This document shows, one piece after another, positions 1 to 64,000 of a stretch of DNA of 64,000 nt. Each line of letters begins with the position of its first letter. Within the stretch, counting starts at the first letter, position 1. Source of the DNA: an uncultured bacterium. Its GTDB lineage: Bacteria > Babelota > Babeliae > Babelales > Vermiphilaceae. The translations under genes were made by a program, and so were the position numbers. Location of the stretch: the NCBI GenBank assembly GCA_963713925.1, contig OY970212.1, positions 544,001-608,000 on the forward strand. Reading direction: 5' to 3'. The notes beneath the pieces were generated by a model. That model was not told where the DNA came from. It was given only the letters and a program-made list of their open reading frames with translations, and did no database searches.

Positions 1-125
1 TTGGTAGAAAGTCTTTGAACGAAGTAAAAGATAGCATGCAATCATTTGGTCTCCACTTTGGTATGAACATCAAAGAGAGTGATTTAAAGCGATTGATGCA
101 CAATCAACAGCAAGAGAGCGAATAA
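1..125 (+). CDS. rpoA: RNA polymerase alpha subunit, 3' end (partial)
   Basis: Frame 3 reads GRKSLNEVKDSMQSFGLHFGM..., the alpha-CTD GRKSLNE motif; stop TAA 123-125; directly upstream of rplQ. Confidence 0.93.
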   Translation, partial: GRKSLNEVKDSMQSFGLHFGMNIKESDLKRLMHNQQQESE

Positions 126-199
126 CTTTCAACGGCTTAAAAGCCGCAGGGCTTTACGGCCCGGTAAAATAAGATAATTGATTTAAAGGTAATAATACC

Positions 200-559
200 A
201 TGATACACCAAAGTGGAAAAAGAAAATTAAACCTCAAGCCATCACACAAGAAGGCTTTGATCAGAAATCAAGTGATTCATTTGATTACCTATGGTCATTT
301 GACTTCAACAAAAGCCCAAGTGAAAGAAGTGCAACGATTTGCGGAAAAAATGGTGACTGTTGCTCGTGAAGGAAACAACTTCAATGCACGTCGCAGAGCA
401 AAAGCATTGTTGCCATACAAAGATGAAGCGCTTTTGAAGTTGTTCACAGAAATTGCGCCAAAGTATACTCACAGAAACGGTGGTTATACTCGCGTTATTC
501 CTATGGGCAAACGCATGAGCGATACCGCGACAATTGCAAAGCTTGAGTGGGTTGAGTAG
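200..559 (+). CDS. rplQ: 50S ribosomal protein L17
   Basis: L17 motifs (HKKALIRN, RNGGYTRVI, R-x-x-D-x-A); follows rpoA. Confidence 0.97.
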   Translation: MIHQSGKRKLNLKPSHKKALIRNQVIHLITYGHLTSTKAQVKEVQRFAEKMVTVAREGNNFNARRRAKALLPYKDEALLKLFTEIAPKYTHRNGGYTRVIPMGKRMSDTATIAKLEWVE

Positions 560-560
560 T

Positions 561-800
561 ATGGCCGGCGATGCGGCCTTGATGCAGCGGATTCACGATG
601 TGTTAAGCTCTATTCGTCCCTATATTCTTTCAGATGGCGGAGATATTGAAATTGTCGATTTTAATAATGGGATCTTGAAGATCAAATTATTGGGGGCATG
701 CGTTATGTGTCCTGCTTCAGAATTTACGCTGAAGTTTGGCATAGAAAAAGCGCTCAAAGAATCGATACCGGAAATTATATCTGTCGAAGCTGACCTATAA
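561..800 (+). CDS. NifU/NfuA-domain Fe-S carrier protein
   Basis: IRPYILSDGGDIE...LLGACVMCPAS...LKFGIE is the NifU C-terminal motif with CxxC; ATG 561 just after rplQ stop. Confidence 0.9.
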   Translation: MAGDAALMQRIHDVLSSIRPYILSDGGDIEIVDFNNGILKIKLLGACVMCPASEFTLKFGIEKALKESIPEIISVEADL

Positions 801-828
801 GCAAAAGCTAAAATTTTTGATACGAAGA

Positions 829-892
829 ACGAGGCACATGAAAATGTGCCTCGTTTTGTTTTTAGAACGCCCTCCTATGGGCGTTTTTTGTT
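829..892 (+). terminator. Two tandem intrinsic terminator-like hairpins
   Basis: cgaggcacat-gaaa-atgtgcctcg + T tract, then aacgccc-tcctat-gggcgtt + T tract. Confidence 0.75.
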
Positions 893-1136
893 TAAATTGT
901 CATCAAATTCATGTTGAGATGGATTTTTATTGTTTTCGTTGTAGAATGTGTTGATTCTTACTTCGCCGTCATAAATATGGCAATTACGAAGGTTGGAGAG
1001 CCCCCAAATGTTTCATTTGGGCAAAAAGAACAGGTTGCATCAGTTTACGAGTTGGTTTCTATTGATCAACTGCGCGATCTGACTGATATAAAAAAATGAA
1101 TTGTTGGGTGTATGTTGCATTAAAAAGAAAGTTCCT

Positions 1137-3324
1137 ATGAAGATCCAATCCGGTTTTATGCTTTTGTGCTTGTTTTTCTCCTCAGTATTTTTGGGCGGTT
1201 TCCCGGAAATTAATGATGACACATTTGATGTTCGAAATAATCGTTTTCGAGATAACGATGTGCAAACGATATTTACCGCAGCCGCATATGAAAAGCTGAA
1301 TGAAAATCGGGATGATTATAGAGCGGAAACGTATCTTATGGCCGCATCTGAAAAATTAGATGAATATCGAGATCGAAACGATAACAGTCGCGACAACTCA
1401 TCACAGGAACCACAACAAAACGATTCGCACGAGCGTGATTCATCGGGATCTCGTCATGATCCAAATGAACGTGACAGGCCTTCCGATCATGAGCGATCAA
1501 TGGCCGCTGAAAGTCGACATGAACGTCGAGAGAAGAATTTTGATCAATCGGCACATTATGGTAACCAAAAAGGAGTGAGTGGAGCATCTCAAAGATCAAA
1601 CAACAGATATTACGATCTTTTTACGTTTATTAATCACAGCAAAACGTTTATAGAAGAGTTGACCAATAATGGCCAAACGAAGCGCTGTTTTACGGATAAA
1701 GTTCTTACGCTTACTCATGAAGCAAATTTGATGCTATCCGACCGAGCTCGGTTTCGAAGAGTTTTTTAAAGCAGATATAGAGCGTTACAATAAAAAAGAA
1801 CAATCGCTTCTTTCATGGACGAATAATTTGCTCAATATAGCCGGCGCTATTTATATGGGCGTCCAATTCAGACATCTCAGTGTGCGTATGATACATATTG
1901 CAGTTCTATGCGCGGTAAATTATGATTTGATTGAAAAAGGTGAACTTCGTCCTGTTCCGGACTTGCTCAAGATCGGATATGCAGCTATTGGCAAAACACA
2001 CGAATACACCCTCGACTTTGTCAAAGGAATGGGTGAGAAAGCAGCATCAATAGCGACGGCACCGCATACGTTTATCTGGGAAAAAGCGAAGGGATTTTGG
2101 CATTGCCTTGTCGGAGCGAAAAAGGTGATCGAGTATGCAGAATGGTTTTTTGATGCAAGTTATTGGGTCCAAGTAAAAAGCATGAGAACCGGTGTGGCAA
2201 CGGTTAAGCGCGTCTCGACCCTTATTACAACCAAGATGTCAAAGATGTCTGCTGATGATTGGGACAATTGCGCTAAAGCAACGGCAAAGGGTGCTGGAGG
2301 ATTGGTAACCGATTTCGCAGCAGTGCATTATTCGTGTGCAGGGCTTGCTACAGTATTTTCCAAGATAGGTGCTTTGTTTGGGTTGGAAGAGGTTGCCGAG
2401 GCAGCAGAGATTGTTGAAGAAGCCGCCGAAGTCGCCCAAGAGGCCGTTGAGGTAGCTCAAGAAGCAGCCGGAGCCGCGCAAAGTGCGACAAAAGAGATTC
2501 TCGATTTAGTATTCGATGAAGCATTGGGGGTCTGGGTGCTTCAAAAGCAATGTATAGCTCCGGCAATTGTTAGAGCTACGGAGGTTGTTGCTGAAACGGC
2601 AGAAGTAGCAACGACTACCGTTGCAACCGTAGCGCAAACAACGGAAAAGTTCATGGCGCCGGCAGTTCGTGGATTACAATTTGTTGGTAAGCTGAATGAG
2701 GCAGTCGCCGGAGTTAGTCCTACCGTTGCTGTTGGATCCGCGCCATCAAATCTACCTAAGATCACAACCGCGGTAAGTACGGCGGTAGAAGCGGGGAATG
2801 CGGCGGAGGTTGCTACGCGTTTTTTTGATATCACACAGTATGATCCGTCGATAGGTGACCTACAAAAGATAAGTGATAACTGGGGTTTGATAGAAAAACT
2901 TTCGAATTATCAAGAGGTTTATCAACGAGTCGAGAAATGTGGTCGCATCGGAAATGATAGAGGAACATTGGGGACGGCACGTGGGGCGATGTATGAGCTT
3001 GAAAAAGCTGTTGATTTAGTGAGCAAAGGGGAAGAAGTTGTTAAGCTTAGCGACAAAGTTAAGAAGATGAGTAATGATCTATTAAGAGTAATAAAAACTG
3101 TTGATATAGATATTGTAACCAAAAATAAGTTTATCGAATGCAAAAACATAGATTGGAAGGTTCTTACAGGGGATCGAATTGGGCAAAGAATAGCGGATTT
3201 TAAAGAATTGAAGGATATAGCCCTCCAATATGGAAAAGAGTTTGAATTACATTCAAAAAGAGTTATTCCCGAATGCGTGCAAACATTATTAAAGGAAAAA
3301 GGGATAAAATTTGTTGAAGGATAA
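1137..3324 (+). pseudogene. Signal-peptide polymorphic toxin with C-terminal PD-(D/E)xK (REase-fold) nuclease; frameshifted at about 1738-1745
   Basis: ORF 1137-1769 (signal peptide MKIQSGFMLLCLFFSSVFLG) joins ORF 1828-3324 if one copy of ccga-ccga is removed (MLSELGFEEFF). C-terminus has YE...DIDIVTKNKFIECKN. Immunity-like genes follow. Confidence 0.75.
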
Positions 3325-3326
3325 AC

Positions 3327-3710
3327 ATGAATACATCACCCGCAATACATGCTTTGTTATGGATTGATTATAGCAGGAAAGAAATAGCATCAATTATCAC
3401 AAAAAGTCGTTTTTTGGGTTTTAACTATAGTGTTGAGGGTGAACCAATGAGAGGCCCTCATGTAATTGATCGTGCGATACAACCAAATGTTTGGTTTAAC
3501 ATTAATTTTCAAGATACTTATTTTGACTTATCATTTGTAAAGGACGGGCAAATGCTTTTGGTAATTATGAGTCGACTTGGTCCGAATTGGCAGAAAAAAT
3601 ATGTGGGAAAGTCTGATTATGAGATTGATACTCAACGATACATATATCTTATGATGGACTTAGTAGCCGATTACAAACCAGTTGATCTTAAGTTAGTTCA
3701 AGAATTGTGA
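3327..3710 (+). CDS. Putative cognate immunity protein (paralogue 1)
   Basis: Starts 2 nt after the toxin stop; shares LGF-x-Y, FQDT-x-F, W-x-KKY-x-G and D-x-x-RY motifs with the next three ORFs. Confidence 0.75.
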   Translation: MNTSPAIHALLWIDYSRKEIASIITKSRFLGFNYSVEGEPMRGPHVIDRAIQPNVWFNINFQDTYFDLSFVKDGQMLLVIMSRLGPNWQKKYVGKSDYEIDTQRYIYLMMDLVADYKPVDLKLVQEL

Positions 3711-3723
3711 AGGACTGAAAATT

Positions 3724-4110
3724 ATGGGAATGGTCTATTCCGCAAACGCATATCTTGATTTTGAATACAGTCGAGAGAATGTTCGCACAATTATGCGCAA
3801 AGGTGCGTTAATGGGATTCTTTTATGTTAAAGATGAAAAACCAATGTCTCCCGATGAAGCTGCTGATCATGTCATTAATTTTGATTTGCATTATTGTGAT
3901 GTTTTTTTCCAAGACACCGTATTCGCTCTTTTTTTAAGTGATGGAGAATTCGGTTTTTATGTCTCGATGGCGCTTTTTGGCGGTTGGTGGGAAAAGCGAT
4001 ATCAAGGCCAAAATAAATATGATCACGATATGTATAGATATGGCAGATTGTTGTTAGAACTTATTTCTGATTACAAAATGAATCAATTTAGTATTGCTTT
4101 GGAAGAATGA
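3724..4110 (+). CDS. Putative immunity protein (paralogue 2)
   Basis: YSRENV...MGFFY...FQDTVF...WEKRYQG...DMYRY; paralogous to its neighbours. Confidence 0.72.
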   Translation: MGMVYSANAYLDFEYSRENVRTIMRKGALMGFFYVKDEKPMSPDEAADHVINFDLHYCDVFFQDTVFALFLSDGEFGFYVSMALFGGWWEKRYQGQNKYDHDMYRYGRLLLELISDYKMNQFSIALEE

Positions 4111-4159
4111 AGTTCTTTTATTTTGCGAAGATTGTGCCGCTAGTTGATTTTATAGATGA

Positions 4160-4573
4160 ATGAATTTCATGGGTGTAAGTCAAATAAATGAAATTAACGC
4201 ATTGTTATGGGCATTGTACGATAATGGAGCAGATATACCGTATATCATCAATATAGGAAAAACCTTGGGTTTTAAGTATGAAACAGGTGATTTTAGTTTT
4301 GATGACTTTGTGGGTAAGCGCGTCATTGAGTCCTCGAAGTTCAAAGTTTCATTCGAAGGTGCAGAATTTTTTTTGACATTTAAAAATCAAGAAGGTTTTT
4401 TATTGGTTAGCCTGACTCATTTAACTAATGCAAAACAAAGAACATATTTTGGTAAGCAAAATCCTGAAATCGATTGGCCTTACTATATCAAATTGATGCT
4501 CAATTTGCTTGACAACTACATACCGTTCGAATTTAAAACTGGTCCTATTGAATCGGTGGAGGGAAGGTATTAG
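4160..4573 (+). CDS. Putative immunity protein (paralogue 3)
   Basis: NALLW...LGFKY...EIDWPYYIKLM; closest to paralogue 1. Confidence 0.7.
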   Translation: MNFMGVSQINEINALLWALYDNGADIPYIINIGKTLGFKYETGDFSFDDFVGKRVIESSKFKVSFEGAEFFLTFKNQEGFLLVSLTHLTNAKQRTYFGKQNPEIDWPYYIKLMLNLLDNYIPFEFKTGPIESVEGRY

Positions 4574-4576
4574 CAC

Positions 4577-4972
4577 ATGAGTAAAACATATTTTGTGTCT
4601 TGTGATATTGACCTTGAATTCAAGCGAGAAAACCTTTTACAGTTGATGGAAAAGGGGCTTTCAATGGGTTTTAAATATGCACTTGATTCTCGGATCCTTT
4701 TGTTGGAGGAAAGTGCTGATTTTTTTATTAATTTAGATAAAGATAATTTCGAAGATTTTTTTTCAGTGTTATGTGATGGTTCGCAATTTACCATTCGCAT
4801 AACAAAAAAAGATAGCGGGATGTATATTTCACTTATGACGAATCTTTATTGGGAAAAAAAATACAGACAAGACATGCTTACGTATACCCCGGACATTCAC
4901 AGGTTTTCATATCTTCTACTTGACTGGATTTCCACATATAAGCTTAATGAATTTCATATTGATTTTTGCTAA
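4577..4972 (+). CDS. Putative immunity protein (paralogue 4)
   Basis: DLEFKRENL...MGFKY...WEKKY...DIHRF; closest to paralogue 2. Confidence 0.7.
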   Translation: MSKTYFVSCDIDLEFKRENLLQLMEKGLSMGFKYALDSRILLLEESADFFINLDKDNFEDFFSVLCDGSQFTIRITKKDSGMYISLMTNLYWEKKYRQDMLTYTPDIHRFSYLLLDWISTYKLNEFHIDFC

Positions 4973-4976
4973 AACC

Positions 4977-5033
4977 GAAATTCAATATTCTCAGAGCTGA
5001 ATTATTAAAATTCGTTACAAGGTAAGTATATGA
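4977..5033 (+). pseudogene. Relic of a toxin C-terminal tip
   Basis: Reads EIQYSQS*IIKIRYKVSI*, resembling the end of the 11946-13688 toxin (LEVLNRINGKKIKIRY); its TGA overlaps ATG 5030. Confidence 0.55.
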
Positions 5034-5474
5034 ACGAAATTTGGTCAAAATGGATTCCTTTAGCAGGTATAAAGAGTTATTATTACATAATTTCTGTTTC
5101 GATGCGCAAGGATTTGAGGTTATATTAAAAACTTCTAATAATTCTGATAAAACTATCAGAATTTTTTTCGAAAATTCAGTAGATTCTTCTCGCCGAACCG
5201 ATGAAAGTTATGTGGGTGGTATTGTTGGACCGATGGCTGATAAGTATGGAAGAGAGTTTGCTCAATGGCCATTTTTTAAGATTGAAAATTCAGAATATTT
5301 GAAATGGTTTTTTGACACATCAATTGGTATGGCACAAATAAGAGGATGGAAATTTACTCATTTTTCGATTATGGCTCTTGATTCCATGCTTGACATCATC
5401 GCCCCACAGAGCCGGTAGTTGAGTTTATAGATGAAAATGACGAATCGTCTTCACATCTCGCCGATATCGATTGA
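5030..5474 (+). pseudogene. Frameshifted orphan immunity gene, same family as 11094-11949
   Basis: MNEIWSKWIPLAG (cf. MTESWERWEPVSG) in one frame, WPFFKIENSEYLKW...HFSIMALDSMLDII in a second, EPVVEFI in a third. Confidence 0.75.
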
Positions 5475-7001
5475 AGTAAATACCTCAAACTGTGCAGTTT
5501 TATCTTGCCATGCGTTCGAAGGCAATCCTGCTTTTTCGCTCAACTGCGTCAGCGTTTCCGGTAAATTCCACTTAAATTCTACCGGCACTTCTGGTAAAAA
5601 GACTGCCGATGCAAGCCCGTGGCTTAAGATAATGCCATGTTTGCCGAGAACAATGTTCTTGTAAGAAGTAATCGGATGGGGATCCGATAGAATAGACAGC
5701 TTGAGGCTTAGGTTAGGCAATTCATTTTTGGTGATCGGGTTAAATCGAGTATCATGCAGCGCCGTATCACGCATGACTGTTGCAACGGTTTTATACAATG
5801 GTTCAGGAGTTGTAATGCGTCCGATGCAGCCGCGTAGCTGTTTTCCGCGAGTCGTAACCGTATCGAGTGTTGTAAATGCACCGTGCTTTTGTCTAACCCC
5901 AAAGGAGAGGATGGGGTATAACAGACGGTCATCAATAGCATGTGCAAAGATATTAAAGAGGACATCGTGCGCCTCTTGCCACAACCCGCGTTGTTCTTGT
6001 TGAGTCAATTGTGTCTCAAAAGGCTGTGAAACAAGCTTTTGGGACGTAAATAACATGCCAACATAGCTTACAGAACTTGTCTGATTTTTTTCTTGATTGC
6101 CAGATGTGTCATACGCGATAAGACGAGGCTCTACCGATCCGAATGCATTCAATTCCAATAGCGACAAAAAAATCTCCAGGGGATAATGGCCACAGATGGT
6201 TGCTCCGGTCGATTCCATGAATTTCTCAAATGCTGAGCACGAGCCGTGCTCGATAGTCTGAATTGCTTGTGAATCAAGTGAGCGAATGAAGTGATGAATA
6301 TATTCTTGTTTTACTGGTTTTGTGCGATATTGTTCCGATCGAAGCAGTTGCGGTAGCCCAAATCCAAAACGGCTTCCATAATGAGTAAAATCGCTACTGA
6401 CAATCACAAGCGTACGGTCATCGATGACTGATTTGAGCGCCTGTGCGATAGCATGTGCTTGTGCGCAGGTGAGTTTTCCCACAATCAGCGGGACTATAGT
6501 GGCTTGAGCACAATACGTTTGAATCAGTGGTAGTTGCATTTCAAGCGAATGTTCGATATCAAAAACGGTATCGTTTTTTATAAAAAACGGTTGATTTTCT
6601 AGTTTTTTGATTATTTCTGTATTCACTGGAATATTACTCAAGGGCGTATGATACTGATCAAATGATGGTACGGCAACTCCTTGAAAAGACACCGAATGGT
6701 CAGGCGCTAAAATAATTATTTTCTTGATATCGCTTTTATCAAGGAGACGATACACGCTTGCAGCGACAGTTCCCGAATACCTATATCCTGCGTGTGGAAC
6801 AATAAGCGCTCGAATTGAGCGCGAGTCTACGGTTGCATCGTAAAGCTGAGCTGCTTTATCAGAGAGCTTCGACACTGTTTTTTGCAAGCTTGTTTTTTCG
6901 TTGGGATACCAGTTGCTGTCTAAGTGAGCCTTTTTTATTGTCCCCTGAGCAATAGATATCGCAAAAAGAAGAGAAAAAATGTGCTTCATTCTTAACATCA
7001 T
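5451..7001 (-). CDS. AmmeMemoRadiSam protein B (MEMO1) / protein A (AMMECR1) fusion with signal-peptide-like N-terminus
   Basis: MEMO motifs PHAGYRYSG, EHSLEMQLP, SSDFTHYG, TICG, VSYVG; AMMECR1 motifs LRGCIG, DTRF, GKHG, FLPEV, KAGL. Confidence 0.9.
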   Translation of the reverse strand: MMLRMKHIFSLLFAISIAQGTIKKAHLDSNWYPNEKTSLQKTVSKLSDKAAQLYDATVDSRSIRALIVPHAGYRYSGTVAASVYRLLDKSDIKKIIILAPDHSVSFQGVAVPSFDQYHTPLSNIPVNTEIIKKLENQPFFIKNDTVFDIEHSLEMQLPLIQTYCAQATIVPLIVGKLTCAQAHAIAQALKSVIDDRTLVIVSSDFTHYGSRFGFGLPQLLRSEQYRTKPVKQEYIHHFIRSLDSQAIQTIEHGSCSAFEKFMESTGATICGHYPLEIFLSLLELNAFGSVEPRLIAYDTSGNQEKNQTSSVSYVGMLFTSQKLVSQPFETQLTQQEQRGLWQEAHDVLFNIFAHAIDDRLLYPILSFGVRQKHGAFTTLDTVTTRGKQLRGCIGRITTPEPLYKTVATVMRDTALHDTRFNPITKNELPNLSLKLSILSDPHPITSYKNIVLGKHGIILSHGLASAVFLPEVPVEFKWNLPETLTQLSEKAGLPSNAWQDKTAQFEVFTSIDIGEM

Positions 7002-7516
7002 CAAAAATCTTTCATCATCAAAAATTTTGGATCTTCATCTATCCTCAGCACGCAATACAACAGTGAAGCGAGTCGTATCATAGATGGGCTCTGGATGACT
7101 TCAAATCCCTCCGAGCGATAGAACTGAACAAGTTGCGCAAGTTTTTTTACCCGCTCTTCACCTTCAATTTTTTTGAATTGATGGTCTACAACATCGTAGG
7201 GCCCCGGTTGGATAAAAATTTTTTTGATGCCCGATTGCTGCAGTTCTTGTAATATCCGCGGCAATAAAGAACGCCCATATCCATGATTGCGAAATGAATG
7301 ATGAACATAACCGCTATGCAAAACGCCGATAGGAAGCAGAGGGAATTTCAAGAAATCTGCATATCCGATTTCTGTGCCATCAGTGTCATGTGCAACAAAA
7401 CCGATAGTGTGTACTCCGTAGTAACTTTCTTCGATCTTCTTAATTGTTACGTCTTGGGCATACAAGGACACTATGCTTACAATCAAACTTGCTGCAAGAT
7501 AGGAGAGTAGTTTCAT
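7001..7516 (-). CDS. GNAT-family acetyltransferase with signal peptide
   Basis: Acetyl-CoA motif VHHSFRNHGYGRSLL and FY-x-x-x-GF; hydrophobic N-terminus ending LYA. Confidence 0.8.
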   Translation of the reverse strand: MKLLSYLAASLIVSIVSLYAQDVTIKKIEESYYGVHTIGFVAHDTDGTEIGYADFLKFPLLPIGVLHSGYVHHSFRNHGYGRSLLPRILQELQQSGIKKIFIQPGPYDVVDHQFKKIEGEERVKKLAQLVQFYRSEGFEVIQSPSMIRLASLLYCVLRIDEDPKFLMMKDF

Positions 7517-7529
7517 TTTTTACCATTCG

Positions 7530-8312
7530 TTAGCTGACAAATCCGGCATCTTTCATCTTTTGCAATCTCATACGAGCATGATCAACAGCAATAGGATCTG
7601 AATTTTCATAATCTTGAGTGATGCTCTGCCACATTTCATGTGATTTTTTCAAATCTTTTTCTTTGCCTTTGCCGGATTCATGGGCATCAGCTATCCAAAA
7701 TTTTGCCCACGCTACAACTGATTTATCAGTAATGTTTGCATCATTTTTTAAAATTTCTTCAAAAAGCTGAACACTTTTGTCGGAGTCTTGTTGAGCTCCA
7801 TTGCCTTCACGATAGATATCGCCAAGTCGAGCTTTCGACCATGCAATAAGATTAGGGTCTTTTGCATTTTTTATAGCTTGCTCATAATGAATTTTAGCCT
7901 TCGACCAGTCTTTTTCTTCACAAACGCCATCGAGCGTCCCTTCTCCTAAATAAAAGTGAGAGCGACTACCAATATCTTCTTTGGAAACGTCGGCATAATC
8001 TTTGACAACTTCATTGAAGCATTTACATGCTAATTGTGGATTGTGATAAATAACCATTTCCCCGAGACGATATGTTGCTAAAGCAAACGCAGTTTTATTT
8101 TCAATGGATTGAAAAGATTCGTTTTTGCATTTTTCATGTATTGCATGCAATAATCCTGCTGTTTCAACTATATATTGACTGCGAGCTTTCACGTATCTTA
8201 TTGCATTCTCATATTCTTCCTTCAATCGGCTGCAATCGGAGGTGCGGTCTTCTGCGAGTGCGATTGCATTCAGGAGAAGGCTTAGAGTGAAAATACGTTT
8301 TATTGTGCTCAT
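7530..8312 (-). CDS. Secreted Sel1-like repeat protein
   Basis: LGDIYREGNGAQQDSDKS and AHESGKGKEKDLKKS repeats; signal peptide ending ALA. Confidence 0.8.
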   Translation of the reverse strand: MSTIKRIFTLSLLLNAIALAEDRTSDCSRLKEEYENAIRYVKARSQYIVETAGLLHAIHEKCKNESFQSIENKTAFALATYRLGEMVIYHNPQLACKCFNEVVKDYADVSKEDIGSRSHFYLGEGTLDGVCEEKDWSKAKIHYEQAIKNAKDPNLIAWSKARLGDIYREGNGAQQDSDKSVQLFEEILKNDANITDKSVVAWAKFWIADAHESGKGKEKDLKKSHEMWQSITQDYENSDPIAVDHARMRLQKMKDAGFVS

Positions 8313-8371
8313 GGAGAATCCTTTATTGAATCCGGGAATAGTGAAGCTAGTCTACTGAAATTATGCCACTG

Positions 8372-11092
8372 TCACTCATTTTCCACAACTTTCACCATAC
8401 TTCCCTGTGATCCTTTCTCAATGACAAAATGCACCGGGAATTGGTCTTTCATGTTGGGCAGGTGGGAAACAATGATAATTTTTGAGAAATCTTCTTGAAT
8501 TTTGTGAATGGCTTCCATGATATTATTGAGCCCCTCTTCGTCTTGAGAGCCAAAGCCTTCATCGATAATCAATGTTTGCAGTGCAGTGCCTGCTCGCCGT
8601 GCCAGCAGCTTTGAAATGGCAATGCGCAGTGCAAAATCGATGCGGAAAGCCTCGCCGCCGGAGAACATTTCATAGGGGCGAATGCCAACTGAGTCTGAAA
8701 TTTTTATATCAAGTGTTTCTTTTGAACCGCCTTTTTTTAAGTCGCGCAGAGAATCGATAGAGATATGCGATTGGTTGTCTGTGAGCTTTGCAAGTAGGTA
8801 GTTTGCTTCTTGCTCAATTTCAGGAATCACCTCTTCAATCATAAGCGCTTGGATGCCCTCTTTACCGAGCGCGTTGCTCAAAAGTGTGTGATCACTGATC
8901 TCGCGTTCAAGACTTGTCAGTTTTTCTTTACACTCGCCATATTCTTTTTCACTTGCAACTATTTTTGCAATTGTTGCATCGGCGGTGCCTAGTTTTTCAC
9001 GCAGCTGTTCTCGCGCGGATTGGAGTTGCGCACTGTTCGTGTTAATCGTGTTGATGGTTGTAGCGATCTCTTGTAATTGTTGCTCAAGATCTTTCTTTTG
9101 ATCTATTTTTTCCGATAACGCAGTAAGTTGAGCTTTTAATTCTTTTGCTTTTTTGCATACACTGATGCATTCGCGCTTTATCTCATGAGCCGAATCTTTT
9201 TTTGATAGCGCAATTTTGTATGCTTCCAATTGCTCATGAATTTTTGCAAGTTCGGCCAAATGGCTCTTTTGAGCATTGGTAATATGTTCCAGCGAACCGG
9301 TTTCTTTGGTTGCGAGTTCTATGGCACGCGATAATTCTTGCAATTGTGTATTGTTTTTCAGCGATTGTTCACATGCTGTTTCGTACTCTTGCAACTCTTT
9401 TTGTTGAATGCTGACGGCGGTGTGCAGAATAAGCAGTTCTTGGCTCAAGCTTTCATGCTGCTTGTCGAGCATGCTGAGCTGTTGCTCAAGAGCTGCTCGC
9501 TGTTGGCCAAACATCTCATGTCGGCTTCTCAGTTGATAATAAAATTCTTTTCGTTTTTGACGTTCCTGAGCAGTTGTTTCTGCCTCTCCAAGCTCAATTT
9601 TTAGTTGTTTCACAACGGTGCTTAATCGCTTGATCCAATGAACAAGTCGTGCTTTTTGGTCGGAAAATTTTTGTTTTAAAAAGCGACGACGAGCTGCCGA
9701 TAGATTTTGTTCACACAATGGACAACTGGGATCTTCTTCGCCGAGAGACAGGGAATCCTTTTTTTCTAGTTCAAGATATTCTGCTTTGAGCCGTGTGCCG
9801 AGCGTAATAAATTTTTGGCAATATTCTTTCTTTCGTTCAATGTGCTTTTCTTGATCCGTTTCTTGACTCACCGCTTTTTCAAGAGTGGTCAGTTCAAGCG
9901 TTATTTTGGAAAGAGTCGCCACTTTTTCAGCTTGTTCGCGAGTTGCCAATTGACGCGCTTCTTGCAATTTTTGAAGATGCGCCTGCGCAATGGTATATTC
10001 GTTATTCACCTTTGAAGCGGCTTTTCTCTTGGTATCCAATTGAACAAAAAGATCTTCACGCAATTTCGATTCAAGCGTCGTTTTTTTCGCATTTAGATCT
10101 ATGATGGCTTGTTTTTTTTCAAGTAATGTCACCGTTTGCGTGTTCAAAACTGCAAGTTCGGTATTGAGCTCCAACTTTCTTTGCTCTAAATCGTGTGCTG
10201 AGTAAGCCATAGAAACATGAGCTCGCGCTTGATGCCAATTATGGCGCAATTGTTTGACGGTAAGCAGCAGATCATTTTTTTGATTGTTCAAGAGAGCGTG
10301 TGAACGGAGATCGACGGCGAGTGTTTCTGATTCTTTTTGTAATGCATCTTTGCGCGCATACGTTTGTTTGAGCAGCTCTTTGCAGAGCACGTCTTGCTGT
10401 GCGAGTTCTTCAGTTCGTTTTTTTATTTCTTGCAATTCTTTGAGTAAGAGATCTTTATTTTGGATATCGGCTCCGAGTTTTTCTTGCAAAGCGGCCATAT
10501 GCATTTTTGTAATACCCGCCGTCTTGCTTTTTTCAAGAGCTCGCTTTCTTAACGTTTCATACAATTCAAGACCCAAAATGGAAGCAAGAATTTCTTTACG
10601 GTCTTTGGGAGACTTTTGAGAAAATTCGTTTGACTGGCCCTGCTTGAGAAAGGCTGAATTGATGAAGGCTTCATATGAAATGCGAATCACTTTTTCTATG
10701 GTGTCCTGCGTTGCCTTAATCGTTTTGTCAGTGAACGCATGTTCTTGACTCGTTTGATCATCGATAGAACCAAATTCTAAAACACTATATGGCTTGCCAT
10801 AATGATGATGATATTCGCGTTTGATACGATAATGGGTGTCATTGCACATAAAATCAAACGTGATTGTCATGGAATGCTGACCCAGATGAACGAGGCCTTG
10901 ATCAGCCTTGCTTGTCGATCCAGTTTTTCGCGCCTGTCCCCACAGCGCCCAGGTGATTGCATCAAGAAGAGCTGATTTCCCATGGCCATTTTTTCCAGAC
11001 AAACAAATGAGGTTATAGTTTTGAAAATCAATTGTTTGCGTTTCTGGGCCGTAACTTAAGAAGTTTTTGATTTGTATTTTTAAAGGAATCAT
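8372..11092 (-). CDS. sbcC: SbcC/Rad50-like SMC ATPase
   Basis: Walker A GKNGHGKS, Q-loop, coiled coil with CPLC hook, signature FSGGE, Walker B LIIDEGFGSQD, H-loop VSH. Confidence 0.93.
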   Translation of the reverse strand: MIPLKIQIKNFLSYGPETQTIDFQNYNLICLSGKNGHGKSALLDAITWALWGQARKTGSTSKADQGLVHLGQHSMTITFDFMCNDTHYRIKREYHHHYGKPYSVLEFGSIDDQTSQEHAFTDKTIKATQDTIEKVIRISYEAFINSAFLKQGQSNEFSQKSPKDRKEILASILGLELYETLRKRALEKSKTAGITKMHMAALQEKLGADIQNKDLLLKELQEIKKRTEELAQQDVLCKELLKQTYARKDALQKESETLAVDLRSHALLNNQKNDLLLTVKQLRHNWHQARAHVSMAYSAHDLEQRKLELNTELAVLNTQTVTLLEKKQAIIDLNAKKTTLESKLREDLFVQLDTKRKAASKVNNEYTIAQAHLQKLQEARQLATREQAEKVATLSKITLELTTLEKAVSQETDQEKHIERKKEYCQKFITLGTRLKAEYLELEKKDSLSLGEEDPSCPLCEQNLSAARRRFLKQKFSDQKARLVHWIKRLSTVVKQLKIELGEAETTAQERQKRKEFYYQLRSRHEMFGQQRAALEQQLSMLDKQHESLSQELLILHTAVSIQQKELQEYETACEQSLKNNTQLQELSRAIELATKETGSLEHITNAQKSHLAELAKIHEQLEAYKIALSKKDSAHEIKRECISVCKKAKELKAQLTALSEKIDQKKDLEQQLQEIATTINTINTNSAQLQSAREQLREKLGTADATIAKIVASEKEYGECKEKLTSLEREISDHTLLSNALGKEGIQALMIEEVIPEIEQEANYLLAKLTDNQSHISIDSLRDLKKGGSKETLDIKISDSVGIRPYEMFSGGEAFRIDFALRIAISKLLARRAGTALQTLIIDEGFGSQDEEGLNNIMEAIHKIQEDFSKIIIVSHLPNMKDQFPVHFVIEKGSQGSMVKVVENE

Positions 11093-11093
11093 T

Positions 11094-11522
11094 TTAAATA
11101 CACGATAAAAAAGTTATTTTTGGTTCGCCGTAGGATATGACATCAATGACAGCTTCCATTGTCATTAAGCAGATGTGTTGTAATGGATTAATAGTCGAAG
11201 ACCAATGCGATGCAATGGTATCTGATTCCTGGTCAATCCATTTGACATATTCAGAATCATTAACTTTAAAAAACGTCCAACTAGCATGAAATTCGGACCC
11301 ATATTTTTCTCGTAATTCTCTAAACAGTTTTACCCTAAATCCTTCGTAGGAAATTCTATAAGCCAACGCTGCTTGTTCAACTTGAAACAATATTTTGTGA
11401 GCATTGTTATCATTATCAATTAATATTATTGAAAGTCCGTCATAATCTTCGACAACTTTTTCTGCATAATAGTTTTTTGCAAGACCCTCAACAGGTTCCC
11501 ATCGTTCCCAAGATTCCGTCAT
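11094..11522 (-). CDS. Putative immunity protein (second copy)
   Basis: Paralogue of 11545-11949 (MTESWERWEPV, WTFFKVN-x-SEY, EPKITFL). Confidence 0.78.
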   Translation of the reverse strand: MTESWERWEPVEGLAKNYYAEKVVEDYDGLSIILIDNDNNAHKILFQVEQAALAYRISYEGFRVKLFRELREKYGSEFHASWTFFKVNDSEYVKWIDQESDTIASHWSSTINPLQHICLMTMEAVIDVISYGEPKITFLSCI

Positions 11523-11544
11523 TGTCTGTTTCCCTTCTGATGCG

Positions 11545-11949
11545 CTATAAAAAAGTTATTTTTGGTTCATCATAAGCAATTATGTCTACAACAGCATCAA
11601 TAGCTATGAGAGAGAAATGAATTAGTGATAAACTTGATGTAATGGTGTATGATTCCTGGTTTAACCATTTGAGATATTCTGAATTATTGACTTTAAAAAA
11701 AGTCCAATGACCATAGAAATCACTTCCGTATTTTTCATCTAGTTCTACAATTAATTTGTGCCGAAATGTTCCATAAACACTTCGATATGAATCAACTAAA
11801 TAATTAAAATCGAGCAAGATTTTGTTACTATCATTATTGTAATCAACTAGAGAAATAGAAAATGCTTCATCTAATTCTTCGATTTTTTCAACGTAATATT
11901 TTTTGGCGAGACCTGATACGGGTTCCCATCGTTCCCAAGATTCTGTCAT
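11545..11949 (-). CDS. Putative cognate immunity protein
   Basis: ATGA overlap with the toxin stop; small acidic protein. Confidence 0.8.
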   Translation of the reverse strand: MTESWERWEPVSGLAKKYYVEKIEELDEAFSISLVDYNNDSNKILLDFNYLVDSYRSVYGTFRHKLIVELDEKYGSDFYGHWTFFKVNNSEYLKWLNQESYTITSSLSLIHFSLIAIDAVVDIIAYDEPKITFL

Positions 11950-13688
11950 TGTTTTGCTCCATATCGGATTTTAATTTTTTTCCCATTTATACGATTAAGA
12001 ACTTCCAAGGTCGGTCTGGTGTCATCGCTTTTACTTCTGACATTAGCAGTTCTTCCGTCAGGAAGATCACCTTTTTTACCAGTAGGAATATCTTTGATAT
12101 TTGTCGGACCCAATGATTCAAAATCCTCTAAGGCTTCCTCAAAACCTCCCGGTTTTTCATATTGTTTTGTCTTGCCCTGGGTTTTTCTGCCCGGCGTCGC
12201 TTCTCTGGCGATTTCTTCTATCGTTTTGGGTTTTTTATCTTTAGGCTTTGATTCGTCAGTGGATTCTTCATCTGAAGGGTCGGATTCATCGGAATCGTCT
12301 TCAGGTTTTGAGGCATCATCGCTATCTTTTTTTTCTTCACCTTCTTTGATTTCGGTGCTTTCAGAAAATAGCCGTAGATCATCTTTATCGTAGCCAACGG
12401 CAACAATTTTCTTAGAAAAATTTTCTACAAGCGCGAATTTACGAGAGTATCTATGTCCATAGAGCGTATGATATTTGTGTTTTGTGGGCAAAGTGCCAGC
12501 TTTTCGTATCATTTCTAGGACATGAGAAGGTGTGATATATTTGTGAACCATGTTATACAGTGCATGAATTCCAAATTTTCTTCCATAAATTTCCTTTTCA
12601 AAACACCCAAATCGGGATTTCAAATCAGATGCTTCCTGGAATATATTTTTTGATTTGAAAAGTTCTTTTTTTAAATCTTCCGGGACCGTTTTCAAATATT
12701 CACGTAATCCCGATAGCTCTTTTTCGTCTTGCATTTGTAAAAAATTGGCTATATATGGATCAGAGCTATCAAAAACGGTTTCCCCTAATCGATGCCACTC
12801 ATAAAAGTTATGTTGAGCATCTGAAAAGGCAAACCGCAGTCTATGTAAATATGCTTTCACGCATCCATCGGTTGTCATTTCTCCCGTTAAGAGATATGGG
12901 CCATAGCGGTATGGCTTTTGTATCATATCTAAGTAATCGTCAGCCTTAATTTGTACACCGCCTATATTCGGTGGTTCCCCGAGTAAAAGATTTCGTTTTG
13001 GGTGGTTTAGATGTTCTAAAGAGTTTTTAAAAGGCTCGAGATAATTATTTGTTTGAGATACAAAATCATCTTGGATCTTTAATGTATGCTTTATAAAATC
13101 ATCTTGATTTTTTGGGTACAATGAAGAGTTTTCTTGATTGCCCCAAATGGCTATCCCCACGACTCCGATAACCCAACTAGCGAGAGTTGGATATATACAT
13201 AGACCACCGTCGCAATTATGTACCATCAATTGTAAATCGCTTATGAAATAGATATGCGGCTCATCAAGAATAATCGCACTAATATCATGTTCTTCTTCGG
13301 CAAATTCAACCTTGCCGCATTGATAGAGGGTTCCCGATCTCGACAAAAAAACAGTGCGATCTGAAATTTGGTTAGCAGGAATAAATTTTTGGGTAGCAGC
13401 ATCAAAAAAAAGTTGATTTTGTACCGTATAGATAAAATGAGAGCCTATGGTAATTTTGAGAGGGTGAGACGCTTTATATGAAACGATTTGTTTTACCGGA
13501 AGAACAATTGGCTCATTCGTGATGAAATCATAACTCAATACCGGGTCGTTGAATGTGATATCGGAAATTGGTACAGAGCCGTTTGGTGTCTCCAACAATG
13601 TTTTCAGACAAAAGCCCGGTAGGATTTCTTTATTGATAAAAATAAGAATGAATAGAAGGCAGTGAAAATTACGGATGCATGTAAACAT
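11946..13688 (-). CDS. Signal-peptide + Hint-domain polymorphic toxin
   Basis: Hint-like block GFCLKTLLETPNG...PHIYFISDLQLMVHN/C; DUF4258-like segment GRKFGIHALYNM...TPSHV; acidic linker; terminal toxin-like tip ...LPDGRTANVR...RPTLEV...KIKIRY. Confidence 0.85.
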   Translation of the reverse strand: MFTCIRNFHCLLFILIFINKEILPGFCLKTLLETPNGSVPISDITFNDPVLSYDFITNEPIVLPVKQIVSYKASHPLKITIGSHFIYTVQNQLFFDAATQKFIPANQISDRTVFLSRSGTLYQCGKVEFAEEEHDISAIILDEPHIYFISDLQLMVHNCDGGLCIYPTLASWVIGVVGIAIWGNQENSSLYPKNQDDFIKHTLKIQDDFVSQTNNYLEPFKNSLEHLNHPKRNLLLGEPPNIGGVQIKADDYLDMIQKPYRYGPYLLTGEMTTDGCVKAYLHRLRFAFSDAQHNFYEWHRLGETVFDSSDPYIANFLQMQDEKELSGLREYLKTVPEDLKKELFKSKNIFQEASDLKSRFGCFEKEIYGRKFGIHALYNMVHKYITPSHVLEMIRKAGTLPTKHKYHTLYGHRYSRKFALVENFSKKIVAVGYDKDDLRLFSESTEIKEGEEKKDSDDASKPEDDSDESDPSDEESTDESKPKDKKPKTIEEIAREATPGRKTQGKTKQYEKPGGFEEALEDFESLGPTNIKDIPTGKKGDLPDGRTANVRSKSDDTRPTLEVLNRINGKKIKIRYGAKQ

Positions 13689-13747
13689 TTGGAGCCTCTC
13701 TAAGTTATTGTTGAATTGTCATAAGGATACCGATTCAACAATAATTT

Positions 13748-13939
13748 TCAAATGTACTTCTTGCAGCTAGTTTTTCGCGCCTGGCCCCAGAGGGCCCAGG
13801 TGATCGCATCAAGGAGCGCCGATTTTCCATGACCATTTTTGCCTGACAAACAAATCAGATTATAATTTTGAAAATCGATTGTTTGTGTCTCAGGGCCATA
13901 GCTTAAAAAATTTTTGATCTGTATTTTTAAAGGAATCAT
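13748..13939 (-). pseudogene. sbcC: Displaced 5' fragment of sbcC (57 codons)
   Basis: First 57 aa identical to SbcC at 11092, then an unrelated tail SCKKYI*. Confidence 0.9.
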
Positions 13940-14011
13940 GGTTGATAGCCTCAGCAATTATGTAATATGCGTAGTATAACACAGATGACCATCAACGAAA
14001 TGCGAAAAAAT

Positions 14012-14051
14012 AAAAAGCCATCTACTTCCATGTCAAAAGTAGTGGCTTTTT
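14012..14051. terminator. Probable intrinsic terminator
   Basis: aaaagcca(t)ctact...agtagtggctttt imperfect hairpin flanked by A/T tracts, downstream of the minus-strand ORF ending at 14097. Confidence 0.55.
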
Positions 14052-14096
14052 AAGTTTTAAAAAGAATGAGTGAAAAATCTATTGAGTATGAATTAA

Positions 14097-14567
14097 TTAT
14101 TGCAGATTTCGCGGTATTCCAAGCTTGCGCACGTGAGACATGAGAGCCTGAGCCGATTCAGAGGCAATCGTTGAATTGAATCTAATTAAAAATGAATGAT
14201 ATGAATATTGATTCGATTGTTTTATCTTTTCTTTGAAGGATCCAAAGGTTTGCTCGGATGAAAATTTTTTATCATCTAGAATTTGATTAAACATGGATCC
14301 TGTCTTGGTCGATACGATGACGTCTCTCACGGCGCCCGGATTTTCCTTGCCTGATTTTTCGATCATATCTACAATATAGCCCACGGTGTTTTGCGGCATG
14401 AAATAAGCATCATCTCTTATTACACTCCAATTGTTGTCAACAAGGCGCAAACTGACCAGAACATCATTACTTACGTCATGGTTCGGGTATTTTGCATCAC
14501 TTGAAATGGTAACGCTGGGAATCGATAAAATAAGGAATAGGAAGGTGTTATTTTTTAAATTAAACAT
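14097..14567 (-). CDS. Hypothetical secreted protein
   Basis: Likely start MFNLKNNTFLFLILSIPSVTIS (signal-like); no recognised domain. Confidence 0.6.
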   Translation of the reverse strand: MFNLKNNTFLFLILSIPSVTISSDAKYPNHDVSNDVLVSLRLVDNNWSVIRDDAYFMPQNTVGYIVDMIEKSGKENPGAVRDVIVSTKTGSMFNQILDDKKFSSEQTFGSFKEKIKQSNQYSYHSFLIRFNSTIASESAQALMSHVRKLGIPRNLQ

Positions 14568-14731
14568 AATACTCCAAATGTTAGCTTGTTCATATTTACA
14601 TATTATAATTATAATTGAAATTATAACCTTGTCCAGCGGTATTTCTAAAAAGATAGAGCAGTATTGCATAGCATCTTCCTTTTTTCTTGCTATGATACTC
14701 ATTAAAAGAGATTTCTTAAAAAAGGACATCT

Positions 14732-16138
14732 ATGCTCGCATCAGTATTTCGAGAGTATGATATTCGGGGAAAAGTCGGACAAGAATTAGATTTGAGCCAA
14801 GTATATAATTTGATGAGTGCCTGCGCCGTTTATTTTGATGCAGCGTCATTAGAATCGCGCACTATTGCTGTCGGAATGGATGGACGAAATCACTCTCAGC
14901 AGATTAAAGATGAGACATGTCGCGCATTGCGCGATGCCGGATTTGATGTTGAATTTATCGGCGTGTGCCCGTCACCTGCATTGTATTTTGCATTGCACAC
15001 GCGAACGTATGGTGCGGGAATTATGATTACGGCTTCTCACAACCCGAAAGAGTATAACGGATTCAAAATTTGCGTCGGACAAGAGTCGCTCTGGGGTGGC
15101 GCAGTCAGAGAGCTTGGTCGATTGTACGAGCAACGAGCATCAGTGCCTATCGCTGAGCGAGGGAATTATACAGAACACGACATTATCAATCCGTATGTGC
15201 AGTGGCTTGCGCAAGAATTTGCTCATTTAAAAGGGGCAGATATACGTGCATTGGTTGATTGTGGCAATGGAGTTGCCGGATCAGTGTTGCCAATGCTCAA
15301 AGAGCTCATGAATTGGCAATCGGTTTGTTTGTTGTATCCTGAAATTGATGGCAACTATCCGCATCATGAAGCTGATCCGACCGTATCTGAAAATATGGCA
15401 GACTTGAAAAAAATTGTTTGCAATTCAGATTTTGAACTCGGGATCGGGCTTGATGGCGATTGTGATCGCATGGCAGCGTTAACAAAAAAAGGGCGATTAC
15501 TCACCGGTGATATCTTACTTGCTCTTTTTGCTAAAGATATGCAAGAGCAGTATGGTCCGATTAAAGTGGTGTGTGATGTGAAAAGTTCTCAGGCCATCAT
15601 TAATTTCTTGGAATCGCTGGGAATTCATGTGTATATGTCTCCCTGTGGGCATGCTATAATTAAAGAAAATATGAAAAAATGGGATGCGCTGATTGGGGGA
15701 GAATTGAGCTGCCATTTTGTATTTAATGATCGCTATTTCGGGTACGATGACGGCATTTATGCCATGATGCGGCTCTTTGAGTTACTTATCAAGAAGGAAG
15801 TAGCCCTCGACTCTTTGGCCGATGTCATTCCGCAATGGTATGCATCTGCGGAAATACGGCTTGCTTGTGCGGAAAATGAAAAACTTGAGTTGGTAAAAAA
15901 GGTACATTCCTATTTTAATGAGGCGCACAAAAGCGCGCGTTTTATTACAATTGACGGCATGCGCATCATGTTAGAATACGGATGGGGCTTGGTGCGAGCG
16001 GCTAACACACAGCCTGCCATTTCATTACGCTTGGAATCACCAACGCTTGAAGGTCTTGAACAAATGAAGATAGAGTTTATGCAAGCGCTTGGTGATTCGC
16101 TGACAGAAGAGCAACAAAAAATTATTTTGAGAGCCTAA
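14732..16138 (+). CDS. Phosphomannomutase/phosphoglucomutase
   Basis: FREYDIRG, ITASHNP, DGDCDR, GELSCH motifs. Confidence 0.95.
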   Translation: MLASVFREYDIRGKVGQELDLSQVYNLMSACAVYFDAASLESRTIAVGMDGRNHSQQIKDETCRALRDAGFDVEFIGVCPSPALYFALHTRTYGAGIMITASHNPKEYNGFKICVGQESLWGGAVRELGRLYEQRASVPIAERGNYTEHDIINPYVQWLAQEFAHLKGADIRALVDCGNGVAGSVLPMLKELMNWQSVCLLYPEIDGNYPHHEADPTVSENMADLKKIVCNSDFELGIGLDGDCDRMAALTKKGRLLTGDILLALFAKDMQEQYGPIKVVCDVKSSQAIINFLESLGIHVYMSPCGHAIIKENMKKWDALIGGELSCHFVFNDRYFGYDDGIYAMMRLFELLIKKEVALDSLADVIPQWYASAEIRLACAENEKLELVKKVHSYFNEAHKSARFITIDGMRIMLEYGWGLVRAANTQPAISLRLESPTLEGLEQMKIEFMQALGDSLTEEQQKIILRA

Positions 16139-16147
16139 AAAACTGCT

Positions 16148-16972
16148 ATGAGAGAAATCGGATTACATTTACGACTGAAAAGTACATTGCTGGGTGTGTA
16201 TGAGCACGCGATTGGGCTCAATGTGGATAGTTTTCAATGCTTTTTCGTGCTTGAAGAAAACGGAAGCTATTATGATCTTTCAAATAAAGAAGCACAGGAA
16301 TGTGTGCACTTAGGACATCACTTCAAGCATCGATATGCACACGGTTCATATTGGATTAATCCGGCAGCAGAGCAGGGTTCAAAACTTCCCGCATTTAAAA
16401 AAGAAATCGGCATGGCTCATGCGGGAGGATTCACGCATATGATCCTGCATCCGGGCTCAGCGCGTGGACCGGTTGATAAAAAGGAAATAATCGATCGCCT
16501 GGCAGAAAATATGGAATATGCATGGAGTCGAAATTACAGTGTGCAGATATTGCTTGAAAATGCAGCACACGGTGGACACGCGTTGGGGGGCGATTTAAAC
16601 GATTTTAAGTTGTTGCGCGATGCTGTCAAACATCCTGAGAAGCTCTCGTTTTGTATCGACACGGCGCACGCCTTCTCCTATGGCTATTCCTACGCAACTG
16701 CGCAGGAGTTGGAACGGTTTATTGATCATATGGATGAAACGGTTGGCCTTGGGTCGATTGCGCTCATACATTTGAATAATACGTATGATGCACAAGGCTC
16801 AAAGCTTGATCGGCATGCACCACTTTTGGAAGGACGCATTGCAGAAGATGCACTGAAAAATTTTGTCATGCATGAACGATTGAAGCATATACCGCTGCTG
16901 CTTGAAGTGCCGGCGATGAGTGATGCAGACTATAAAGCGACGGTTGAACGAGTGCGAGGGTGGCAAAAATAA
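16148..16972 (+). CDS. nfo: Endonuclease IV (AP endonuclease)
   Basis: HGSYWIN, LHPGS, LLENAA, CIDTAH, HLN, DRH motifs. Confidence 0.9.
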   Translation: MREIGLHLRLKSTLLGVYEHAIGLNVDSFQCFFVLEENGSYYDLSNKEAQECVHLGHHFKHRYAHGSYWINPAAEQGSKLPAFKKEIGMAHAGGFTHMILHPGSARGPVDKKEIIDRLAENMEYAWSRNYSVQILLENAAHGGHALGGDLNDFKLLRDAVKHPEKLSFCIDTAHAFSYGYSYATAQELERFIDHMDETVGLGSIALIHLNNTYDAQGSKLDRHAPLLEGRIAEDALKNFVMHERLKHIPLLLEVPAMSDADYKATVERVRGWQK

Positions 16973-16973
16973 A

Positions 16974-17119
16974 AGGTTACACGAAAATTAAGCTTTTTAA
17001 CTAAAAAAGGGTTGATTGTCATGCTGAACTTGTTTCAGCATCCAGCTTAAGTTAGATCCTGAAATAAATTCAGGATGACGTAGCAATAAGGAACTTCCGT
17101 GATTTTCGGATAAGCTCTA
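16974..17119. repeat. MITE-like palindromic element (family A), copy 1
   Basis: Imperfect terminal inverted repeats (ggttacacgaaaa / ttttcggataagct) around two inverted palindromes gtcatgctgaacttgtttcagcatc and gatcctgaaataaattcaggatgac; inverted second copy at 25147-25464. Confidence 0.75.
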
Positions 17120-17142
17120 AGAAATAAAAAAGGATTGTAATT

Positions 17143-18153
17143 ATGAAGATAGCAATTAATGGATTAGGAAGAATAGGTAAAAATTTTTTGCGTGCCATCG
17201 TTTCTGATGCAACAACGCCATTGGATATTGTCGCAATCAATATCGGACCGGCAGATCCGGAGCATGTCGCCTATACGTTACGGTATGATACGCTGATGGG
17301 AACCTACACGGGAGCAATAGAACAGAAGGGTGATTACATTAGCATCGGCAATGAGGGTAAAAAACATACCATAAAAATAGTCCATGAAGCTGATCCGAGA
17401 GCTTGCCCGTGGAGAGAACTTGGCGTTGATTGGGTTGTTGATTGCAGCGGCCGATTTACCGATGCGCAGAAAGCGCAGGCGCATATACAAGCGGGCGCAC
17501 GCAAAGTGCTCATTTCTGCCCCGGCAAAAAATGAAGATGTGACGATTATTCCTGGCGTCAATGATGATGAATATCATACGAGCGAACACACAATTGTTTC
17601 ACTCGGAAGTTGTACGACGAATGCTTTCTTACCTCTTTTGAAAGTGCTTGATCGCACCTGTGGAATTGTCTCAGGATTGATGACAACGGTTCATGCGTAC
17701 ACCAACTCACAAGTGCTTCTTGATGGAGATCATAAAGATCTTCGCAGATCGCGAGCTGCAGCGATCAATATTATCCCAACAACGACGGGAGCATCAAAAG
17801 TAGTCGGTAAAGTAATGGCTCATTTAGAGGGAAAAATGTATGCAAAAGCACTTCGCGTGCCCGTTGCAAAAGGATCATTTATTGAGGTGATTATCACTCC
17901 CCAAAAAGCATATTCTGCAGAGCAGATTAATCAAGCATTTGGCAAAGCGGCGCAAACTGATTTGAAAGGAATTCTCGCAATCAATTCTGATCCGATTGTT
18001 TCATCTGATTGCACCAACACGCCATGGTCTGTCATTGTTGATGGGTTGTTAACCAGTGTGAATAACAATACCATGAGTGTTTGTGGATGGTATGACAATG
18101 AGTGGGCATATAGTCTGCGAATGAAGGAGTTTCTTTCTCAACCGCGCATTTAA
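17143..18153 (+). CDS. gap: Type I glyceraldehyde-3-phosphate dehydrogenase
   Basis: INGLGRIG, SCTT, TTVHAYT, NIIPTTTGA, WYDNEW. Confidence 0.97.
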   Translation: MKIAINGLGRIGKNFLRAIVSDATTPLDIVAINIGPADPEHVAYTLRYDTLMGTYTGAIEQKGDYISIGNEGKKHTIKIVHEADPRACPWRELGVDWVVDCSGRFTDAQKAQAHIQAGARKVLISAPAKNEDVTIIPGVNDDEYHTSEHTIVSLGSCTTNAFLPLLKVLDRTCGIVSGLMTTVHAYTNSQVLLDGDHKDLRRSRAAAINIIPTTTGASKVVGKVMAHLEGKMYAKALRVPVAKGSFIEVIITPQKAYSAEQINQAFGKAAQTDLKGILAINSDPIVSSDCTNTPWSVIVDGLLTSVNNNTMSVCGWYDNEWAYSLRMKEFLSQPRI

Positions 18154-18185
18154 AGGAGTTGAGCGCTCGCTTGGGGTTGCGCATC

Positions 18186-19568
18186 TCATTTCGGTTGTGC
18201 TGGGAATAACATCTTCAATCGTTGGGAAATGATATCATTATTATCATGCTGTAACCGCGGGTCAGTTGAGTATACGCAGAAGCCATTCGGAAAAAGATTT
18301 ATCATAATGGTCTGCATATTTTCTGATACGGTTATTTCCTGGCTTGGACGTTCTTGTATATTGAAGCCTATTTCTTTTCCATCGACCCAAAGTTTTTTTG
18401 ATTTGAGCGTGATAAAACATTTTTGGTAGGAGGGCCCCCAGTCAGGACGTGGGCCAATGTTAGTATAACGCGGTTCTTTGCATTTCGGGGAGACATCGCG
18501 ATATAATCCAGTATTCGAATCGAGCAAATAGCTTGTGCAGGATACATTGACTTTATCAATAATTGAAAACAACATTTTTGCGTTCTTCTTAATCTCGATA
18601 ACCTTACAATTATTGAGGCAGGCATCTAACATAATGCGACGAACAAGAGTCTTGTTTTCAACAGACCATATATCAATAGTTGATTGGTCATTCACTTTGT
18701 TTTTTGCATATACGAGCGAGGATTTGATGCCTATTGCTTCTCCATCCCCGGCAAAAACTCTGGTATGTTGCAGTAAATTATGGCATGTAAAACGATTATC
18801 GCAGAAATTTCTTATGGCGTAATAATTTTCCATACCACAAAAGCGACCTGACATGTAAAAGGATTCGTCTTCGTTTATCAGAAACCTTTTCCAAAGTGTG
18901 AAATTTGTGACGAGTGCCAGTGAATTTTTATCCGGAAGCCAACACAAAATGTCGGTTGTCGAGGATGGAACATGTCCGACCTGCGTAAGTTCACCGGTTT
19001 TGGGAATATATTCAAACAATCGATTGCCGGAACCCTCCATAGTTATAAGAATGGAATTGTCATCCATGAAATAAGGCTTCGGATAGTTAAATTCAAGAGG
19101 TTTCTGTACGAAGGCCTCATGTTCAAAGAATGTCTTGTGCCCTGTTGTAAAGTCGATAACATGCAATCGGCCAGTATTGCCAGGATCAGAGTAGATCATC
19201 ATGGTTCCGGCTTTGTTCATTTTGTGAGTCATTGAAATGCCGTCATCTGGACTATTATCAGGATCGTCGATTCTGATGAGTGGTTTAAGAACATCGATCC
19301 GATTTTTTGGTAATTCTTTTTGTAAAAGAGCTTGCAATTCTGTCGGGAGCTTCTCATAAGCTTCAAGATGTTTTTTCCATTCATCGTCGCTGCCAGTTTT
19401 TGCGATCTTTTGCATGTGTTGCACAGCTGTTTGCGCGGCAAGTTTTTTTAACGAAGGAAATGATTTGGGCTTTTGTATTGCTTGTATAATCTCAACATTC
19501 GGCTCGCAATGGTCAGCCGCTTGAAGCAGGTGAGTTGTAAAAATGATGAGTGAAAAATATTTTGTCAT
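18186..19568 (-). CDS. Secreted protein with BC-box-like motif (paralogue 3)
   Basis: Start MTKYFSLIIFTTHLLQA; PSLKKLAAQTAV...LPTEL; beta-rich remainder. Confidence 0.75.
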   Translation of the reverse strand: MTKYFSLIIFTTHLLQAADHCEPNVEIIQAIQKPKSFPSLKKLAAQTAVQHMQKIAKTGSDDEWKKHLEAYEKLPTELQALLQKELPKNRIDVLKPLIRIDDPDNSPDDGISMTHKMNKAGTMMIYSDPGNTGRLHVIDFTTGHKTFFEHEAFVQKPLEFNYPKPYFMDDNSILITMEGSGNRLFEYIPKTGELTQVGHVPSSTTDILCWLPDKNSLALVTNFTLWKRFLINEDESFYMSGRFCGMENYYAIRNFCDNRFTCHNLLQHTRVFAGDGEAIGIKSSLVYAKNKVNDQSTIDIWSVENKTLVRRIMLDACLNNCKVIEIKKNAKMLFSIIDKVNVSCTSYLLDSNTGLYRDVSPKCKEPRYTNIGPRPDWGPSYQKCFITLKSKKLWVDGKEIGFNIQERPSQEITVSENMQTIMINLFPNGFCVYSTDPRLQHDNNDIISQRLKMLFPAQPK

Positions 19569-19572
19569 AGAG

Positions 19573-20979
19573 TTACTCAATAGTTTTTTTATGTAGTTTA
19601 AGCAGCTTGTTAAAAAGTTCAGGAAGCGGTGTTTTGTATAAGGTATTAAGCGGTGTCGTGTAAATAAAAGGAACACATCCATCAGCAAATCCGCATAATC
19701 TAGTAAAGTCTTTTGCTTGCTTACCATAAAATGTAATGTTTAATCCTTCAAGAGGAATTCTTACATTACGTGTTATAAGATAATATCGCGATTCCCAAAG
19801 ACCATTGATTTGTATGCGTTTGCTTGTAAAAGAAGCGGGCGTTTTCACATAAAATTGTTCGTCTTTTAGAATAGGACGATTCTTTTTGAAAACGCCCGTT
19901 TTTAAATCAACACTATAAAACGTAGAGTCGTTGAGGTATTCAAGTTTGTTATTGCAATATGACAAAAACACAGGAGAATCCTGCAAAACAATTCTTCGCA
20001 TCACTTGCCTATCGGGAAGATTCCATATCTCAAGTGTTGTTGGATAATGCTCATCCGGACGAGTTTTTTTAGCACATATGAGATCTGGAAAGTGAATAAC
20101 GCATTCATCTGTTCCTTGGCCACCTTTCAGATAAAGGTTACCATCGTCTATGGTGTAACAGTGAAAGTGCTCGTCATAAATTGTTACAAGATGATTATCC
20201 TCCGCGTAGGATAGATAACCGAGAATTTCAGTTTTAGTATGAGCTTGAATATCATATAATATTCGTTTAGTATCAAAAATCCACGAACATACATGTCTTA
20301 CATCTGAATAGAATAGTTTTTTTAAATTATTTGAAACCCAATGAGGAGTGTCAAGGTCACAAGTTGTTTGGTGTTTTATAAGTGTGTTCGACTCAGGAAC
20401 ATATTCGAAAATTGGAGTATTCTTTTGATTTTTATAATAAAATAAAAGCTTATTATTTCCAGTAAAATATGGCTGTACCGATTTGATTGATTCTTGAAAG
20501 TCATGAGGGGTAATTATAGATACTTTTTTTGAAAAATCTTGATCTTCAATTATTTTTTCTTTTTGGGTATCCAAATTTTTCAAAATAAAACGATGAGTCA
20601 CTTCTTTGTCTTGGTATGCTACTAAAGTTCCATCAAAACTCATGCAATAAGTGTGGCTGGGAATGTAGAATGGTTGTGCTGTGTGAATATTTGACAATAC
20701 GTCCATGCCATATTTTGCAAATCTTCTTTTAAAAGCTTCTTGCAATTCAATGGGCAGAGATGCGCTTTTGTTTGCATATTCTTGAGTAATTACACGTTGC
20801 TTATCATCATCTTTATGCCGCATGAAGTGATTCATCTGTTGGATGATTGCTTTTGAAGCAAGGGTTTTGAGCGAAGGAATAGATTTGATCTGAGGAGTTG
20901 CTTTGATGACTTCAAAGTCGGGCAAATCGGCTGCATGTACGAAAAAAGTCACAAAAAGGATAAGTAAAAAATGAAGCAT
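19573..20979 (-). CDS. Secreted protein with BC-box-like motif (paralogue 2)
   Basis: Signal peptide ending VHA; PSLKTLASKAI...LPIEL; shares (D/E)IW...RRI motif with its neighbours. Confidence 0.78.
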   Translation of the reverse strand: MLHFLLILFVTFFVHAADLPDFEVIKATPQIKSIPSLKTLASKAIIQQMNHFMRHKDDDKQRVITQEYANKSASLPIELQEAFKRRFAKYGMDVLSNIHTAQPFYIPSHTYCMSFDGTLVAYQDKEVTHRFILKNLDTQKEKIIEDQDFSKKVSIITPHDFQESIKSVQPYFTGNNKLLFYYKNQKNTPIFEYVPESNTLIKHQTTCDLDTPHWVSNNLKKLFYSDVRHVCSWIFDTKRILYDIQAHTKTEILGYLSYAEDNHLVTIYDEHFHCYTIDDGNLYLKGGQGTDECVIHFPDLICAKKTRPDEHYPTTLEIWNLPDRQVMRRIVLQDSPVFLSYCNNKLEYLNDSTFYSVDLKTGVFKKNRPILKDEQFYVKTPASFTSKRIQINGLWESRYYLITRNVRIPLEGLNITFYGKQAKDFTRLCGFADGCVPFIYTTPLNTLYKTPLPELFNKLLKLHKKTIE

Positions 20980-22304
20980 TATCGATTTTCCTGTTCTGTC
21001 GCAGACGCATTTATTTTTGTGCCGGATTCAAATAGCTTGAGCAGAAATGAAGGTAGTTGAGAAGGTAAGACTGCAGCACCAAGAATAGTTGCTAAGTTTG
21101 TTGCTCTAAGAACATTCGTATCTTTGTCGGAATAAAAACGTGTTTTTAGTTGACTGTTTAAATAAACAACCATGTCATCTTTACGCAAGCAAATGCCATT
21201 TTTAATAGTACCACTATAGAGAGCGGGTTTTTCAGACATTTCAACTTCCATATAGTTTCCTGTTGCTATATCAAACAAAAAATGCCTAGAAAGTATTGTA
21301 GAGCATACTTCAATCGTACCACTATCTAAAAAACCAATTTTTTCAATGAACGTATCATTACATGTAATTCGTCGGACGAGTTGTCGACTTTCTATAGACC
21401 ATATATCAATGTTCTCGGGGTTAACGCTCTCGGGTAGATTCTTAGTGGCGACAGCAATAAAGGGGAATCGAAATGTACAATTCTGACTTTTTTCTGGTCC
21501 TTGTAAGAGGAGAGTGCTATTGTGAACATCATAGCAATAAAATCGTGACTTATCCCTTACAACTAAGAAATTATCGTCAGCCGCGATGAAATCACCAGGT
21601 AAAGACACCACCTTTTTGGTGTCGGTATTACACAAACGCATATTCAGTAGTGAATCAACATATACGAGTGAATTTGCTTTGGGAGATATCCAAGGAACTG
21701 AGGATATCCAAAGAATATGTGCCTTTTGGGGCAGATGGATTGGATTATCAAATTCTTTATTTTTGAGATCAAACACGAAAAAGTCTGGATTGTCATTATC
21801 AACATGACGATTAATAGCGCATAGTATTAATTTTTCTGACGTGAAGTATGGTGGAAAATCTAAGCAACCAACGTCTTTTTTGGGGATAATATGATATTCC
21901 GCGCATCGGTCTCCATCGATATGAAATATCAATAGCGTTTTTTTGTCAAATGCCAGCGCCCATTCAAGATTAGGACTCACATTAAGCTGGGCCGGATCAA
22001 CATGATATTTTTCGTCGAACGCATGTAATATTTTTTTCATCGAATCAACTCTTTTATACCGGTATGCTGTTTCAAAATAAGTTTTTAGACAAGAAGGTAA
22101 AACTATACGCTGATCGATATATGACTGAAGCGTCTGTGCTATCTTGGGATGATTGAGATTCATCACAACAGATCGCGCAACAAGATCTTTAAGGGAAGGG
22201 ACTTGGGAGTGAGTGGCTTTAATTATTTCGATGCTTTGCTCAGACAAATCGGCAGAATGACCGGAGAATGCCGTTGCTAATAATAGTACAAAGATCTTAC
22301 GCAT
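20979..22304 (-). CDS. Secreted protein with BC-box-like motif (paralogue 1)
   Basis: Signal peptide; PSLKDLVARSV...LPSCL; IDIWSIESRQLVRRI. Confidence 0.78.
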   Translation of the reverse strand: MRKIFVLLLATAFSGHSADLSEQSIEIIKATHSQVPSLKDLVARSVVMNLNHPKIAQTLQSYIDQRIVLPSCLKTYFETAYRYKRVDSMKKILHAFDEKYHVDPAQLNVSPNLEWALAFDKKTLLIFHIDGDRCAEYHIIPKKDVGCLDFPPYFTSEKLILCAINRHVDNDNPDFFVFDLKNKEFDNPIHLPQKAHILWISSVPWISPKANSLVYVDSLLNMRLCNTDTKKVVSLPGDFIAADDNFLVVRDKSRFYCYDVHNSTLLLQGPEKSQNCTFRFPFIAVATKNLPESVNPENIDIWSIESRQLVRRITCNDTFIEKIGFLDSGTIEVCSTILSRHFLFDIATGNYMEVEMSEKPALYSGTIKNGICLRKDDMVVYLNSQLKTRFYSDKDTNVLRATNLATILGAAVLPSQLPSFLLKLFESGTKINASATEQENR

Positions 22305-22449
22305 ATAATCCTTTTATCGGATTGTCGATGAAATCTACAATGAGCATAGTGTATCTTGCAATATCTGCTCAGGCAAGTGCGATGATGGAGTTCGTTATCT
22401 TTAAAACGGGCTCCAAATGAAATGGTTGTGAAATTTGGGTATTTAACTC

Positions 22450-22477
22450 TTGGCAAAGCAGCCGAATGTGGTACAAT
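22450..22477 (+). promoter_or_regulatory. Sigma70-like promoter for the tRNA
   Basis: TTGGCA-16 nt-TACAAT with extended TG, about 21 nt before the tRNA. Confidence 0.55.
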
Positions 22478-22498
22478 GCTTAGCAGCAGCATTTTTGA

Positions 22499-22575
22499 GG
22501 GCCCATAGCTCAGTCGGTTAGAGCAATCGGCTCATAACCGAGAGGTCCCAGGTTCAAGTCCTGGTGGGCCCACCA
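22499..22575 (+). tRNA. tRNA with CAT anticodon, probably tRNA-Ile2 (lysidine)
   Basis: GGGCCCA/TGGGCCC acceptor stem, CTCATAA loop, GTTCAAGTCC, encoded CCA; resembles Ile2 more than Met. Confidence 0.9.
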
Positions 22576-22605
22576 CAAACCCTCACAGCCAGGTAGGTAG
22601 AAGCA

Positions 22606-23313
22606 ATGTCTTTTGATCCATTTGCAGCGTTTATAGATCTGGTTTCTATGGATCACAGAGTTCAAGCTTCCCGCGCTTCTCTTGAACAAAAAAAAGAATA
22701 TATTTCTCAATTAACTGATTCACTCAACGTGGGCAAACGAGCAGTTGGAAAGATTGAAGATGAGCTGCATGCTCATAAAAAAAATGCTGATGCGCTACAA
22801 CTTGAACTGAGAGCCATTGATGATCGCCTCACTTACGTTCGTAAGGCTTTAACAACTGCGGGTAGCCCCAAAGAATATTTTTCATTAGAAGCGGAATTAA
22901 AGCAGCTTTCAGAAAAACAATCGACCATTGAAGAGCAGTTATTTGCCGCATTAAACACACTTGATAAAGATGCGCAAACTCTCGTTCAAGAACAGGAGCG
23001 ATACAAAAAAGCGTCCCATGCCATTCATCAAGAAGTTGCTCAAGTCCAGAGTTTATGCAAAGAGCTTGAGGAAATAATAGCCCACTCTTTACAACAGATA
23101 GAATCGCTCAAGCCACAGGTTAATCCGGAAGTTCTTGAACGTTTTATGCAAATGAAGAAAAAAATAGCTGATCCGGTCGTTCCTGTTGTTGATGGCGCAT
23201 GCAGCGGATGTTTTAGCACAGTTCCTGAGAAAGATTTATACGCATTGAGTAGGCGCACGTTGGTTGAGTGTAAAAATTGTTTTCGCTTATTATATTTGCC
23301 AAGCGCCGTTTAA
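22606..23313 (+). CDS. Coiled-coil protein with C4 zinc ribbon (DUF164/CT398-like)
   Basis: Long coiled coil then CSGCF...CKNCFRLLY; the usual neighbour of RNase HI. Confidence 0.85.
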   Translation: MSFDPFAAFIDLVSMDHRVQASRASLEQKKEYISQLTDSLNVGKRAVGKIEDELHAHKKNADALQLELRAIDDRLTYVRKALTTAGSPKEYFSLEAELKQLSEKQSTIEEQLFAALNTLDKDAQTLVQEQERYKKASHAIHQEVAQVQSLCKELEEIIAHSLQQIESLKPQVNPEVLERFMQMKKKIADPVVPVVDGACSGCFSTVPEKDLYALSRRTLVECKNCFRLLYLPSAV

Positions 23314-23323
23314 AAGGTGAGAG

Positions 23324-23839
23324 ATGCAGTTATCGATTTTTCAAAATCCTGAATCTGATGTTTCCAAACACGTCAAACCAAAAATCAAAAATTATAAGCT
23401 CTATGTTGATGGGGCATCACGCAATAATCCGGGCCCTTCGGGAGCCGGCATTTATATCATCGCGGATGACAAAGAGATGGTAAAAGAAGGCTTTTATTTG
23501 GGAACAAAAACCAACAATCAAGCAGAATATCTTGCGCTTTTGATTGGGCTTTGTTTGTATTCAGAATATGTTTCTGATACAACGCATCTGCATATTTTTT
23601 CAGATTCCCAACTTTTGGTGCGTCAGCTACAGGGAATATATAAGGTAAAAGATCAGAATTTGTTGCCGCTTTTTACCGCAGCAAAAAAAATGCTTTTGAA
23701 AATGCATTATACAGCATCGCATATATTGCGGGAGCATAATGCAATCGCAGATCTCTGCGCCAACAAGGGTATAGACACAAAAAAGAGGGTTCCTGATCAT
23801 GTTAAAACGATTCTTTCTGAATATTCTATTACTATTTAG
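23324..23839 (+). CDS. rnhA: Ribonuclease HI
   Basis: YVDGASRNNPGPSGAG, TNNQAEY, SDSQL, REHN...AD. Confidence 0.92.
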   Translation: MQLSIFQNPESDVSKHVKPKIKNYKLYVDGASRNNPGPSGAGIYIIADDKEMVKEGFYLGTKTNNQAEYLALLIGLCLYSEYVSDTTHLHIFSDSQLLVRQLQGIYKVKDQNLLPLFTAAKKMLLKMHYTASHILREHNAIADLCANKGIDTKKRVPDHVKTILSEYSITI

Positions 23840-25118
23840 TGCGGCGTTAAGTGGTGATGAACAGACTCAGATCGAGACTGTTCCAGCTGAGACGTCAGTG
23901 CAATCATCTCTGATTGTTCAATCAGAACCGGCAGTGCCGACACCTCAATCTCATTCTCCCGGCGCTCAGTCTGAACCTCGCATTGCAAAGCCTGCAGAAA
24001 GTGCACAAATCGATACCGCCAATAAAACGAATAACATTCCTACGGCGCAACGTCGGCTCTACATTAGGGTATTGCTTGATGAGATTTCCCAAGCATCATT
24101 GTGCGAGTGGGATATTTCTTCGCAGGACAAATTGATCATACGGTTTGAAAATCCTGATGCAACCGTTGCGAGCAAATCGCCAAATGCTCAAATGAAAATA
24201 GCGGACGGCATGGTCTATTTAAATGGAGCCAAAGTCGAAAGCGAACGCATCTCATTTCGCTCTTCGGATAACATAATTACCTACAATGGAATGAGCTATT
24301 TCGGTTCGCTTTCGATTGTCAAACAAGGTGAATCCTTTTATCTCATTAATAAAGTTGAGTTGGAAGATTATATTTGTTCGGTATTAGCCACCGAAAGCTG
24401 GCCCGGCTGGCCTCTTGAAATTAATAAAGTATTTGCCGTCACGTGTCGCACTTATGCGATTTCAGTCGCACTTCGATCAAAAAAGCAAAAGAGTTTGTAT
24501 CACGTGCGCAATACGAATCATCATCAGACCTATAAAGGTATGACAAAAAAAGATATCTTGCGTCGCGCAGTTGAAGATACAAAAGGTATGTTCATCATGT
24601 ATGATAATAAGCCGATATTAGCGATGTTTGATTCTTGCTGTGGGGGAGTTGTCCCTGCTCATATAGATGATTTTAATTTTGAAAAGGCGCCCTATTTGGC
24701 GCGCACCTATGCATGCACACATTGTAAAGAATCAAAATTATATCGGTGGACACACGAGTTTGATGTGCACACATTTCACGATTTGTTATCTGAGTCATTT
24801 TCTCATGTTATACCTCTGCGAGAAATTAAAGTGACAAAAAAAGATAAGGCAGGATTGGCAAAAGAGGTTTGGATCAGGCATAAGGGTGGAATCGAATCTA
24901 TCACGGGCAAATCATTATATGGATTGTCTCCCAAAATTAAAAGTTATTGTTTTGATGTAAAAAAACGTGGATCGAAAGTGATTTTTCAAGGTCGCGGTTT
25001 TGGACACCATCTTGGGCTTTGCCAATGGGGAGCTCGGGCGATGGTTGATAAAGGATGGGATTTTATGGGAATCATATCCTATTATTATCCGGGAACATCA
25101 TTGGCGCGACTGTCATAG
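23799..25118 (+). CDS. SpoIID/LytB-domain peptidoglycan hydrolase
   Basis: LEDYICSV...E, RTYA, HQTYKG, GRGFGHHLGLCQWGA...YYPG; signal peptide. Confidence 0.9.
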   Translation: MLKRFFLNILLLFSAALSGDEQTQIETVPAETSVQSSLIVQSEPAVPTPQSHSPGAQSEPRIAKPAESAQIDTANKTNNIPTAQRRLYIRVLLDEISQASLCEWDISSQDKLIIRFENPDATVASKSPNAQMKIADGMVYLNGAKVESERISFRSSDNIITYNGMSYFGSLSIVKQGESFYLINKVELEDYICSVLATESWPGWPLEINKVFAVTCRTYAISVALRSKKQKSLYHVRNTNHHQTYKGMTKKDILRRAVEDTKGMFIMYDNKPILAMFDSCCGGVVPAHIDDFNFEKAPYLARTYACTHCKESKLYRWTHEFDVHTFHDLLSESFSHVIPLREIKVTKKDKAGLAKEVWIRHKGGIESITGKSLYGLSPKIKSYCFDVKKRGSKVIFQGRGFGHHLGLCQWGARAMVDKGWDFMGIISYYYPGTSLARLS

Positions 25119-25146
25119 GTTTTGTTAAGTTTTTGAAAATCAATAA

Positions 25147-25464
25147 GAAGCTGATCCGAAATCTCCGAAAGTTCCTTATTGTTTTGTCATCCTGAATTTA
25201 TTTCAGGATCCAGTCTTCGCTTATCCGGGCCTTCACGCTCGGCAAGCTACGCCTGGCTGCGCCACTAAAGGATTTTTGCATTGAAATAGCGAAGACTGTC
25301 CTGCATAGTTGAACACATCCTGAGGTTTTACTTCATAGTAGGAACGCAGCATGGACTAAAACTCGCTCAAAACAAAATTAATTTCTTCGCCAAGATGCTG
25401 AAACAAGTGCCTCTTGACAAGCGATCTTTTTTATTCAGAAAGTTTAATTTTTGTGTAAGCTCTA
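25147..25464. repeat. Family A element, copy 2 (inverted), interrupted by a family B element
   Basis: Ends match the reverse complement of 16974-17119; gtcatcctgaatttatttcaggatc at 25186-25210 and gatgctgaaacaagt at 25394-25408. Confidence 0.7.
25210..25358 (+). repeat. Structured repeat family B
   Basis: cagtcttcgc...gcgaagactg stem, gctacgcctggc, cctgaggttttactt, ...ggacta; colinear with 38124-38271. Confidence 0.75.
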
Positions 25465-25477
25465 AAATAGTTCCAAA

Positions 25478-25523
25478 CCGTTCGTGGTGAGAGAAGAGAA
25501 ACGAAGTCGAACCATTCGAACGG
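25478..25523 (+). repeat. REP-like repeat family C (ccgttcgtggtgag...gtcgaacca.tcgaacg)
   Basis: Same motif at 32986-33111 and 46569-46771. Confidence 0.75.
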
Positions 25524-25556
25524 CAAAAAAACGAGTAATTTTTTTAAAGGATCAAC

Positions 25557-25808
25557 ATGTATAAACAGATTTTTGCGTTGCTTTTTGTCATTCCTACTTT
25601 TATGTGCGCTGCTGATCAGCGTCGATATGAAAAAGTGGATGACATAACTAATCGGCTTATTAAAGTTGCCAAACAGAACCTACTTGTTAAAGAATTTGTA
25701 GAGCAATACGGGCAACATCCTTTCACACCGGAATATACACCCGCCTTTACTCGTCACGGTCACCGAAGAATAGGCGCAGCTCTCTTTCAAGGTGAACAAG
25801 GCAAATAA
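25557..25808 (+). CDS. Small secreted hypothetical protein
   Basis: RBS aagga; signal peptide MYKQIFALLFVIPTFMCA. Confidence 0.65.
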   Translation: MYKQIFALLFVIPTFMCAADQRRYEKVDDITNRLIKVAKQNLLVKEFVEQYGQHPFTPEYTPAFTRHGHRRIGAALFQGEQGK

Positions 25809-25828
25809 AGGATTTTTCGGAGTAAGTA

Positions 25829-26293
25829 ATGCCGCAATATAAAACACATCTTGCTGGTGGTATCATCGCATTTTTAGTGACCGCCTTTTGCGTATCTCAA
25901 ATGGTACATCCGACGGTTCCGGTGCTTTTTGAATGGATGCTCTGCACGTTAATTGGCTCATTATTTCCCGATGTTGATATCAAAAGCAAAGGGCAGTTGA
26001 GCGTTTATTGGCTGATCAGTTTATTAGTTGGATATTATATTTTGTTTCGGCATGATTATCGTATTGCGGCCTGGATATCTTTTTTAGCATTTTTACCATT
26101 ATTGGTGAGACATCGCGGCATTTTCCACTCATTTACCTTTATTATTTTCATTGAGCTGATCGGCTTTTGTTTCATTGCCATATACGTGCCTCAGGTAGCT
26201 CGCATTGTCGCCTACGATCTCATTTTTTTCACGTCAGGGGTTTTGAGTCACTTGTTGCTTGATTATGGAATAAGAAGATTTTTACGAATCTAG
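25829..26293 (+). CDS. Membrane-bound metal-dependent hydrolase (YdjM-like)
   Basis: YKTH, GSLFPDVD, HRGIFHS, SHLLLD. Confidence 0.88.
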   Translation: MPQYKTHLAGGIIAFLVTAFCVSQMVHPTVPVLFEWMLCTLIGSLFPDVDIKSKGQLSVYWLISLLVGYYILFRHDYRIAAWISFLAFLPLLVRHRGIFHSFTFIIFIELIGFCFIAIYVPQVARIVAYDLIFFTSGVLSHLLLDYGIRRFLRI

Positions 26294-27628
26294 AATACTA
26301 CTATTAATGTACTGTCTTAAAAGAAATAATGAAAACCCATCAGGTCTAATCGGAATCACGTGATTCCGATGGTTGCTTTGCGCGAAAAATATTTTTTTTG
26401 CATATATCCCGGTGGTAAAAGATTCATTTGTTTTTTTATTACGTAATATGAGGGAATCAAGGCCGTTCTCAGCTGAATCAATCGAATTTTGAAATTCGAA
26501 TGTATAATTCGACTGATTATTGTCAGTAATAATATATGTATTACCATTGGATTTAAAAAGAATGCTTGAAGATGTTCCTTTTGATGTGGAGCAGAATTTT
26601 TCATGCGCAGATTTATTACGTGCTTTACAAGTGATAGAGCAATAGAAAGTATTGTGACAATCGAGACATGCAAGTGAGTCATCTGTATCGATATCTTTGT
26701 TACAGGCGCAACAATAATTTCTCAGATCCGCAAGAAGCTTTGGAGTCAGCTCTTGTTCTTCAGCTGCTTGCAACTCTGCTATTTTATATGATCGAGTAAG
26801 ATCTTTCAAAAGGATTTCATGATCTCGGACGTAACCAGATTCCCCGATGGTTGATCTATAATAGGGAGACTGACTGAGGAATTGTGCGATGGGTTTTCGG
26901 TCATTCAAGTCGTTCATAAGCATATGTGAAAGATGCTCAATAAAAAGTGGATGCTCAAGAAGGCCTTTAAAATCTACTCTATAGAGCCGATTTGCGGTAG
27001 TAACGGAACGGTGTATTTTGTCGATGAGTTTTTCATAGCACATACTTCTTAAAGCAAGAAGTGGTGCGGAATATATTCCAATTTCTACCTGTAATTTATC
27101 TAGCTTTGTCTTTGGTCCTTTTAATTTTTTGCCTAACTTTTTCAAGCGGAATAGTTCACTCTCTGTATGAGCCTGTTCAAATACTTTTGTGGCAGAAAAT
27201 GAAAATTGTCGTTTGCTGCTTGGCGGCAATACGCTTAACATTTCTGAAAATGCGATATCTTCTTGTGCAATGAGCATTTTAATTTTTTCCGAATCTATGA
27301 GCGAAGGAATCTGTATGCCGGACGCTCTTTGTGTCAGTGTGATGAGTGCTTGTATCGTGTCCTTGATAGGAGCCTTATGTGGAAGGAACTGGTGACATTG
27401 GTCTATTTCCTTAAGAAGCTCGCTATTTGTTTTGATAAGTGAGTGTATTTCATCGCGCTTTTTTTTGAGTTCTTCAATGCGTGTATTGTAATTTTCCACT
27501 AATTCAAAAGGGTTTGAAAGCTCATCGAGCATGTGTGGGTTGGTTTTTGAAGATTGTTTTGTTTGATCTGCCGCTTGAATAAGGTAAGTTCCAAATGAAA
27601 TCAGAAAAAAAAGAATGTGATATACCAT
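26282..27628 (-). CDS. Secreted coiled-coil protein with MYND-type zinc finger
   Basis: CCACNK...CLDCHNTFYCSITCKARNKSAHEKFC; signal peptide ending IQA. Confidence 0.82.
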   Translation of the reverse strand: MVYHILFFLISFGTYLIQAADQTKQSSKTNPHMLDELSNPFELVENYNTRIEELKKKRDEIHSLIKTNSELLKEIDQCHQFLPHKAPIKDTIQALITLTQRASGIQIPSLIDSEKIKMLIAQEDIAFSEMLSVLPPSSKRQFSFSATKVFEQAHTESELFRLKKLGKKLKGPKTKLDKLQVEIGIYSAPLLALRSMCYEKLIDKIHRSVTTANRLYRVDFKGLLEHPLFIEHLSHMLMNDLNDRKPIAQFLSQSPYYRSTIGESGYVRDHEILLKDLTRSYKIAELQAAEEQELTPKLLADLRNYCCACNKDIDTDDSLACLDCHNTFYCSITCKARNKSAHEKFCSTSKGTSSSILFKSNGNTYIITDNNQSNYTFEFQNSIDSAENGLDSLILRNKKTNESFTTGIYAKKIFFAQSNHRNHVIPIRPDGFSLFLLRQYINSSILDS

Positions 27629-27716
27629 TGTGCGCTGCCCCTATGAACAATTTTTTCTATACATTATACTAAAATATACTAAAAAAAATTCACTTTTGTA
27701 ATGATAAGGAATCTTA

Positions 27717-29132
27717 ATGGACCTTCTTTCGTTGGCATTTCTTTTGTATATCGGCGTAATTGCCATAATTAGTCTGGGAGCCGCTTTGAGTCGCGGGGGG
27801 CAAGAGCTCGTGCTGGGAGGCCGTCGAGTGCATTGGCTGGTGACAGCAATTTCAGCTCACGCAGCAGATATGAGCGATTGGCTTTTTATGGCGCTACCCG
27901 CAGCAATCTATCAAAAAGGTGCCATTGAAATACCTATTGCGCTTGGGCTCGTTTTTGGCATGTGGTTGGTCTGGCAATTTCTTGCAACCAAGTTGCGACA
28001 AGAAACTGAAAAAACGGGGGCAAACACCCTGGTTTCATATTTTGAAATCAGTTATCACGATACGCAAGGCATTATCAGCATTCTAAGTGCCATTATCATG
28101 ATTTTCTTCTTTACAATCTATCTTGCTGCGGGCATCAAGGGTGTGGTGTATGTGTTGGGCAATGTATTTGGCATCAGTGATGTTACTGCGGCGCTCTTGA
28201 CGATAGGAGTGACGCTGATGACATTATTATTTGGTGGATTTATCGCGGCATCGTGGGTTGATTTTTTTCAAGGGATATTCTTGCTCGGGTCAATTGTTTT
28301 GACGGCGGTTTTTGGTTATCAAGCGGTTGGCGGCTGGCAAGCAATAAGTGCAGCCGCTCATGCGCAAGGCTTGTCGCTCAATCCATTTTCCGGGCACAGT
28401 ATACTCCAGATTATTGTTGGGCCCTTCGCATGGGGGTTGGGATATTTCGGTATGCCACATATTTTGTCAAAATTTATGGGAGCTTCCGATGCAGAAAAAT
28501 TGTATAAATCCAAATATATCGGGCTTTCATGGCAAGTTGTAGCGCTCGCATCAGCTGTCTGTATTGGGTTAATTGCAATACCATTTTTTTCAAATGGATT
28601 GGTTAACCCCGAAAAAGATCTTTTTATAAACATGACACTTCAATTGTTTCCTACATTCATAGCTGGTCTTATCTTTTGTGGCATTCTATCGGCAACTCTT
28701 TCAACCATGAATTCACAAATGCATGTATTGGCCAGTGTGTTTGCAAATGATATTTATGCAAAAAAAATGAATCCTGCTGCAACACAGAAAGCAATTGCGT
28801 TTGCATTCCGCGGGGCTGTCATTGTGTGTGTATCAATCGCATTTATCTTGGCATTGTGGCACAACACCACTATTTTTAGTCTCGTGCAATTTGCCTGGGC
28901 GGGGCTGGGCGCTGCGTTTGGCCCATTAACACTCTTTACCGTGTATAAATATCCGGTTACGCGCTTGGCAGCTCGATTGAGCATTGTATTAGGGGCGGCG
29001 GCCTCCATTTTGTGGAAGCTGTATGGAATTACCATTGCCGGTCTTGCGATTAACGAAATTGTGCCGGGGTTTATTGTCGGGTGCGCAACATTACTTCTAC
29101 TTAGCTGCCGTCCTCGGCCTACGAAGATTTAA
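27717..29132 (+). CDS. putP: Sodium/proline symporter
   Basis: AISAHAADMSDWLFMALPAA, WGLGYFGMPHIL, AWAGLGAAFGP. Confidence 0.9.
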   Translation: MDLLSLAFLLYIGVIAIISLGAALSRGGQELVLGGRRVHWLVTAISAHAADMSDWLFMALPAAIYQKGAIEIPIALGLVFGMWLVWQFLATKLRQETEKTGANTLVSYFEISYHDTQGIISILSAIIMIFFFTIYLAAGIKGVVYVLGNVFGISDVTAALLTIGVTLMTLLFGGFIAASWVDFFQGIFLLGSIVLTAVFGYQAVGGWQAISAAAHAQGLSLNPFSGHSILQIIVGPFAWGLGYFGMPHILSKFMGASDAEKLYKSKYIGLSWQVVALASAVCIGLIAIPFFSNGLVNPEKDLFINMTLQLFPTFIAGLIFCGILSATLSTMNSQMHVLASVFANDIYAKKMNPAATQKAIAFAFRGAVIVCVSIAFILALWHNTTIFSLVQFAWAGLGAAFGPLTLFTVYKYPVTRLAARLSIVLGAAASILWKLYGITIAGLAINEIVPGFIVGCATLLLLSCRPRPTKI

Positions 29133-29181
29133 TGAAGTAGGCAGCTTCGAAGAACAGGTTATTAGGGAATTATTGCCTGCC

Positions 29182-30033
29182 CTACGAAGGCTTGCCGGAG
29201 TAGGGTTTCAGCGCTGACACATGTTCGTAAAGCTTCAGCGTGAGCTCAGCGTTTGTTGTTGTTTGCAATGCTACTTGTTCAAAACTAATTTCTCTCAGTT
29301 TCGCGATATAGATTGCGATATCTTTAATGTAAAGTGGGTGATTTGGTTTGCCGCGAATCGTTTGTGGGGGCAAATAGGGGGCATCTGTTTCAAGTACGAT
29401 TTGTTCAAGTGGCGCATGAGCGACGATCTCTCTCAGCTGCACATTCTTTGGGTAGGTCAGAATGCCACCAATGCCGAGCATGAAACCCCATGAGAGAACA
29501 AGTTGTGCAAAATCAGGATCTTCAGAAAAACAATGGATAATGCAGCGCTTGAGATCATTAGTATATTCTTCAAGCACGCGTAACGTTTCTTCACCCGCAT
29601 CACGAGTATGTACAATAAGTGCCAAATCATTATTAAGCGCTATATCAATCTGTGCCTTGAACGCATCTTTTTGTCGTTGTACATCAAAATCGGGATAATG
29701 AAAATCTAATCCGCATTCACCGATCGCGACAATCTTCTTTTCCATCTTTTGGCGCGCGAGTATCTCGATTTGTTTGATATCGTCTCTCCATGAGGCAGTT
29801 GTATCATTGGGGTGGACGCCAATTGCTGCAAAACAAGAGTCATATAATTGAGCCAAAGCGATACAATTGAGGCTTTCCGGGAGCGATGTGCCCACATTAA
29901 TAAATGTTGTGACATCATTAAGCTCCGCTTGTTGGATAATTGATGCTGCTTGATCAATTTCAGAACGCGTCAGTAAACGATCGAAATCTTTTTTAAGCAT
30001 AATATTCATATGAGCATGGGTATCAATCAACAT
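29182..30033 (-). CDS. tatD: TatD-family DNase
   Basis: IDTHAH, GVHP, IGECGLD, HTRDA, HCFS, ETDAPYL. Confidence 0.93.
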   Translation of the reverse strand: MLIDTHAHMNIMLKKDFDRLLTRSEIDQAASIIQQAELNDVTTFINVGTSLPESLNCIALAQLYDSCFAAIGVHPNDTTASWRDDIKQIEILARQKMEKKIVAIGECGLDFHYPDFDVQRQKDAFKAQIDIALNNDLALIVHTRDAGEETLRVLEEYTNDLKRCIIHCFSEDPDFAQLVLSWGFMLGIGGILTYPKNVQLREIVAHAPLEQIVLETDAPYLPPQTIRGKPNHPLYIKDIAIYIAKLREISFEQVALQTTTNAELTLKLYEHVSALKPYSGKPS

Positions 30034-30144
30034 AAAATATCCCTTGTGTTTTTTCTGCTTGCGATACATGCGATTAAATCGTCTGTATCGTGACGTAAGT
30101 CAAACTAATCTAGAGTCGGACAAATGCAATGTTCGTGTCAACAT

Positions 30145-30172
30145 TTGACAAATGAATAAATGAAACTACTCT
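30145..30172 (+). promoter_or_regulatory. Putative sigma70 promoter of the HU gene
   Basis: TTGACA-16 nt-TACTCT. Confidence 0.45.
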
Positions 30173-30259
30173 AAGTTACAGGAATTGTAAATTGAAAAAA
30201 GACAGTATTAATGAAGAAGCAGTGTTTTAACCATATTTTTTTATTCAGAGGAGTTCTCC

Positions 30260-30547
30260 ATGAACAAAAGTGAGTTGATAAATTCACTCAGTGAAGAGAC
30301 CACATTCAGCAAAAAAGATGTGACTCGTGTTGTAGATTCTCTCACACGTATCATCGAACGTTGCCTTAAAAAAGGTGAGAAAGTATCAATTACCGGATTC
30401 GGTAGTTTCTGGATTTCTCGACGCCCAGCGCGTAAAGGGATTAATCCATCAACAAAACAACGTATTGATCTTCCGGCGGTAAATGTTACTCGTTTCAAAG
30501 CCGGTAAAAACTTACGTGAAGTTGTTAAAGCTGTTAGAGTTAGTTAA
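30260..30547 (+). CDS. hup: DNA-binding protein HU
   Basis: MNKSELI...GFGSF...ARKGINPST...FKAGKNLRE. Confidence 0.95.
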   Translation: MNKSELINSLSEETTFSKKDVTRVVDSLTRIIERCLKKGEKVSITGFGSFWISRRPARKGINPSTKQRIDLPAVNVTRFKAGKNLREVVKAVRVS

Positions 30548-30581
30548 CTAATAGCCTTAGATATCACAAAGTTACTCATGC

Positions 30582-30609
30582 AAGAGGCCACCATTTGGTG
30601 GCCTTTTCT
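30582..30609 (+). terminator. Intrinsic terminator
   Basis: aggccacca-tt-tggtggcct followed by T tract. Confidence 0.8.
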
Positions 30610-30641
30610 GTTATGTATAAATGATGTGACATCATTCTACA

Positions 30642-31505
30642 TTATTTGATCGGAATTCCAATTGATTGAGTGTCGATTTTTATACTTTTCATAGACGATA
30701 AGTTGTGACAATAAGCGTCACAGCTTCTATAGTAATCTCCCAAATGTTTCTCATAAGTATCGACAGAGTTGTGGCCATATTTTGTAAGGTCTGCTGCAAG
30801 AAAAAGTCCAACGTTTTTTTCAGCTTCATCGGCAAGCCATGCTTTTAAAGATTGCGGGTAATTTTGTCTTGCATTTTTTAATCGAATTTTTTGGATAAAG
30901 TTGTTTTCGATAGCAATCAGAGTTACCGTTTTAATACAATTGTTAAGAATAGTTGTATGAATATTGGGTGATTGGTATTTTTCTATTAAATTGCCCCATT
31001 TGATAAGGCGATACAGTTCTTCCCAAACTTCACATAAGCGAATAAGCGTTTCCTCGGATTGGTTGAGGGGAACTGTATCGTGAGGTCGGCGTTCTTGTAA
31101 TGCTTTTCGGAATAATTTTTTTAGCAAATAATCAGGCGATAAAACAGATGCAACGATCATTTTTTTGGGGAATTCTTGCGATGAAAATGTCATGCGATTA
31201 GAAACAGTATATCTTTCGCATGGCCAAACTTTATTTGGAGAGAAAAGCGTGTACTGCTCGGGGAGAGTAATACCAAGCCTTGATCGATTTGTTATTCTAA
31301 GGCGCGTCATATATTTTACGGAAGAAATTTTTTGTTCGAGTGGAATATTCGCATCGCTTAGATCTTCTAACCGAGGTAATATTATTTTTTTGATATCATC
31401 GGGAAGGAGCTCCCAGGTAGAGGAATCGCTACTTTCCGATCCTAAAAGAGCGAAAGGTAAAATAAAGAGCGATGATAGTAAAAAAGGGATCATATGTTCT
31501 TTCAA
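30642..31505 (-). CDS. Secreted protein with F-box-like N-terminal motif
   Basis: Signal peptide then WELLPDDIKKIILPRL. Confidence 0.6.
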   Translation of the reverse strand: MKEHMIPFLLSSLFILPFALLGSESSDSSTWELLPDDIKKIILPRLEDLSDANIPLEQKISSVKYMTRLRITNRSRLGITLPEQYTLFSPNKVWPCERYTVSNRMTFSSQEFPKKMIVASVLSPDYLLKKLFRKALQERRPHDTVPLNQSEETLIRLCEVWEELYRLIKWGNLIEKYQSPNIHTTILNNCIKTVTLIAIENNFIQKIRLKNARQNYPQSLKAWLADEAEKNVGLFLAADLTKYGHNSVDTYEKHLGDYYRSCDAYCHNLSSMKSIKIDTQSIGIPIK

Positions 31506-31712
31506 TCAATTCAATTAAGATAATTCTGCTAATAATTTTAATTTGCAGAGAGATAGAGTCAATCTTGTATTATTGCAATACTGGTGCGAGGCACTTTTTT
31601 GGAACAATGGAACCAATTTCAATAGCCAAATTGTTGTCTTATTTCTTGCAATCAAGCCGTTTTGCATTACACTCAACTCAAGAATGTTTACTACAGGCTC
31701 TTGGAGTGCTTT

Positions 31713-32954
31713 ATGATAGATTTGGGATTATTGCGAAATCAGCCGGAACATATTATCAGCTTAATTGAGAAAAAAGATCCGTCGTTTGATGGAAAAAAGC
31801 TATTTGATTTGGATTCTCGTGTGCGTTCGATACGCCTTGAAGTCGAATCGCTCAGACAACGTAAAAACGAGTTGGCTCAACAAGCAAAATCAGGGGTGAC
31901 TCCGGAAATCAGGCAAGAATCCATTGAGGTCGGTAAGAAGCTGAAAGATCATGAACAAACACTTGCTGATGTTGAAAAAGCATTTATGGATCTTTATTTG
32001 TCGTGCCCCAACATCGTGGAAGAAGATCTTCCGGTTGGTGGTAAAGAGGCAAATGAGGTTGTCAAAGTAGTTGGGCAAAAGAAAGAATTTTCATTCAATC
32101 CGCAAAATCATTTGGAAATTGCCACTAAGTTAGGGTGGCTTGATTTTCATGCCGGCTCCGTCATGACCGGCAGCCAATTCCCGCTCTATCGTGGTGTTGG
32201 GGCGCAATTGCTGTACAACCTTACCATGTTTATGATTCAAAACAACTTAAAGCATGGGTATGAGCTTATTTTGCCGCCGGCATTAGTCAATGAAAAATCT
32301 CTTGAATTGGCGAGCAATTTCCCCAAATTTAAAGACCAAGTCTACGCCGTTACGGAAGATCATTTATATCTCATTCCAACGGCGGAAGTGAGTCTTACAA
32401 ATCTCTATAGAAATCAAATACTATCCGGTGAACAATTGCCGATTCGCATGACTTCGTGGACGAGTTGCTTTCGAAGAGAGGCAGGAGGCCATGGAGCTAC
32501 CGAGCGTGGATTGATTCGAGTGCATCAGTTTGAGAAAGTGGAGTTATACACTATTTGCAAACCGGTCAATGCAAAGGAAGAGCAAGAACGAATGCTCGCC
32601 TGCGCAGAAGATATTTTGCAACAACTGGGGCTGCATTATCGCATCAGCTTGCTTGCAACGCAAGATTGTTCATTCCCGTCAGCGCGCACCTATGATATCG
32701 AAGTCTGGCTTCCGGGGCAAGGGCAATATTATGAAGTTTCTTCGGTGAGCAATTGCACCGACTTTCAAGCGCGCCGTGGCTTGATCAGATTTAAGGAAAC
32801 TCCCGACAGCAAGCCCGAGCTTGTTTATACGCTTAATGGATCATCGCTTGCTTTGTCTCGCCTCATGGTTGCTCTTTTTGAAACATATCAACAAGCTGAT
32901 GGTTCGGTTGCATTTCCTGAAGTCATTTCAAAGGGTGTGTTTAAGTTATCTTAA
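31713..32954 (+). CDS. serS: Serine--tRNA ligase
   Basis: LIPTAEV, CFRREAG, RGLIRVHQFEKVE, EVSSVSNCTDFQARR, TLNGS. Confidence 0.97.
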   Translation: MIDLGLLRNQPEHIISLIEKKDPSFDGKKLFDLDSRVRSIRLEVESLRQRKNELAQQAKSGVTPEIRQESIEVGKKLKDHEQTLADVEKAFMDLYLSCPNIVEEDLPVGGKEANEVVKVVGQKKEFSFNPQNHLEIATKLGWLDFHAGSVMTGSQFPLYRGVGAQLLYNLTMFMIQNNLKHGYELILPPALVNEKSLELASNFPKFKDQVYAVTEDHLYLIPTAEVSLTNLYRNQILSGEQLPIRMTSWTSCFRREAGGHGATERGLIRVHQFEKVELYTICKPVNAKEEQERMLACAEDILQQLGLHYRISLLATQDCSFPSARTYDIEVWLPGQGQYYEVSSVSNCTDFQARRGLIRFKETPDSKPELVYTLNGSSLALSRLMVALFETYQQADGSVAFPEVISKGVFKLS

Positions 32955-32985
32955 CCAGTCTAGGTTTCCGTTGAGTTTTTGAAAA

Positions 32986-33111
32986 GGTTCGTATGGTTCG
33001 ACTTCGCATTGCTACGCTCACCACGAACGGAAAAAAATGAAAAAAAGATCAGGTCATAGCAAAGTCACCGTTCGTGGTGAGCGAAATGTAATGAAGTCGA
33101 ACCATACGAAC
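32986..33111. repeat. Inverted doublet of family C repeats
   Basis: 32986-33030 is the reverse complement of 33068-33111. Confidence 0.8.
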
Positions 33112-33184
33112 GACGGGCCCCATGCGTAAGCGTGGGTAAAACGATGCAAAATGAAAATAGGTAAGAGCATTGTAAAGGAGATGT

Positions 33185-34048
33185 ATGGATCGTAGTATGA
33201 CTCATTTGTTACATCAGATAAAAATTGAAAGCAAGCGCATCGCAATGATATTAGATGCCGGCACGTCTCGATCTGTTGTCAAAGGCGCGGGGTTTGATTT
33301 TGATCAGCTGCGTGAATATGAAGCGACCGATGATTACCGCATGATCGATTGGAAAACGAGTGCTCGATGCAACCAAGTGTTGGTGAAACAGTTTAAAGAA
33401 GAAAAAAGTCGAACCTTTTTGCTTGTTTTGGATGTTTCCTGGTCAATGCGATTTACGAGCACCAAAGAATCAAAAAAAGAGCTTGGTTCATATCTGACCT
33501 TGTTAATAGCGCATGTTGGCCATTTTTTGAATGATAACATCGGGCTCATCCTATTCTCTGATAGAATTGAGTGTTACATTCCACCGGCTCGGGGCAGAAA
33601 TCATTTGCAAGCGATTATCGACGCAATTACGCGCCATGCATCAAAAGGAAAACAAACGAATCATCGACTTTTGTTTGAACATATCATGAGCTTGGCAAAG
33701 AAGAACTGGATTATCACATGCGTTACCGATGGTGTTGATACGAGCTGCGAGCAACAGTTGCGCATATTGAATAAAGTGCATGATGTGAGGATGATCATTG
33801 TTTCAGACGAAAAAGAAAAAAAATTGGCTGACGGTCCGTTGATTCATATGCAAGATATAGAAACGGGAACTCAAATATTGTGCAATATGTCTCACAATAG
33901 CGCCATTAATAAGATACTTACTTCTCGAGTTGAACAATGCAAGAAAACAGTCTCAAGCGCTCGAGTTCCAACCCTCTGGATCGACACGCACGTGCCATAC
34001 ATACCGAAACTGATTGAATTTTTTAAACGAAATATAACCGTAGCATAG
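33185..34048 (+). CDS. DUF58-family protein (MoxR-associated)
   Basis: GFDFDQLREY...DD-x-R-x-IDWKTSAR...EE...LDVSWSMRF. Confidence 0.9.
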   Translation: MDRSMTHLLHQIKIESKRIAMILDAGTSRSVVKGAGFDFDQLREYEATDDYRMIDWKTSARCNQVLVKQFKEEKSRTFLLVLDVSWSMRFTSTKESKKELGSYLTLLIAHVGHFLNDNIGLILFSDRIECYIPPARGRNHLQAIIDAITRHASKGKQTNHRLLFEHIMSLAKKNWIITCVTDGVDTSCEQQLRILNKVHDVRMIIVSDEKEKKLADGPLIHMQDIETGTQILCNMSHNSAINKILTSRVEQCKKTVSSARVPTLWIDTHVPYIPKLIEFFKRNITVA

Positions 34049-34058
34049 GGGGACTACT

Positions 34059-34553
34059 ATGCAAGAACCAAAACTGATCGATATATATCCGGTGGTAGGA
34101 AAGTCGTTTGAGTATTATTTCAGTATAAAAACGATATTATTGGGCGTTGGATTATTTGTCTTACTATTCGGCGTCTTAGGTGCGCTCGCCTATTATCTCT
34201 ATCGATATTATACGAGTGCTCACAATCGAGCGCGTCGCGATTTGAAGCGCTTGAAAAATGAACCATGTGCTACGCAGGCTCAGGCAAAGGAAGCTATTTC
34301 TCACGTTTCCCACATCGTACGTCGGTTTTTAATACAAAAATATTCATTGTCATCAACAGGCATGACTGATGCGGAACTTATTTCATTTTTGAAGACAAAA
34401 ACCTCTGATCGGGGTATTATAAAAGCAGCTGAGCAGCTTCTGCTGGCAACGCAGCATGTTCGATTCTCTCATGAGAGGACGCAAGCCGTTGCGTGTCAAC
34501 AGGCGCGACAAGAGGCAGAGCGGTTTGTTGCTGCTTGTTCTCGCGGTGCGTAG
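34059..34553 (+). CDS. Membrane-anchored protein, DUF4381/Bat-operon-like
   Basis: LIDI, one TM helix, GMTDAEL, VRF; follows DUF58. Confidence 0.65.
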   Translation: MQEPKLIDIYPVVGKSFEYYFSIKTILLGVGLFVLLFGVLGALAYYLYRYYTSAHNRARRDLKRLKNEPCATQAQAKEAISHVSHIVRRFLIQKYSLSSTGMTDAELISFLKTKTSDRGIIKAAEQLLLATQHVRFSHERTQAVACQQARQEAERFVAACSRGA

Positions 34554-34592
34554 CTCAGTGGATTTTTGATAAATATGAACTAATATCTTCTG

Positions 34593-35762
34593 TTGAAATG
34601 GATTTTTTCGTTGTTATTTGATTCTCGCGCGCAGACGCGTTCTCTTTATATTCATTGGCCTTTTTGCCCATATAAATGTCATTTCTGTCCGTTCGTCGCT
34701 CTTGCGGGGCACGATCAATTTATGCCACGCTATCATGCCGCGTTAGTCAAAGAGATTGAGCTTTTTTTTGAAGGTAAACCGTATCAGCAGTGGGATACCA
34801 TTTTCTTTGGGGGTGGAACTCCAAGCACCTATCCGGCAGAACTTCTACTTGACATGTTTGGTATACTAAGAAAGCGAGGCGAAATTTCCGAACATACGGA
34901 AATTTCATTGGAGGTTAATCCCGGAACCGTCAAGCCGGGAATGCTTAAGATGTGGAGGCAGCTTGGCATTAACCGGTTGAGTATTGGGGTGCAATCTACA
35001 AAAGATACGGTGCTTAAGGCCCTGAATCGACATCAAAAGGCGACAGACGTTCATGCATTATTAGATGAGGCGCAGGAGCATTTTAATAATTTGTCGGTTG
35101 ATTTGATTTTGGGATTACCGGGAGTAAGCAATGAGGAATGGAAGGATTTGATAGAGCATGTGGCGCAATGGCCGATTAAGCATGTTTCTATTTATTTTTT
35201 GACCATTCATGAAAATACTCCCCTCTATTTCAAAGTACAAAAAAATGAGATTGAAATTCCTGCAGATGAAACCATAATTCCGCTCTTTTATTGGACCATT
35301 GATCGGCTTGAAAAAGCAGGGATATACCAATATGAACTGTCAAATTTCGCGCGACCCGGATTTGAGAGTCGGCATAACAGTGGCTATTGGAATAGAGTGC
35401 CGTATAAAGGATTCGGGATTGGGGCATGTTCTTTTGATGGACGATGCCGGTTTCAAAATGAAAAGAGTCTCATGAAATATGTTGGATCATTGGAAGCAGG
35501 AATGCTGCCAAGTGAAAGCTTGGAAGAACTGACCGGTGATCAAATAAAAATTGAAATTCTTATGCTGGGGCTTCGAAGAAGAGAGGGTATAGCTCGACAG
35601 GAGCTTCTGGCGACTGTGGGGACATCAAGTGAGCGAGTCAAAGAATTTCTTTTGCTTGCACTTGAAAAAGGGTGGCTCGTTGAAGTTGATTCGCGCATTA
35701 AGCTGACGCCAACAGGGATGTTGCTTGAAAATGAAATTATTACTCAGCTGGCGCGAGAATAG
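34593..35762 (+). CDS. hemW: Radical SAM heme chaperone HemW
   Basis: YIHWPFCPYKCHFC, FGGGTPS, YELSNF, HNSGYW. Confidence 0.88.
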   Translation: MKWIFSLLFDSRAQTRSLYIHWPFCPYKCHFCPFVALAGHDQFMPRYHAALVKEIELFFEGKPYQQWDTIFFGGGTPSTYPAELLLDMFGILRKRGEISEHTEISLEVNPGTVKPGMLKMWRQLGINRLSIGVQSTKDTVLKALNRHQKATDVHALLDEAQEHFNNLSVDLILGLPGVSNEEWKDLIEHVAQWPIKHVSIYFLTIHENTPLYFKVQKNEIEIPADETIIPLFYWTIDRLEKAGIYQYELSNFARPGFESRHNSGYWNRVPYKGFGIGACSFDGRCRFQNEKSLMKYVGSLEAGMLPSESLEELTGDQIKIEILMLGLRRREGIARQELLATVGTSSERVKEFLLLALEKGWLVEVDSRIKLTPTGMLLENEIITQLARE

Positions 35763-35844
35763 ATTTTTAGTGGTTTTTAAATGTACATATTGGTCCTAAA
35801 AATGAACCAGTTCGTTTTTGGGTATATTGAATGGAGATTATTTT

Positions 35845-36306
35845 ATGGCGAAACATGTTGGTGTTAAGTTACCTGATGATTTGATTGCGGTATTAAAAGA
35901 AGGAAGAACGGTCGGCGTTTTGGCAACGTTTTCAGAAAAAAGTTTGCCGCATACAACGCCAATACAATGTGTCTATCCAAAGGGGTTGGAAAGCATTCTT
36001 ATATCTATCCATAAAGATCATACCGGATACCATAACATGGTGTGGCAAAAAAAGGTGATGATGTGTTTCATGGATGAAGGTAACGTAGCTTACAGCATTT
36101 TAGGGCGTGCAGGAGTAGTTAGAGCTCCATCATTAGTGCATCCATTGATGAATGTTGTGAGGATTGATATTATCGACATCAAAAGCGATCGCTCAGTTTT
36201 AACTCGGGTTGATTCAGGTATTGCCTGGTCGTATACCTCCCCTGAAGCTGAAGAGTTATCGGTTGCATTAATGGATGAACTTCGAGAGCTTGCGAAAGTT
36301 CTCTAA
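35845..36306 (+). CDS. Pyridoxamine 5'-phosphate oxidase-like (split barrel) protein
   Basis: VLATFSEKSLPHTTPI...T-x-x-NM...YSI-x-G-x-A pattern. Confidence 0.65.
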   Translation: MAKHVGVKLPDDLIAVLKEGRTVGVLATFSEKSLPHTTPIQCVYPKGLESILISIHKDHTGYHNMVWQKKVMMCFMDEGNVAYSILGRAGVVRAPSLVHPLMNVVRIDIIDIKSDRSVLTRVDSGIAWSYTSPEAEELSVALMDELRELAKVL

Positions 36307-36319
36307 AAATAGGTAAGGA

Positions 36320-37903
36320 GTGAGTATGCGCATGCGATTTGTAGTTTTATCCCTGGTAATGCTTTTGAGCTATAGTCCGATCGTTTGGTCGGCTGAAAAG
36401 CATGATGATGAGACGCATGAGGAAGCAGAAGAATCTGCCACTCAAGCAAAAAAAGAGGCTACGCCTGCTCCATCAAAAGAAGAGGCAGCTCAAAAAACAC
36501 CGGAAAAAACTGCAAGCAATGGCGCAGCTCCTACAACATCAAATGCTGCTGCAAAACCGGCTGAGAAACAAGCAGAGGCAGCAGCAAAACCGACTAATGG
36601 TGGGGCAAAACCCGCAGAGACCACAAAAGCTGAAGCTCCTGTTGAAGAAAAAACAAAACCAAGCGAGCAAAAGCAACCGAGCGGTAAAAAAGAAACAGGG
36701 CCTTCAGCTATATTAAGTCCCGCTGTTCCAGCAAAAGAAGCAAAAGAAGAGAAGAAAGAAGAATCCGCCGCTAAATCCGACTCCGCCGACGCTAAAGCTA
36801 AGGCCGTGCCCGGCAAAGCTGCAAGCGGCGACGTGGCGGGACAGGCAAAACCGGAACTTCCGGCCTCACCAAATCTTGCGCCGGTTCCTGAAAAAAAGCC
36901 TGAATCAAAATCGGTTCACGAAGAACCTCAAGGGGAGGCGGAAGCGATAAATATCGATACGCTCAACTTGGAAGAACCGCGCGGCAATTGGTTGCTCAAG
37001 CGTCGCTGGTGGGAAGAGTCTGAACGGTTATATGAAAAAATTCAGGCGATTAGCATTCGTATCGATGATATAAAAATGGCCTTTTATCAACAACGCAGCA
37101 CACTTGATCGGGAAGTATTCCCTCATTTTTATCAAAACATTGGCATCGGAGAAGGCCAATTGACGCAATTACTTGCGACGTTGAGCTCAGAAGTCATTGA
37201 TAAACATGTTCTCGCAAACAAAGAAAAAGAAGATGCGTTGGAGCGTCCGCTCATTAATCGCATGAAGGCGGAAAAAGAGAATCTCGAGCGGCTACAAAAA
37301 ATGGTGAAAGCTGTTGAAACGTATGATGTGGCAATGCAAGAAGCCCTCCTTAAATTGCGTGACCAAGTAAAAATTGCTCGTCGTTATGAAACGGAAGCAT
37401 GGGAAACCTTCAAAAATATCGCACGAGAACTGTCAGACAGAAAAGCATACGAGCATTATTATGCGGTCAAGGGATATTTAGGCAGCATCAAAGACATAGA
37501 ATCATATCTAAAAGGTGCCTTTGGCGATTATTTCAATATGCTTGATGGAAAAATTAAGCAAGAAATTGCGCAAGTGCAGAGGCTGATGGCTGACTTGCAA
37601 AAACGCGGAGTCGACTTGAAAAGGGATGCGCAAGCTCTTGAAGATATGTTGAAAAAGAAAAAAGAAGAAGAGTCAACTGAAGAGGAAGAAGAAACCGTGC
37701 AAGAAGGTTCGATTCTGTCATATATCACCTGGCCATTTGTGACCGCTTGGGCAGGTATAAAGTCGGCATTCTCTTCACTGATTTCCCTATTTTCAAATAC
37801 ATCGCAAGAGGAAGAAGAAGAAACGAGCGAGCCGGAGCCTACTTCAGCGCCAAAGACTAAATCGAACATAAAGGCGCCAACTCCTGCATCAAATGAGAAA
37901 TAG
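36320..37903 (+). CDS. Secreted protein: Ala/Pro/Glu/Lys-rich linker plus coiled coil
   Basis: Signal peptide; low-complexity N-terminal half; GNWLLKRRWW followed by a helical domain. Confidence 0.8.
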   Translation: MSMRMRFVVLSLVMLLSYSPIVWSAEKHDDETHEEAEESATQAKKEATPAPSKEEAAQKTPEKTASNGAAPTTSNAAAKPAEKQAEAAAKPTNGGAKPAETTKAEAPVEEKTKPSEQKQPSGKKETGPSAILSPAVPAKEAKEEKKEESAAKSDSADAKAKAVPGKAASGDVAGQAKPELPASPNLAPVPEKKPESKSVHEEPQGEAEAINIDTLNLEEPRGNWLLKRRWWEESERLYEKIQAISIRIDDIKMAFYQQRSTLDREVFPHFYQNIGIGEGQLTQLLATLSSEVIDKHVLANKEKEDALERPLINRMKAEKENLERLQKMVKAVETYDVAMQEALLKLRDQVKIARRYETEAWETFKNIARELSDRKAYEHYYAVKGYLGSIKDIESYLKGAFGDYFNMLDGKIKQEIAQVQRLMADLQKRGVDLKRDAQALEDMLKKKKEEESTEEEEETVQEGSILSYITWPFVTAWAGIKSAFSSLISLFSNTSQEEEEETSEPEPTSAPKTKSNIKAPTPASNEK

Positions 37904-37948
37904 TTTTGCGGCGATATACAGGTTTTTTTTGATAATTAACTTTTATCG

Positions 37949-37985
37949 AGCTCGGTTTTTGTGCAAGCAAAAACCGAGCTTTTTG
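37949..37985 (+). terminator. Intrinsic terminator
   Basis: agctcggtttttg...caaaaaccgagct + T tract. Confidence 0.8.
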
Positions 37986-38039
37986 CTTGATTAATTGCTC
38001 AGATATGGTACATTTACCCCTGAATAATTTTGAAATTCT

Positions 38040-38126
38040 GCCGAGGTGGTGAAACTGGTATACACGCAGCCTTGAGGTGGCTGTGGGAGAAATCCTGTAG
38101 GGGTTCGAGTCCCCTCCTCGGCACCA
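38040..38126 (+). tRNA. tRNA-Leu(GAG)
   Basis: GCCGAGG/CCTCGGC stem, cagcc-TTGAGGT-ggctg anticodon arm, long variable arm, CCA. Confidence 0.95.
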
Positions 38127-38271
38127 GGCTTCACCTATAAAGGGTTACGCCTGGCGCAGCCAGTTTATAAGGTAGAACAATAAATATTGACAGCACGAAT
38201 GTGAAGCCTGTCCGGCGTAGTTTAATAGTTCCTGAGGTTTTTACTTCGGAGTAAGAACGAAGCCTGGACTA
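38124..38271 (+). repeat. Structured repeat family B fused to the tRNA-Leu CCA
   Basis: caggcttcac...gtgaagcctg stem; colinear with 25210-25358. Confidence 0.75.
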
Positions 38272-38345
38272 GATCATTTAACCTTATGAATGAGCCTTTC
38301 GTTTTAAATTGCAAAGTTCTGATTTTTTGAGAGTAGGGAGCCGTT

Positions 38346-39878
38346 ATGAGTCTTGCTATGCGTCGTATATTATCATCATCTTTTTTTATCTGGGTTCTTG
38401 CACTCGCAGGAATACTTTTCTTTTTATATCCGTTGAGAAAATCGCTTCGATTTGGGATAGACCTTGTCGGCGGTAGTTATATTATGCTGCAGGCGGATAT
38501 TAAGAAAGCGGTTGAAGCAGATTTAACGAGTCGCTTGACTTCATTAGAATCGATTCTTGGTGATGGTTTTTCTAAAGAAAATGCATCTGTTGTTGGTCAA
38601 ACGCTTGAAATAACCGCACATGACAGTGCGCAAGCTCGTGAATTTGCCGATAGACTTTCCGGTATGTGGAAAGATATGTCGGTGACTGTTGAAGGGTCTT
38701 TGGTTAAAGCAAAATTCACTGATGCAGCCGTCAATGCGATCAGAAAAGATGCGGTTGATAGAAATATTGAAGTACTTCGCTCTCGCCTTGACCAATTAGG
38801 CGCGTCTGAAATTACAATTGCTCCTCATGGTGAGAATAATATTATTATTGAATTGCCCGACGTGAAAGATCCGCAACAAGCAAAAGCGATGATCGGTAAA
38901 GCCGCCGTTTTGGAATTTAGGCTTGTTACCGGGCATGCATACGCTTCAAAGGAAGATGCTATGTATGATTTTGGTGGTGATCTTCCTTCAAATCTTGAAA
39001 TACTTCCCGGACAAGATGGCAGATTCTATGTTGTTTCTCGATATGCGGAAGTGGGCGGGACTTTATTGAAAGATGCGCGCCCCGGTGTTGATCAATATGG
39101 GAAGAGCGTTGTTAACTTCCAATTTAACTCGCAAGGCTCAAATCTCTTTTACGAACTAACCAGTAAGAATATTGGTCGACAATTGGCAGTAGTGCTTGAT
39201 GGAGTTGTTATCACTGCTCCGAAGATCAATAGTGCTATTAGTGACTCGGGGCAAATCACCGGTTCTGGTTCAGTAAAAGAGTCAAAAGAATTGGCGCTTC
39301 TGCTTCGCTCCGGCTCATTTGTTGCTCCCGTTACCTTTGAACAAGAAAGCGCTATCGGGCCATCGTTGGGCGAACAAGCAGTAAAAAATGGATTGCTCGC
39401 ATGTGCAATTGCACTCGGCTTGCTCTTTGTATTTAGCATTTCTTATTACAAAATTCCGGGCTTGTTTGCATTTATCGCGCTTGCCTTTAACATGATTCTC
39501 ATTTTGTTTGGATTGTCTCAATTAGGCGCAACCTTAACCTTGCCGGGCATTGCGGGTATTGTCTTGACTTTGGGTATGGCAATCGACGCATCGATCTTGA
39601 TTTACGAACGAATTAAGGAAGAGCTTGCGGCAGGAAACCCATTGCCAAAAGCAGTTGATTCAGGCTTTTCAAACGCAATGACGGTGATTTTAGATGCAAA
39701 TATTACCACCTTTATCGTAGCGGCAGTTCTATACTGGTTCGGAACCGGACCTGTGCAAGGATTTGCAGTTACTATGATGCTTGGTATCGTATCGACATTA
39801 ATCACTGGTTTGTTCTTCTTAAGATCGATTTTTAGCTTTGCTATCAATAATTTTGCTGTTAAAAATTTGAAATTTTAG
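38346..39878 (+). CDS. secD: Protein translocase subunit SecD
   Basis: GIDLVGG, IGPSLG, TLTLPGIAG, IYERIKEE, ILDANITT, GPVQGFA. Confidence 0.96.
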   Translation: MSLAMRRILSSSFFIWVLALAGILFFLYPLRKSLRFGIDLVGGSYIMLQADIKKAVEADLTSRLTSLESILGDGFSKENASVVGQTLEITAHDSAQAREFADRLSGMWKDMSVTVEGSLVKAKFTDAAVNAIRKDAVDRNIEVLRSRLDQLGASEITIAPHGENNIIIELPDVKDPQQAKAMIGKAAVLEFRLVTGHAYASKEDAMYDFGGDLPSNLEILPGQDGRFYVVSRYAEVGGTLLKDARPGVDQYGKSVVNFQFNSQGSNLFYELTSKNIGRQLAVVLDGVVITAPKINSAISDSGQITGSGSVKESKELALLLRSGSFVAPVTFEQESAIGPSLGEQAVKNGLLACAIALGLLFVFSISYYKIPGLFAFIALAFNMILILFGLSQLGATLTLPGIAGIVLTLGMAIDASILIYERIKEELAAGNPLPKAVDSGFSNAMTVILDANITTFIVAAVLYWFGTGPVQGFAVTMMLGIVSTLITGLFFLRSIFSFAINNFAVKNLKF

Positions 39879-39903
39879 TATATTAAAATAGATATTTTTT
39901 CGT

Positions 39904-39980
39904 GGCGACGTAGCTCAGGTGGTTAGAGCGGCGGAATCATAATCCGTAGGTCCGGGGTTCAAGTCCCTGCGTCGCCACCA
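39904..39980 (+). tRNA. tRNA-Met(CAT), elongator type
   Basis: GGCGACG/CGTCGCC stem, ATCATAA loop region, GTTCAAGTCC, CCA. Confidence 0.92.
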
Positions 39981-40136
39981 GTCTACGCCTTAAGATGGCT
40001 GGCGCTGGAGTGTAGCGAAGGCTACGCCTGGCACGGCCAGACTCGCAAATGAGGTATTTATAGCTACGCCCGTGTGCGGCGAAGCTCTTTAGAGTGAAGA
40101 CGTGCTGGCAGCGGCCATTTTTTTTAAGGTGAAATC

Positions 40137-40298
40137 ATGATAGATAAATATGGTCTGGGTTTGTTTGAATTCATCTTTGGCCTCATCATTGTTGTAGGTT
40201 TTTACTACATTATTTATCGAGTATTGATATATATCGTTAAGAAAGGCGTCAAAGAAGCCTTAGCTGAGCCATGCGAATCTTGCAAAAAGATAAAATAG
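40137..40298 (+). CDS. Small membrane protein (53 aa) with C-terminal CxxC
   Basis: RBS aaggtg; MIDKYGLGLFEFIFGLIIVVGFYYIIYRVLIYIVKKGVKEALAEPCESCKKIK*; not listed in the ORF track. Confidence 0.6.
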   Translation: MIDKYGLGLFEFIFGLIIVVGFYYIIYRVLIYIVKKGVKEALAEPCESCKKIK

Positions 40299-40365
40299 AG
40301 GCTTAAGAGATCTGCTCTGTTTGCTACTGAAGATTTAGTTTTTTCTCTTCATGTGAGATTGTTTT

Positions 40366-40992
40366 ATGATCGCTACTCTCAATTCCATTTCCATACCTCT
40401 CCGTTTAACATTCGCCCGACTTTTCGGCGGTTTGTTGATTATGCCGGTGCTTATCTATCTTTTATTGCCGTATAATCATTTCGTTTTAAATTGCCTTGTT
40501 GGAGCCATTTTTTTTGGCTTCGTTTTCACCGATCTGTTGGATGGATTTTTTGCACGAAGGAATAATCAGGTCAGTGCGTTTGGTGCTTTTTTAGATCCGA
40601 TCGCAGATAAATGTTTAATAATAACAACATCATTAACATTGTTATCGATCAATAAGATGGCTCCCTTTTTTGTCGGAGTCGTTGTCTTGCGCGAATTGAT
40701 TGTTATGTCGTTTCGCCAGCTCGCGCTTGAGCATAACCAACAGTTAACGGTATCTTTTGTTGGCAAATGTAAAATGTTTATGCAATCGATATATATTCTT
40801 TTCTTAATTATAACTCCTTACTATGATGCATGGTATGAAGAGGTGCCTCTTTACTTTCGAGTCCATTATGTGCTCTTATTTGCAACGGTAGGGGTTACGC
40901 TTTTGAGTGGGTTATTATATATTCACCGGTTCTTCAACATGACTTCACTTCTCCGGTTGCATGATTGGAATAATGATGCAGATCGGTATTAA
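40366..40992 (+). CDS. pgsA: CDP-diacylglycerol--glycerol-3-phosphate 3-phosphatidyltransferase
   Basis: TDLLDGFFARR...GAFLDPIADK CDP-alcohol phosphotransferase motif. Confidence 0.88.
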   Translation: MIATLNSISIPLRLTFARLFGGLLIMPVLIYLLLPYNHFVLNCLVGAIFFGFVFTDLLDGFFARRNNQVSAFGAFLDPIADKCLIITTSLTLLSINKMAPFFVGVVVLRELIVMSFRQLALEHNQQLTVSFVGKCKMFMQSIYILFLIITPYYDAWYEEVPLYFRVHYVLLFATVGVTLLSGLLYIHRFFNMTSLLRLHDWNNDADRY

Positions 40993-41575
40993 CAGTATTA
41001 TTTTCATATGCGCATATCTTATTGGTTCGATTCCTATCGGGTATCTTTTTGCAAAAAGCAGGGGAATCAAAGATATCCGTGAACATGGCTCCGGTTCGAT
41101 TGGAGCGACCAATGTTGCCCGAAATCTGGGAACTCGCTATTTCTTTCTTATCTTTTTTTGTGATGCGCTCAAATCATTTTTTTCTATCGCGCTCATAGCT
41201 TGTCTTTCATCCGAGTTTGTGACATTGTTTGGCGCATCATTGTTTCTTTTGCTTGGAAATGTGTTTCCCATTTTTTTAGGATTTAAAGGTGGCAAAGGTG
41301 TCGCAACTTCTGCGGGCATTATGGCTTTTTTTAATGGCCCGATCTTTTTGTGCGCTGCATGTGGTTGGGCACTATTGCTTGCCTATTTTAGACGAGTTGG
41401 GTTTGCATCAGTGCTTGTGAACGTCGGGGTTGCGAGTGTGTCATTCATTTGGTTGTTGTATGGCGGCCCGCGCTATTTATTTATTTTTATGGTAGCTGCG
41501 CTCCTGAGTTTATTGCTCCATAAACGACATATCAGTGATTTGTATATCCATTATTTTGGAGGACGAGTAGTATGA
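40973..41575 (+). CDS. plsY: Glycerol-3-phosphate acyltransferase PlsY
   Basis: YLIGSIP, GSGSIGATNVAR, FKGGKGVAT. Confidence 0.92.
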   Translation: MMQIGINSIIFICAYLIGSIPIGYLFAKSRGIKDIREHGSGSIGATNVARNLGTRYFFLIFFCDALKSFFSIALIACLSSEFVTLFGASLFLLLGNVFPIFLGFKGGKGVATSAGIMAFFNGPIFLCAACGWALLLAYFRRVGFASVLVNVGVASVSFIWLLYGGPRYLFIFMVAALLSLLLHKRHISDLYIHYFGGRVV

Positions 41576-43323
41576 AATTTGCGCGCGTTGCCGATGTATT
41601 TGCAAAAGTGGAATCTGAGTCCGGTCGAACATTAATAACGGGCTATCTGGCAGAACTTTTTCAAGAGGCGTTTCCAGAGGAAATTGGCCATATTATCAAT
41701 TTTTGTTTAGGGCAATTGAATCCTCCCTATATTGGAACTCAATTTAACATTGCAGAAAAAAATATTATGAAAGCGATTTCGCTTTTGACCGGCATTCCCG
41801 AGACTGAGCTGACAATACAACTCAAATCAGTTGGAGATCTAGGCTCAGTTGTTGAGCAACAGAAATGGAAGCAAGAGACAAGCCTTTCAGTCACAGAGGT
41901 CTATGATGCCCTGTTTCAATTGGAATCATTAAAAGGGACCGGCTCGCAAGAAGATAAAGTGCATGCGCTTGAGCGGTTGCTCAGACGGTTAGATCCCCAA
42001 TCGGCCAAGTATGTGGTGCGCATTATTTTGTCAAAGTTACGGCTTGGTGTTTCAGATATGACGCTCATTGATGCGCTTTCTTGGATGCTGGTCGGGAACA
42101 AAACCTATAAGGCAACCATCGAGGATGCGTATAATATTTGTGTTGACCTTGGCTTGATCGCTACAAAAATAAAGCATAAGGGCGTTGAGTCACTTGCTGA
42201 TATGCATATACAATTGGGTATTCCGATTCGTCCGGCAGCGGCAGAAAGAATGCAAAATTCAGAAGAAATTTTCCAGAAATTGGGGTTTTGTGTTGCCGAG
42301 CCAAAGATTGATGGTTTTCGGTTGCAAATTCATGTTGATAGGACACAAAGTAAGCCACAGATTCGTTTTTTCTCTCGCAATTTAATTGATATGTCGCACA
42401 TGTTTCCCGATTTAACGGAAGCGGCTGCACAGTTGCCGGTTTCGAATGCTATTTTGGAAGGCGAGGCAATAGTTTATGACCCGAACACGGGAACCTATCT
42501 TCCGTTCCAAGAAACAGTCAAGCGTAAACGCAAACACGGCGTTGAGGAAGCGGCTGAAGAAATGCCATTGCGGGTGTTCTTGTTTAATATTTTGTATTTA
42601 GATGGAGAGAATCTTCTTGATAAAACTCAGGAAGAAAGAAGAATTTTGCTGGAAAACATTTTCGTAGGTTTTTCAAACCCGGCATTGAGTGTGATTCAAG
42701 AATACAAAATGAACTCGGCTGCTGATATTGAGCGCTATTTTAATGATGCTATTGAACATGGGCTTGAAGGTATCATGGTCAAACGGACTGACTCGATCTA
42801 TCAGCCGGGAAAACGAAATTTTAATTGGATCAAATATAAACGATCAAGCGCCGGCCATTTGCAAGACACCGTAGATGCGGTTATTTTGGGCTACTATGCC
42901 GGAGAAGGGAAACGTTCATCATTTGGCATTGGGGCGTTTTTAGTGGGCATCCTCAATGAAAAACATGACCAATTTGAAACGGTTGCCAAAATTGGAACCG
43001 GTTTGAGCGATGTTCAATGGAAAGAGCTGAAAGAAAAATGTGATGCGCAGAAAGCTGAACATCAGCCAAATAATGTGATTGTAGCAAAAGAATTGGCGCC
43101 CGATGTGTGGACATATCCAGAAATTGTGTGTGTCATTAAAGCCGACGAGATTACGCGTTCGCCATTGCACACGGCAGGTAAAACAACTGAGCACCCGGGG
43201 CTTGCGCTACGGTTTCCGCGCTTTTTACATTACCGAGATGATAAGAATGCATCAGATGCAACGACAGTCAAAGAATTACAACGAATGTTTGCAGTTCAAT
43301 TGTCACAAATGAATAAAGAGTAA
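41572..43323 (+). CDS. ATP-dependent DNA ligase (full-length DBD + NTase + OB type)
   Basis: EPKIDGFR (KxDG), EGIMVK, WIKYK, LALRFPRF...RDDK. Confidence 0.93.
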   Translation: MKFARVADVFAKVESESGRTLITGYLAELFQEAFPEEIGHIINFCLGQLNPPYIGTQFNIAEKNIMKAISLLTGIPETELTIQLKSVGDLGSVVEQQKWKQETSLSVTEVYDALFQLESLKGTGSQEDKVHALERLLRRLDPQSAKYVVRIILSKLRLGVSDMTLIDALSWMLVGNKTYKATIEDAYNICVDLGLIATKIKHKGVESLADMHIQLGIPIRPAAAERMQNSEEIFQKLGFCVAEPKIDGFRLQIHVDRTQSKPQIRFFSRNLIDMSHMFPDLTEAAAQLPVSNAILEGEAIVYDPNTGTYLPFQETVKRKRKHGVEEAAEEMPLRVFLFNILYLDGENLLDKTQEERRILLENIFVGFSNPALSVIQEYKMNSAADIERYFNDAIEHGLEGIMVKRTDSIYQPGKRNFNWIKYKRSSAGHLQDTVDAVILGYYAGEGKRSSFGIGAFLVGILNEKHDQFETVAKIGTGLSDVQWKELKEKCDAQKAEHQPNNVIVAKELAPDVWTYPEIVCVIKADEITRSPLHTAGKTTEHPGLALRFPRFLHYRDDKNASDATTVKELQRMFAVQLSQMNKE

Positions 43324-43363
43324 AAAAGACTGGAAACAAAGAGCAAATTGGATGATATTGAAC

Positions 43364-43416
43364 ATAATAAAAAAGATATGGGCAGAAAATTTTTTCTGCC
43401 CATATCTTTTTTATTA
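43364..43416. terminator. Bidirectional terminator
   Basis: ataataaaaaagatatgggcagaaaa / ttttctgcccatatctttttta long perfect hairpin between convergent genes. Confidence 0.85.
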
Positions 43417-43432
43417 TTTTTTGAAAAACCGT

Positions 43433-44002
43433 TTAGTTTACTGTTGGACTTACGGGTACGTTTACTGTTACAGGATTGGTTTTTTTAGGAAGATTACATC
43501 TTTCAGCCGCTTGTTTCAATAATAGGGCTGCTGCATATCGTAGCGTATAATCTTTCAAAGTATCCGCAATATAATTCAAGGTAGCATCTTTTTTGATGAA
43601 GGCAGGTCTTTCAATTCCTGTTGCTTTCGAAACCTTGTTTATTCCTTCATTGGCAATTTGAACCAATTTTTCACGAGCGAGTACTGTACCTACAGCTATT
43701 ACAGTGTCTTTTGCCGCCTTTTTTGCATCTTTGTTAATATTGTATTGTAGTGTTCCCTTTATAGCATCAGTCACAATAGTATCAGTAACGGCTTGAACAA
43801 TATCTCCCTGACCAACCAATGTAATACCCTTATAAGTCAAGCGTGCTTTTGGAGCGTATTGGTTTGCAAGAAGGGTAAGTGCTTCTTTTCCTAATACTTT
43901 GCACCCGGTTTTTTCAGGAAAATCTGAAAATGAAAGTTTACTTCCCGCAAGCGCAACTGATGAGCTAATTAACGCAAGAGACAACATATACTTCTTCATC
44001 AT
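43433..44002 (-). CDS. Secreted hypothetical protein
   Basis: Signal peptide MMKKYMLSLALISSSVALA. Confidence 0.7.
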   Translation of the reverse strand: MMKKYMLSLALISSSVALAGSKLSFSDFPEKTGCKVLGKEALTLLANQYAPKARLTYKGITLVGQGDIVQAVTDTIVTDAIKGTLQYNINKDAKKAAKDTVIAVGTVLAREKLVQIANEGINKVSKATGIERPAFIKKDATLNYIADTLKDYTLRYAAALLLKQAAERCNLPKKTNPVTVNVPVSPTVN

Positions 44003-44097
44003 AAGGATATACCTTCCGTATAAGATGATTGTGTTAAAATCTGCACCTACTCTAGTACGAGATTAAATCTTTGTAAAGCTTTGGAATCAATGAAGGA

Positions 44098-44724
44098 TCA
44101 ATATTTTGAGACAAGTTCTTGATAAAAGGCAGCTTCTTCTTTTGGATTATCTGCTTGTGTGATTGCTCTGCCAATAACAATTCCATCCGGTTTGAGCGTC
44201 AGCATTTGTTCAATTGTTTCACGTTTGATTTTTGCCGAAACAAACACGGGTACTGAAGCATTTCCTTTGACAAGTTCCCATTTATCAAAAGCAAGTGTTG
44301 CATCTTGCTCTTCGGATGGTTGATGAAAGAGAAGTGCGTGAGCACCTAAATTTTTCGCCTCAAGAGCTGATTGTGCCGGAGAGCTTGAATCAACAAGATC
44401 AAGCATAATTTTTTTATTTAAGTTGCCGGCGGTATTACAGGCAGAGTGGATCACATGTTTGTTGGTTCCTGCCATGACGGTGATCCAATCAGCACCTGCT
44501 TGTGCAAAGCCGGTAACTGCATCTTTGCCTCGATCGACAATTTTTGCATCAGCCATAATAACAGCTCGAGGAAGGAGCTCTCTGAATTTTTCAATAGCAG
44601 TAAGACCATGTGTGTAAATTAATAAAGTGCCGACCTCAAGTACATCCGCGTGGGCCTCAATCTGTTTTGCGATATCAAGCGCTTGATTCAGATTGGTCAT
44701 ATCAAATGATACTTGAAGTTTCAT
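44098..44724 (-). CDS. 3-hexulose-6-phosphate synthase / OMP decarboxylase superfamily protein
   Basis: MKLQVSFD, EVGTLLI, ADAKIVD, GADWITV, IGRAIT. Confidence 0.82.
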   Translation of the reverse strand: MKLQVSFDMTNLNQALDIAKQIEAHADVLEVGTLLIYTHGLTAIEKFRELLPRAVIMADAKIVDRGKDAVTGFAQAGADWITVMAGTNKHVIHSACNTAGNLNKKIMLDLVDSSSPAQSALEAKNLGAHALLFHQPSEEQDATLAFDKWELVKGNASVPVFVSAKIKRETIEQMLTLKPDGIVIGRAITQADNPKEEAAFYQELVSKY

Positions 44725-44919
44725 TGCATGATTCCTTCATTAAAAGGTCTTTTGTTATGTATATCCAAGCAACGTTTTTTTGCATCTGCTTGGGGATTTT
44801 TGTAATCCAACCGTCCAAGTATATCCAATAATAACGGGAAATGGAAACCGATTCAAAAACCACGCTCAAACACAGCGAAAAAGTATAGAACCCAACTGTG
44901 GTTTTTTAGCGGGATTTTT

Positions 44920-45789
44920 TTATTTGCTTGGATATACTCGAATTCCCAAATATTTTTTCGGTTCAACTTTATATTTTTTCGACAAGCTATCAAAAAATTG
45001 ACTGATATTAATCAGATACAATGCACGAGCTAGCCGATTGGTATTTTTTTTCACATACAATGTGGGCAGCAACAGATTATTATCATTTCCCGCCAAACTT
45101 GCTCCCAATGGTACAAATATATTTTCAGGAAAAGCAAAAATAACAATAGCTTGAATCGGTATAACATTATCTTTCGGCAGCGACACTTCTTCAAGATTCC
45201 AATACCATGATTTTTCATTCGGACCATGCACTTTTTCTGCCTTGATCATGCGCGCCGGAGTATTTTCTTCTATCTCCCAATGATGGATCGTATTTCCCAG
45301 CATAATAATAGGACTTATTTTAGGAGTAATGAGCAGATAAACCATGTTGCTTGTTTGTTGCCGTGGAAATGTAACGCGGCCGTTATAATCGGTGGCTGCC
45401 ACATATCCGGCATATGAAGCGTTTATTCCATTTACTATGTTGAGTGTTTGTAAATGCCTGAGTTTATTTTTCAACATTCTTTTCGGGTCATTGAGTTCGG
45501 CAATGGCTTCTTGCGAATTGACTTCACCCAAGCTCGCTGTGTTCGTTTGGGGGCCGTTTATACCCAAACTCGCGGTGCTTCCGCCTTCGCCGAGGCTATG
45601 GCCAGACGAGCCACTTTTGGACCCGTTTATACCCAAGCTCGCGGTGCTCACTTGGGGCCCGGATGGCTTCGATTTTAGAATGATTTCCGGATATTGTCTA
45701 AAATTGAGCGATACGACGGTGGGCGAAATTTGTATGAAAAAAAGACACGCATATGTCAGAAAAAGCCATTTCATTTGAAACTGTTTCAT
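44920..45789 (-). CDS. Secreted hypothetical protein with TASLG repeats
   Basis: Signal-like N-terminus; STASLGING twice plus NTASLGEVN. Confidence 0.7.
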   Translation of the reverse strand: MKQFQMKWLFLTYACLFFIQISPTVVSLNFRQYPEIILKSKPSGPQVSTASLGINGSKSGSSGHSLGEGGSTASLGINGPQTNTASLGEVNSQEAIAELNDPKRMLKNKLRHLQTLNIVNGINASYAGYVAATDYNGRVTFPRQQTSNMVYLLITPKISPIIMLGNTIHHWEIEENTPARMIKAEKVHGPNEKSWYWNLEEVSLPKDNVIPIQAIVIFAFPENIFVPLGASLAGNDNNLLLPTLYVKKNTNRLARALYLINISQFFDSLSKKYKVEPKKYLGIRVYPSK

Positions 45790-45900
45790 GGAATGCTGAC
45801 CCTGTATCTATAATTTTTAAAATCGGTATACTAACGCAGGATTATAATCCAGATATAACAGACAAAACGGTAAAGATGCTATGGTTTTTTCAAGGATTTC

Positions 45901-46551
45901 ATGAAAAACACGCAAGATACAAAAAAAATCGATCAAGCATGGAATCAGTTAGCGCATGATTTTCATTTAAGTGACGTACAACTGCAGCAATGTCAAAAAT
46001 ATAGTGATTTGCTTGGAGAGTGGAATAAGCAATATGATTTAACGGCAGTGATTGATCCGTATCAGATTATAGTGAACCATTTTCGCGATTCTTTAATGGG
46101 CGCTCATTATATCGATCAGTATAAGCCGCATATGATGGTTGATGTCGGCTCAGGCGCTGGTTTTCCGGGCGTTCCACTTAAAATTAAATATCCTGAGATG
46201 TCAGTTGTTTTGATTGAAGTTTCCGGCAAAAGAATTAGCTTCTTGAGAGAAGTAATTGAAACGTTGCAGTTGCAATCGATTGAACTATACACGTTGGATT
46301 GGAGAACTTTTTTAAGAAAAACAGAGTATCAAGCGGATCTTTTTGTTGCCCGAGCTTCGCTTGATCCGGTTGAGCTTTTGCGCATGTTTAAACCAAGCAG
46401 TCCGTATACTCGGGCTCGTTTGATCTATTGGGCATCCCGTTTGTGGGAATCTGATGAGCAGACAAAACCGGCAATTGTTGATGAATTTTCTTATAAATTG
46501 GGCGATAAGCAGAGAAAGCTGGTCGTTTTTGAAAATCCCAAGGATGCCTAG
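45901..46551 (+). CDS. rsmG: 16S rRNA m7G methyltransferase RsmG
   Basis: WNKQYDLTAV, HFRDS, DVGSGAGFPGVPL. Confidence 0.9.
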   Translation: MKNTQDTKKIDQAWNQLAHDFHLSDVQLQQCQKYSDLLGEWNKQYDLTAVIDPYQIIVNHFRDSLMGAHYIDQYKPHMMVDVGSGAGFPGVPLKIKYPEMSVVLIEVSGKRISFLREVIETLQLQSIELYTLDWRTFLRKTEYQADLFVARASLDPVELLRMFKPSSPYTRARLIYWASRLWESDEQTKPAIVDEFSYKLGDKQRKLVVFENPKDA

Positions 46552-46568
46552 GGTCGCATTTTGGATAT

Positions 46569-46771
46569 GTTCGAATGGATTCGATTCCACTACGTTTTTA
46601 CCATGCTTTACGCATGGCACGTAGTTTCGCTCACCACGCACGGAGGTCGGGTTTGTCATCAATTCATTCACGGTAAACGTAGCGCATCATTTTCGTTTTC
46701 ACCCAAGTTTACGCACGAGGGTCTTTTCGTTCGTGGTGAGCGGAGTGCAACGAGTCGAATCCATTCGAACG
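46569..46771. repeat. Inverted doublet of family C repeats
   Basis: gttcgaatggattcga...cgctcaccacg pairs with cgtggtgagcg...tcgaatccattcgaac. Confidence 0.75.
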
Positions 46772-46910
46772 AGAAAACGAGCAGTTGATTGAATGTCGAG
46801 ATCTATACTAGTTTTCATTAACAACGTCTAATTGTTGCGTAACATATTGAAATTTATATGCTTGGGTGTGAAGTTTGGCATAGATTTTGAGCATGCGTAA
46901 GGAATAAGCG

Positions 46911-48311
46911 ATGAAAAAAGGATTATTTGCCAGTTATGTAACGGGGGTGACAGACAAAGTATATGGCGAAAGCAGTATAACGCTTTTACGATACTTTTTT
47001 CCTGAGCTGATTACCTCTTTTATTTTGTATTTGTTTCCGCTGTTGTTAGATCTCTATTTTATCGGGCATTTAAAATCGACGCCCGCATATGTTGCCCTCA
47101 GCACGACGAACAACATGATCCATTTTGCCATTAAAATCGCGGAAGCCTTTTCCGTCGGAACCGTTATTTTGGCCGGACAATTGAATGGTGCACTTTCATA
47201 CAAAGGCGTGGGGAAGGCAACGCGTGATTCATTTTGGGTCACCACTTTGCTAGGCATTTTGGGCTCTTGCATGTTGTATTTTGGGGCACCAATGGTCTAC
47301 CGGTGGTATGGCGTTCATGAATCGGTTGCTGTTTTTGGCGTACCCTTTTTGCGCATCCGAGCGCTGGGCGTTTTATGCATGTTTATGTTCTTTGCGCTTG
47401 TCGGCTTTATGCGTGCAATAAAAAATAGTTATGCTCCCATGATCGCATTTGCCGCCGGGGCAATCACGTTTGTGATCTGTGATTATATATTCATTTTTGG
47501 CAAATTAGGTTTTAGCCCGCTTGGATTACAAGGATCGGCGTGGGCTTCAGTCGTTCAATATTTTGTCATGTTTTCTTTATTAATTGTGTGGATGTTTTTT
47601 GACCCGCGATGTCGCAAATATTCGGTCGATCTTTTTGCTGCATGGACGGAGCCGACCTATATGGTTCATTTCTTGAAAGTTTCTTGGCCGATTGTGCTTG
47701 ATAAGGCGACGCTTGCCGGAGCATACTTATGGCTCAATAAAATGATTACTCCCATGGGGCTTCAGGCATTGGCTACTTTCAGCGCCATCAAAGATATTGA
47801 GCGATGCGCCTTTTTGCCGGCGGTTGCGTGTGCTCAAATTATTACTTTTTTAGTGAGTAATGATATGGGTAATAACAATGCGTTGGGGATAAAGCCAAAT
47901 ATTAAGCGTATTATTTTAATGGCGACCTTTTTTGTTTTTACCATGTTGGCATTGTTGTATTGGCAGCTGGAGTCGGTGTTGGTTTTATTTGATAAATCGA
48001 AGGAATTTACTCCTTTTGTGGTGCGTGTTTTCCCGATTTTGAGTGTACTTGTATTTTTTGATTTGGTACAATTGATCCTATCGGCCGCATTGCGTGGCTC
48101 GGGAAATGTTAAATTGGTGATGATTGTTAGGTTGCTGGTCTGTCTCTTTTATTTTGTACCAATGTCCTATCTTATATCATATCTACCAATTCAAGATGAA
48201 ACGATAAAATTTATTCTTGTGTATGGTTCGTTTTATATCGGCAATGCTCTCATGAGCGTTATCTATGTAAATTGGTTTCGAAGCGACGCATGGAAAAACT
48301 CTGCTTTGTAG
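46911..48311 (+). CDS. MATE-family efflux transporter
   Basis: About 12 TM segments; DLYFIGHL, DYIFIFGKLGFSPLGLQGSAWAS, ALRGSG. Confidence 0.88.
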   Translation: MKKGLFASYVTGVTDKVYGESSITLLRYFFPELITSFILYLFPLLLDLYFIGHLKSTPAYVALSTTNNMIHFAIKIAEAFSVGTVILAGQLNGALSYKGVGKATRDSFWVTTLLGILGSCMLYFGAPMVYRWYGVHESVAVFGVPFLRIRALGVLCMFMFFALVGFMRAIKNSYAPMIAFAAGAITFVICDYIFIFGKLGFSPLGLQGSAWASVVQYFVMFSLLIVWMFFDPRCRKYSVDLFAAWTEPTYMVHFLKVSWPIVLDKATLAGAYLWLNKMITPMGLQALATFSAIKDIERCAFLPAVACAQIITFLVSNDMGNNNALGIKPNIKRIILMATFFVFTMLALLYWQLESVLVLFDKSKEFTPFVVRVFPILSVLVFFDLVQLILSAALRGSGNVKLVMIVRLLVCLFYFVPMSYLISYLPIQDETIKFILVYGSFYIGNALMSVIYVNWFRSDAWKNSAL

Positions 48312-48318
48312 GAGCGTT

Positions 48319-48603
48319 ATGGCTGTTGTAACAAAAGATGAAATTCGTAAATTAGCGCGCATTTCACAACTAGATCTGACCGATAGTGAAATGGATACTA
48401 TTATGATCCAAGTTGAGGCAGTATTGTCATATGCGATTCGCGTGCAGCAAATAGCCGCTGAATCGCCACAACGGTTTAATAAAAATATCAACGTATTCCG
48501 CGATGACGTTGCGATTCCATCACAATCAGATGCCATTTTAAGCGCAGCTCCTGTCCGCGAAGGAGATTTCTTTGTGGTGCCGGCCATCTTAGAACACAAA
48601 TAA
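48319..48603 (+). CDS. gatC: Asp/Glu-tRNA amidotransferase subunit C
   Basis: KLARISQL, NVFRDD, FFVVPAIL; upstream of gatA. Confidence 0.9.
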   Translation: MAVVTKDEIRKLARISQLDLTDSEMDTIMIQVEAVLSYAIRVQQIAAESPQRFNKNINVFRDDVAIPSQSDAILSAAPVREGDFFVVPAILEHK

Positions 48604-48702
48604 ATTTTTGAGGCTGAATAGCCATAGTTTTAATAAGTTTGGCCTTATATTTACCCGGGCTGAAAAGCCGCAGGTTTTCGGCCCGATTAATAAGGAAGAT
48701 AC

Positions 48703-50145
48703 ATGTACGCATTTCACTCCATCGATGAATTAGAAAAAAAAATAGCCCTCAAAGAAGTTTCTCGACAAGAACTTTTGCGCTATTTCCTTGATCGCTTCGC
48801 ACAATACGATAAAGAACTTGGATCGGCACTTGAAGTTTTTCTAGAACAATCCATTTTGGAAGGCTCACAAACCCATGGAACTCTTTCAGGAATTCCGGGA
48901 ATTATTAAAGATAATATCGCGCAAGCCGGGAGACCTCTTTCCTGCGCTTCACGCATCCTTGAAAACTTCATTTCTCCGTATGATGCAACGGCAATTGCAC
49001 GATTAAAACAATCGGGGGCATTATTGGTCGGTCGAGCAAATATGGATGAGTTTGCAATGGGAAGTTCGACAGAAACATCCGCATATAAAAAGACGCGCAA
49101 CCCATGGGATCATAAACGAGTTCCGGGTGGGTCAAGCGGAGGTTCAATTGCAGCTGTTGCTGCCGGCCTCGTACCATGGGCGCTTGGTTCAGACACCGGC
49201 GGCTCAGTGCGTCAGCCATCAGGATTCTGCTCAACGGTTGGAATCAAGCCGACCTATGGGCTTGTTTCTCGGTATGGACTTGTTGCATATGGTTCATCAC
49301 TTGATCAAATCGGCGTGGCCACTCGCAGCGTTAAAGACAATGCTCGCGTATTGTCAGTCATTGCCGGGCAAGACATTCATGATTCTTCCACGAAAGCAGT
49401 TGAACAAAAAGATTATACAGCCCATTTAAAGCCAACCTTATCGCGACCGGTCACTATTGGAATCGTTAAGAATGCATTGTATGCAGAAGGTATGGATTCT
49501 GAAGTTATTGAAGTGATAGAAAATGCAATTGCCGACTTGAAAAAGCTTGGTGTTTCTATTGCGGAAATTGAACTGCCAACCATTGATTATAGTGCAGCAG
49601 CATATTTTATCATCAGCCGCGCTGAAGCAGCTTCAAACTTGGGTCGCTTTGATGGCGTTCGATATGGCTATCGAGCTCCCAACATTGACACCTTAGGCGC
49701 GATGTATAGCAAGACCAGAAATCAAGGGTTCGGCGCTGAAGTCAAAACGCGTATCTTGGTGGGGAATTATGTGCTTTCAGCCGGTCACGCCGGAGCATTT
49801 TATGATAATGCGCGCAAAGTGCAAGCCATGATCAGAGCTGAATTTTTGCAGGCATTCAAACATGTTGATCTTTTGTTGATGCCAACCCAACCGGCGCCGG
49901 CATTTGAGCTTGGTGCGTATTCAGATGACAAACTCAAAATCGATTTACAAGATTATTTCACCTGCTCAATTAACTTGGCGGGAGTTCCGGCAATATCAAT
50001 ACCATGCGGATTTACCAAGACACGGCTTCCTCTTGGCATGCAGTTGATTGGTCCTGATTTGTCTGAAGAACTGATTTATCAAGTTGCGCATGCGTATGAG
50101 CAAGCAACCGAATGGCATACCATTCGTCCAACTATGTATGTGTGA
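48703..50145 (+). CDS. gatA: Asp/Glu-tRNA amidotransferase subunit A
   Basis: NMDEFAMGSSTE, PGGSSGGS, GSDTGGSVRQP, RFDGVRYG. Confidence 0.96.
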   Translation: MYAFHSIDELEKKIALKEVSRQELLRYFLDRFAQYDKELGSALEVFLEQSILEGSQTHGTLSGIPGIIKDNIAQAGRPLSCASRILENFISPYDATAIARLKQSGALLVGRANMDEFAMGSSTETSAYKKTRNPWDHKRVPGGSSGGSIAAVAAGLVPWALGSDTGGSVRQPSGFCSTVGIKPTYGLVSRYGLVAYGSSLDQIGVATRSVKDNARVLSVIAGQDIHDSSTKAVEQKDYTAHLKPTLSRPVTIGIVKNALYAEGMDSEVIEVIENAIADLKKLGVSIAEIELPTIDYSAAAYFIISRAEAASNLGRFDGVRYGYRAPNIDTLGAMYSKTRNQGFGAEVKTRILVGNYVLSAGHAGAFYDNARKVQAMIRAEFLQAFKHVDLLLMPTQPAPAFELGAYSDDKLKIDLQDYFTCSINLAGVPAISIPCGFTKTRLPLGMQLIGPDLSEELIYQVAHAYEQATEWHTIRPTMYV

Positions 50146-50306
50146 GCCCAAAAAGAAATGTGGCGAAATAGAAATACATACTATTCAAATTAAATAGCTT
50201 TGCATATACCATTATCGCAGTTTGTATATAAATTGTTGTAGCCCCAATGTCAAATATACTATAATTCCTATCAAGGGATATGAGTATGTAATGCATTGGG
50301 GCTCGT

Positions 50307-51206
50307 ATGCATATTAGGGCGGTAATTTTTTTCTTGTTGGGGACAAGTCCCGTTATTTTCTCATGTCAAAATCCGTTTGCAAAACAAGGCATAAAAAACT
50401 GGGGTCCCCAATCGAAGATTGGGGTTAGAAAATCATTAAGTTCACGAGAACAGCGAGAGCGACGTGTCGCGGCAGAATTCAAAAAATATCAGGGCTATGG
50501 GCCTATCTATTCACACATTGTTGAAGACATTATTCGACTCAATCTCAACCTCATCAGTTGGCAAACCTATAAAATAGCAGTGGGGACATTTCCTTTCTAT
50601 GTTGCCGCTCGAATGGGCGATGAAGAGTGGCACAAACATTTTTATTGTCGTAAACGACATAAAAATTTGAATCAATTTCCAAAATGGTGTGATAAATTTG
50701 CGCAATTCGGGTTGTCGATCCCGCTTATCGCGCTGGGGAGTCTCGCATTTCTGGGTGTCGATGACGAAATGAAAATGACCGGGTGGATATTTATTTTAGG
50801 ATTTCCATTCTTAGTATTTGGAAACAAAATCAATAAAAAGATTCAGTTTGAGGGTTGCCACCGCCCGTGGCATGAACAGTTTAGTTGCGTCAAGCGCGCC
50901 GGAGGAGGATTCCCTTCGGGACACATGTCTGAAATCACCTACATGGCAGCGCTGTTTGGTTTGCGCTATGGCCCCAAATGGGGCTTGCCATTGGCAGCCT
51001 ATGGCCTTTTTGTGGGCGTCGATTTTTGGGTTTCAAACCGCCACTATGCATCACAATTGATTGCTGGAGTCGCATGGGGGCTCATGTATGCTTTTGCTGC
51101 AGATCGATACATCGACACCAAACTGTGTGAAAAGCGCCAACTTGCCTATGATCTCGGGTTTGATAAAGGGGGCAATCCTGCCGTTTCAGTGTCGTATAGC
51201 TGGTAA
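50307..51206 (+). CDS. PAP2-family phosphatase
   Basis: RPW...GFPSGH...NRHYASQLIAG. Confidence 0.8.
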   Translation: MHIRAVIFFLLGTSPVIFSCQNPFAKQGIKNWGPQSKIGVRKSLSSREQRERRVAAEFKKYQGYGPIYSHIVEDIIRLNLNLISWQTYKIAVGTFPFYVAARMGDEEWHKHFYCRKRHKNLNQFPKWCDKFAQFGLSIPLIALGSLAFLGVDDEMKMTGWIFILGFPFLVFGNKINKKIQFEGCHRPWHEQFSCVKRAGGGFPSGHMSEITYMAALFGLRYGPKWGLPLAAYGLFVGVDFWVSNRHYASQLIAGVAWGLMYAFAADRYIDTKLCEKRQLAYDLGFDKGGNPAVSVSYSW

Positions 51207-51272
51207 AAAATTTCTTTTTTGATAGAATTTCATTCAGGTTTATCTTTTTTTTTAATATAAGGGTTTTTTATT

Positions 51273-51797
51273 ATGATGCGACGCGTAATGACATCACTTT
51301 TTGTTTCCGTATTGGCGACTCATGGGATTTTTGCAGCTCAAGAGCAATCGATGGATAAAAAACATGAATGGACAAATTACAAAAAAGTGGGTTACTATGT
51401 GCGAAGTTTTACCCCTGCGTTTGTTTGTGTAGCGTCTCCTTTGGTAGTCGGGTATCTTGCCAATAAGAGTTGGCCGGTAAGATCGGGTAACAATACAGGA
51501 AGTAAACTTGATGGAATAAATGCAGCAAAGGTGGGAACAGTCGTTATTGGAGCAGGGCTGGTAGGAGCACTTTTTGGCTTAGGTTTTATTGCTCAGCCGA
51601 TGGCCGATGCAGAGGATAGGACTTTTGTTGATCTCATGAAGAAATATCCGAACCAGGATCCTAAAGAACTGTTAGTTCCGTATTCAATAAGAGATAAGCT
51701 TCCTTATTTTTCTCAATATTACATGCATATTTATGTGAAAGAATATAATGATGCATTTTACAAAGCAAGAATAGATAAAGGGCTCAAGGCTGTTTAA
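51273..51797 (+). CDS. Secreted/membrane hypothetical protein
   Basis: Signal peptide plus two hydrophobic Gly-rich segments. Confidence 0.7.
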   Translation: MMRRVMTSLFVSVLATHGIFAAQEQSMDKKHEWTNYKKVGYYVRSFTPAFVCVASPLVVGYLANKSWPVRSGNNTGSKLDGINAAKVGTVVIGAGLVGALFGLGFIAQPMADAEDRTFVDLMKKYPNQDPKELLVPYSIRDKLPYFSQYYMHIYVKEYNDAFYKARIDKGLKAV

Positions 51798-51819
51798 GAG
51801 CATATATTTGCGTTCTCAT

Positions 51820-51846
51820 GCCTCCCGCTTTCGGGAGGCTTTTTTA
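51820..51846 (+). terminator. Intrinsic terminator
   Basis: gcctcccg-cttt-cgggaggc + T tract. Confidence 0.85.
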
Positions 51847-51981
51847 TTTGTATTTTTATAATGGGTCCAATCTGGGTCCCATGCGGAAGCTTTAGCGTAG
51901 CATGGGTGTAAAGCGATAGCTTGATTGGGTATTTTATTTTATACTGATATAAAATAACTCTAAAATGTATCAAAGATATTT

Positions 51982-52941
51982 ATGAACAATACCTATTGGC
52001 AAGAAACCTTTTCGATCGGAAATCTAAAAGTCCCTCGCTTTATCGGCGGCCCGCTTGATGGGATTACCGATTCTCCGTTTCGGCAGCTGGTGCGCAACTA
52101 TTCAAAAAATGAATTGCTCTACACTGAAATGCGCCATGTGGCTTGCGTTGCTCATGACAAAGCCGGGCTCAAAACCTTACAATTCGAGCAATTTGAGCGC
52201 CCGCTTAACTATCAGATTGCGGCAAATTCAGTTGAATATATCGATGCGGCACTTGAGCGAATCGTAGCAGCCGGCGTCGATGCAATTGATTTAAATATCG
52301 GGTGTCCCGCGCGTAATGTCATCGGCTCGGGTTCTGGCTCGGCTTTGATGGCAGATTTGCCGCGCTTGAAACAGATTGTTACCCACATTCGCAACAAACT
52401 TTCCATTCCATTCACTGTTAAAATTCGTGCCGGCTTTAAGCAAAAAAATGCCATCGATGTGGCGCTTTTGCTCCAAGATTGTGGCGTTGATGCCATTGCC
52501 ATTCACCCGCGTCTTCAAACGCAACTCTTTGCCGGTCAACCTGATTATGCATTAGCAGCAGAAGTCAAACGAGCTCTTTCTATCCCGGTTATTATTTCAG
52601 GAAATGTGGTTAACTTCAAAACGGCAAACATGGTCTATGAACAGACTGGTGTCGACGGATATTTAATCGGCAGAGCGATTTGGGCACGTCCGTGGAAACT
52701 GGAAGAAATGCGGATGGCTGCGCTGGGGCAACCATTCACCATTGATAAAGTAACAGTGCTCAAAACAGCGTTAGCACATCTTGACGGCATGCTTGCACAC
52801 TATGGCCCGCGAGGCTTGTTTGCCTTCCGTAAGCATTTGCCTTTTTACTTGCGCGGATTACCGGAAGCTTCACAATTGCGTGAGCGATTGGTAAGGTCTA
52901 ATTCAGCAGATGAAATCAGGGATGTGTTAGGAGTTTTATAA
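51982..52941 (+). CDS. dusB: tRNA-dihydrouridine synthase
   Basis: GITDSPFR, IDLNIGCP, GSALM, TVKIRAG, IHPR, IGRA, RKHL. Confidence 0.88.
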   Translation: MNNTYWQETFSIGNLKVPRFIGGPLDGITDSPFRQLVRNYSKNELLYTEMRHVACVAHDKAGLKTLQFEQFERPLNYQIAANSVEYIDAALERIVAAGVDAIDLNIGCPARNVIGSGSGSALMADLPRLKQIVTHIRNKLSIPFTVKIRAGFKQKNAIDVALLLQDCGVDAIAIHPRLQTQLFAGQPDYALAAEVKRALSIPVIISGNVVNFKTANMVYEQTGVDGYLIGRAIWARPWKLEEMRMAALGQPFTIDKVTVLKTALAHLDGMLAHYGPRGLFAFRKHLPFYLRGLPEASQLRERLVRSNSADEIRDVLGVL

Positions 52942-53016
52942 AAATAGACTTCTCATGGTGTAGACAAACTAATCAAGGATTCGCTACTCTGAAAATATAA
53001 TCGATCGGAGAATTCT

Positions 53017-53988
53017 ATGAAACTGTTGCAGACACTCATTCTTGGTAGCATTGTTGCGTATCAAACGGTACCTGTTTTTTGCGCCGAAACTAAACCTACG
53101 CTTGAATGGGGCTTTGCCGAACGGCAGGGTCGCCGAAGCGAAATGGAAGACACTCACCTCATTGAAGAGACAGGTCCTTACGCTGTATATGCCATTTTTG
53201 ACGGACATGGCGGAACTCGCGCTGCCCGTTATTCAGCTTTGAGCCTAAAAAAGGCAACCAGCATAAAAGGAGGCAATGTTACTCCGGATATGCCATTTCC
53301 AACATTAGATATCATGACAAAATGGACGCGTGGCGTGGAAGTTATGCTGAGTTTTATGGCTGCATCTGGAAAAGAAGCGAACCAAGCGAAGCCCGACTCC
53401 GGAACCACCATGATTTCAGTTTTTGTGGATAAAAAAACGAATGAGGCTCGTCTTTTTTGGGCCGGTGATTCCCGAGCCATTGTTGTTCGCAATGGAAAAG
53501 TTATTCTTGCGACAGAGGATCATACATTGAATGTCCCTGCCGAAGCAGAAAGAGCTCAAAGATTAGGTGCAGTAGTAGAAAATGGTCGCATCACGAACAA
53601 GAAACTCGGGCTGCGCATTGCCATGACTCGTTCAATCGGAGATCTCAATATTAAGGAGGGTGCCCCAGCGGTTATTTCAGAACCTGAAGAGAACTCGATA
53701 CAATTACAAAAAAATGATTGGTTGGTAATCGCGTGTGACGGTTTGTGGGATGTCGTTTCCAATGACGTCGTAGCGTCTTTTGTAACAAATAATAATCCGC
53801 GGCCCGTTGATGATAATAAATTGCCAAAGGAAGGTTTTTTTGAGGGTCGACCGATGTTTTTTCCTAAAAATGCAACGGATACCGCTTCTTCTGAGGGAAC
53901 ACTCAAAGGAATGGCCCAGGCTCTGCGAGATCTCGCCTTTAACAAGGGAAGCCTCGATAATATTTCCGTTATCGTCGTAAAAATATAA
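53017..53988 (+). CDS. PP2C-type Ser/Thr phosphatase with signal peptide
   Basis: QGRRSEMED, IFDGHGG, SGTT, AGDSR, DH, TRSIGD, ACDGLWD, GSLDNISV. Confidence 0.92.
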   Translation: MKLLQTLILGSIVAYQTVPVFCAETKPTLEWGFAERQGRRSEMEDTHLIEETGPYAVYAIFDGHGGTRAARYSALSLKKATSIKGGNVTPDMPFPTLDIMTKWTRGVEVMLSFMAASGKEANQAKPDSGTTMISVFVDKKTNEARLFWAGDSRAIVVRNGKVILATEDHTLNVPAEAERAQRLGAVVENGRITNKKLGLRIAMTRSIGDLNIKEGAPAVISEPEENSIQLQKNDWLVIACDGLWDVVSNDVVASFVTNNNPRPVDDNKLPKEGFFEGRPMFFPKNATDTASSEGTLKGMAQALRDLAFNKGSLDNISVIVVKI

Positions 53989-54071
53989 CTTCTCTCACCT
54001 GTCGTCATAGTTTGCCAAGTCATCTCAGTGAATTTATAATTATGAATCGCAGGAGTTCCGGAAGAGGTTTC

Positions 54072-54905
54072 ATGAAAACTCAAGTGAAAACGATAGTAAA
54101 AGCAATATTAGTCGGTATCGGCATGTGTGCGGCTGCATATGGATTCGTTATTTCAGGATTATGGAATCGAGTTGCCATTTCTTCAACACTGGTCTATCCG
54201 ATTTTGGTGTGCGAAAATGCATTGGTCAAGCCGATAAAATCGTTTTTTCAAAGACGTAAAAATGAAAATGAATTGCGCGTTGAGCTTGAGAATATCAGAA
54301 AAGAGCGGAATGCCCTTTCTGCTGAAGTCAGCGGACTCAAGACGCTCATTGCCTATCATCATGATGTTGATGAACTGATCGAATTTAAAGCTCGCTATCT
54401 GACTGAAAAAGCACGAGTATGCCAAATTATTTCAAAGCAGATTGACGCTCAACAACATTCCATTTTGGTTGACGCCGGCAGCCGCAAAGGGGTCAAGGTT
54501 GATATGGTCGCAGTTTATAATAATGCAATTGTTGGACGCGTGAGTGAAGTCTATCCGCTCTATTGCAAAATCGTCTTGGCTACCGATGCACGGTGCAAAA
54601 TCGGAGCATTGGAAATAAATACGAAAGCATGCGGCATTTATTGTGGAAAAAATACGCTGAACGTAGCTCGCCTTGAACAAGTAAGCCATTTATCAAACGT
54701 AGCGCAGAATGATACGATTCTTTCCTCGGGAGAAGGATTGATATTCCCTCGAGGGTTTTCGTTGGGCACCATCAAAACATATTCCAAAAACGGGTTGTTT
54801 TATGATATCGAACTTCAACCATCAGTTGATATTAATGTATTGGAATATTGCTTGCTCATTGATCATGACGGGGCATATTTAAATACGTTACGTAACAATG
54901 CTTAA
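54072..54905 (+). CDS. mreC: Rod shape-determining protein MreC
   Basis: TM + coiled coil + VDAGSRKGV, IVGRV, SSGEGLIFPRG. Confidence 0.85.
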   Translation: MKTQVKTIVKAILVGIGMCAAAYGFVISGLWNRVAISSTLVYPILVCENALVKPIKSFFQRRKNENELRVELENIRKERNALSAEVSGLKTLIAYHHDVDELIEFKARYLTEKARVCQIISKQIDAQQHSILVDAGSRKGVKVDMVAVYNNAIVGRVSEVYPLYCKIVLATDARCKIGALEINTKACGIYCGKNTLNVARLEQVSHLSNVAQNDTILSSGEGLIFPRGFSLGTIKTYSKNGLFYDIELQPSVDINVLEYCLLIDHDGAYLNTLRNNA

Positions 54906-55277
54906 TAGTGCAGCTCCCCCAAGAATAATAGCTCCTGTTGCTGCACCAATTTTCATAGTAGTTATACCGTCTTTGGGGTTATTTGAGTACGCAGTAATAG
55001 GGAGACTAATCCAGAGTCCCACATATGCTCCTCCAAAACCACCCACTGTAGTGGCAAAAATGCCGTTAGCAATCCGATCAGACAGAGTAAGTTTTTCATC
55101 TGAATTTCCATCACGACTGGAGCAATAGAACTTTCTTTGCATATCATTACACTTTTTCATTGCTTGTTGAGATGCGACTTTTCTTACATAACTATTTTGC
55201 ATACGTTGCAACATGGCATGTGAATGGGAAATAGAGCAAAGGGATATCGATAAAAATAAGATCTGCTTGATATTCAT
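54888..55277 (-). CDS. Secreted glycine-zipper protein (paralogue B)
   Basis: N-terminal 35 aa identical to 55286-55810; GGFGGAYVG and GAATGAIILGG helices. Confidence 0.75.
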   Translation of the reverse strand: MNIKQILFLSISLCSISHSHAMLQRMQNSYVRKVASQQAMKKCNDMQRKFYCSSRDGNSDEKLTLSDRIANGIFATTVGGFGGAYVGLWISLPITAYSNNPKDGITTMKIGAATGAIILGGAALLSIVT

Positions 55278-55285
55278 ATACTTCC

Positions 55286-55810
55286 TTATTTTGTTTCAGA
55301 AGAAGGCTTACGAATAAGGTCATCTCTAAAAATAGCTGCTAAGATTGCTGCGGAGGTAGCTGCAGTGGAAACTGCTCCTATAGGTCCAGCTACCAATCCA
55401 GCCGCAGTGAAGGCACCGAGCAACGCGCAGCTGTTTGAAGCCTTAGCTTCGAAGGCATGAAAAGCAAGCTGTTGGTCAAGTGCGCTATCATATTTTTCAT
55501 TCGAAAAATAACTGTACGGAATAGTGGAATTGCGAGCCAGAACGAACCCTAAACCATATCCAATTGCACCACCGGGAATGGCAAAAATAGGTCCTAAAAA
55601 AGATTGAGCAAGGGGTGTTTCAAAAGGTGATAGTTCTTCTGTTTTTTTCGATTGTGTAATATTGGTAGAACACAGTCTTTGTTGGTTAGACAATGCTTTT
55701 TGGAGAGCGACTTTTCTTACATAACTATTTTGCATACGTTGCAACATGGCATGTGAATGAGAAATTGAGCAAAGGGATATCGATAAAAATAAGATCTGCT
55801 TGATATTCAT
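55286..55810 (-). CDS. Secreted glycine-zipper protein (paralogue A)
   Basis: Signal peptide ending SHA; GGAIGYGLG and GAFTAAGLVAGPIGA helices. Confidence 0.75.
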   Translation of the reverse strand: MNIKQILFLSISLCSISHSHAMLQRMQNSYVRKVALQKALSNQQRLCSTNITQSKKTEELSPFETPLAQSFLGPIFAIPGGAIGYGLGFVLARNSTIPYSYFSNEKYDSALDQQLAFHAFEAKASNSCALLGAFTAAGLVAGPIGAVSTAATSAAILAAIFRDDLIRKPSSETK

Positions 55811-55869
55811 ATATTTCCTTCTTTTAAATGACTACGAATTTGCAGAGCAGTGTAAACATTTATAAAGTA

Positions 55870-55893
55870 AAAGGCCAGAAAAATCTGGCCTTC
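55870..55893 (-). terminator. Probable terminator of sppA
   Basis: aaggccaga-aaaa-tctggcctt hairpin with T tract on the minus strand. Confidence 0.6.
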
Positions 55894-55929
55894 TTAATAT
55901 CGGGGCCCCCATTTTTAAAATGGGGTGAT

Positions 55930-56847
55930 TTACATCATCATTTTCGACGAGTTACCATAACGTTGCTCGATTCTATTCAGCAATGCATCGCTGAATTTTG
56001 CAAAAACGCCATCTTCATCATCGCTGCCGCTTGCAAGCATGGAGATAAAGCCTTGTTTTTTAGCCGGATGCACCCAGACAATATCGCCTTCGATCATTCC
56101 CTTTTCTTTAATCCAGGCAATTGCGTCTGATGAGGTGCCGAGTTTATCAATGAGTTTGAGTTTTTCTGCTTGGCGGCCGGTGAATATTTTGCCTTCGCCC
56201 CAAACAGCTCGATCTTTGAGATCAAGTTTGCGCGCAGTTGCGATATCTTGTGCAAATTGGTCATACGCATCATCAAGCACACTTTGGAGCAATTCACGCT
56301 CAGCTTGAGACATATCTTTGAGCGGATCGGTCATAGTCTTGTAAGCACCTGCTTTGAGGCCGACCGTTTTAATCTTGTATTGATCCAAAAACTCTTTCAG
56401 TTGGAACATGTAAGGAAATGCAGTTCCGATGCTTCCGACCATTGCTGATCCAGGAGCAATAATCCAGTCAGTTGCGCTGGCAATATAGTAGCCGCCGGAA
56501 GCGCACATATTTTCCACCAAGGTCATGATCGGTTTTGGGTATTGCTGTTTGAGCGCGATGATCTCTTGGTAGATTGCCTGGCCGGTGCCCGCTGCGCTAC
56601 CTGGGCATTCCATTTTTATCAAAATTGCTTTAATGTTGGGGTCTTTGAAAAATTCATGCAATTGACCTTGGTATTTATTTGAGTCGTATAATACCCCTTT
56701 AATATCAACAACCCCGACATGCTCGCGGACCTCTACATTCACCGAATACCACTCTTTGGCCTTTTGAATGAGCGTCGGTAAAAAGGAAAGGGCGATAAAT
56801 ACAAGAATGATGTTAAAAAAGCTTTTGAAAGTGCTCGATACTGACAT
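55930..56847 (-). CDS. sppA: Signal peptide peptidase SppA
   Basis: ASGGYYIA, VGSIG, AGAYKT, GKIFTG...LIDKLG. Confidence 0.92.
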   Translation of the reverse strand: MSVSSTFKSFFNIILVFIALSFLPTLIQKAKEWYSVNVEVREHVGVVDIKGVLYDSNKYQGQLHEFFKDPNIKAILIKMECPGSAAGTGQAIYQEIIALKQQYPKPIMTLVENMCASGGYYIASATDWIIAPGSAMVGSIGTAFPYMFQLKEFLDQYKIKTVGLKAGAYKTMTDPLKDMSQAERELLQSVLDDAYDQFAQDIATARKLDLKDRAVWGEGKIFTGRQAEKLKLIDKLGTSSDAIAWIKEKGMIEGDIVWVHPAKKQGFISMLASGSDDEDGVFAKFSDALLNRIEQRYGNSSKMMM

Positions 56848-56939
56848 GATAAACCTTGAGAAATGTAAAGTAATACATGAGTTTTTTAGACAACGTATCG
56901 GAAATTAAGGATAGGCGCAAATTTTTTTGAAAAATGGCT

Positions 56940-56968
56940 TTGACAATCGACCTGAATTGCTTTAAAAT
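56940..56968 (+). promoter_or_regulatory. Sigma70 promoter of the tRNA cluster
   Basis: TTGACA-17 nt-TAAAAT, 22 nt upstream of tRNA-Val. Confidence 0.75.
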
Positions 56969-56990
56969 TCTTGGAGTCTTTGGAATAAAT

Positions 56991-57067
56991 GGGCGGTTAG
57001 CTCAGCTGGTTAGAGCATCAGTCTTACAAACTGGGGGTCACAGGTTCGAATCCCGTACCGCCCACCA
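56991..57067 (+). tRNA. tRNA-Val(TAC)
   Basis: GGGCGGT/ACCGCCC stem, CTTACAA loop, CCA. Confidence 0.95.
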
Positions 57068-57090
57068 TTAGTTCAAAAGTTGATATTTAT

Positions 57091-57166
57091 TCCTCGGTAG
57101 CTCAGTTGGTAGAGCACACGACTGTTAATCGTTAGGTCGCAGGTTCGAGTCCTGCCCGAGGAGCCA
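57091..57166 (+). tRNA. tRNA-Asn(GTT)
   Basis: TCCTCGG/CCGAGGA stem, CTGTTAA loop, GCCA. Confidence 0.95.
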
Positions 57167-57294
57167 GTCTTCGCCAAGTCATCCTTTGGGTGCCTCGGCT
57201 TCGCCTGGCTCAAGTGCCGCCACTGCTTGGCTAGGGATTAAGTTTTTTAGCATAGGTGCATTGGCACAGCCAGAAATTAAGGCAAAAAAATTAT

Positions 57295-57371
57295 GGGGCT
57301 GTAGCTCAGTTGGTTAGAGCGTCCGCCTGTCACGCGGAAGGTCGCGGGATCGAGGCCCGTCAGCCCCGCCA
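57295..57371 (+). tRNA. tRNA-Asp(GTC)
   Basis: GGGGCTG/CAGCCCC stem, CTGTCAC loop, GCCA; atypical T-loop ATCGAGG. Confidence 0.92.
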
Positions 57372-57575
57372 TACTTCGCCAAGGCTTTGTATGGCAGGCC
57401 ATCCTTAGCAAAAGTATGGACATAATTAAGATTTTAAGGCAATTCAGAAATGAGTTGCCTTTTTTATGTGTTTTATCACGCCATAGCCTTGGCGAAGGCG
57501 GATTGCAATCATTTCCAATCCATGTTATAAACTGAGCAATCAACAGCGTTGAAATATACAAAAAGGAGTTCATCA

Positions 57576-59519
57576 ATGTTTATAACAGTTCTCTTTTCAC
57601 TACTCTTTTATAATTCGCTCTTTTCATACAATCCCGATAATCCTGAAATACCTTTTATTCCTGAAGAACCTGAAAAACCGCTTTACAATCCTCAACATAC
57701 TGATGATATTTATCGTGAATTCGGTATCGGGCAGTATGGTAATCGAAGAAAGTGGTTGAATCTTAATTGGGTAAGTAAAGATTCAGCTCTTTTTGAACGG
57801 CATAGAGAATGTAAGAATTGGTCACAAAAAGAATATGTTGTGGCAATAATTCATCAATGTTGTAATGAAGTTTCATTCCGAGATGATGATAGTGCTTCTC
57901 TCAACGGATACAATCTTTTTTACTCTGACGGTAGAAGACATTTTTATCTTCACCGTAATGATGAAGATCAGATTTTGAATCAAGCCGATTTGTATGAGTA
58001 TCAAGAATTTAGAAATATGGCGAGCTTTTTGGCCGGTTATAAAAATAAAATCCGCCAATTGTATTCGCTCATTCAATCGAATCAAAATGTACGAAATCAA
58101 TTGCGTCAGAATGCCATACGAGCAATTGAACAGCAGTATGAGGCTGTTCAACAACAAGAAGCCGCACGAGAGAAAGCTATAAGAGATTGGCAAGAGCAAG
58201 AAGCGCGCATAGAACAACAAGAGGTGGCTGCCAAAAGATTGCGTGAAGAACAAGAAGCATTCAGAAAACTTGGAGCTAAACGAACTGAAATCAGAAACAC
58301 TTTTAACGACCACTTAGCAGTTATCAAAAGTGAATCACAATCGTGGAATGATCTATCTGATATCACTCGTGAGTATAGTTTGTCATACGAACATCTTGAT
58401 AAACGAAACTCCGCGCTTGAAGCGATGAATAATGTAGGCGCAGTCTATACACAATCAAATTATGAGTTGAGTACTCCCATCGGTGGGATAATCAGTGAGT
58501 TTAATTATAATCCGAACACATTCACAACCAATTATGGCAATCAACTGCAACAGGTGGTTCATACAGAATGTATCGATATTTTAGGGCGTACAGCACAGTT
58601 GAATTTGGATGATTGCTTGTATGGTTACAGAGGGGATTTTGTTGATTGTATTGATGCGTCACGAGAATTTAATCAACTCGGACTAACTCACAAATCAACG
58701 GCAATTAATGATTTTTGTTGGACTATGCTTGATATCGGACAGGCAATGGGTAAAGGCGCGTGCCTCGGTGTATATTATGCGGCATATGATTTGGCGACTC
58801 ATCCCTTTCAAACGGGTCTTTGTCTTCTTGCCGGACAATATGTGTTGGCGTATCAAGCATGCAAGATTGCTTATGCGGTGGCTGATATTGCGATTACCTC
58901 ATGTTATGACAAAAGAACTGCTTATGAAAAGCTCGATTCCTATTTAGCGCCCGTTGATGCGTTGTTGACGCAATTTGAAAAAGGGGTTTCGGCAGCTCAG
59001 ATTGCTGGAACCGCAACGCAAGTAGCTGTTGGATACTATGCTCAGGGCAGGATGCTCAAAGGATTGAATTCTATTTATAGCAAGGCTCGAGTCAAGGCAG
59101 TTGATTTTATCAAGAGGTATCCACAAGCAGAACCGGAGCTATTTTTGACAACGCCTGAAGGAATGTTGTTGAAAAGTTCGGTTAATGAAGGTGGACATCA
59201 TTTTCCGCAACCTAATTCAGGTGCGGGAACATCGAAACCGAATTTCCTTGAAGAAGCTTTAAATAGAATAGATGTTAATAAAATTCGACATATTTTCAAC
59301 AAATCGGAACACAATTTGGCACCTCTTGTGAAAAAATTAGGTGGAAATGAAAACGTTATCAAAGAAGTTCTTCTGGCGCTTGAGGGAAAAATTCCGCAAA
59401 GCGGATTGTTTAAAGAGATTCCCGTTTCAGTGGGAGGATATATCGTTCATGTAAGGGGCATGGTTATAGATGGAATTCCTCGTATTGGAACACTTTTTAT
59501 AAAACCGGAGAATGTTTAA
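57576..59519 (+). CDS. Signal-peptide polymorphic toxin
   Basis: RBS aggag; signal peptide; coiled coil; helical core resembling the 1137-3324 protein; toxin-like tip HIFNKSEHNL...VRGMVIDGIPRIGTLF; abutting small downstream gene. Confidence 0.75.
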   Translation: MFITVLFSLLFYNSLFSYNPDNPEIPFIPEEPEKPLYNPQHTDDIYREFGIGQYGNRRKWLNLNWVSKDSALFERHRECKNWSQKEYVVAIIHQCCNEVSFRDDDSASLNGYNLFYSDGRRHFYLHRNDEDQILNQADLYEYQEFRNMASFLAGYKNKIRQLYSLIQSNQNVRNQLRQNAIRAIEQQYEAVQQQEAAREKAIRDWQEQEARIEQQEVAAKRLREEQEAFRKLGAKRTEIRNTFNDHLAVIKSESQSWNDLSDITREYSLSYEHLDKRNSALEAMNNVGAVYTQSNYELSTPIGGIISEFNYNPNTFTTNYGNQLQQVVHTECIDILGRTAQLNLDDCLYGYRGDFVDCIDASREFNQLGLTHKSTAINDFCWTMLDIGQAMGKGACLGVYYAAYDLATHPFQTGLCLLAGQYVLAYQACKIAYAVADIAITSCYDKRTAYEKLDSYLAPVDALLTQFEKGVSAAQIAGTATQVAVGYYAQGRMLKGLNSIYSKARVKAVDFIKRYPQAEPELFLTTPEGMLLKSSVNEGGHHFPQPNSGAGTSKPNFLEEALNRIDVNKIRHIFNKSEHNLAPLVKKLGGNENVIKEVLLALEGKIPQSGLFKEIPVSVGGYIVHVRGMVIDGIPRIGTLFIKPENV

Positions 59520-60062
59520 ATGTGGAAACAGCAGCTTAGGAAACTTGAACAAAATAAAAAATGGGATGAGGGTATTTCTCTGCTTCAAGATGTTCTTGCG
59601 AAAAATCAGAATGATCTTGATGCATATATATGCCTGAATTATTTACTTATTAACTTGTTGATAGAAGAGGATTTTGATGACTCTAAACATGATTTTTATG
59701 CTCGGACGGCAAAGCAAGCCTTTGTCGATTCCTTCCAAAAATTTCATGATAATGCAGAATATTTATTTTTTACTGCAATTACCTGTTATATAGCGGAATA
59801 TTATTATGATCTTGATTTTTCACAAGTTCAAGCGATGATTCGAAGAGCGGTAGAGCTTGACCCTGAAAATATTTTGTATAAATGGGGCTATTATTTATAT
59901 TTACATCAAAACAATCCGGAGCACGCTAAAAAAGGTCTCCCGTATGCACATATTATACTTGATAAGCATTCTCGAGAGCATAAGTATCTGGAATCAAAGG
60001 GCGCAATAGGATTTTATATTCTCGATATTATGCAAAACTCTACGAAAGAGCTTTCCAATTAA
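59520..60062 (+). CDS. Putative immunity protein (helical/TPR-like)
   Basis: ATG immediately after the toxin TAA; RAVELDPEN TPR-like motif. Confidence 0.68.
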   Translation: MWKQQLRKLEQNKKWDEGISLLQDVLAKNQNDLDAYICLNYLLINLLIEEDFDDSKHDFYARTAKQAFVDSFQKFHDNAEYLFFTAITCYIAEYYYDLDFSQVQAMIRRAVELDPENILYKWGYYLYLHQNNPEHAKKGLPYAHIILDKHSREHKYLESKGAIGFYILDIMQNSTKELSN

Positions 60063-61582
60063 ATTCCTTTCATAAAGGGGGTTCGTTTGAATGTATTCCA
60101 TCTGAAAGTTCGAAGTGTGCCCAAAGTGAGCCGCCATAGTAGTCTATCGGCGGAATTAAGTATCAAATCGAAGGGCGAATGTGCGATGTAGAGCACATTT
60201 TCACCTTCGATTTTTAAGTTCGATAGAACAAGTGCAATTAACTGCCTCTTTTCTTCCACTTCCGAACTTTCAAAAAGATCATACGCACGGCTTACAAGAT
60301 CCAGTACATATTTTGCAGTCGTATAGTAGTTATCTTCAGCATCTTGTAATTGGCTCATGCGAGCTGCCAATTGTGCGCTTTCATCACGGAATGATTGGTA
60401 AAATCTGTCATATTCGCTCTCAGTAATTCTCCCGCGGAGTTTATCAAGGTACAAATTATCCATCATTTTGGTTACGTTTTTTTGTTCCTTTGTGATCTTT
60501 TCATATTCCTTGTTATGGAAATCTATTTTGTTTTGATGAACTTCATCTAATGTGCCCTTTATTTCTGCAAGGATGTCAGCTGGAACTTGGAGCCTTCTAA
60601 ATACAGAACGCAGTTGTTCAGTGACCTCTTCTTCACGAAGCCATTTAGCGCCATGCTTGCCTTTATATTGGGTGCAATGGTAGTAGACATTTCCTTTTTG
60701 TTCTTCTGCGGTGATGGCACAGTCGCAGTGTGCGCAACGAAGCATGCCTCGGTATATGAAAGGCTTGCCGGCAAATTTAAACGGCTTCTTATTAAAACCT
60801 TCGCGCACTTGTTTTGCTTGGTCATAAAGGGAAGGTGAGATGATGGTTGGGTAGCGATGTGGATATTCCTTTCCTTTCACGAGCATAACGCCATGAAAGA
60901 AAGGATTTTTCAAGATTTTACCCATTTGGCTTTTGGGCCATTTCAACCCATGTTCTGAATTTATCTTTTGCACTAATACCTCAGTCGAGTAAGTGCCGGA
61001 TGCATAGAGTTCAAATATTTTTCTGATGATATGGGCTGAATATTCATCAACAATGATATCCGTTGCTCCATTTTCTCGTTTTATATTTTTATACCCAAAG
61101 GGTGCTTTTGAAAGCCATTCGCTTTTGCGGAGCTTTTGCTCTTGGGCCCTTTTAACGTTGTCACTAATGGCATCCGAATAATATTTGGCCAATCCAAGGC
61201 TGATGCTAAATTGAAACTTTTCAACGGCGGAGATGCGGCTTGTGATCACTTGCCCATCAGAGACGAAATGAAGCTCGAGTTGATCACTGAGGGCTTTGTC
61301 ATAAAGAACTGAAATTCGCTTATCAAAGACGTTTCTTGAAAGGCGATCTACTTTATCGCAGCACACGGCAATCTTTTCAGGCTGATTGATTATAAGGTCA
61401 ATAATCCCATCAAATTCAGTACGATCGTCGGTATAGGCACTTTCATCAAAGCTGTAGACTTCCTGAATGGTAAAGCCTTTGTTCTGGCAATACTTTTCGA
61501 GCCGTGCCACCTGGGCGGGCAGAGAATTGCCGGCTTCTTTTTGTTCTTCTGTGCTGACGCGCGCTATTAGGATTGCTTTCAT
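60059..61582 (-). CDS. Large serine recombinase (integrase type)
   Basis: ARVSTEEQ catalytic Ser motif, DRLSRN, APFGY, zinc ribbon CAHC...YYHC, coiled coil. Confidence 0.93.
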   Translation of the reverse strand: MKAILIARVSTEEQKEAGNSLPAQVARLEKYCQNKGFTIQEVYSFDESAYTDDRTEFDGIIDLIINQPEKIAVCCDKVDRLSRNVFDKRISVLYDKALSDQLELHFVSDGQVITSRISAVEKFQFSISLGLAKYYSDAISDNVKRAQEQKLRKSEWLSKAPFGYKNIKRENGATDIIVDEYSAHIIRKIFELYASGTYSTEVLVQKINSEHGLKWPKSQMGKILKNPFFHGVMLVKGKEYPHRYPTIISPSLYDQAKQVREGFNKKPFKFAGKPFIYRGMLRCAHCDCAITAEEQKGNVYYHCTQYKGKHGAKWLREEEVTEQLRSVFRRLQVPADILAEIKGTLDEVHQNKIDFHNKEYEKITKEQKNVTKMMDNLYLDKLRGRITESEYDRFYQSFRDESAQLAARMSQLQDAEDNYYTTAKYVLDLVSRAYDLFESSEVEEKRQLIALVLSNLKIEGENVLYIAHSPFDLILNSADRLLWRLTLGTLRTFRWNTFKRTPFMKGI

Positions 61583-61769
61583 AATGATGCCTCTGCTAGA
61601 GATGAACCGTTTTATCGGCTAGCAGTGTATCATAAGCACGAGATTTCGATAGGAATTTTCGGTGGGGATGGTGGATGTTTGACACTGGTTGCTTATCATA
61701 TTAGGATTAATATTATGAGTAATTTGCGTTGTTAAATTTTATCATAAATATAATTGTAATAGGGATGCT

Positions 61770-62084
61770 ATGAAAAAAATATTGATTGCTTTTTTGGTGT
61801 TGACAATGCAAGTTGCAGTTGCAGAACTTTCTTATGATTCAAGAACGGGAAAATATTATTCGAAAAATGCACCCAGAAATATCAATCAAATCGAATACAA
61901 TGAACTTGCAGTTGTTTTTTTTAAAAGAATAAATAAAATACAGAACATTGTGCCAGGGGCTGAGATAGCAGGCGCTTTTGGAATGCTAAGAATGGTCGGA
62001 ACACCCACTGCTTTGCATTTGATTAAAGATTTAAAAGCTTGGTTCGAAGCAATAAATAACGATATGAAAGATATTGGTATATAA
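61770..62084 (+). CDS. Small secreted hypothetical protein
   Basis: Signal peptide MKKILIAFLVLTMQVAVA. Confidence 0.7.
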   Translation: MKKILIAFLVLTMQVAVAELSYDSRTGKYYSKNAPRNINQIEYNELAVVFFKRINKIQNIVPGAEIAGAFGMLRMVGTPTALHLIKDLKAWFEAINNDMKDIGI

Positions 62085-62098
62085 TCAAGGTTGCTTTC

Positions 62099-63196
62099 TT
62101 AGGATCGTGTTTTTTTAATGATAATTTTTTTGATGAAGGAAAGTGGAGATTGACTGATAGCGAGTTGGATGTCGTTTACTTCTGCCATCAGTCGAGACAA
62201 GGTTCTTTGATTTGAAACAGTAAGCATAGCTTGTAATTCTCTTATATTCAGAGCATCCATTACTTTCTTTAACCCGTAAATCTGCAACACCCGTCTCAAA
62301 CTCAGGTCAGGATTATAGAATATCAAATCGGCTAACAATGCTTTGCCGTCGGCTTTATAGTCGATTAACGTTGAACGTTTTCTTTCCACTTCATCGATGT
62401 AGTGACAGAGCACGCTTTTCGATATCGCGGGCTTGAAGAGTTTTTTAAATGAGAGATCACTCTTTATCCCGAGCTTGGTAAACAGTTGCTTCATTTTCTG
62501 CCGCTTGTTCAATCGAACTTCCATGCGCAAGACTTCTAATTTCTTTTTTCCATCAAGCGGAGGGAGGAAGTTCATTTGTATAGCATTATCTTTTTCCAGG
62601 CTTCATCTTTCGCTCTTCTTAGCCATGTGTAGATCTTTAATCTTGTCATAAAAAACCACCTCATAAGAATTACAATGCCATTTGTAGCTATGTCCTTCGT
62701 TACGGTAATCCGTTTGGTTGGTATCCAACGAGCGTTTGACGTTGGCCTCTTTTATCTTATTTATGTAATGGTAAGGGGTTGAGCCATCCGAGAGGATTAT
62801 GTTTTTTGAGTAATGGATGGTCAATACGGGTGCTTTTGCAAGTTCGGCGGTAGTTGTGACAACCCCCATGTCGGCAAGCACGGCGGCTAATTTTTCGACT
62901 AATCGATTGAAATCTTTGAATCTAAGCTCATGAAAGTTATTTCCAAAAAAGAGCTTAGGTAATGAGAGATCTATCTTGAGCATGATTTCTTGTCGGCCCG
63001 CGAGATTAGTTCTCCGAGCCAATGTAAGCCGTGGCTTATAAATGCCGGCAGCTAATTCTTTTTGTGTTGGATTTTGCTTGGATAAGATGCCCGATGTTGA
63101 TCGATCCAGCACCCACCGGGCGGATGGTTTGAACTTTTCAACATTCGTAACCTGAAAAGAATCTGAACCCAGAAGAAGAACTATCGTATCTATCAT
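62099..63196 (-). pseudogene. Phage/plasmid replication initiator-like gene with one in-frame TGA
   Basis: MIDTIVL...PRLT...SLPKLFFGNN...IHYSKN...FYDK...VLRMEVRL; ORFs 62603-63217 and 62099-62575 share a frame, joined as SER*SLEKDNAIQM. Confidence 0.75.
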
Positions 63197-63449
63197 GATC
63201 TGCCTTGCTATGAACAAATGCTGTGTGCATAAAAGATACCGTAGATACGGAGAAATAAAAAGGCTCGCTGCCTAAACGAGCCTTGATGGAGGTTATTTTT
63301 GTTTTAGATTTTGATTTACGAGTTGATTTGGTCTTTTTATCTTTGTTGACGCGCTTATCAACTTCCATAAGCAACATAACAAACGAAACCAAACGATTAC
63401 GATCATCGATCGACAAAGTCATTTTTATGGATTCTTTCTTCAAAGCCAT
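63138..63449 (-). CDS. Small basic hypothetical protein
   Basis: Lys-rich ORF immediately upstream of and overlapping the Rep gene. Confidence 0.45.
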   Translation of the reverse strand: MALKKESIKMTLSIDDRNRLVSFVMLLMEVDKRVNKDKKTKSTRKSKSKTKITSIKARLGSEPFYFSVSTVSFMHTAFVHSKADHDRYDSSSSGFRFFSGYEC

Positions 63450-63780
63450 AACTGCTTTCAGAGATATAAAATGTAGAGCTTATAAAGCTCACAATAACGT
63501 ATATTAATAAATTGGATGATGGGTGGATGAATCTTAGCTCTGTGTGAGACTATATTCGCGCCATAAAAAGAACAGACACGGTTTGTGGGCTGTAGTGACG
63601 TGCGATTGGTTCATTGTTATCTCCTTGGTGTCGATGCTTTTACTACTTCGAAGAAATAATAACGAGGAATATTGATAAAATCAAGCGGAAAACTTTTGTT
63701 TTATCCCATTGCGTCTTCTTGTTTTGTTACTTACCTTGTACTTAATATTGAATTAATCTATTTCAAAAAAGAGGTTTTTA

Positions 63781-64000
63781 ATGAAGAAAATTAACATGGC
63801 TCATTTGGAAGAAGCTTTTTTGTTACAGCAGTATGCGGAGGATCGAAAAATAATTTTTGAAAACCCAAGAGAGCGAGTGAAAGAGAATCAATTGCGTAAA
63901 GGCCAAAGTATACCGGATGCTATTATTCCTGAATTAAATGAGTGGGTTGAGCTTACCACTTTTTCTCGAAGTGAGAGAATGCGCTCACTGATCGGAGAAA
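63781..64000 (+). CDS. Hypothetical protein, possible PD-(D/E)xK fold (truncated by window end)
   Basis: RBS gagg; MKKINMAHLEEAFLL...IPDAIIPELNEWVELT; open to the window end. Confidence 0.55.
   Translation, partial: MKKINMAHLEEAFLLQQYAEDRKIIFENPRERVKENQLRKGQSIPDAIIPELNEWVELTTFSRSERMRSLIGE

Follow-up and report, generated by a model that had tools for sequence, protein, structure and literature searches.

A putative polymorphic toxin-immunity system with at least two scaffolds and a shared cassette pool in the Babeliales

Three loci in the window, the 64,000-nucleotide stretch of DNA analysed here, probably belong to a polymorphic toxin-immunity system built on two or more scaffolds that draw tip and partner-gene cassettes from a common pool. 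The toxins are probably nucleases exported by Sec, which would poison competing bacteria within a shared protist cell, and the partner proteins would protect the producer. Read from sequence, the architecture is modular, tips are exchanged between scaffolds, and tip and partner gene are linked. The initial annotation had described the loci as polymorphic toxins with adjacent immunity genes, and the wider family bears this out; the C-termini of homologues are not invariant, and among the 150 matches listed, 131 core proteins have a tail, with tips that fall into 31 clusters, each tip with its own downstream family.

Results

Architecture of the three loci

Large open reading frames had been annotated at all three loci (Table 1). 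Those at loci 2 and 3 exist, the latter encoding 656 aa from a TTG at 57549 or 647 aa from an ATG at 57576, but 1137-3324 is not one frame, with a stop at 1767-1769 and another frame open over 1732-3324. The peptide quoted for locus 1 (LMLSELG...NKKEQSLL) is present only when these two frames are joined, and the toxin, broken as assembled, is either a decayed gene with its immunity array retained or an assembly error. All three proteins have a hydrophobic N-terminus (9-residue Kyte-Doolittle maxima of 2.6, 3.7 and 2.7), as do 15 of the 15 toxin genes in the genome, by a crude test that 299 of 488 long background ORFs also pass. Other parts of the annotation stood: the tips are unrelated (best blastp between tips, E 5-7), small coupled genes follow on the same strand with gaps of 2 nt (locus 1), -4 nt (locus 2) and 0 nt (locus 3), and there is no RHS, VgrG, PAAR, LXG, WXG or haemagglutinin domain in the three toxins, in which Pfam and NCBIfam find no family whatever.

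Table 1. Features of the three loci, in window positions
Locus	Feature	Position	Strand	Remarks
1	Toxin, first piece	1137..1769	+	Hydrophobic N-terminus, low-complexity N-terminal region
1	Toxin, second piece	1732..3324	+	Other frame; helical middle, Ala/Glu/Val-rich linker, tip
1	Tip, predicted PD-(D/E)xK (restriction-endonuclease-like) nuclease	2872..3324	+	
1	Four paralogous candidate immunity genes	3327-3710, 3724-4110, 4160-4573, 4577-4972	+	
1	Orphan candidate immunity gene, locus 2 type	5029..5418	+	Split over two frames near 5090-5105
2	Two paralogous candidate immunity genes	11545-11949, 11094-11522 (11094..11949)	-	55% identical
2	Toxin, 580 aa	11946..13688	-	Hydrophobic N-terminus, Hint, hydrophobic segment, middle, acidic linker, tip
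2	Tip, unnamed polymorphic toxin domain	11946..12233	-	Invariant R, S, T, E, R, Y
2	Hint (BIL/PT-HINT-like) domain, directly after signal-like stretch	13209..13616	-	Gly replaces N-terminal Cys; His-Asn kept
2	sbcC 5'-end copy, 171 nt, upstream of toxin	13769..13939	-	87% identical to 10922-11092; sbcC assigned by Pfam
3	Toxin	57549..59519	+	
3	Helical core, family-defining	58458..59189	+	YGNQLQQxxHxE ... GxxxG...HP ... TPEG
3	Tip, predicted BECR-fold RNase, Ntox35-like	59241..59519	+	
3	Candidate immunity gene, TPR-like	59520..60062	+	0-nt gap; TPR_14 slightly below cut-off

A single delivery domain had been proposed for the three loci, and this found no support: locus 3 has the helical core, locus 2 is of a Hint-first type in which that core is absent, and for the middle of locus 1 no homologue beyond itself turned up. 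The core of locus 3 gave no Pfam, NCBIfam, PDB or specific fold match, and its predicted model is all-helical with a low-confidence hairpin. A paralogue at G000:839915 (G000 is the genome holding the window, and its coordinates are positions in that genome) matches locus 3 at 58% over residues 5-543 and has another tip, and the partner family of locus 3 is also found behind the same tip in L002, L014, L202 and L010.

PT-HINT domains usually stand right before the toxin domain, as their Pfam name also implies. The Hint of the locus 2 type has the same fold as PT-HINT and bacterial intein-like domains by profile (PF07591; the family alignment hits PDB 2lwy at E 2.7e-23; the PT-HINT profile matches each of 12 members at E<=0.1, though locus 2 no better than 0.061) and retains the C-terminal His-Asn (58 of 61), but it lies directly after the signal-like stretch and 69-364 residues ahead of the tip, begins with Gly (39 of 46) and is followed by a hydrophobic segment (56 of 58). 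A splicing intein was considered and rejected, since the N-terminal Cys/Ser and the +1 Cys/Ser/Thr nucleophiles are mostly missing; the residue after His-Asn is S, T or C in seven of 58, with Cys in locus 2 itself. The full scaffold recurs in L167 (29% over 460 aa) with a different tip at its end. The locus 2 tip is C-terminal in all 70 homologues, among them a Neisseria (gonococcal) MafB (46%), an LXG toxin (57%) and RHS proteins; its AlphaFold model (pLDDT 94) has no decisive fold match. The partner family of locus 2 accompanies this tip at each of the other loci (24 of 24), and has no Pfam family common to more than one of 39 members and no significant PDB match.

For locus 1, a core weakly similar to that of locus 3 had been claimed. 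The likeness is insignificant by blastp (E=3.2); a core HMM of 35 sequences gave no match, one of 50 sequences gave 3.0 bits (E 44) and a half-core gave 2.7 bits; and the hhalign score of 16.2 was reached by three of 150 shuffles and two of 150 random genome segments, the reversed sequence scoring 15.1. Two side observations lean weakly towards likeness: the low-scoring alignments keep to the register of the core's second half, and the five clusters that the ESM Atlas returned for the locus 1 region are also those of the locus 3 region (0.84-0.91, without a control). Residues 1-240 of the second piece, the helical middle, matched only themselves.

Despite the lack of a significant core match, locus 1 is tied to the family by its N-terminal piece, linker, tip and partner genes. 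Residues 68-206 of the first piece resemble a core-family paralogue at G000:128674 (33%, E 9e-14), as does the linker (39% over 74 aa). The tip is matched in 15 of 201 genomes of the order; it also occurs on the core-bearing L112 and L163 and, more divergent, on the locus 2-type scaffold L167. It has no Pfam or PDB match (best PDB profile match, E 0.26) and is predicted to be a nuclease of PD-(D/E)xK type, with E, D and ExK invariant in nine of nine aligned tips, a motif reading that follows a table in Zhang 2012 (PMC3482391). Significant pairs among the four partner paralogues are 24-35% identical, and an HMM built from the genes that follow the same tip at seven other loci picks up all four (E 1e-15 to 8e-8) and nothing else in the genome. 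Tip and four partners are members of the shared cassette pool. The orphan gene, recovered as two tblastn pieces, is 57% identical to a gene at G000:1238.1 kb. The common bond of the three loci is this pool of tip and partner-gene cassettes.

A core family with exchangeable tips and matched partners

The genome, whose bearer is likely a protist parasite of the Babeliales (Dependentiae) with a small genome, holds 15 dispersed candidate toxin genes in 1.3 Mb, and a core profile search found nine copies of the locus 3 core within it. Core matches occur in 113 of 261 phylum genomes (82 of 189 in the good-quality subset), the family comprises 977 protein clusters at 50% identity, and the core of about 250 residues, kept in 16 of 21 family groups, appears largely confined to the lineage. 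A recognised toxin tip passed the Pfam cut-off in 12 of 56 scanned core-family proteins (EndoU 2, Ntox21 3, Ntox17 2, Ntox35 3, Cytotoxic 1, Ribonuclease 1), the Cytotoxic and Ribonuclease tips being of colicin E3 and barnase types. Tip swapping is seen within the genome, where three Hint-type and two core-type genes end in the locus 2 tip, and a sole orphan tip was seen at 10.5 kb (G000:10.5 kb). Three genes among the loci are split.

The family of the downstream gene varies with the tip, each tip being paired with its own. A downstream family is shared by 105 of 150 same-tip pairs versus three of 2265 different-tip pairs (0 of 1000 permutations), and a gene of 70-200 aa lies <=30 nt away in 57 of 70 toxins versus 66 of the genome's 488 long ORFs. 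One family locus combines an Ntox21-cluster tip with a CdiI_N partner (E 5e-24). A hydrophobic N-terminus is present in 10 of 70 partner genes and absent in the other 60, and five similar small genes lie together at G000:174-176 kb.

Export genes and known delivery systems

Secretion genes of the genome include two secretins, two T2SS-F genes and Omp85; the genes upstream of the window toxins are nifU-like, an sbcC fragment and tRNAs. The toxins were compared with several known systems. For T6SS/RHS effectors, there is no RHS, VgrG or PAAR domain and no match to the T6SS sheath protein VipB (0 matches in the 95.75% complete genome, with a positive control in E. coli). For T7SS toxins, there is no LXG/WXG N-terminus and no PT-TG match (PF14449, 0 matches in the genome; control over cut-off in one of 14). 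For CDI, neither the window toxins nor 56 relatives have haemagglutinin repeats or PT-VENN, which together with a length of about 600 aa sets the window proteins apart from CdiA/CdiI (PDB 6cp9, 6cp8, 8ey4). By Pfam, the 56 scanned relatives also lack RHS, VgrG, PAAR and LXG/WXG. TpsB/CdiB (PF03865) matched neither the genome nor any control genome. MafB-N/DUF1020 (PF06255) had no match in the toxins, its best score in the genome being 11 bits at an unrelated place against a cut-off of 25 that no control genome reached. A lead to MafB in the Atlas reached 0.84-0.87 only.

Discussion

The system is MafB-like with new scaffolds. MafB/MafI of Neisseria, as described by Jamet et al. 2015 (PMC4287609) and Zhang et al. 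2012 (PMC3482391), likewise combine a signal peptide (here a signal-like hydrophobic stretch), a lineage-restricted conserved domain, no repeats, a variable tip and an adjacent immunity gene (here a candidate) at several loci per genome, and the locus 2 tip is held in common with a gonococcal MafB. Unlike MafB, the genes here have no PF06255 match, place the core mid-protein, just before the tip and behind a variable N-terminal region, and are mostly full-length at dispersed loci, with a single orphan tip. The Microscilla-N toxins and APD1/APD2 of Amoebophilus, also an amoeba symbiont, are described as signal-peptide proteins that combine a lineage-specific domain with a polymorphic C-terminus (PMC3482391). 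APD proteins are set apart by that description, following a lipobox and being read as host-directed, and by their occurrence in one species, whereas the family here is phylum-wide and has a co-varying partner gene per toxin and interbacterial-type tips. Ca. Bodocaedibacter vickermanii, a small-genome intracellular bacterium of a protist, is described as bearing toxin-immunity loci too (PMC8163844), but it is an alphaproteobacterium that possesses a T6SS and three islands bearing orphan modules, in contrast to the 15 dispersed genes on other scaffolds and the lack of a VipB match here.

In the mechanism that we propose, the N-termini suggest Sec export, and the outer membrane would be crossed via the secretin/type II system or vesicles. 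In the Hint form, predicted self-cleavage at His-Asn would expose a hydrophobic helix for membrane entry; in the core form, this role is predicted to fall to a helical hairpin rich in Gly. Once in the target cytoplasm, the tip would cleave DNA in the case of locus 1 and RNA in that of locus 3 and probably of locus 2, and cytoplasmic partners are predicted to bind it, with extra divergent copies that may cover the tips of other strains. Competition within a shared host cell, which the initial annotation had named as a possibility, would fit the likely lineage.

The same architecture could have the RNA or DNA of the protist host, cytoplasmic or mitochondrial, as its main target, for nutrient release or lysis, with partners that only guard the producer before export. 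Dependentiae are described as obligate intracellular parasites, Chromulinavorax is said to secrete nucleases and proteases thought to degrade the host and to bud vesicles, the APD effectors of Amoebophilus are presented as having conserved N-termini and variable host-directed C-termini (PMC3482391), and many tips are maintained in parallel at dispersed loci. We nevertheless regard this reading as unlikely: the immunity arrays and orphans (4+1 at locus 1; five at 174-176 kb) would exceed the needs of self-protection, and such divergent and orphan partners are intelligible only as a guard against toxins arriving from other strains; the recognised tips belong to interbacterial systems; and Pfam found no ankyrin or ubiquitin-system domain in the 56 scanned family proteins. 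An addiction or defence module, in which toxin released in the shared cell makes the host symbiont-dependent or blocks giant viruses or other symbionts, is quite improbable. The polymorphic toxins of the Bodo endosymbiont have been suggested to play such an addiction role (PMC8163844), and Babelota are described as co-occurring with giant viruses and other symbionts in amoebae, but addiction needs an exported antidote, at odds with the 60 of 70 partners without a hydrophobic N-terminus, and cultured Dependentiae are described as lytic pathogens or parasites. Selfish mobile toxin-antitoxin cassettes acting in the producer, with incidental N-terminal parts, are scarcely credible: locus 2 does lie between two sbcC 5'-end copies, locus 3 between a tRNA cluster and a serine recombinase, and the three split genes would fit, but all 15 genes begin with a hydrophobic stretch, the core is conserved across most family groups, and what is exchanged is the tip, instead of a whole cassette being copied.

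Our literature searches found no report of such weapons in Babeliales/Dependentiae, and a 2025 survey, in which classical families were screened, describes Babelota as devoid of toxin-antitoxin systems (PMC12644861). Interbacterial competition remains our preferred reading, and we put forward its broadest form only tentatively, as one that may well be wrong: a phylum-wide weapon inside protist cells without T5SS, T6SS or T7SS, with an entry module of its own (the helical core, not described before, or else a Hint at the N-terminus that caps a hydrophobic helix and removes itself) and tips from the pool of MafB, CDI, LXG and RHS toxins. The finding yields an unnamed delivery domain, an unusual Hint-first layout and many tip and immunity families without Pfam models, including the tip in common with gonococcal MafB. 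If true, it would mean that a genome-reduced, obligately intracellular phylum owns a large set of weapons against other bacteria (15 genes in 1.3 Mb here, the core in 113 of 261 genomes), and it makes rivalry between co-infecting parasites within one protist cell testable.

Linkage of tips to partner genes

The loci were initially read as polymorphic toxin-immunity systems, and this system is real. Linkage between the variable C-terminal tips and the small downstream partner genes was scored in 68 non-redundant genes carrying the helical core of the locus 3 family (closed 3' end, tail of at least 60 aa) plus loci 1 and 2. The 68 came from part of the matched loci, and any gene with an open end, a short tail or a duplicate tip was excluded. 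Every one of these 70 toxins has a same-strand downstream ORF, the gap lying within 30 nt in 68, and the loci group into 22 tip clusters and 29 partner clusters. As had been predicted, different tips are followed by different small genes: a partner family was common to 105 of 150 same-tip pairs vs 3 of 2265 different-tip pairs, an association matched by none of 1000 permutations, although kinship among genomes inflates this statistic. EndoU-like and locus 1-type tips each occur across several family groups. The proposed tight coupling was likewise recovered: 57/70 toxins are followed, at 30 nt or less, by a gene of 70-200 aa, vs 66/488 long ORFs of the genome studied (G000). One known pairing was found, CdiI_N behind an Ntox21-cluster tip.

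Toxin genes and scaffolds

The ORFs of loci 2 and 3 are unbroken, and no family model matched any of the three toxins, in agreement with the annotated lack of known toxin-repeat domains. Locus 1 consists of two frames instead of one ORF, so the peptide first quoted for it spans both; a short T run lies before the first stop, and the split is possibly an assembly error, possibly decay. Two further genes of these systems are split (see table).

Coordinates of features (window positions unless marked G000)
Feature	Position	Strand	Description
Locus 1	1137-1769; 1732-3324	+	two frames, second open
Direct repeat	4136-4160; 5411-5435		25 nt, 92%, at ends of two partner genes in locus 1 array
Orphan partner gene	5029-5418		split
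Memo-AMMECR1 fusion	5451-7004	-	signal-like N-terminus; directly convergent with locus 1 array
Locus 2	11946-13688	-	Hint-first toxin
Locus 2 middle	about 12330-12570	-	residues 375-450
ATP-dependent DNA ligase	41572-43323		archaeal/eukaryotic dnl1 type, above NCBIfam cut-off
Two tandem secreted-looking proteins	54888-55810	-	first 36 residues nearly identical, C-termini differ; no Pfam match
tRNA gene to locus 3	57295-57549
Locus 3	57549/57576-59519	+	core toxin
Large serine recombinase	60059-63449		resolvase, recombinase, zinc-ribbon domains; convergent with locus 3 partner gene; then small unknown ORFs
tRNA gene to closest paralogue	G000:C1:839915-840148
Tandem core toxins	G000:C1:1047600-1055500	-	same tip type, related partner gene behind each
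Hint toxin	G000:1206.0-1207.2 kb		split

The core said to be shared by loci 1 and 3 was not borne out, as the locus 1 middle fails four profile tests against it and has no homologue except itself among 4221 candidates. The tip is the sole part with homologues (15 of 201 genomes), its E/D/ExK motif being invariant, and all four genes behind locus 1 match the partner family seen with this tip elsewhere. The N-terminal piece and linker resemble a core-family paralogue (G000:128674), and in an uncontrolled comparison the ESM Atlas returned identical five nearest clusters for the middle and the core; locus 1 may be a very diverged core-family member or a recombinant. The 25-nt repeat in its array is possibly a recombination scar.

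The middle of locus 2 contains the segment 'GIHALYNM...ITPSHVLEMI', and because the corresponding part of a homologue (L168) weakly matches DUF4258 (E 0.006), locus 2 may hold a second, internal RelE-like domain. Hybrid proteins reading N-terminal Hint, helical core, tip (L017, L024 of genome G012, P0015, P0092) show that the two scaffolds can combine, and in G000 both carry the locus 2 tip. The toxins are modular, with tips exchanged between scaffolds and linked to partner genes.

Genomic setting

G000, in which the window occupies C1:544001-608000, is a single 1.32 Mb contig (40.8% GC, completeness 95.75%). It carries nine genes with the core and five of the Hint-first type, besides locus 1 and a single orphan tip. 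Tandem core-toxin arrays also occur in relatives (G013, G041, G091). We take the genome as Babeliales (Dependentiae/Babelota); the top GAPDH match among 80 kept comes from a genome of Ca. Babeliales, at 54% and E 5e-120 (runner-up about 1e-100), and Ca. Babeliaceae, TM6 and Dependentiae are among the names attached to homologues of the locus 2 tip. The phylum sample comprised 261 genomes of one order. Locus 3 and its closest paralogue start 130-180 nt past a tRNA gene, and 546 nt separate one Hint toxin from tRNA-Arg; for the remaining 12 toxin genes the distance to a tRNA exceeds 8 kb. The serine recombinase region, beside a tRNA-Val/Asn/Asp cluster, resembles an integrated element, though a search for an att duplicate gave none.

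Known systems, mechanism and target

MafB works alike, and the system would fall in the class outlined by Zhang et al. 2012 (PMC3482391), which combines a signal peptide with a lineage-specific domain; the tests run did not place these toxins in MafB, CDI, RHS/T6SS or LXG. Among 301 genomes outside the phylum, the sole core-profile match is a CdiA-like toxin (L240:1-2136), just after the VENN motif (E 4.7e-4). A search of papers available without subscription returned no description of the core family. The scaffolds are new, and no such system is reported for the phylum in the literature searched.

G000 encodes two secretins, two T2SS-F proteins and two Omp85 matches, and a VipB search of it gave no match. 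A TpsB profile (PF03865) matched neither G000 nor any control genome. Type II is the only secretion system reported for Babela (PMC4378268), and vesicle budding is described for Chromulinavorax (PMC6561590). The toxins would be Sec-exported, would then pass the outer membrane and could enter target cells via a hairpin of the core or the post-Hint helix; the tips would act as nucleases that the partner proteins neutralise. Babeliales are described in PMC4378268 and PMC6561590 as parasites of protists, a lifestyle taken from that literature rather than from G000, and toxins directed at the protist host are conceivable yet improbable, since the immunity arrays and orphan partner genes speak for bacterial rivals, not the host, as the target.

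Follow-up and report, generated by a model that had tools for sequence, protein, structure and literature searches.

Tandem genes in a Babeliales genome encode predicted secreted proteins with a mitochondrial presequence-like leader behind the signal peptide

The gene pair and its shared 5′ block

The window, a 64,000-nt stretch of a single-contig genome from the order Babeliales (Babelota/Dependentiae; 1.32 Mb, 95.75% complete; G000 hereafter), contains two tandem genes, A and B. The features of the locus, numbered from the first base of the window, are:

54072..54905, plus strand: mreC (Pfam MreC), flank outside the system
54888..55277, minus strand: gene B, 129 aa, laid out like gene A
54894..54950, minus strand: gene B C-terminal hydrophobic helix, residues 110–128; possible stop-transfer in the bacterium
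55008..55064, minus strand: gene B hydrophobic segment 1, residues 72–90, Gly-rich
55116..55214, minus strand: presequence-like leader of gene B (Met22–Ser54), with a single Asp; final residues R-K-F-Y-C-S-S
55158..55292, minus strand: repeat copy 2, 135 nt; its ribosome-binding site (RBS) overlaps the gene A stop codon
55215..55277, minus strand: predicted Sec signal peptide of gene B; same amino-acid sequence as in gene A
55286..55810, minus strand: gene A (174 aa), comprising a predicted signal peptide, a presequence-like leader and hydrophobic segments rich in Gly/Ala
55328..55432, minus strand: gene A hydrophobic segments 2–3, residues 127–161, weakly hydrophobic
55535..55591, minus strand: gene A hydrophobic segment 1, residues 74–92, small-xxx-G-xxx-small motifs
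55664..55747, minus strand: presequence-like leader of gene A (Met22–Thr49), with Leu in second position and no D/E; final residues R-L-C-S-T
55691..55825, minus strand: repeat copy 1, 135 nt; RBS and first 35–40 codons of gene A
55748..55810, minus strand: gene A predicted Sec signal peptide, residues 1–21, ends S-H-A (heuristic)
55811..55825, minus strand: 5′ portion of repeat copy 1, purine-rich RBS of gene A
55930..56847, minus strand: sppA-type S49 peptidase gene, flank outside the system

The two repeat copies are 93% identical over 135 nt. Codons 1–35 of A and B differ by three synonymous changes and encode identical residues, and the genes split from codon 36; past the shared block, no alignment of A with B was found (blastp from residue 39 onward, E = 0.59; payload z = 1.2). 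An earlier note on this DNA had described a tandem pair with a near-identical 5′ block followed by divergence, and both open reading frames, the repeat and the split are indeed present. Its idea of a reusable 110-bp cassette has to be amended: the DNA block has only two copies in the whole 1.32-Mb genome, both at this locus, and what is reused genome-wide is the leader architecture, not the A/B DNA block. Tandem duplication is the likely origin of A and B, with only the targeting block staying alike. A second presequence pair in the genome has its own shared 5′ block, and two non-presequence pairs likewise combine a common 5′ block with unrelated payloads, which points to a general tandem-duplication habit in this genome.

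Genes A and B are separated by 8 nt, an RBS was found ahead of Met1 in both, and the overlap of the gene B RBS with the gene A stop codon suggests that the two are translationally coupled; a promoter and terminator scan gave results at chance level. The 3′ end of gene B and the convergent mreC overlap by 18 nt. In 6 of 11 relatives' loci the sppA-type gene adjoins mreC directly, so the A/B pair occupies a lineage-specific slot. Contigs from a soil sequencing run, which may be the source sample, are letter-identical to parts of both payloads and leave the repeat uncovered.

Leaders and payloads of A and B

Residues 1–21 of both proteins show, on heuristic grounds, the features of a Sec/SPase I signal peptide (Lys4, an uncharged core and S-H-A before Met22), with the cleavage site S-H-A/M predicted heuristically and not by SignalP; no canonical lipobox was found in the A/B signal peptide sequence. 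The following leaders are basic and nearly free of acidic residues, as the earlier note had it: 24 residues up to Arg45 in A, with five K/R and no D/E, then L-C-S-T, and 27 residues up to Arg48 in B, with six K/R and one Asp, then K-F-Y-C-S-S. Presequences are defined, in the excerpted text of PMC7723863, as N-terminal, ~15–60 aa long and Arg-rich with few acidic residues. Both leaders have the N-terminal, Arg-rich, acid-poor character, N-terminal only after predicted signal cleavage, and position 2 of both predicted mature proteins is Leu, which fits the yeast presequence signature of L/F/I/W at this position (PMC10482271, excerpted text). Counted from residue 22, A continues for 36 aa and B for 23 aa without an acidic residue, lengths reached by 1.5% and 6.7%, respectively, of 539 signal-peptide-like proteins; the leader hydrophobic moment of 0.63 lies at the 87th percentile of secreted proteins. 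A helix is predicted over residues 3–55 of B (pLDDT 74–79 across residues 21–40). The strict motif R-x-[FYL]-[SA] is absent from both A and B, which satisfy only the broad R-2/R-3-type cleavage motif; this broad motif and the presequence rule used below are post hoc, having been written after viewing G000.

Hydrophobic segments rich in Gly and small residues follow the leaders in both proteins, in agreement with the earlier note, and A and B may be membrane-active. On a hydrophobicity scale, the C-terminal helix of B exceeds 62% of 106 single-pass controls, enough that it could halt in the bacterial inner membrane. Small size and Gly-rich hydrophobic helices are shared with Tim17/Tim22/Tim23 and Romo1/Mgr2. 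Tim17-family proteins, however, are not known to bear a cleavable presequence. The Tim17/Mgr2 likeness suggested in the earlier note found no backing, and kinship with Tim17, Mgr2 or Romo1 was rejected at the level of sequence, as Pfam and PDB profile searches returned no such match. Within the group of small membrane proteins, the only glycine-zipper match in Pfam was to the 2TM family PF05433, in one of eight members and at E = 1.1, short of the Pfam cut-off. Structure models of A and B are poor (mean pLDDT 54.6 and 48.2), and Foldseek searches with these low-confidence models gave no match at E<=0.001.

No full-length homologue of A or B was found outside the genome (22 candidates checked; 0 of 60 relatives). 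The A/B payloads match the small-membrane profile weakly. Built from six members, this profile gave three weak matches in 200 relatives, one of them member-like and two not, and a search of 1.84 billion proteins added two that were new. The two look-alikes from outside the genome also bear Met-Leu leaders, the profile used to find them having included the leader.

A class of proteins with a predicted double address

About 17–20 otherwise unrelated G000 genes encode a predicted signal peptide followed by Met and an Arg-rich, acid-poor leader. The presequence rule was passed by 12 of 55 proteins with a signal peptide and Met at +1, versus 18 among the 470 remaining signal-peptide proteins (p = 1.1e-5); of 707 N-termini of non-secreted proteins 39 passed, as did 129 of 4814 sequences starting at an internal Met, and a shuffle control for the count of 12 gave a mean of 2.3 and a maximum of 8 in 2000. 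Composition follows the same trend (Arg 11% versus 4.6%; D+E 2.6% versus 11.9%). The class leaders end in a site of the R-x-F/Y/L type: the Arg end motif is present in 17 of 22 leaders versus 6.8 in shuffles, the corresponding Lys control in 8 of 22 versus 6.7, and the strict motif R-x-[FYL]-[SA] in 6 of 22 versus 1.85 (P = 0.008). Position 2, which played no part in the class definition, is L/F/I/W in 9 of 16 basic leaders and 5 of 39 others (p = 0.002).

Other payloads of the class include protease-less Lon AAA, M48 and DnaJ domains. The Lon payload scores about equally against bacterial and mitochondrial Lon, and a protease-less Lon AAA domain behind such a leader occurs both in G000 and in a relative, G024. 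In a second family, both G000 paralogues have a leader with R-x-Y-S, versus none of six homologues in relatives.

Tests in relatives gave no significant enrichment. Twelve relatives supplied 2.4 Mb, in which 11 of 267 versus 14 of 564 proteins passed the frozen rule (p = 0.20), and neither the end motif (8 of 19 versus 5.8) nor the position-2 bias (4 of 29 versus 14 of 236) was significant. A test of the rule set beforehand on G107 failed (1 of 11 versus 2 of 41), the sole passing protein resembling an acyltransferase false positive; with ~107 kb of 1.2 Mb sampled, this test has little power. G107 is a genome listed in the same order, and one of its proteins is identical over its first 91 residues to P0007, a protein labelled 'Candidatus Babeliales bacterium' at its source. 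None of G107, G181 and G053 yielded a match to a leader profile.

The best independent evidence for the predicted double address comes from a QmcA-like payload and its distinct Band-7 paralogue clade (SH-aLRT 98 in a quick tree that did not include eukaryotic SLP-2), whose homologues played no part in the class definition. All nine homologues have a signal peptide, Met and a leader of 21–32 aa with 4–9 K/R and 0–1 D/E, and seven of the nine have L/F at position 2. Each has an Arg lying 20–21 residues ahead of the domain motif, with F/Y/L/M at R+2. Leaders are 30% and domains 71% identical, and Arg is fixed in 10 of 10 otherwise unalignable Band-7 leaders. Ordinary QmcA keeps a membrane anchor, and in the paralogue clade the leader takes its place. 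The best matches of the G000 payload are bacterial, with PDB 8z5g as the best match, so it looks like a repurposed bacterial paralogue, and capture of a host gene is unsupported. For the bipartite targeting advanced in the earlier note, the part that stands is the predicted signal peptide plus presequence-like leader, which the genome-wide class and these independent homologues appear to back.

Proposed route, alternatives and known systems

The bacterium is likely a protist parasite, and ADP/ATP translocase genes are present in G000. Its secretion parts comprise two secretins, two T2SS/pilus ATPases, pilin-like genes and two Omp85 proteins, whereas TatC, VirB4 and FHIPEP (the T3SS export gate) were not found in this 95.75%-complete single contig (TatC search control positive in 11/14). 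In the excerpted text of PMC4378268, no secretion system other than type II is reported for Babela. Of the T2SS-like sets in G000, one might be a type IV pilus (PMC4776705). A Dependentiae isolate remodels the host mitochondrion (PMC6561590).

We propose, as the probable reading of A and B, that removal of the Sec signal peptide exposes a Met-Leu, Arg-rich leader that would act as a host mitochondrial presequence. Sec export and the signal-peptidase cut would give a new N-terminus resembling that of a host precursor; release into the host cytosol would follow via type II secretion-type machinery or outer-membrane vesicles; and TOM/TIM23 would import the proteins, MPP/Icp55 cutting the leader at the R-2/R-3 site. 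In A and B, the Gly/Ala helices, which are weakly hydrophobic, might then lodge in the inner membrane and oligomerize, and the mitochondrion feeding ATP to the parasite's ADP/ATP translocases would be reshaped or tapped; this last step, the weakest-supported, is doubtful when taken alone. Counting against the proposed route, T2SS exports folded proteins, whereas TOM requires unfolded ones. It is quite possible, if tentative, that some Babeliales without type III/IV injection run a mitochondrial program, with around twenty proteins passing through TOM/TIM23 and the leader gained repeatedly.

If A and B instead remained in the bacterial envelope, the basic leader would be a propeptide or an amphipathic helix that binds the membrane, and its likeness to a presequence would be incidental. 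The predicted helicity of the leader fits such a role, as does the last helix of B, which is hydrophobic enough for stop-transfer; an amphipathic helix could also stand in for the lost anchor in the Band-7 clade, and the held-out genome tests were not significant. We nevertheless consider retention unlikely, because it leaves unexplained the forced Met at +1 and the L/F/I bias at +2, the end motifs specific for Arg and not Lys, the fixed Arg of the unalignable Band-7 leaders, and the occurrence of this leader on soluble payloads, among them the ATP-requiring Lon AAA, given that the periplasm has no ATP. It is quite unlikely that the leader directs the secreted proteins elsewhere (nucleus or nucleolus, plastid, the parasite's vacuole membrane, mitochondrial surface) or acts as a cleavage motif for host targeting of the PEXEL/RxLR kind, as the leaders are Arg-rich (R:K 1.26 versus 0.62) and not Ser-rich (7.8% versus 7.7%), with R-x(0-1)-[FYL]-x(0-2)-[ST] closing the leader in most G000 members. 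Basic leaders are generic, however, and some of those in relatives are NLS-like; most Band-7 clade members read R-x-[FYL]-x-D, which resembles PEXEL/RxLR-type export motifs of eukaryotic parasites, although the Asp after the site is part of the conserved domain start. Transit peptides and presequences are alike according to the excerpted text of PMC7723863, which also reports N-terminal Arg to be low in transit peptides, against a plastid destination.

Translation from the internal Met22, or a shared block that is a functionless artefact of assembly or recent duplication, would fit the gene caller's choice of Met22 for both genes and the lack of a contig bridging the repeat. Either is very unlikely: an RBS precedes Met1 in both genes, throughout the class, and in homologues from outside the genome too, the 21-codon stretch has the features of a signal peptide, and the copies differ at synonymous sites and at no non-synonymous site in 35 codons. 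That the leader serves bacterial export as a twin-arginine (Tat) motif is barely credible. In the Band-7 clade, the K/R-R-x-F-hydrophobic pattern is similar to the Tat consensus, but it follows a Sec-type peptide without a subsequent h-region, and the lack of a TatC match in the 95.75%-complete genome largely refutes Tat substrate identity.

Bacterial presequence effectors are already known, and the layout behind a Sec signal appears to be a new variant. According to the excerpted text of PMC2824752, Ats-1 of Anaplasma phagocytophilum likewise carries an N-terminal cleavable presequence and is imported into the host mitochondrial matrix/inner membrane, but it is a single effector and a type IV secretion substrate; unlike in Ats-1, the leader here sits behind a predicted Sec signal, would be exposed by cleavage, and is found on ~17–20 genes. 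MceC/CBU1425 of Coxiella burnetii (~16 kDa), compared here by description and not by sequence, has a predicted signal peptide and two glycine-zipper membrane segments and inserts into a mitochondrial membrane, but is T4SS-delivered and stated to have no classical targeting sequence (bioRxiv 10.1101/2020.05.28.121236, excerpted text). The rust-fungus CTP1 family is similarly secreted, modular and polymorphic with a cleavable host-type organelle transit peptide; it differs in belonging to a eukaryotic pathogen, in its mainly chloroplast destination and, as far as the excerpted text goes, in having no Met-recreating bacterial signal-peptidase site (bioRxiv 10.1101/019521).

Babelota is a widespread phylum of protist parasites, and for their manipulation of host mitochondria the Chromulinavorax paper names a mitofilin-like protein as the only candidate. 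The double address supplies a list of candidate mitochondrial effectors, which full-length-protein predictors likely miss because the leader is masked until cleavage. If the mitochondrial reading is true, a signal-peptidase cut would recreate an N-terminus of the eukaryotic kind, with Met followed by a hydrophobic residue at the head of a cleavable presequence; such presequences would occur on Sec/T2SS cargo and not on type III/IV effectors alone, and a molecular basis for mitochondrial remodeling in Dependentiae infections would be at hand. The cargo would include the bacterium's own QmcA, Lon AAA ring, M48 protease and J-domain in repurposed copies, besides small glycine-zipper membrane proteins of which A and B would be examples; we take the first four to mirror the inner-membrane quality-control set SLP-2, LONP1, OMA1 and Pam18/Mdj1. 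The Band-7 clade would have passed from membrane-anchored to presequence-bearing QmcA, the same change that mitochondrial proteins underwent after endosymbiosis, and this exchange of anchor for presequence parallels the build of eukaryotic mitochondrial SLP-2. A metagenome scan returned 80 loci at 34–43% identity, seemingly ordinary Band-7 genes, one of which was read.

The tandem genes A and B

Two consecutive genes, each encoding a predicted signal peptide followed by a presequence-like leader, are found in the window at these positions:
Gene A: 55286–55810, minus strand, ORF lying, with B, in the stretch from mreC to an sppA-type peptidase gene
Gene B: 54888–55277, minus strand, ORF in that same stretch

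The earlier note described a near-identical 5′ block followed by divergence, and our analysis bears this out: codons 1–35 specify the same residues with three synonymous changes, the direct repeat common to A and B spans 135 nt at 93% identity, and the proteins are unalignable beyond the shared 35 codons. The ribosome-binding site of B overlaps the stop codon of A. In the corresponding loci of 11 relatives, sppA directly follows mreC in six, unrelated genes intervene in two and three differ, so the pair is a lineage-specific insertion. Our searches found no full-length homologue of either protein outside the genome under study (G000).

The block proposed as a reusable targeting cassette has only these two copies in the 1,318,721-base single-contig genome. 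Among 11 pairs of secreted G000 genes with similar 5′ ends, unrelated payloads (the parts downstream of the leader) follow in A/B and in two non-presequence pairs, while the payloads of a second presequence pair are weakly related; such sharing is not peculiar to presequence genes. A second tandem pair, G000:C1:347038-347965 (L091), has a signal and presequence-like block in common (123 nt, 89%), with a payload consisting of a coiled coil and a C-terminal membrane helix.

The suggested link to Tim17/Mgr2 found no support, as sequence and profile searches returned no match to these families; the structure models are too poor for folds to be compared. The helices of A are weakly hydrophobic, which suits Sec passage; the last helix of B outranks 62% of 106 single-pass controls on a hydrophobicity scale and could halt the protein in the bacterial inner membrane.

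A class of secreted proteins with basic leaders

A custom caller gave 1361 genes in G000, 539 of them picked by a signal-peptide heuristic, and in 55 proteins a Met stands directly behind a plausible cleavage site. A presequence-like rule, composed post hoc with examples already known, was passed by 12 of these 55 versus 18 of 470 other secreted proteins tested at every plausible cleavage site (p=1.1e-5). It was also passed by 39/707 non-secreted N-termini and 129/4814 internal methionines; shuffled sequences gave a mean of 2.3 and a maximum of 8 passes over 2000 rounds. General presequence features were drawn from PMC7723863 and PMC4585086. Leu, Phe, Ile and Trp are favoured at position 2 of yeast presequences (PMC10482271); at this position, which lies outside the rule that defined the class, they occur in 9/16 basic leaders versus 5/39 other Met+1 proteins (p=0.002).

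A six-frame scan yielded 42 matches, 27 within called genes; removing the 15 uncalled and six housekeeping-like false matches and adding one 50-aa ORF gave a set of 22. A broad Arg-aromatic-Ser/Thr motif is present in 17/22 leaders versus 6.8 expected, its Lys version, used as a control, in 8/22 versus 6.7, and the strict R-x-[FYL]-[SA] motif in 6/22 versus 1.85. The leaders contain 11% Arg (versus 4.6%) and 2.6% acidic residues (versus 11.9%), motif and composition both coming from a script that misplaced the Met in 2/22. With some five doubtful cases in this set and one further paralogue found later, we put the class at about 17–20. At G000:C1:1303680-1305208 (L101), a 50-aa signal and leader ORF precedes a 403-aa ORF paralogous to class member 105896, and the two are probably a broken gene.

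Among 20 payloads scanned, Pfam domains above cut-off were Band-7, AAA with the Lon lid, M48 peptidase and DnaJ, with none in the remaining 16. No protease domain is present in the Lon payload, which stands beside two full-length Lon genes; G024, a relative, carries its own Lon AAA with a leader and no protease domain. These secreted modules (G000:C1:787691-788911, L094; G024 L245:7684-8868), also without an N-domain and with a basic leader ahead, could act as a decoy of, or unfoldase on, host mitochondrial Lon. Another relative, G052, has eight Lon-like matches versus two in most relatives.

Hydrophobic segments occur in eight class members, A and B included, all of them small proteins. A profile built from six of the small-membrane members, leader included, retrieved two proteins from outside; both show Gly-rich helices and a basic leader starting Met-Leu, and their payloads beat all shuffles in a payload-only test. 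The payload of A matches weakly, no better than A reversed, and that of B weakly, at a score reached by 6/300 shuffles; because these matches are weak, common ancestry of A and B with the small-membrane members is not established.

Leaders in relatives and in the Band-7 clade

The Band-7 payload and nine close homologues, recovered by a whole-protein search that scored mostly on the domain, form one clade (SH-aLRT 98) in a quick tree of 58 rows, the careful tree search being unfinished. All nine have a signal peptide, Met and a 21–32 aa leader with 4–9 K/R and 0–1 D/E; in all nine an Arg lies 20–21 residues ahead of the domain's conserved motif with F/Y/L/M at Arg+2, and in seven position 2 is Leu or Phe. 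Pairwise identity is 30% in leaders versus 71% in domains: the leaders keep properties and one position but not sequence, as expected of targeting peptides. Housekeeping QmcA in G000 and relatives starts with a membrane anchor; G049, a relative of another family, has a separate long-branch QmcA copy with a leader. The clade is rare (2/261 phylum genomes at E<=1e-100). In a second family both G000 paralogues show signal, Met and a leader with R-x-Y-S, which reading by eye did not find in homologues from six relatives.

In its frozen form the rule, run on 200 kb per genome in 12 relatives, was passed by 11/267 versus 14/564 (p=0.20), and neither motif enrichment nor position-2 bias was significant in that set; G017, G053 and G014 nevertheless each offer an isolated clear example. 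In unrelated bacteria (77 loci, three possible kin excluded) 0/7 and 3/90 pass. Enrichment predicted beforehand for the relative G107 was not seen in 107 kb (1/11 versus 2/41), the single match being a likely false positive, and a leader profile built from G000 reached no match in G107, G181 or G053. By eye, four tandem genes and one M48 gene of G107 resemble class members. The class is strong in G000 and the Band-7 clade and sporadic elsewhere, and the rule is crude.

The four tandem paralogues (L393:2617-6613) encode a signal peptide, a long basic leader in which two Arg motifs occur, an acidic linker and one membrane helix; the layout is stop-transfer-like, and two lack Met at +1. Met directly follows the predicted cleavage site in 267 of about 860 secreted proteins of the 12 relatives (L133–L252), mostly as Met-Glu/Asp, compared with 55/539 in G000 and 7/105 in unrelated bacteria. 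Such N-termini may mimic host N-termini of the NatB type and so let secreted proteins survive in the host cytosol. Secreted M48-like proteins of family f16 (L255, L256, L258, L259) start with Met, a short basic stretch and a weak Gly-rich helix, reminiscent of mitochondrial outer-membrane signal anchors.

Destination of the proteins and other features of the window

The double layout, its recurrence and the leader in place of an anchor are observed, and the presequence-like layout behind the predicted signal peptide is a real feature; an internal start or artefact is very improbable. G000 encodes two secretins, two T2SS/pilus ATPases, two Omp85 genes and ADP/ATP translocase genes; no TatC, VirB4 or type III export gate turned up (completeness 95.75%), and Tat export seems the least probable reading. 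G107, listed in the same order as G000, encodes a protein identical over its first 91 residues to P0007, a sequence labelled 'Candidatus Babeliales bacterium' at its source. The gene set of G000 fits published Dependentiae: type II secretion is the sole system of secretion that was detected for Babela (PMC4378268), gspD has two copies in every TM6 genome examined (PMC4776705), and 44% of Chromulinavorax genes carry signal peptides, the host mitochondrion wrapping its replication bodies (PMC6561590). Some cargo of Chlamydia is carried by Sec and type II secretion (PMC6717882).

Of the bipartite targeting proposed in the earlier note, the layout, the class and the Band-7 leaders speak in favour, but the rule is not enriched in the 12 relatives or G107. 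We regard import into host mitochondria as fairly likely. The proteins would be exported by Sec, cleaved after residue 21, released through type II secretion or vesicles, imported via TOM/TIM23 and processed by MPP/Icp55. That A and B instead stay in the bacterial envelope is unlikely, and another destination within the host marginally more so. If mitochondrial import occurs, A and B might oligomerise in the inner membrane and reshape or tap the mitochondrion, a guess that we hold to be doubtful.

A cleavable presequence is also known from Ats-1 of Anaplasma, which is, however, delivered by type IV secretion (PMC2824752). The Coxiella protein MceC shares with A and B its size, glycine zippers and a predicted signal peptide, yet has no classical targeting sequence (bioRxiv 2020.05.28.121236), and rust-fungus CTP1 is secreted and bears a transit peptide that is cleaved off (bioRxiv 019521). 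We found no description, for Babelota or any other bacterium, of a presequence placed after a Sec signal peptide in full-text literature whose coverage excludes most subscription papers and supplements; passages matching our terms in Babelota papers (PMC6561590, PMC4378268 and PMC4776705 among them), supplements outside coverage, do not mention one.

Elsewhere in the window, 56990–63450 holds a tRNA-Val/Asn/Asp cluster and, after it, a secreted ORF of 647 aa, another that is TPR-like and a serine recombinase (60059–61582), and is likely an integrated element; a similar recombinase adjoins mreC in the relative G013 (L135). The first ~60 residues of a 906-aa SbcC-like ORF (8372–11092) recur 2.7 kb away in a 63-aa ORF (13748–13939), with a secreted ORF of 580 aa and a pair of small paralogues between, an arrangement that resembles an insertion accompanied by duplication of a gene start. 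At 1828–5418, a 498-aa ORF without a Pfam match precedes five paralogue-like ORFs of 120–135 aa, resembling a polymorphic toxin and immunity array. Secreted proteins with eukaryote-like domains lie at 53017–53988 (PP2C phosphatase) and 26282–27628 (MYND finger, matched weakly and below cut-off).
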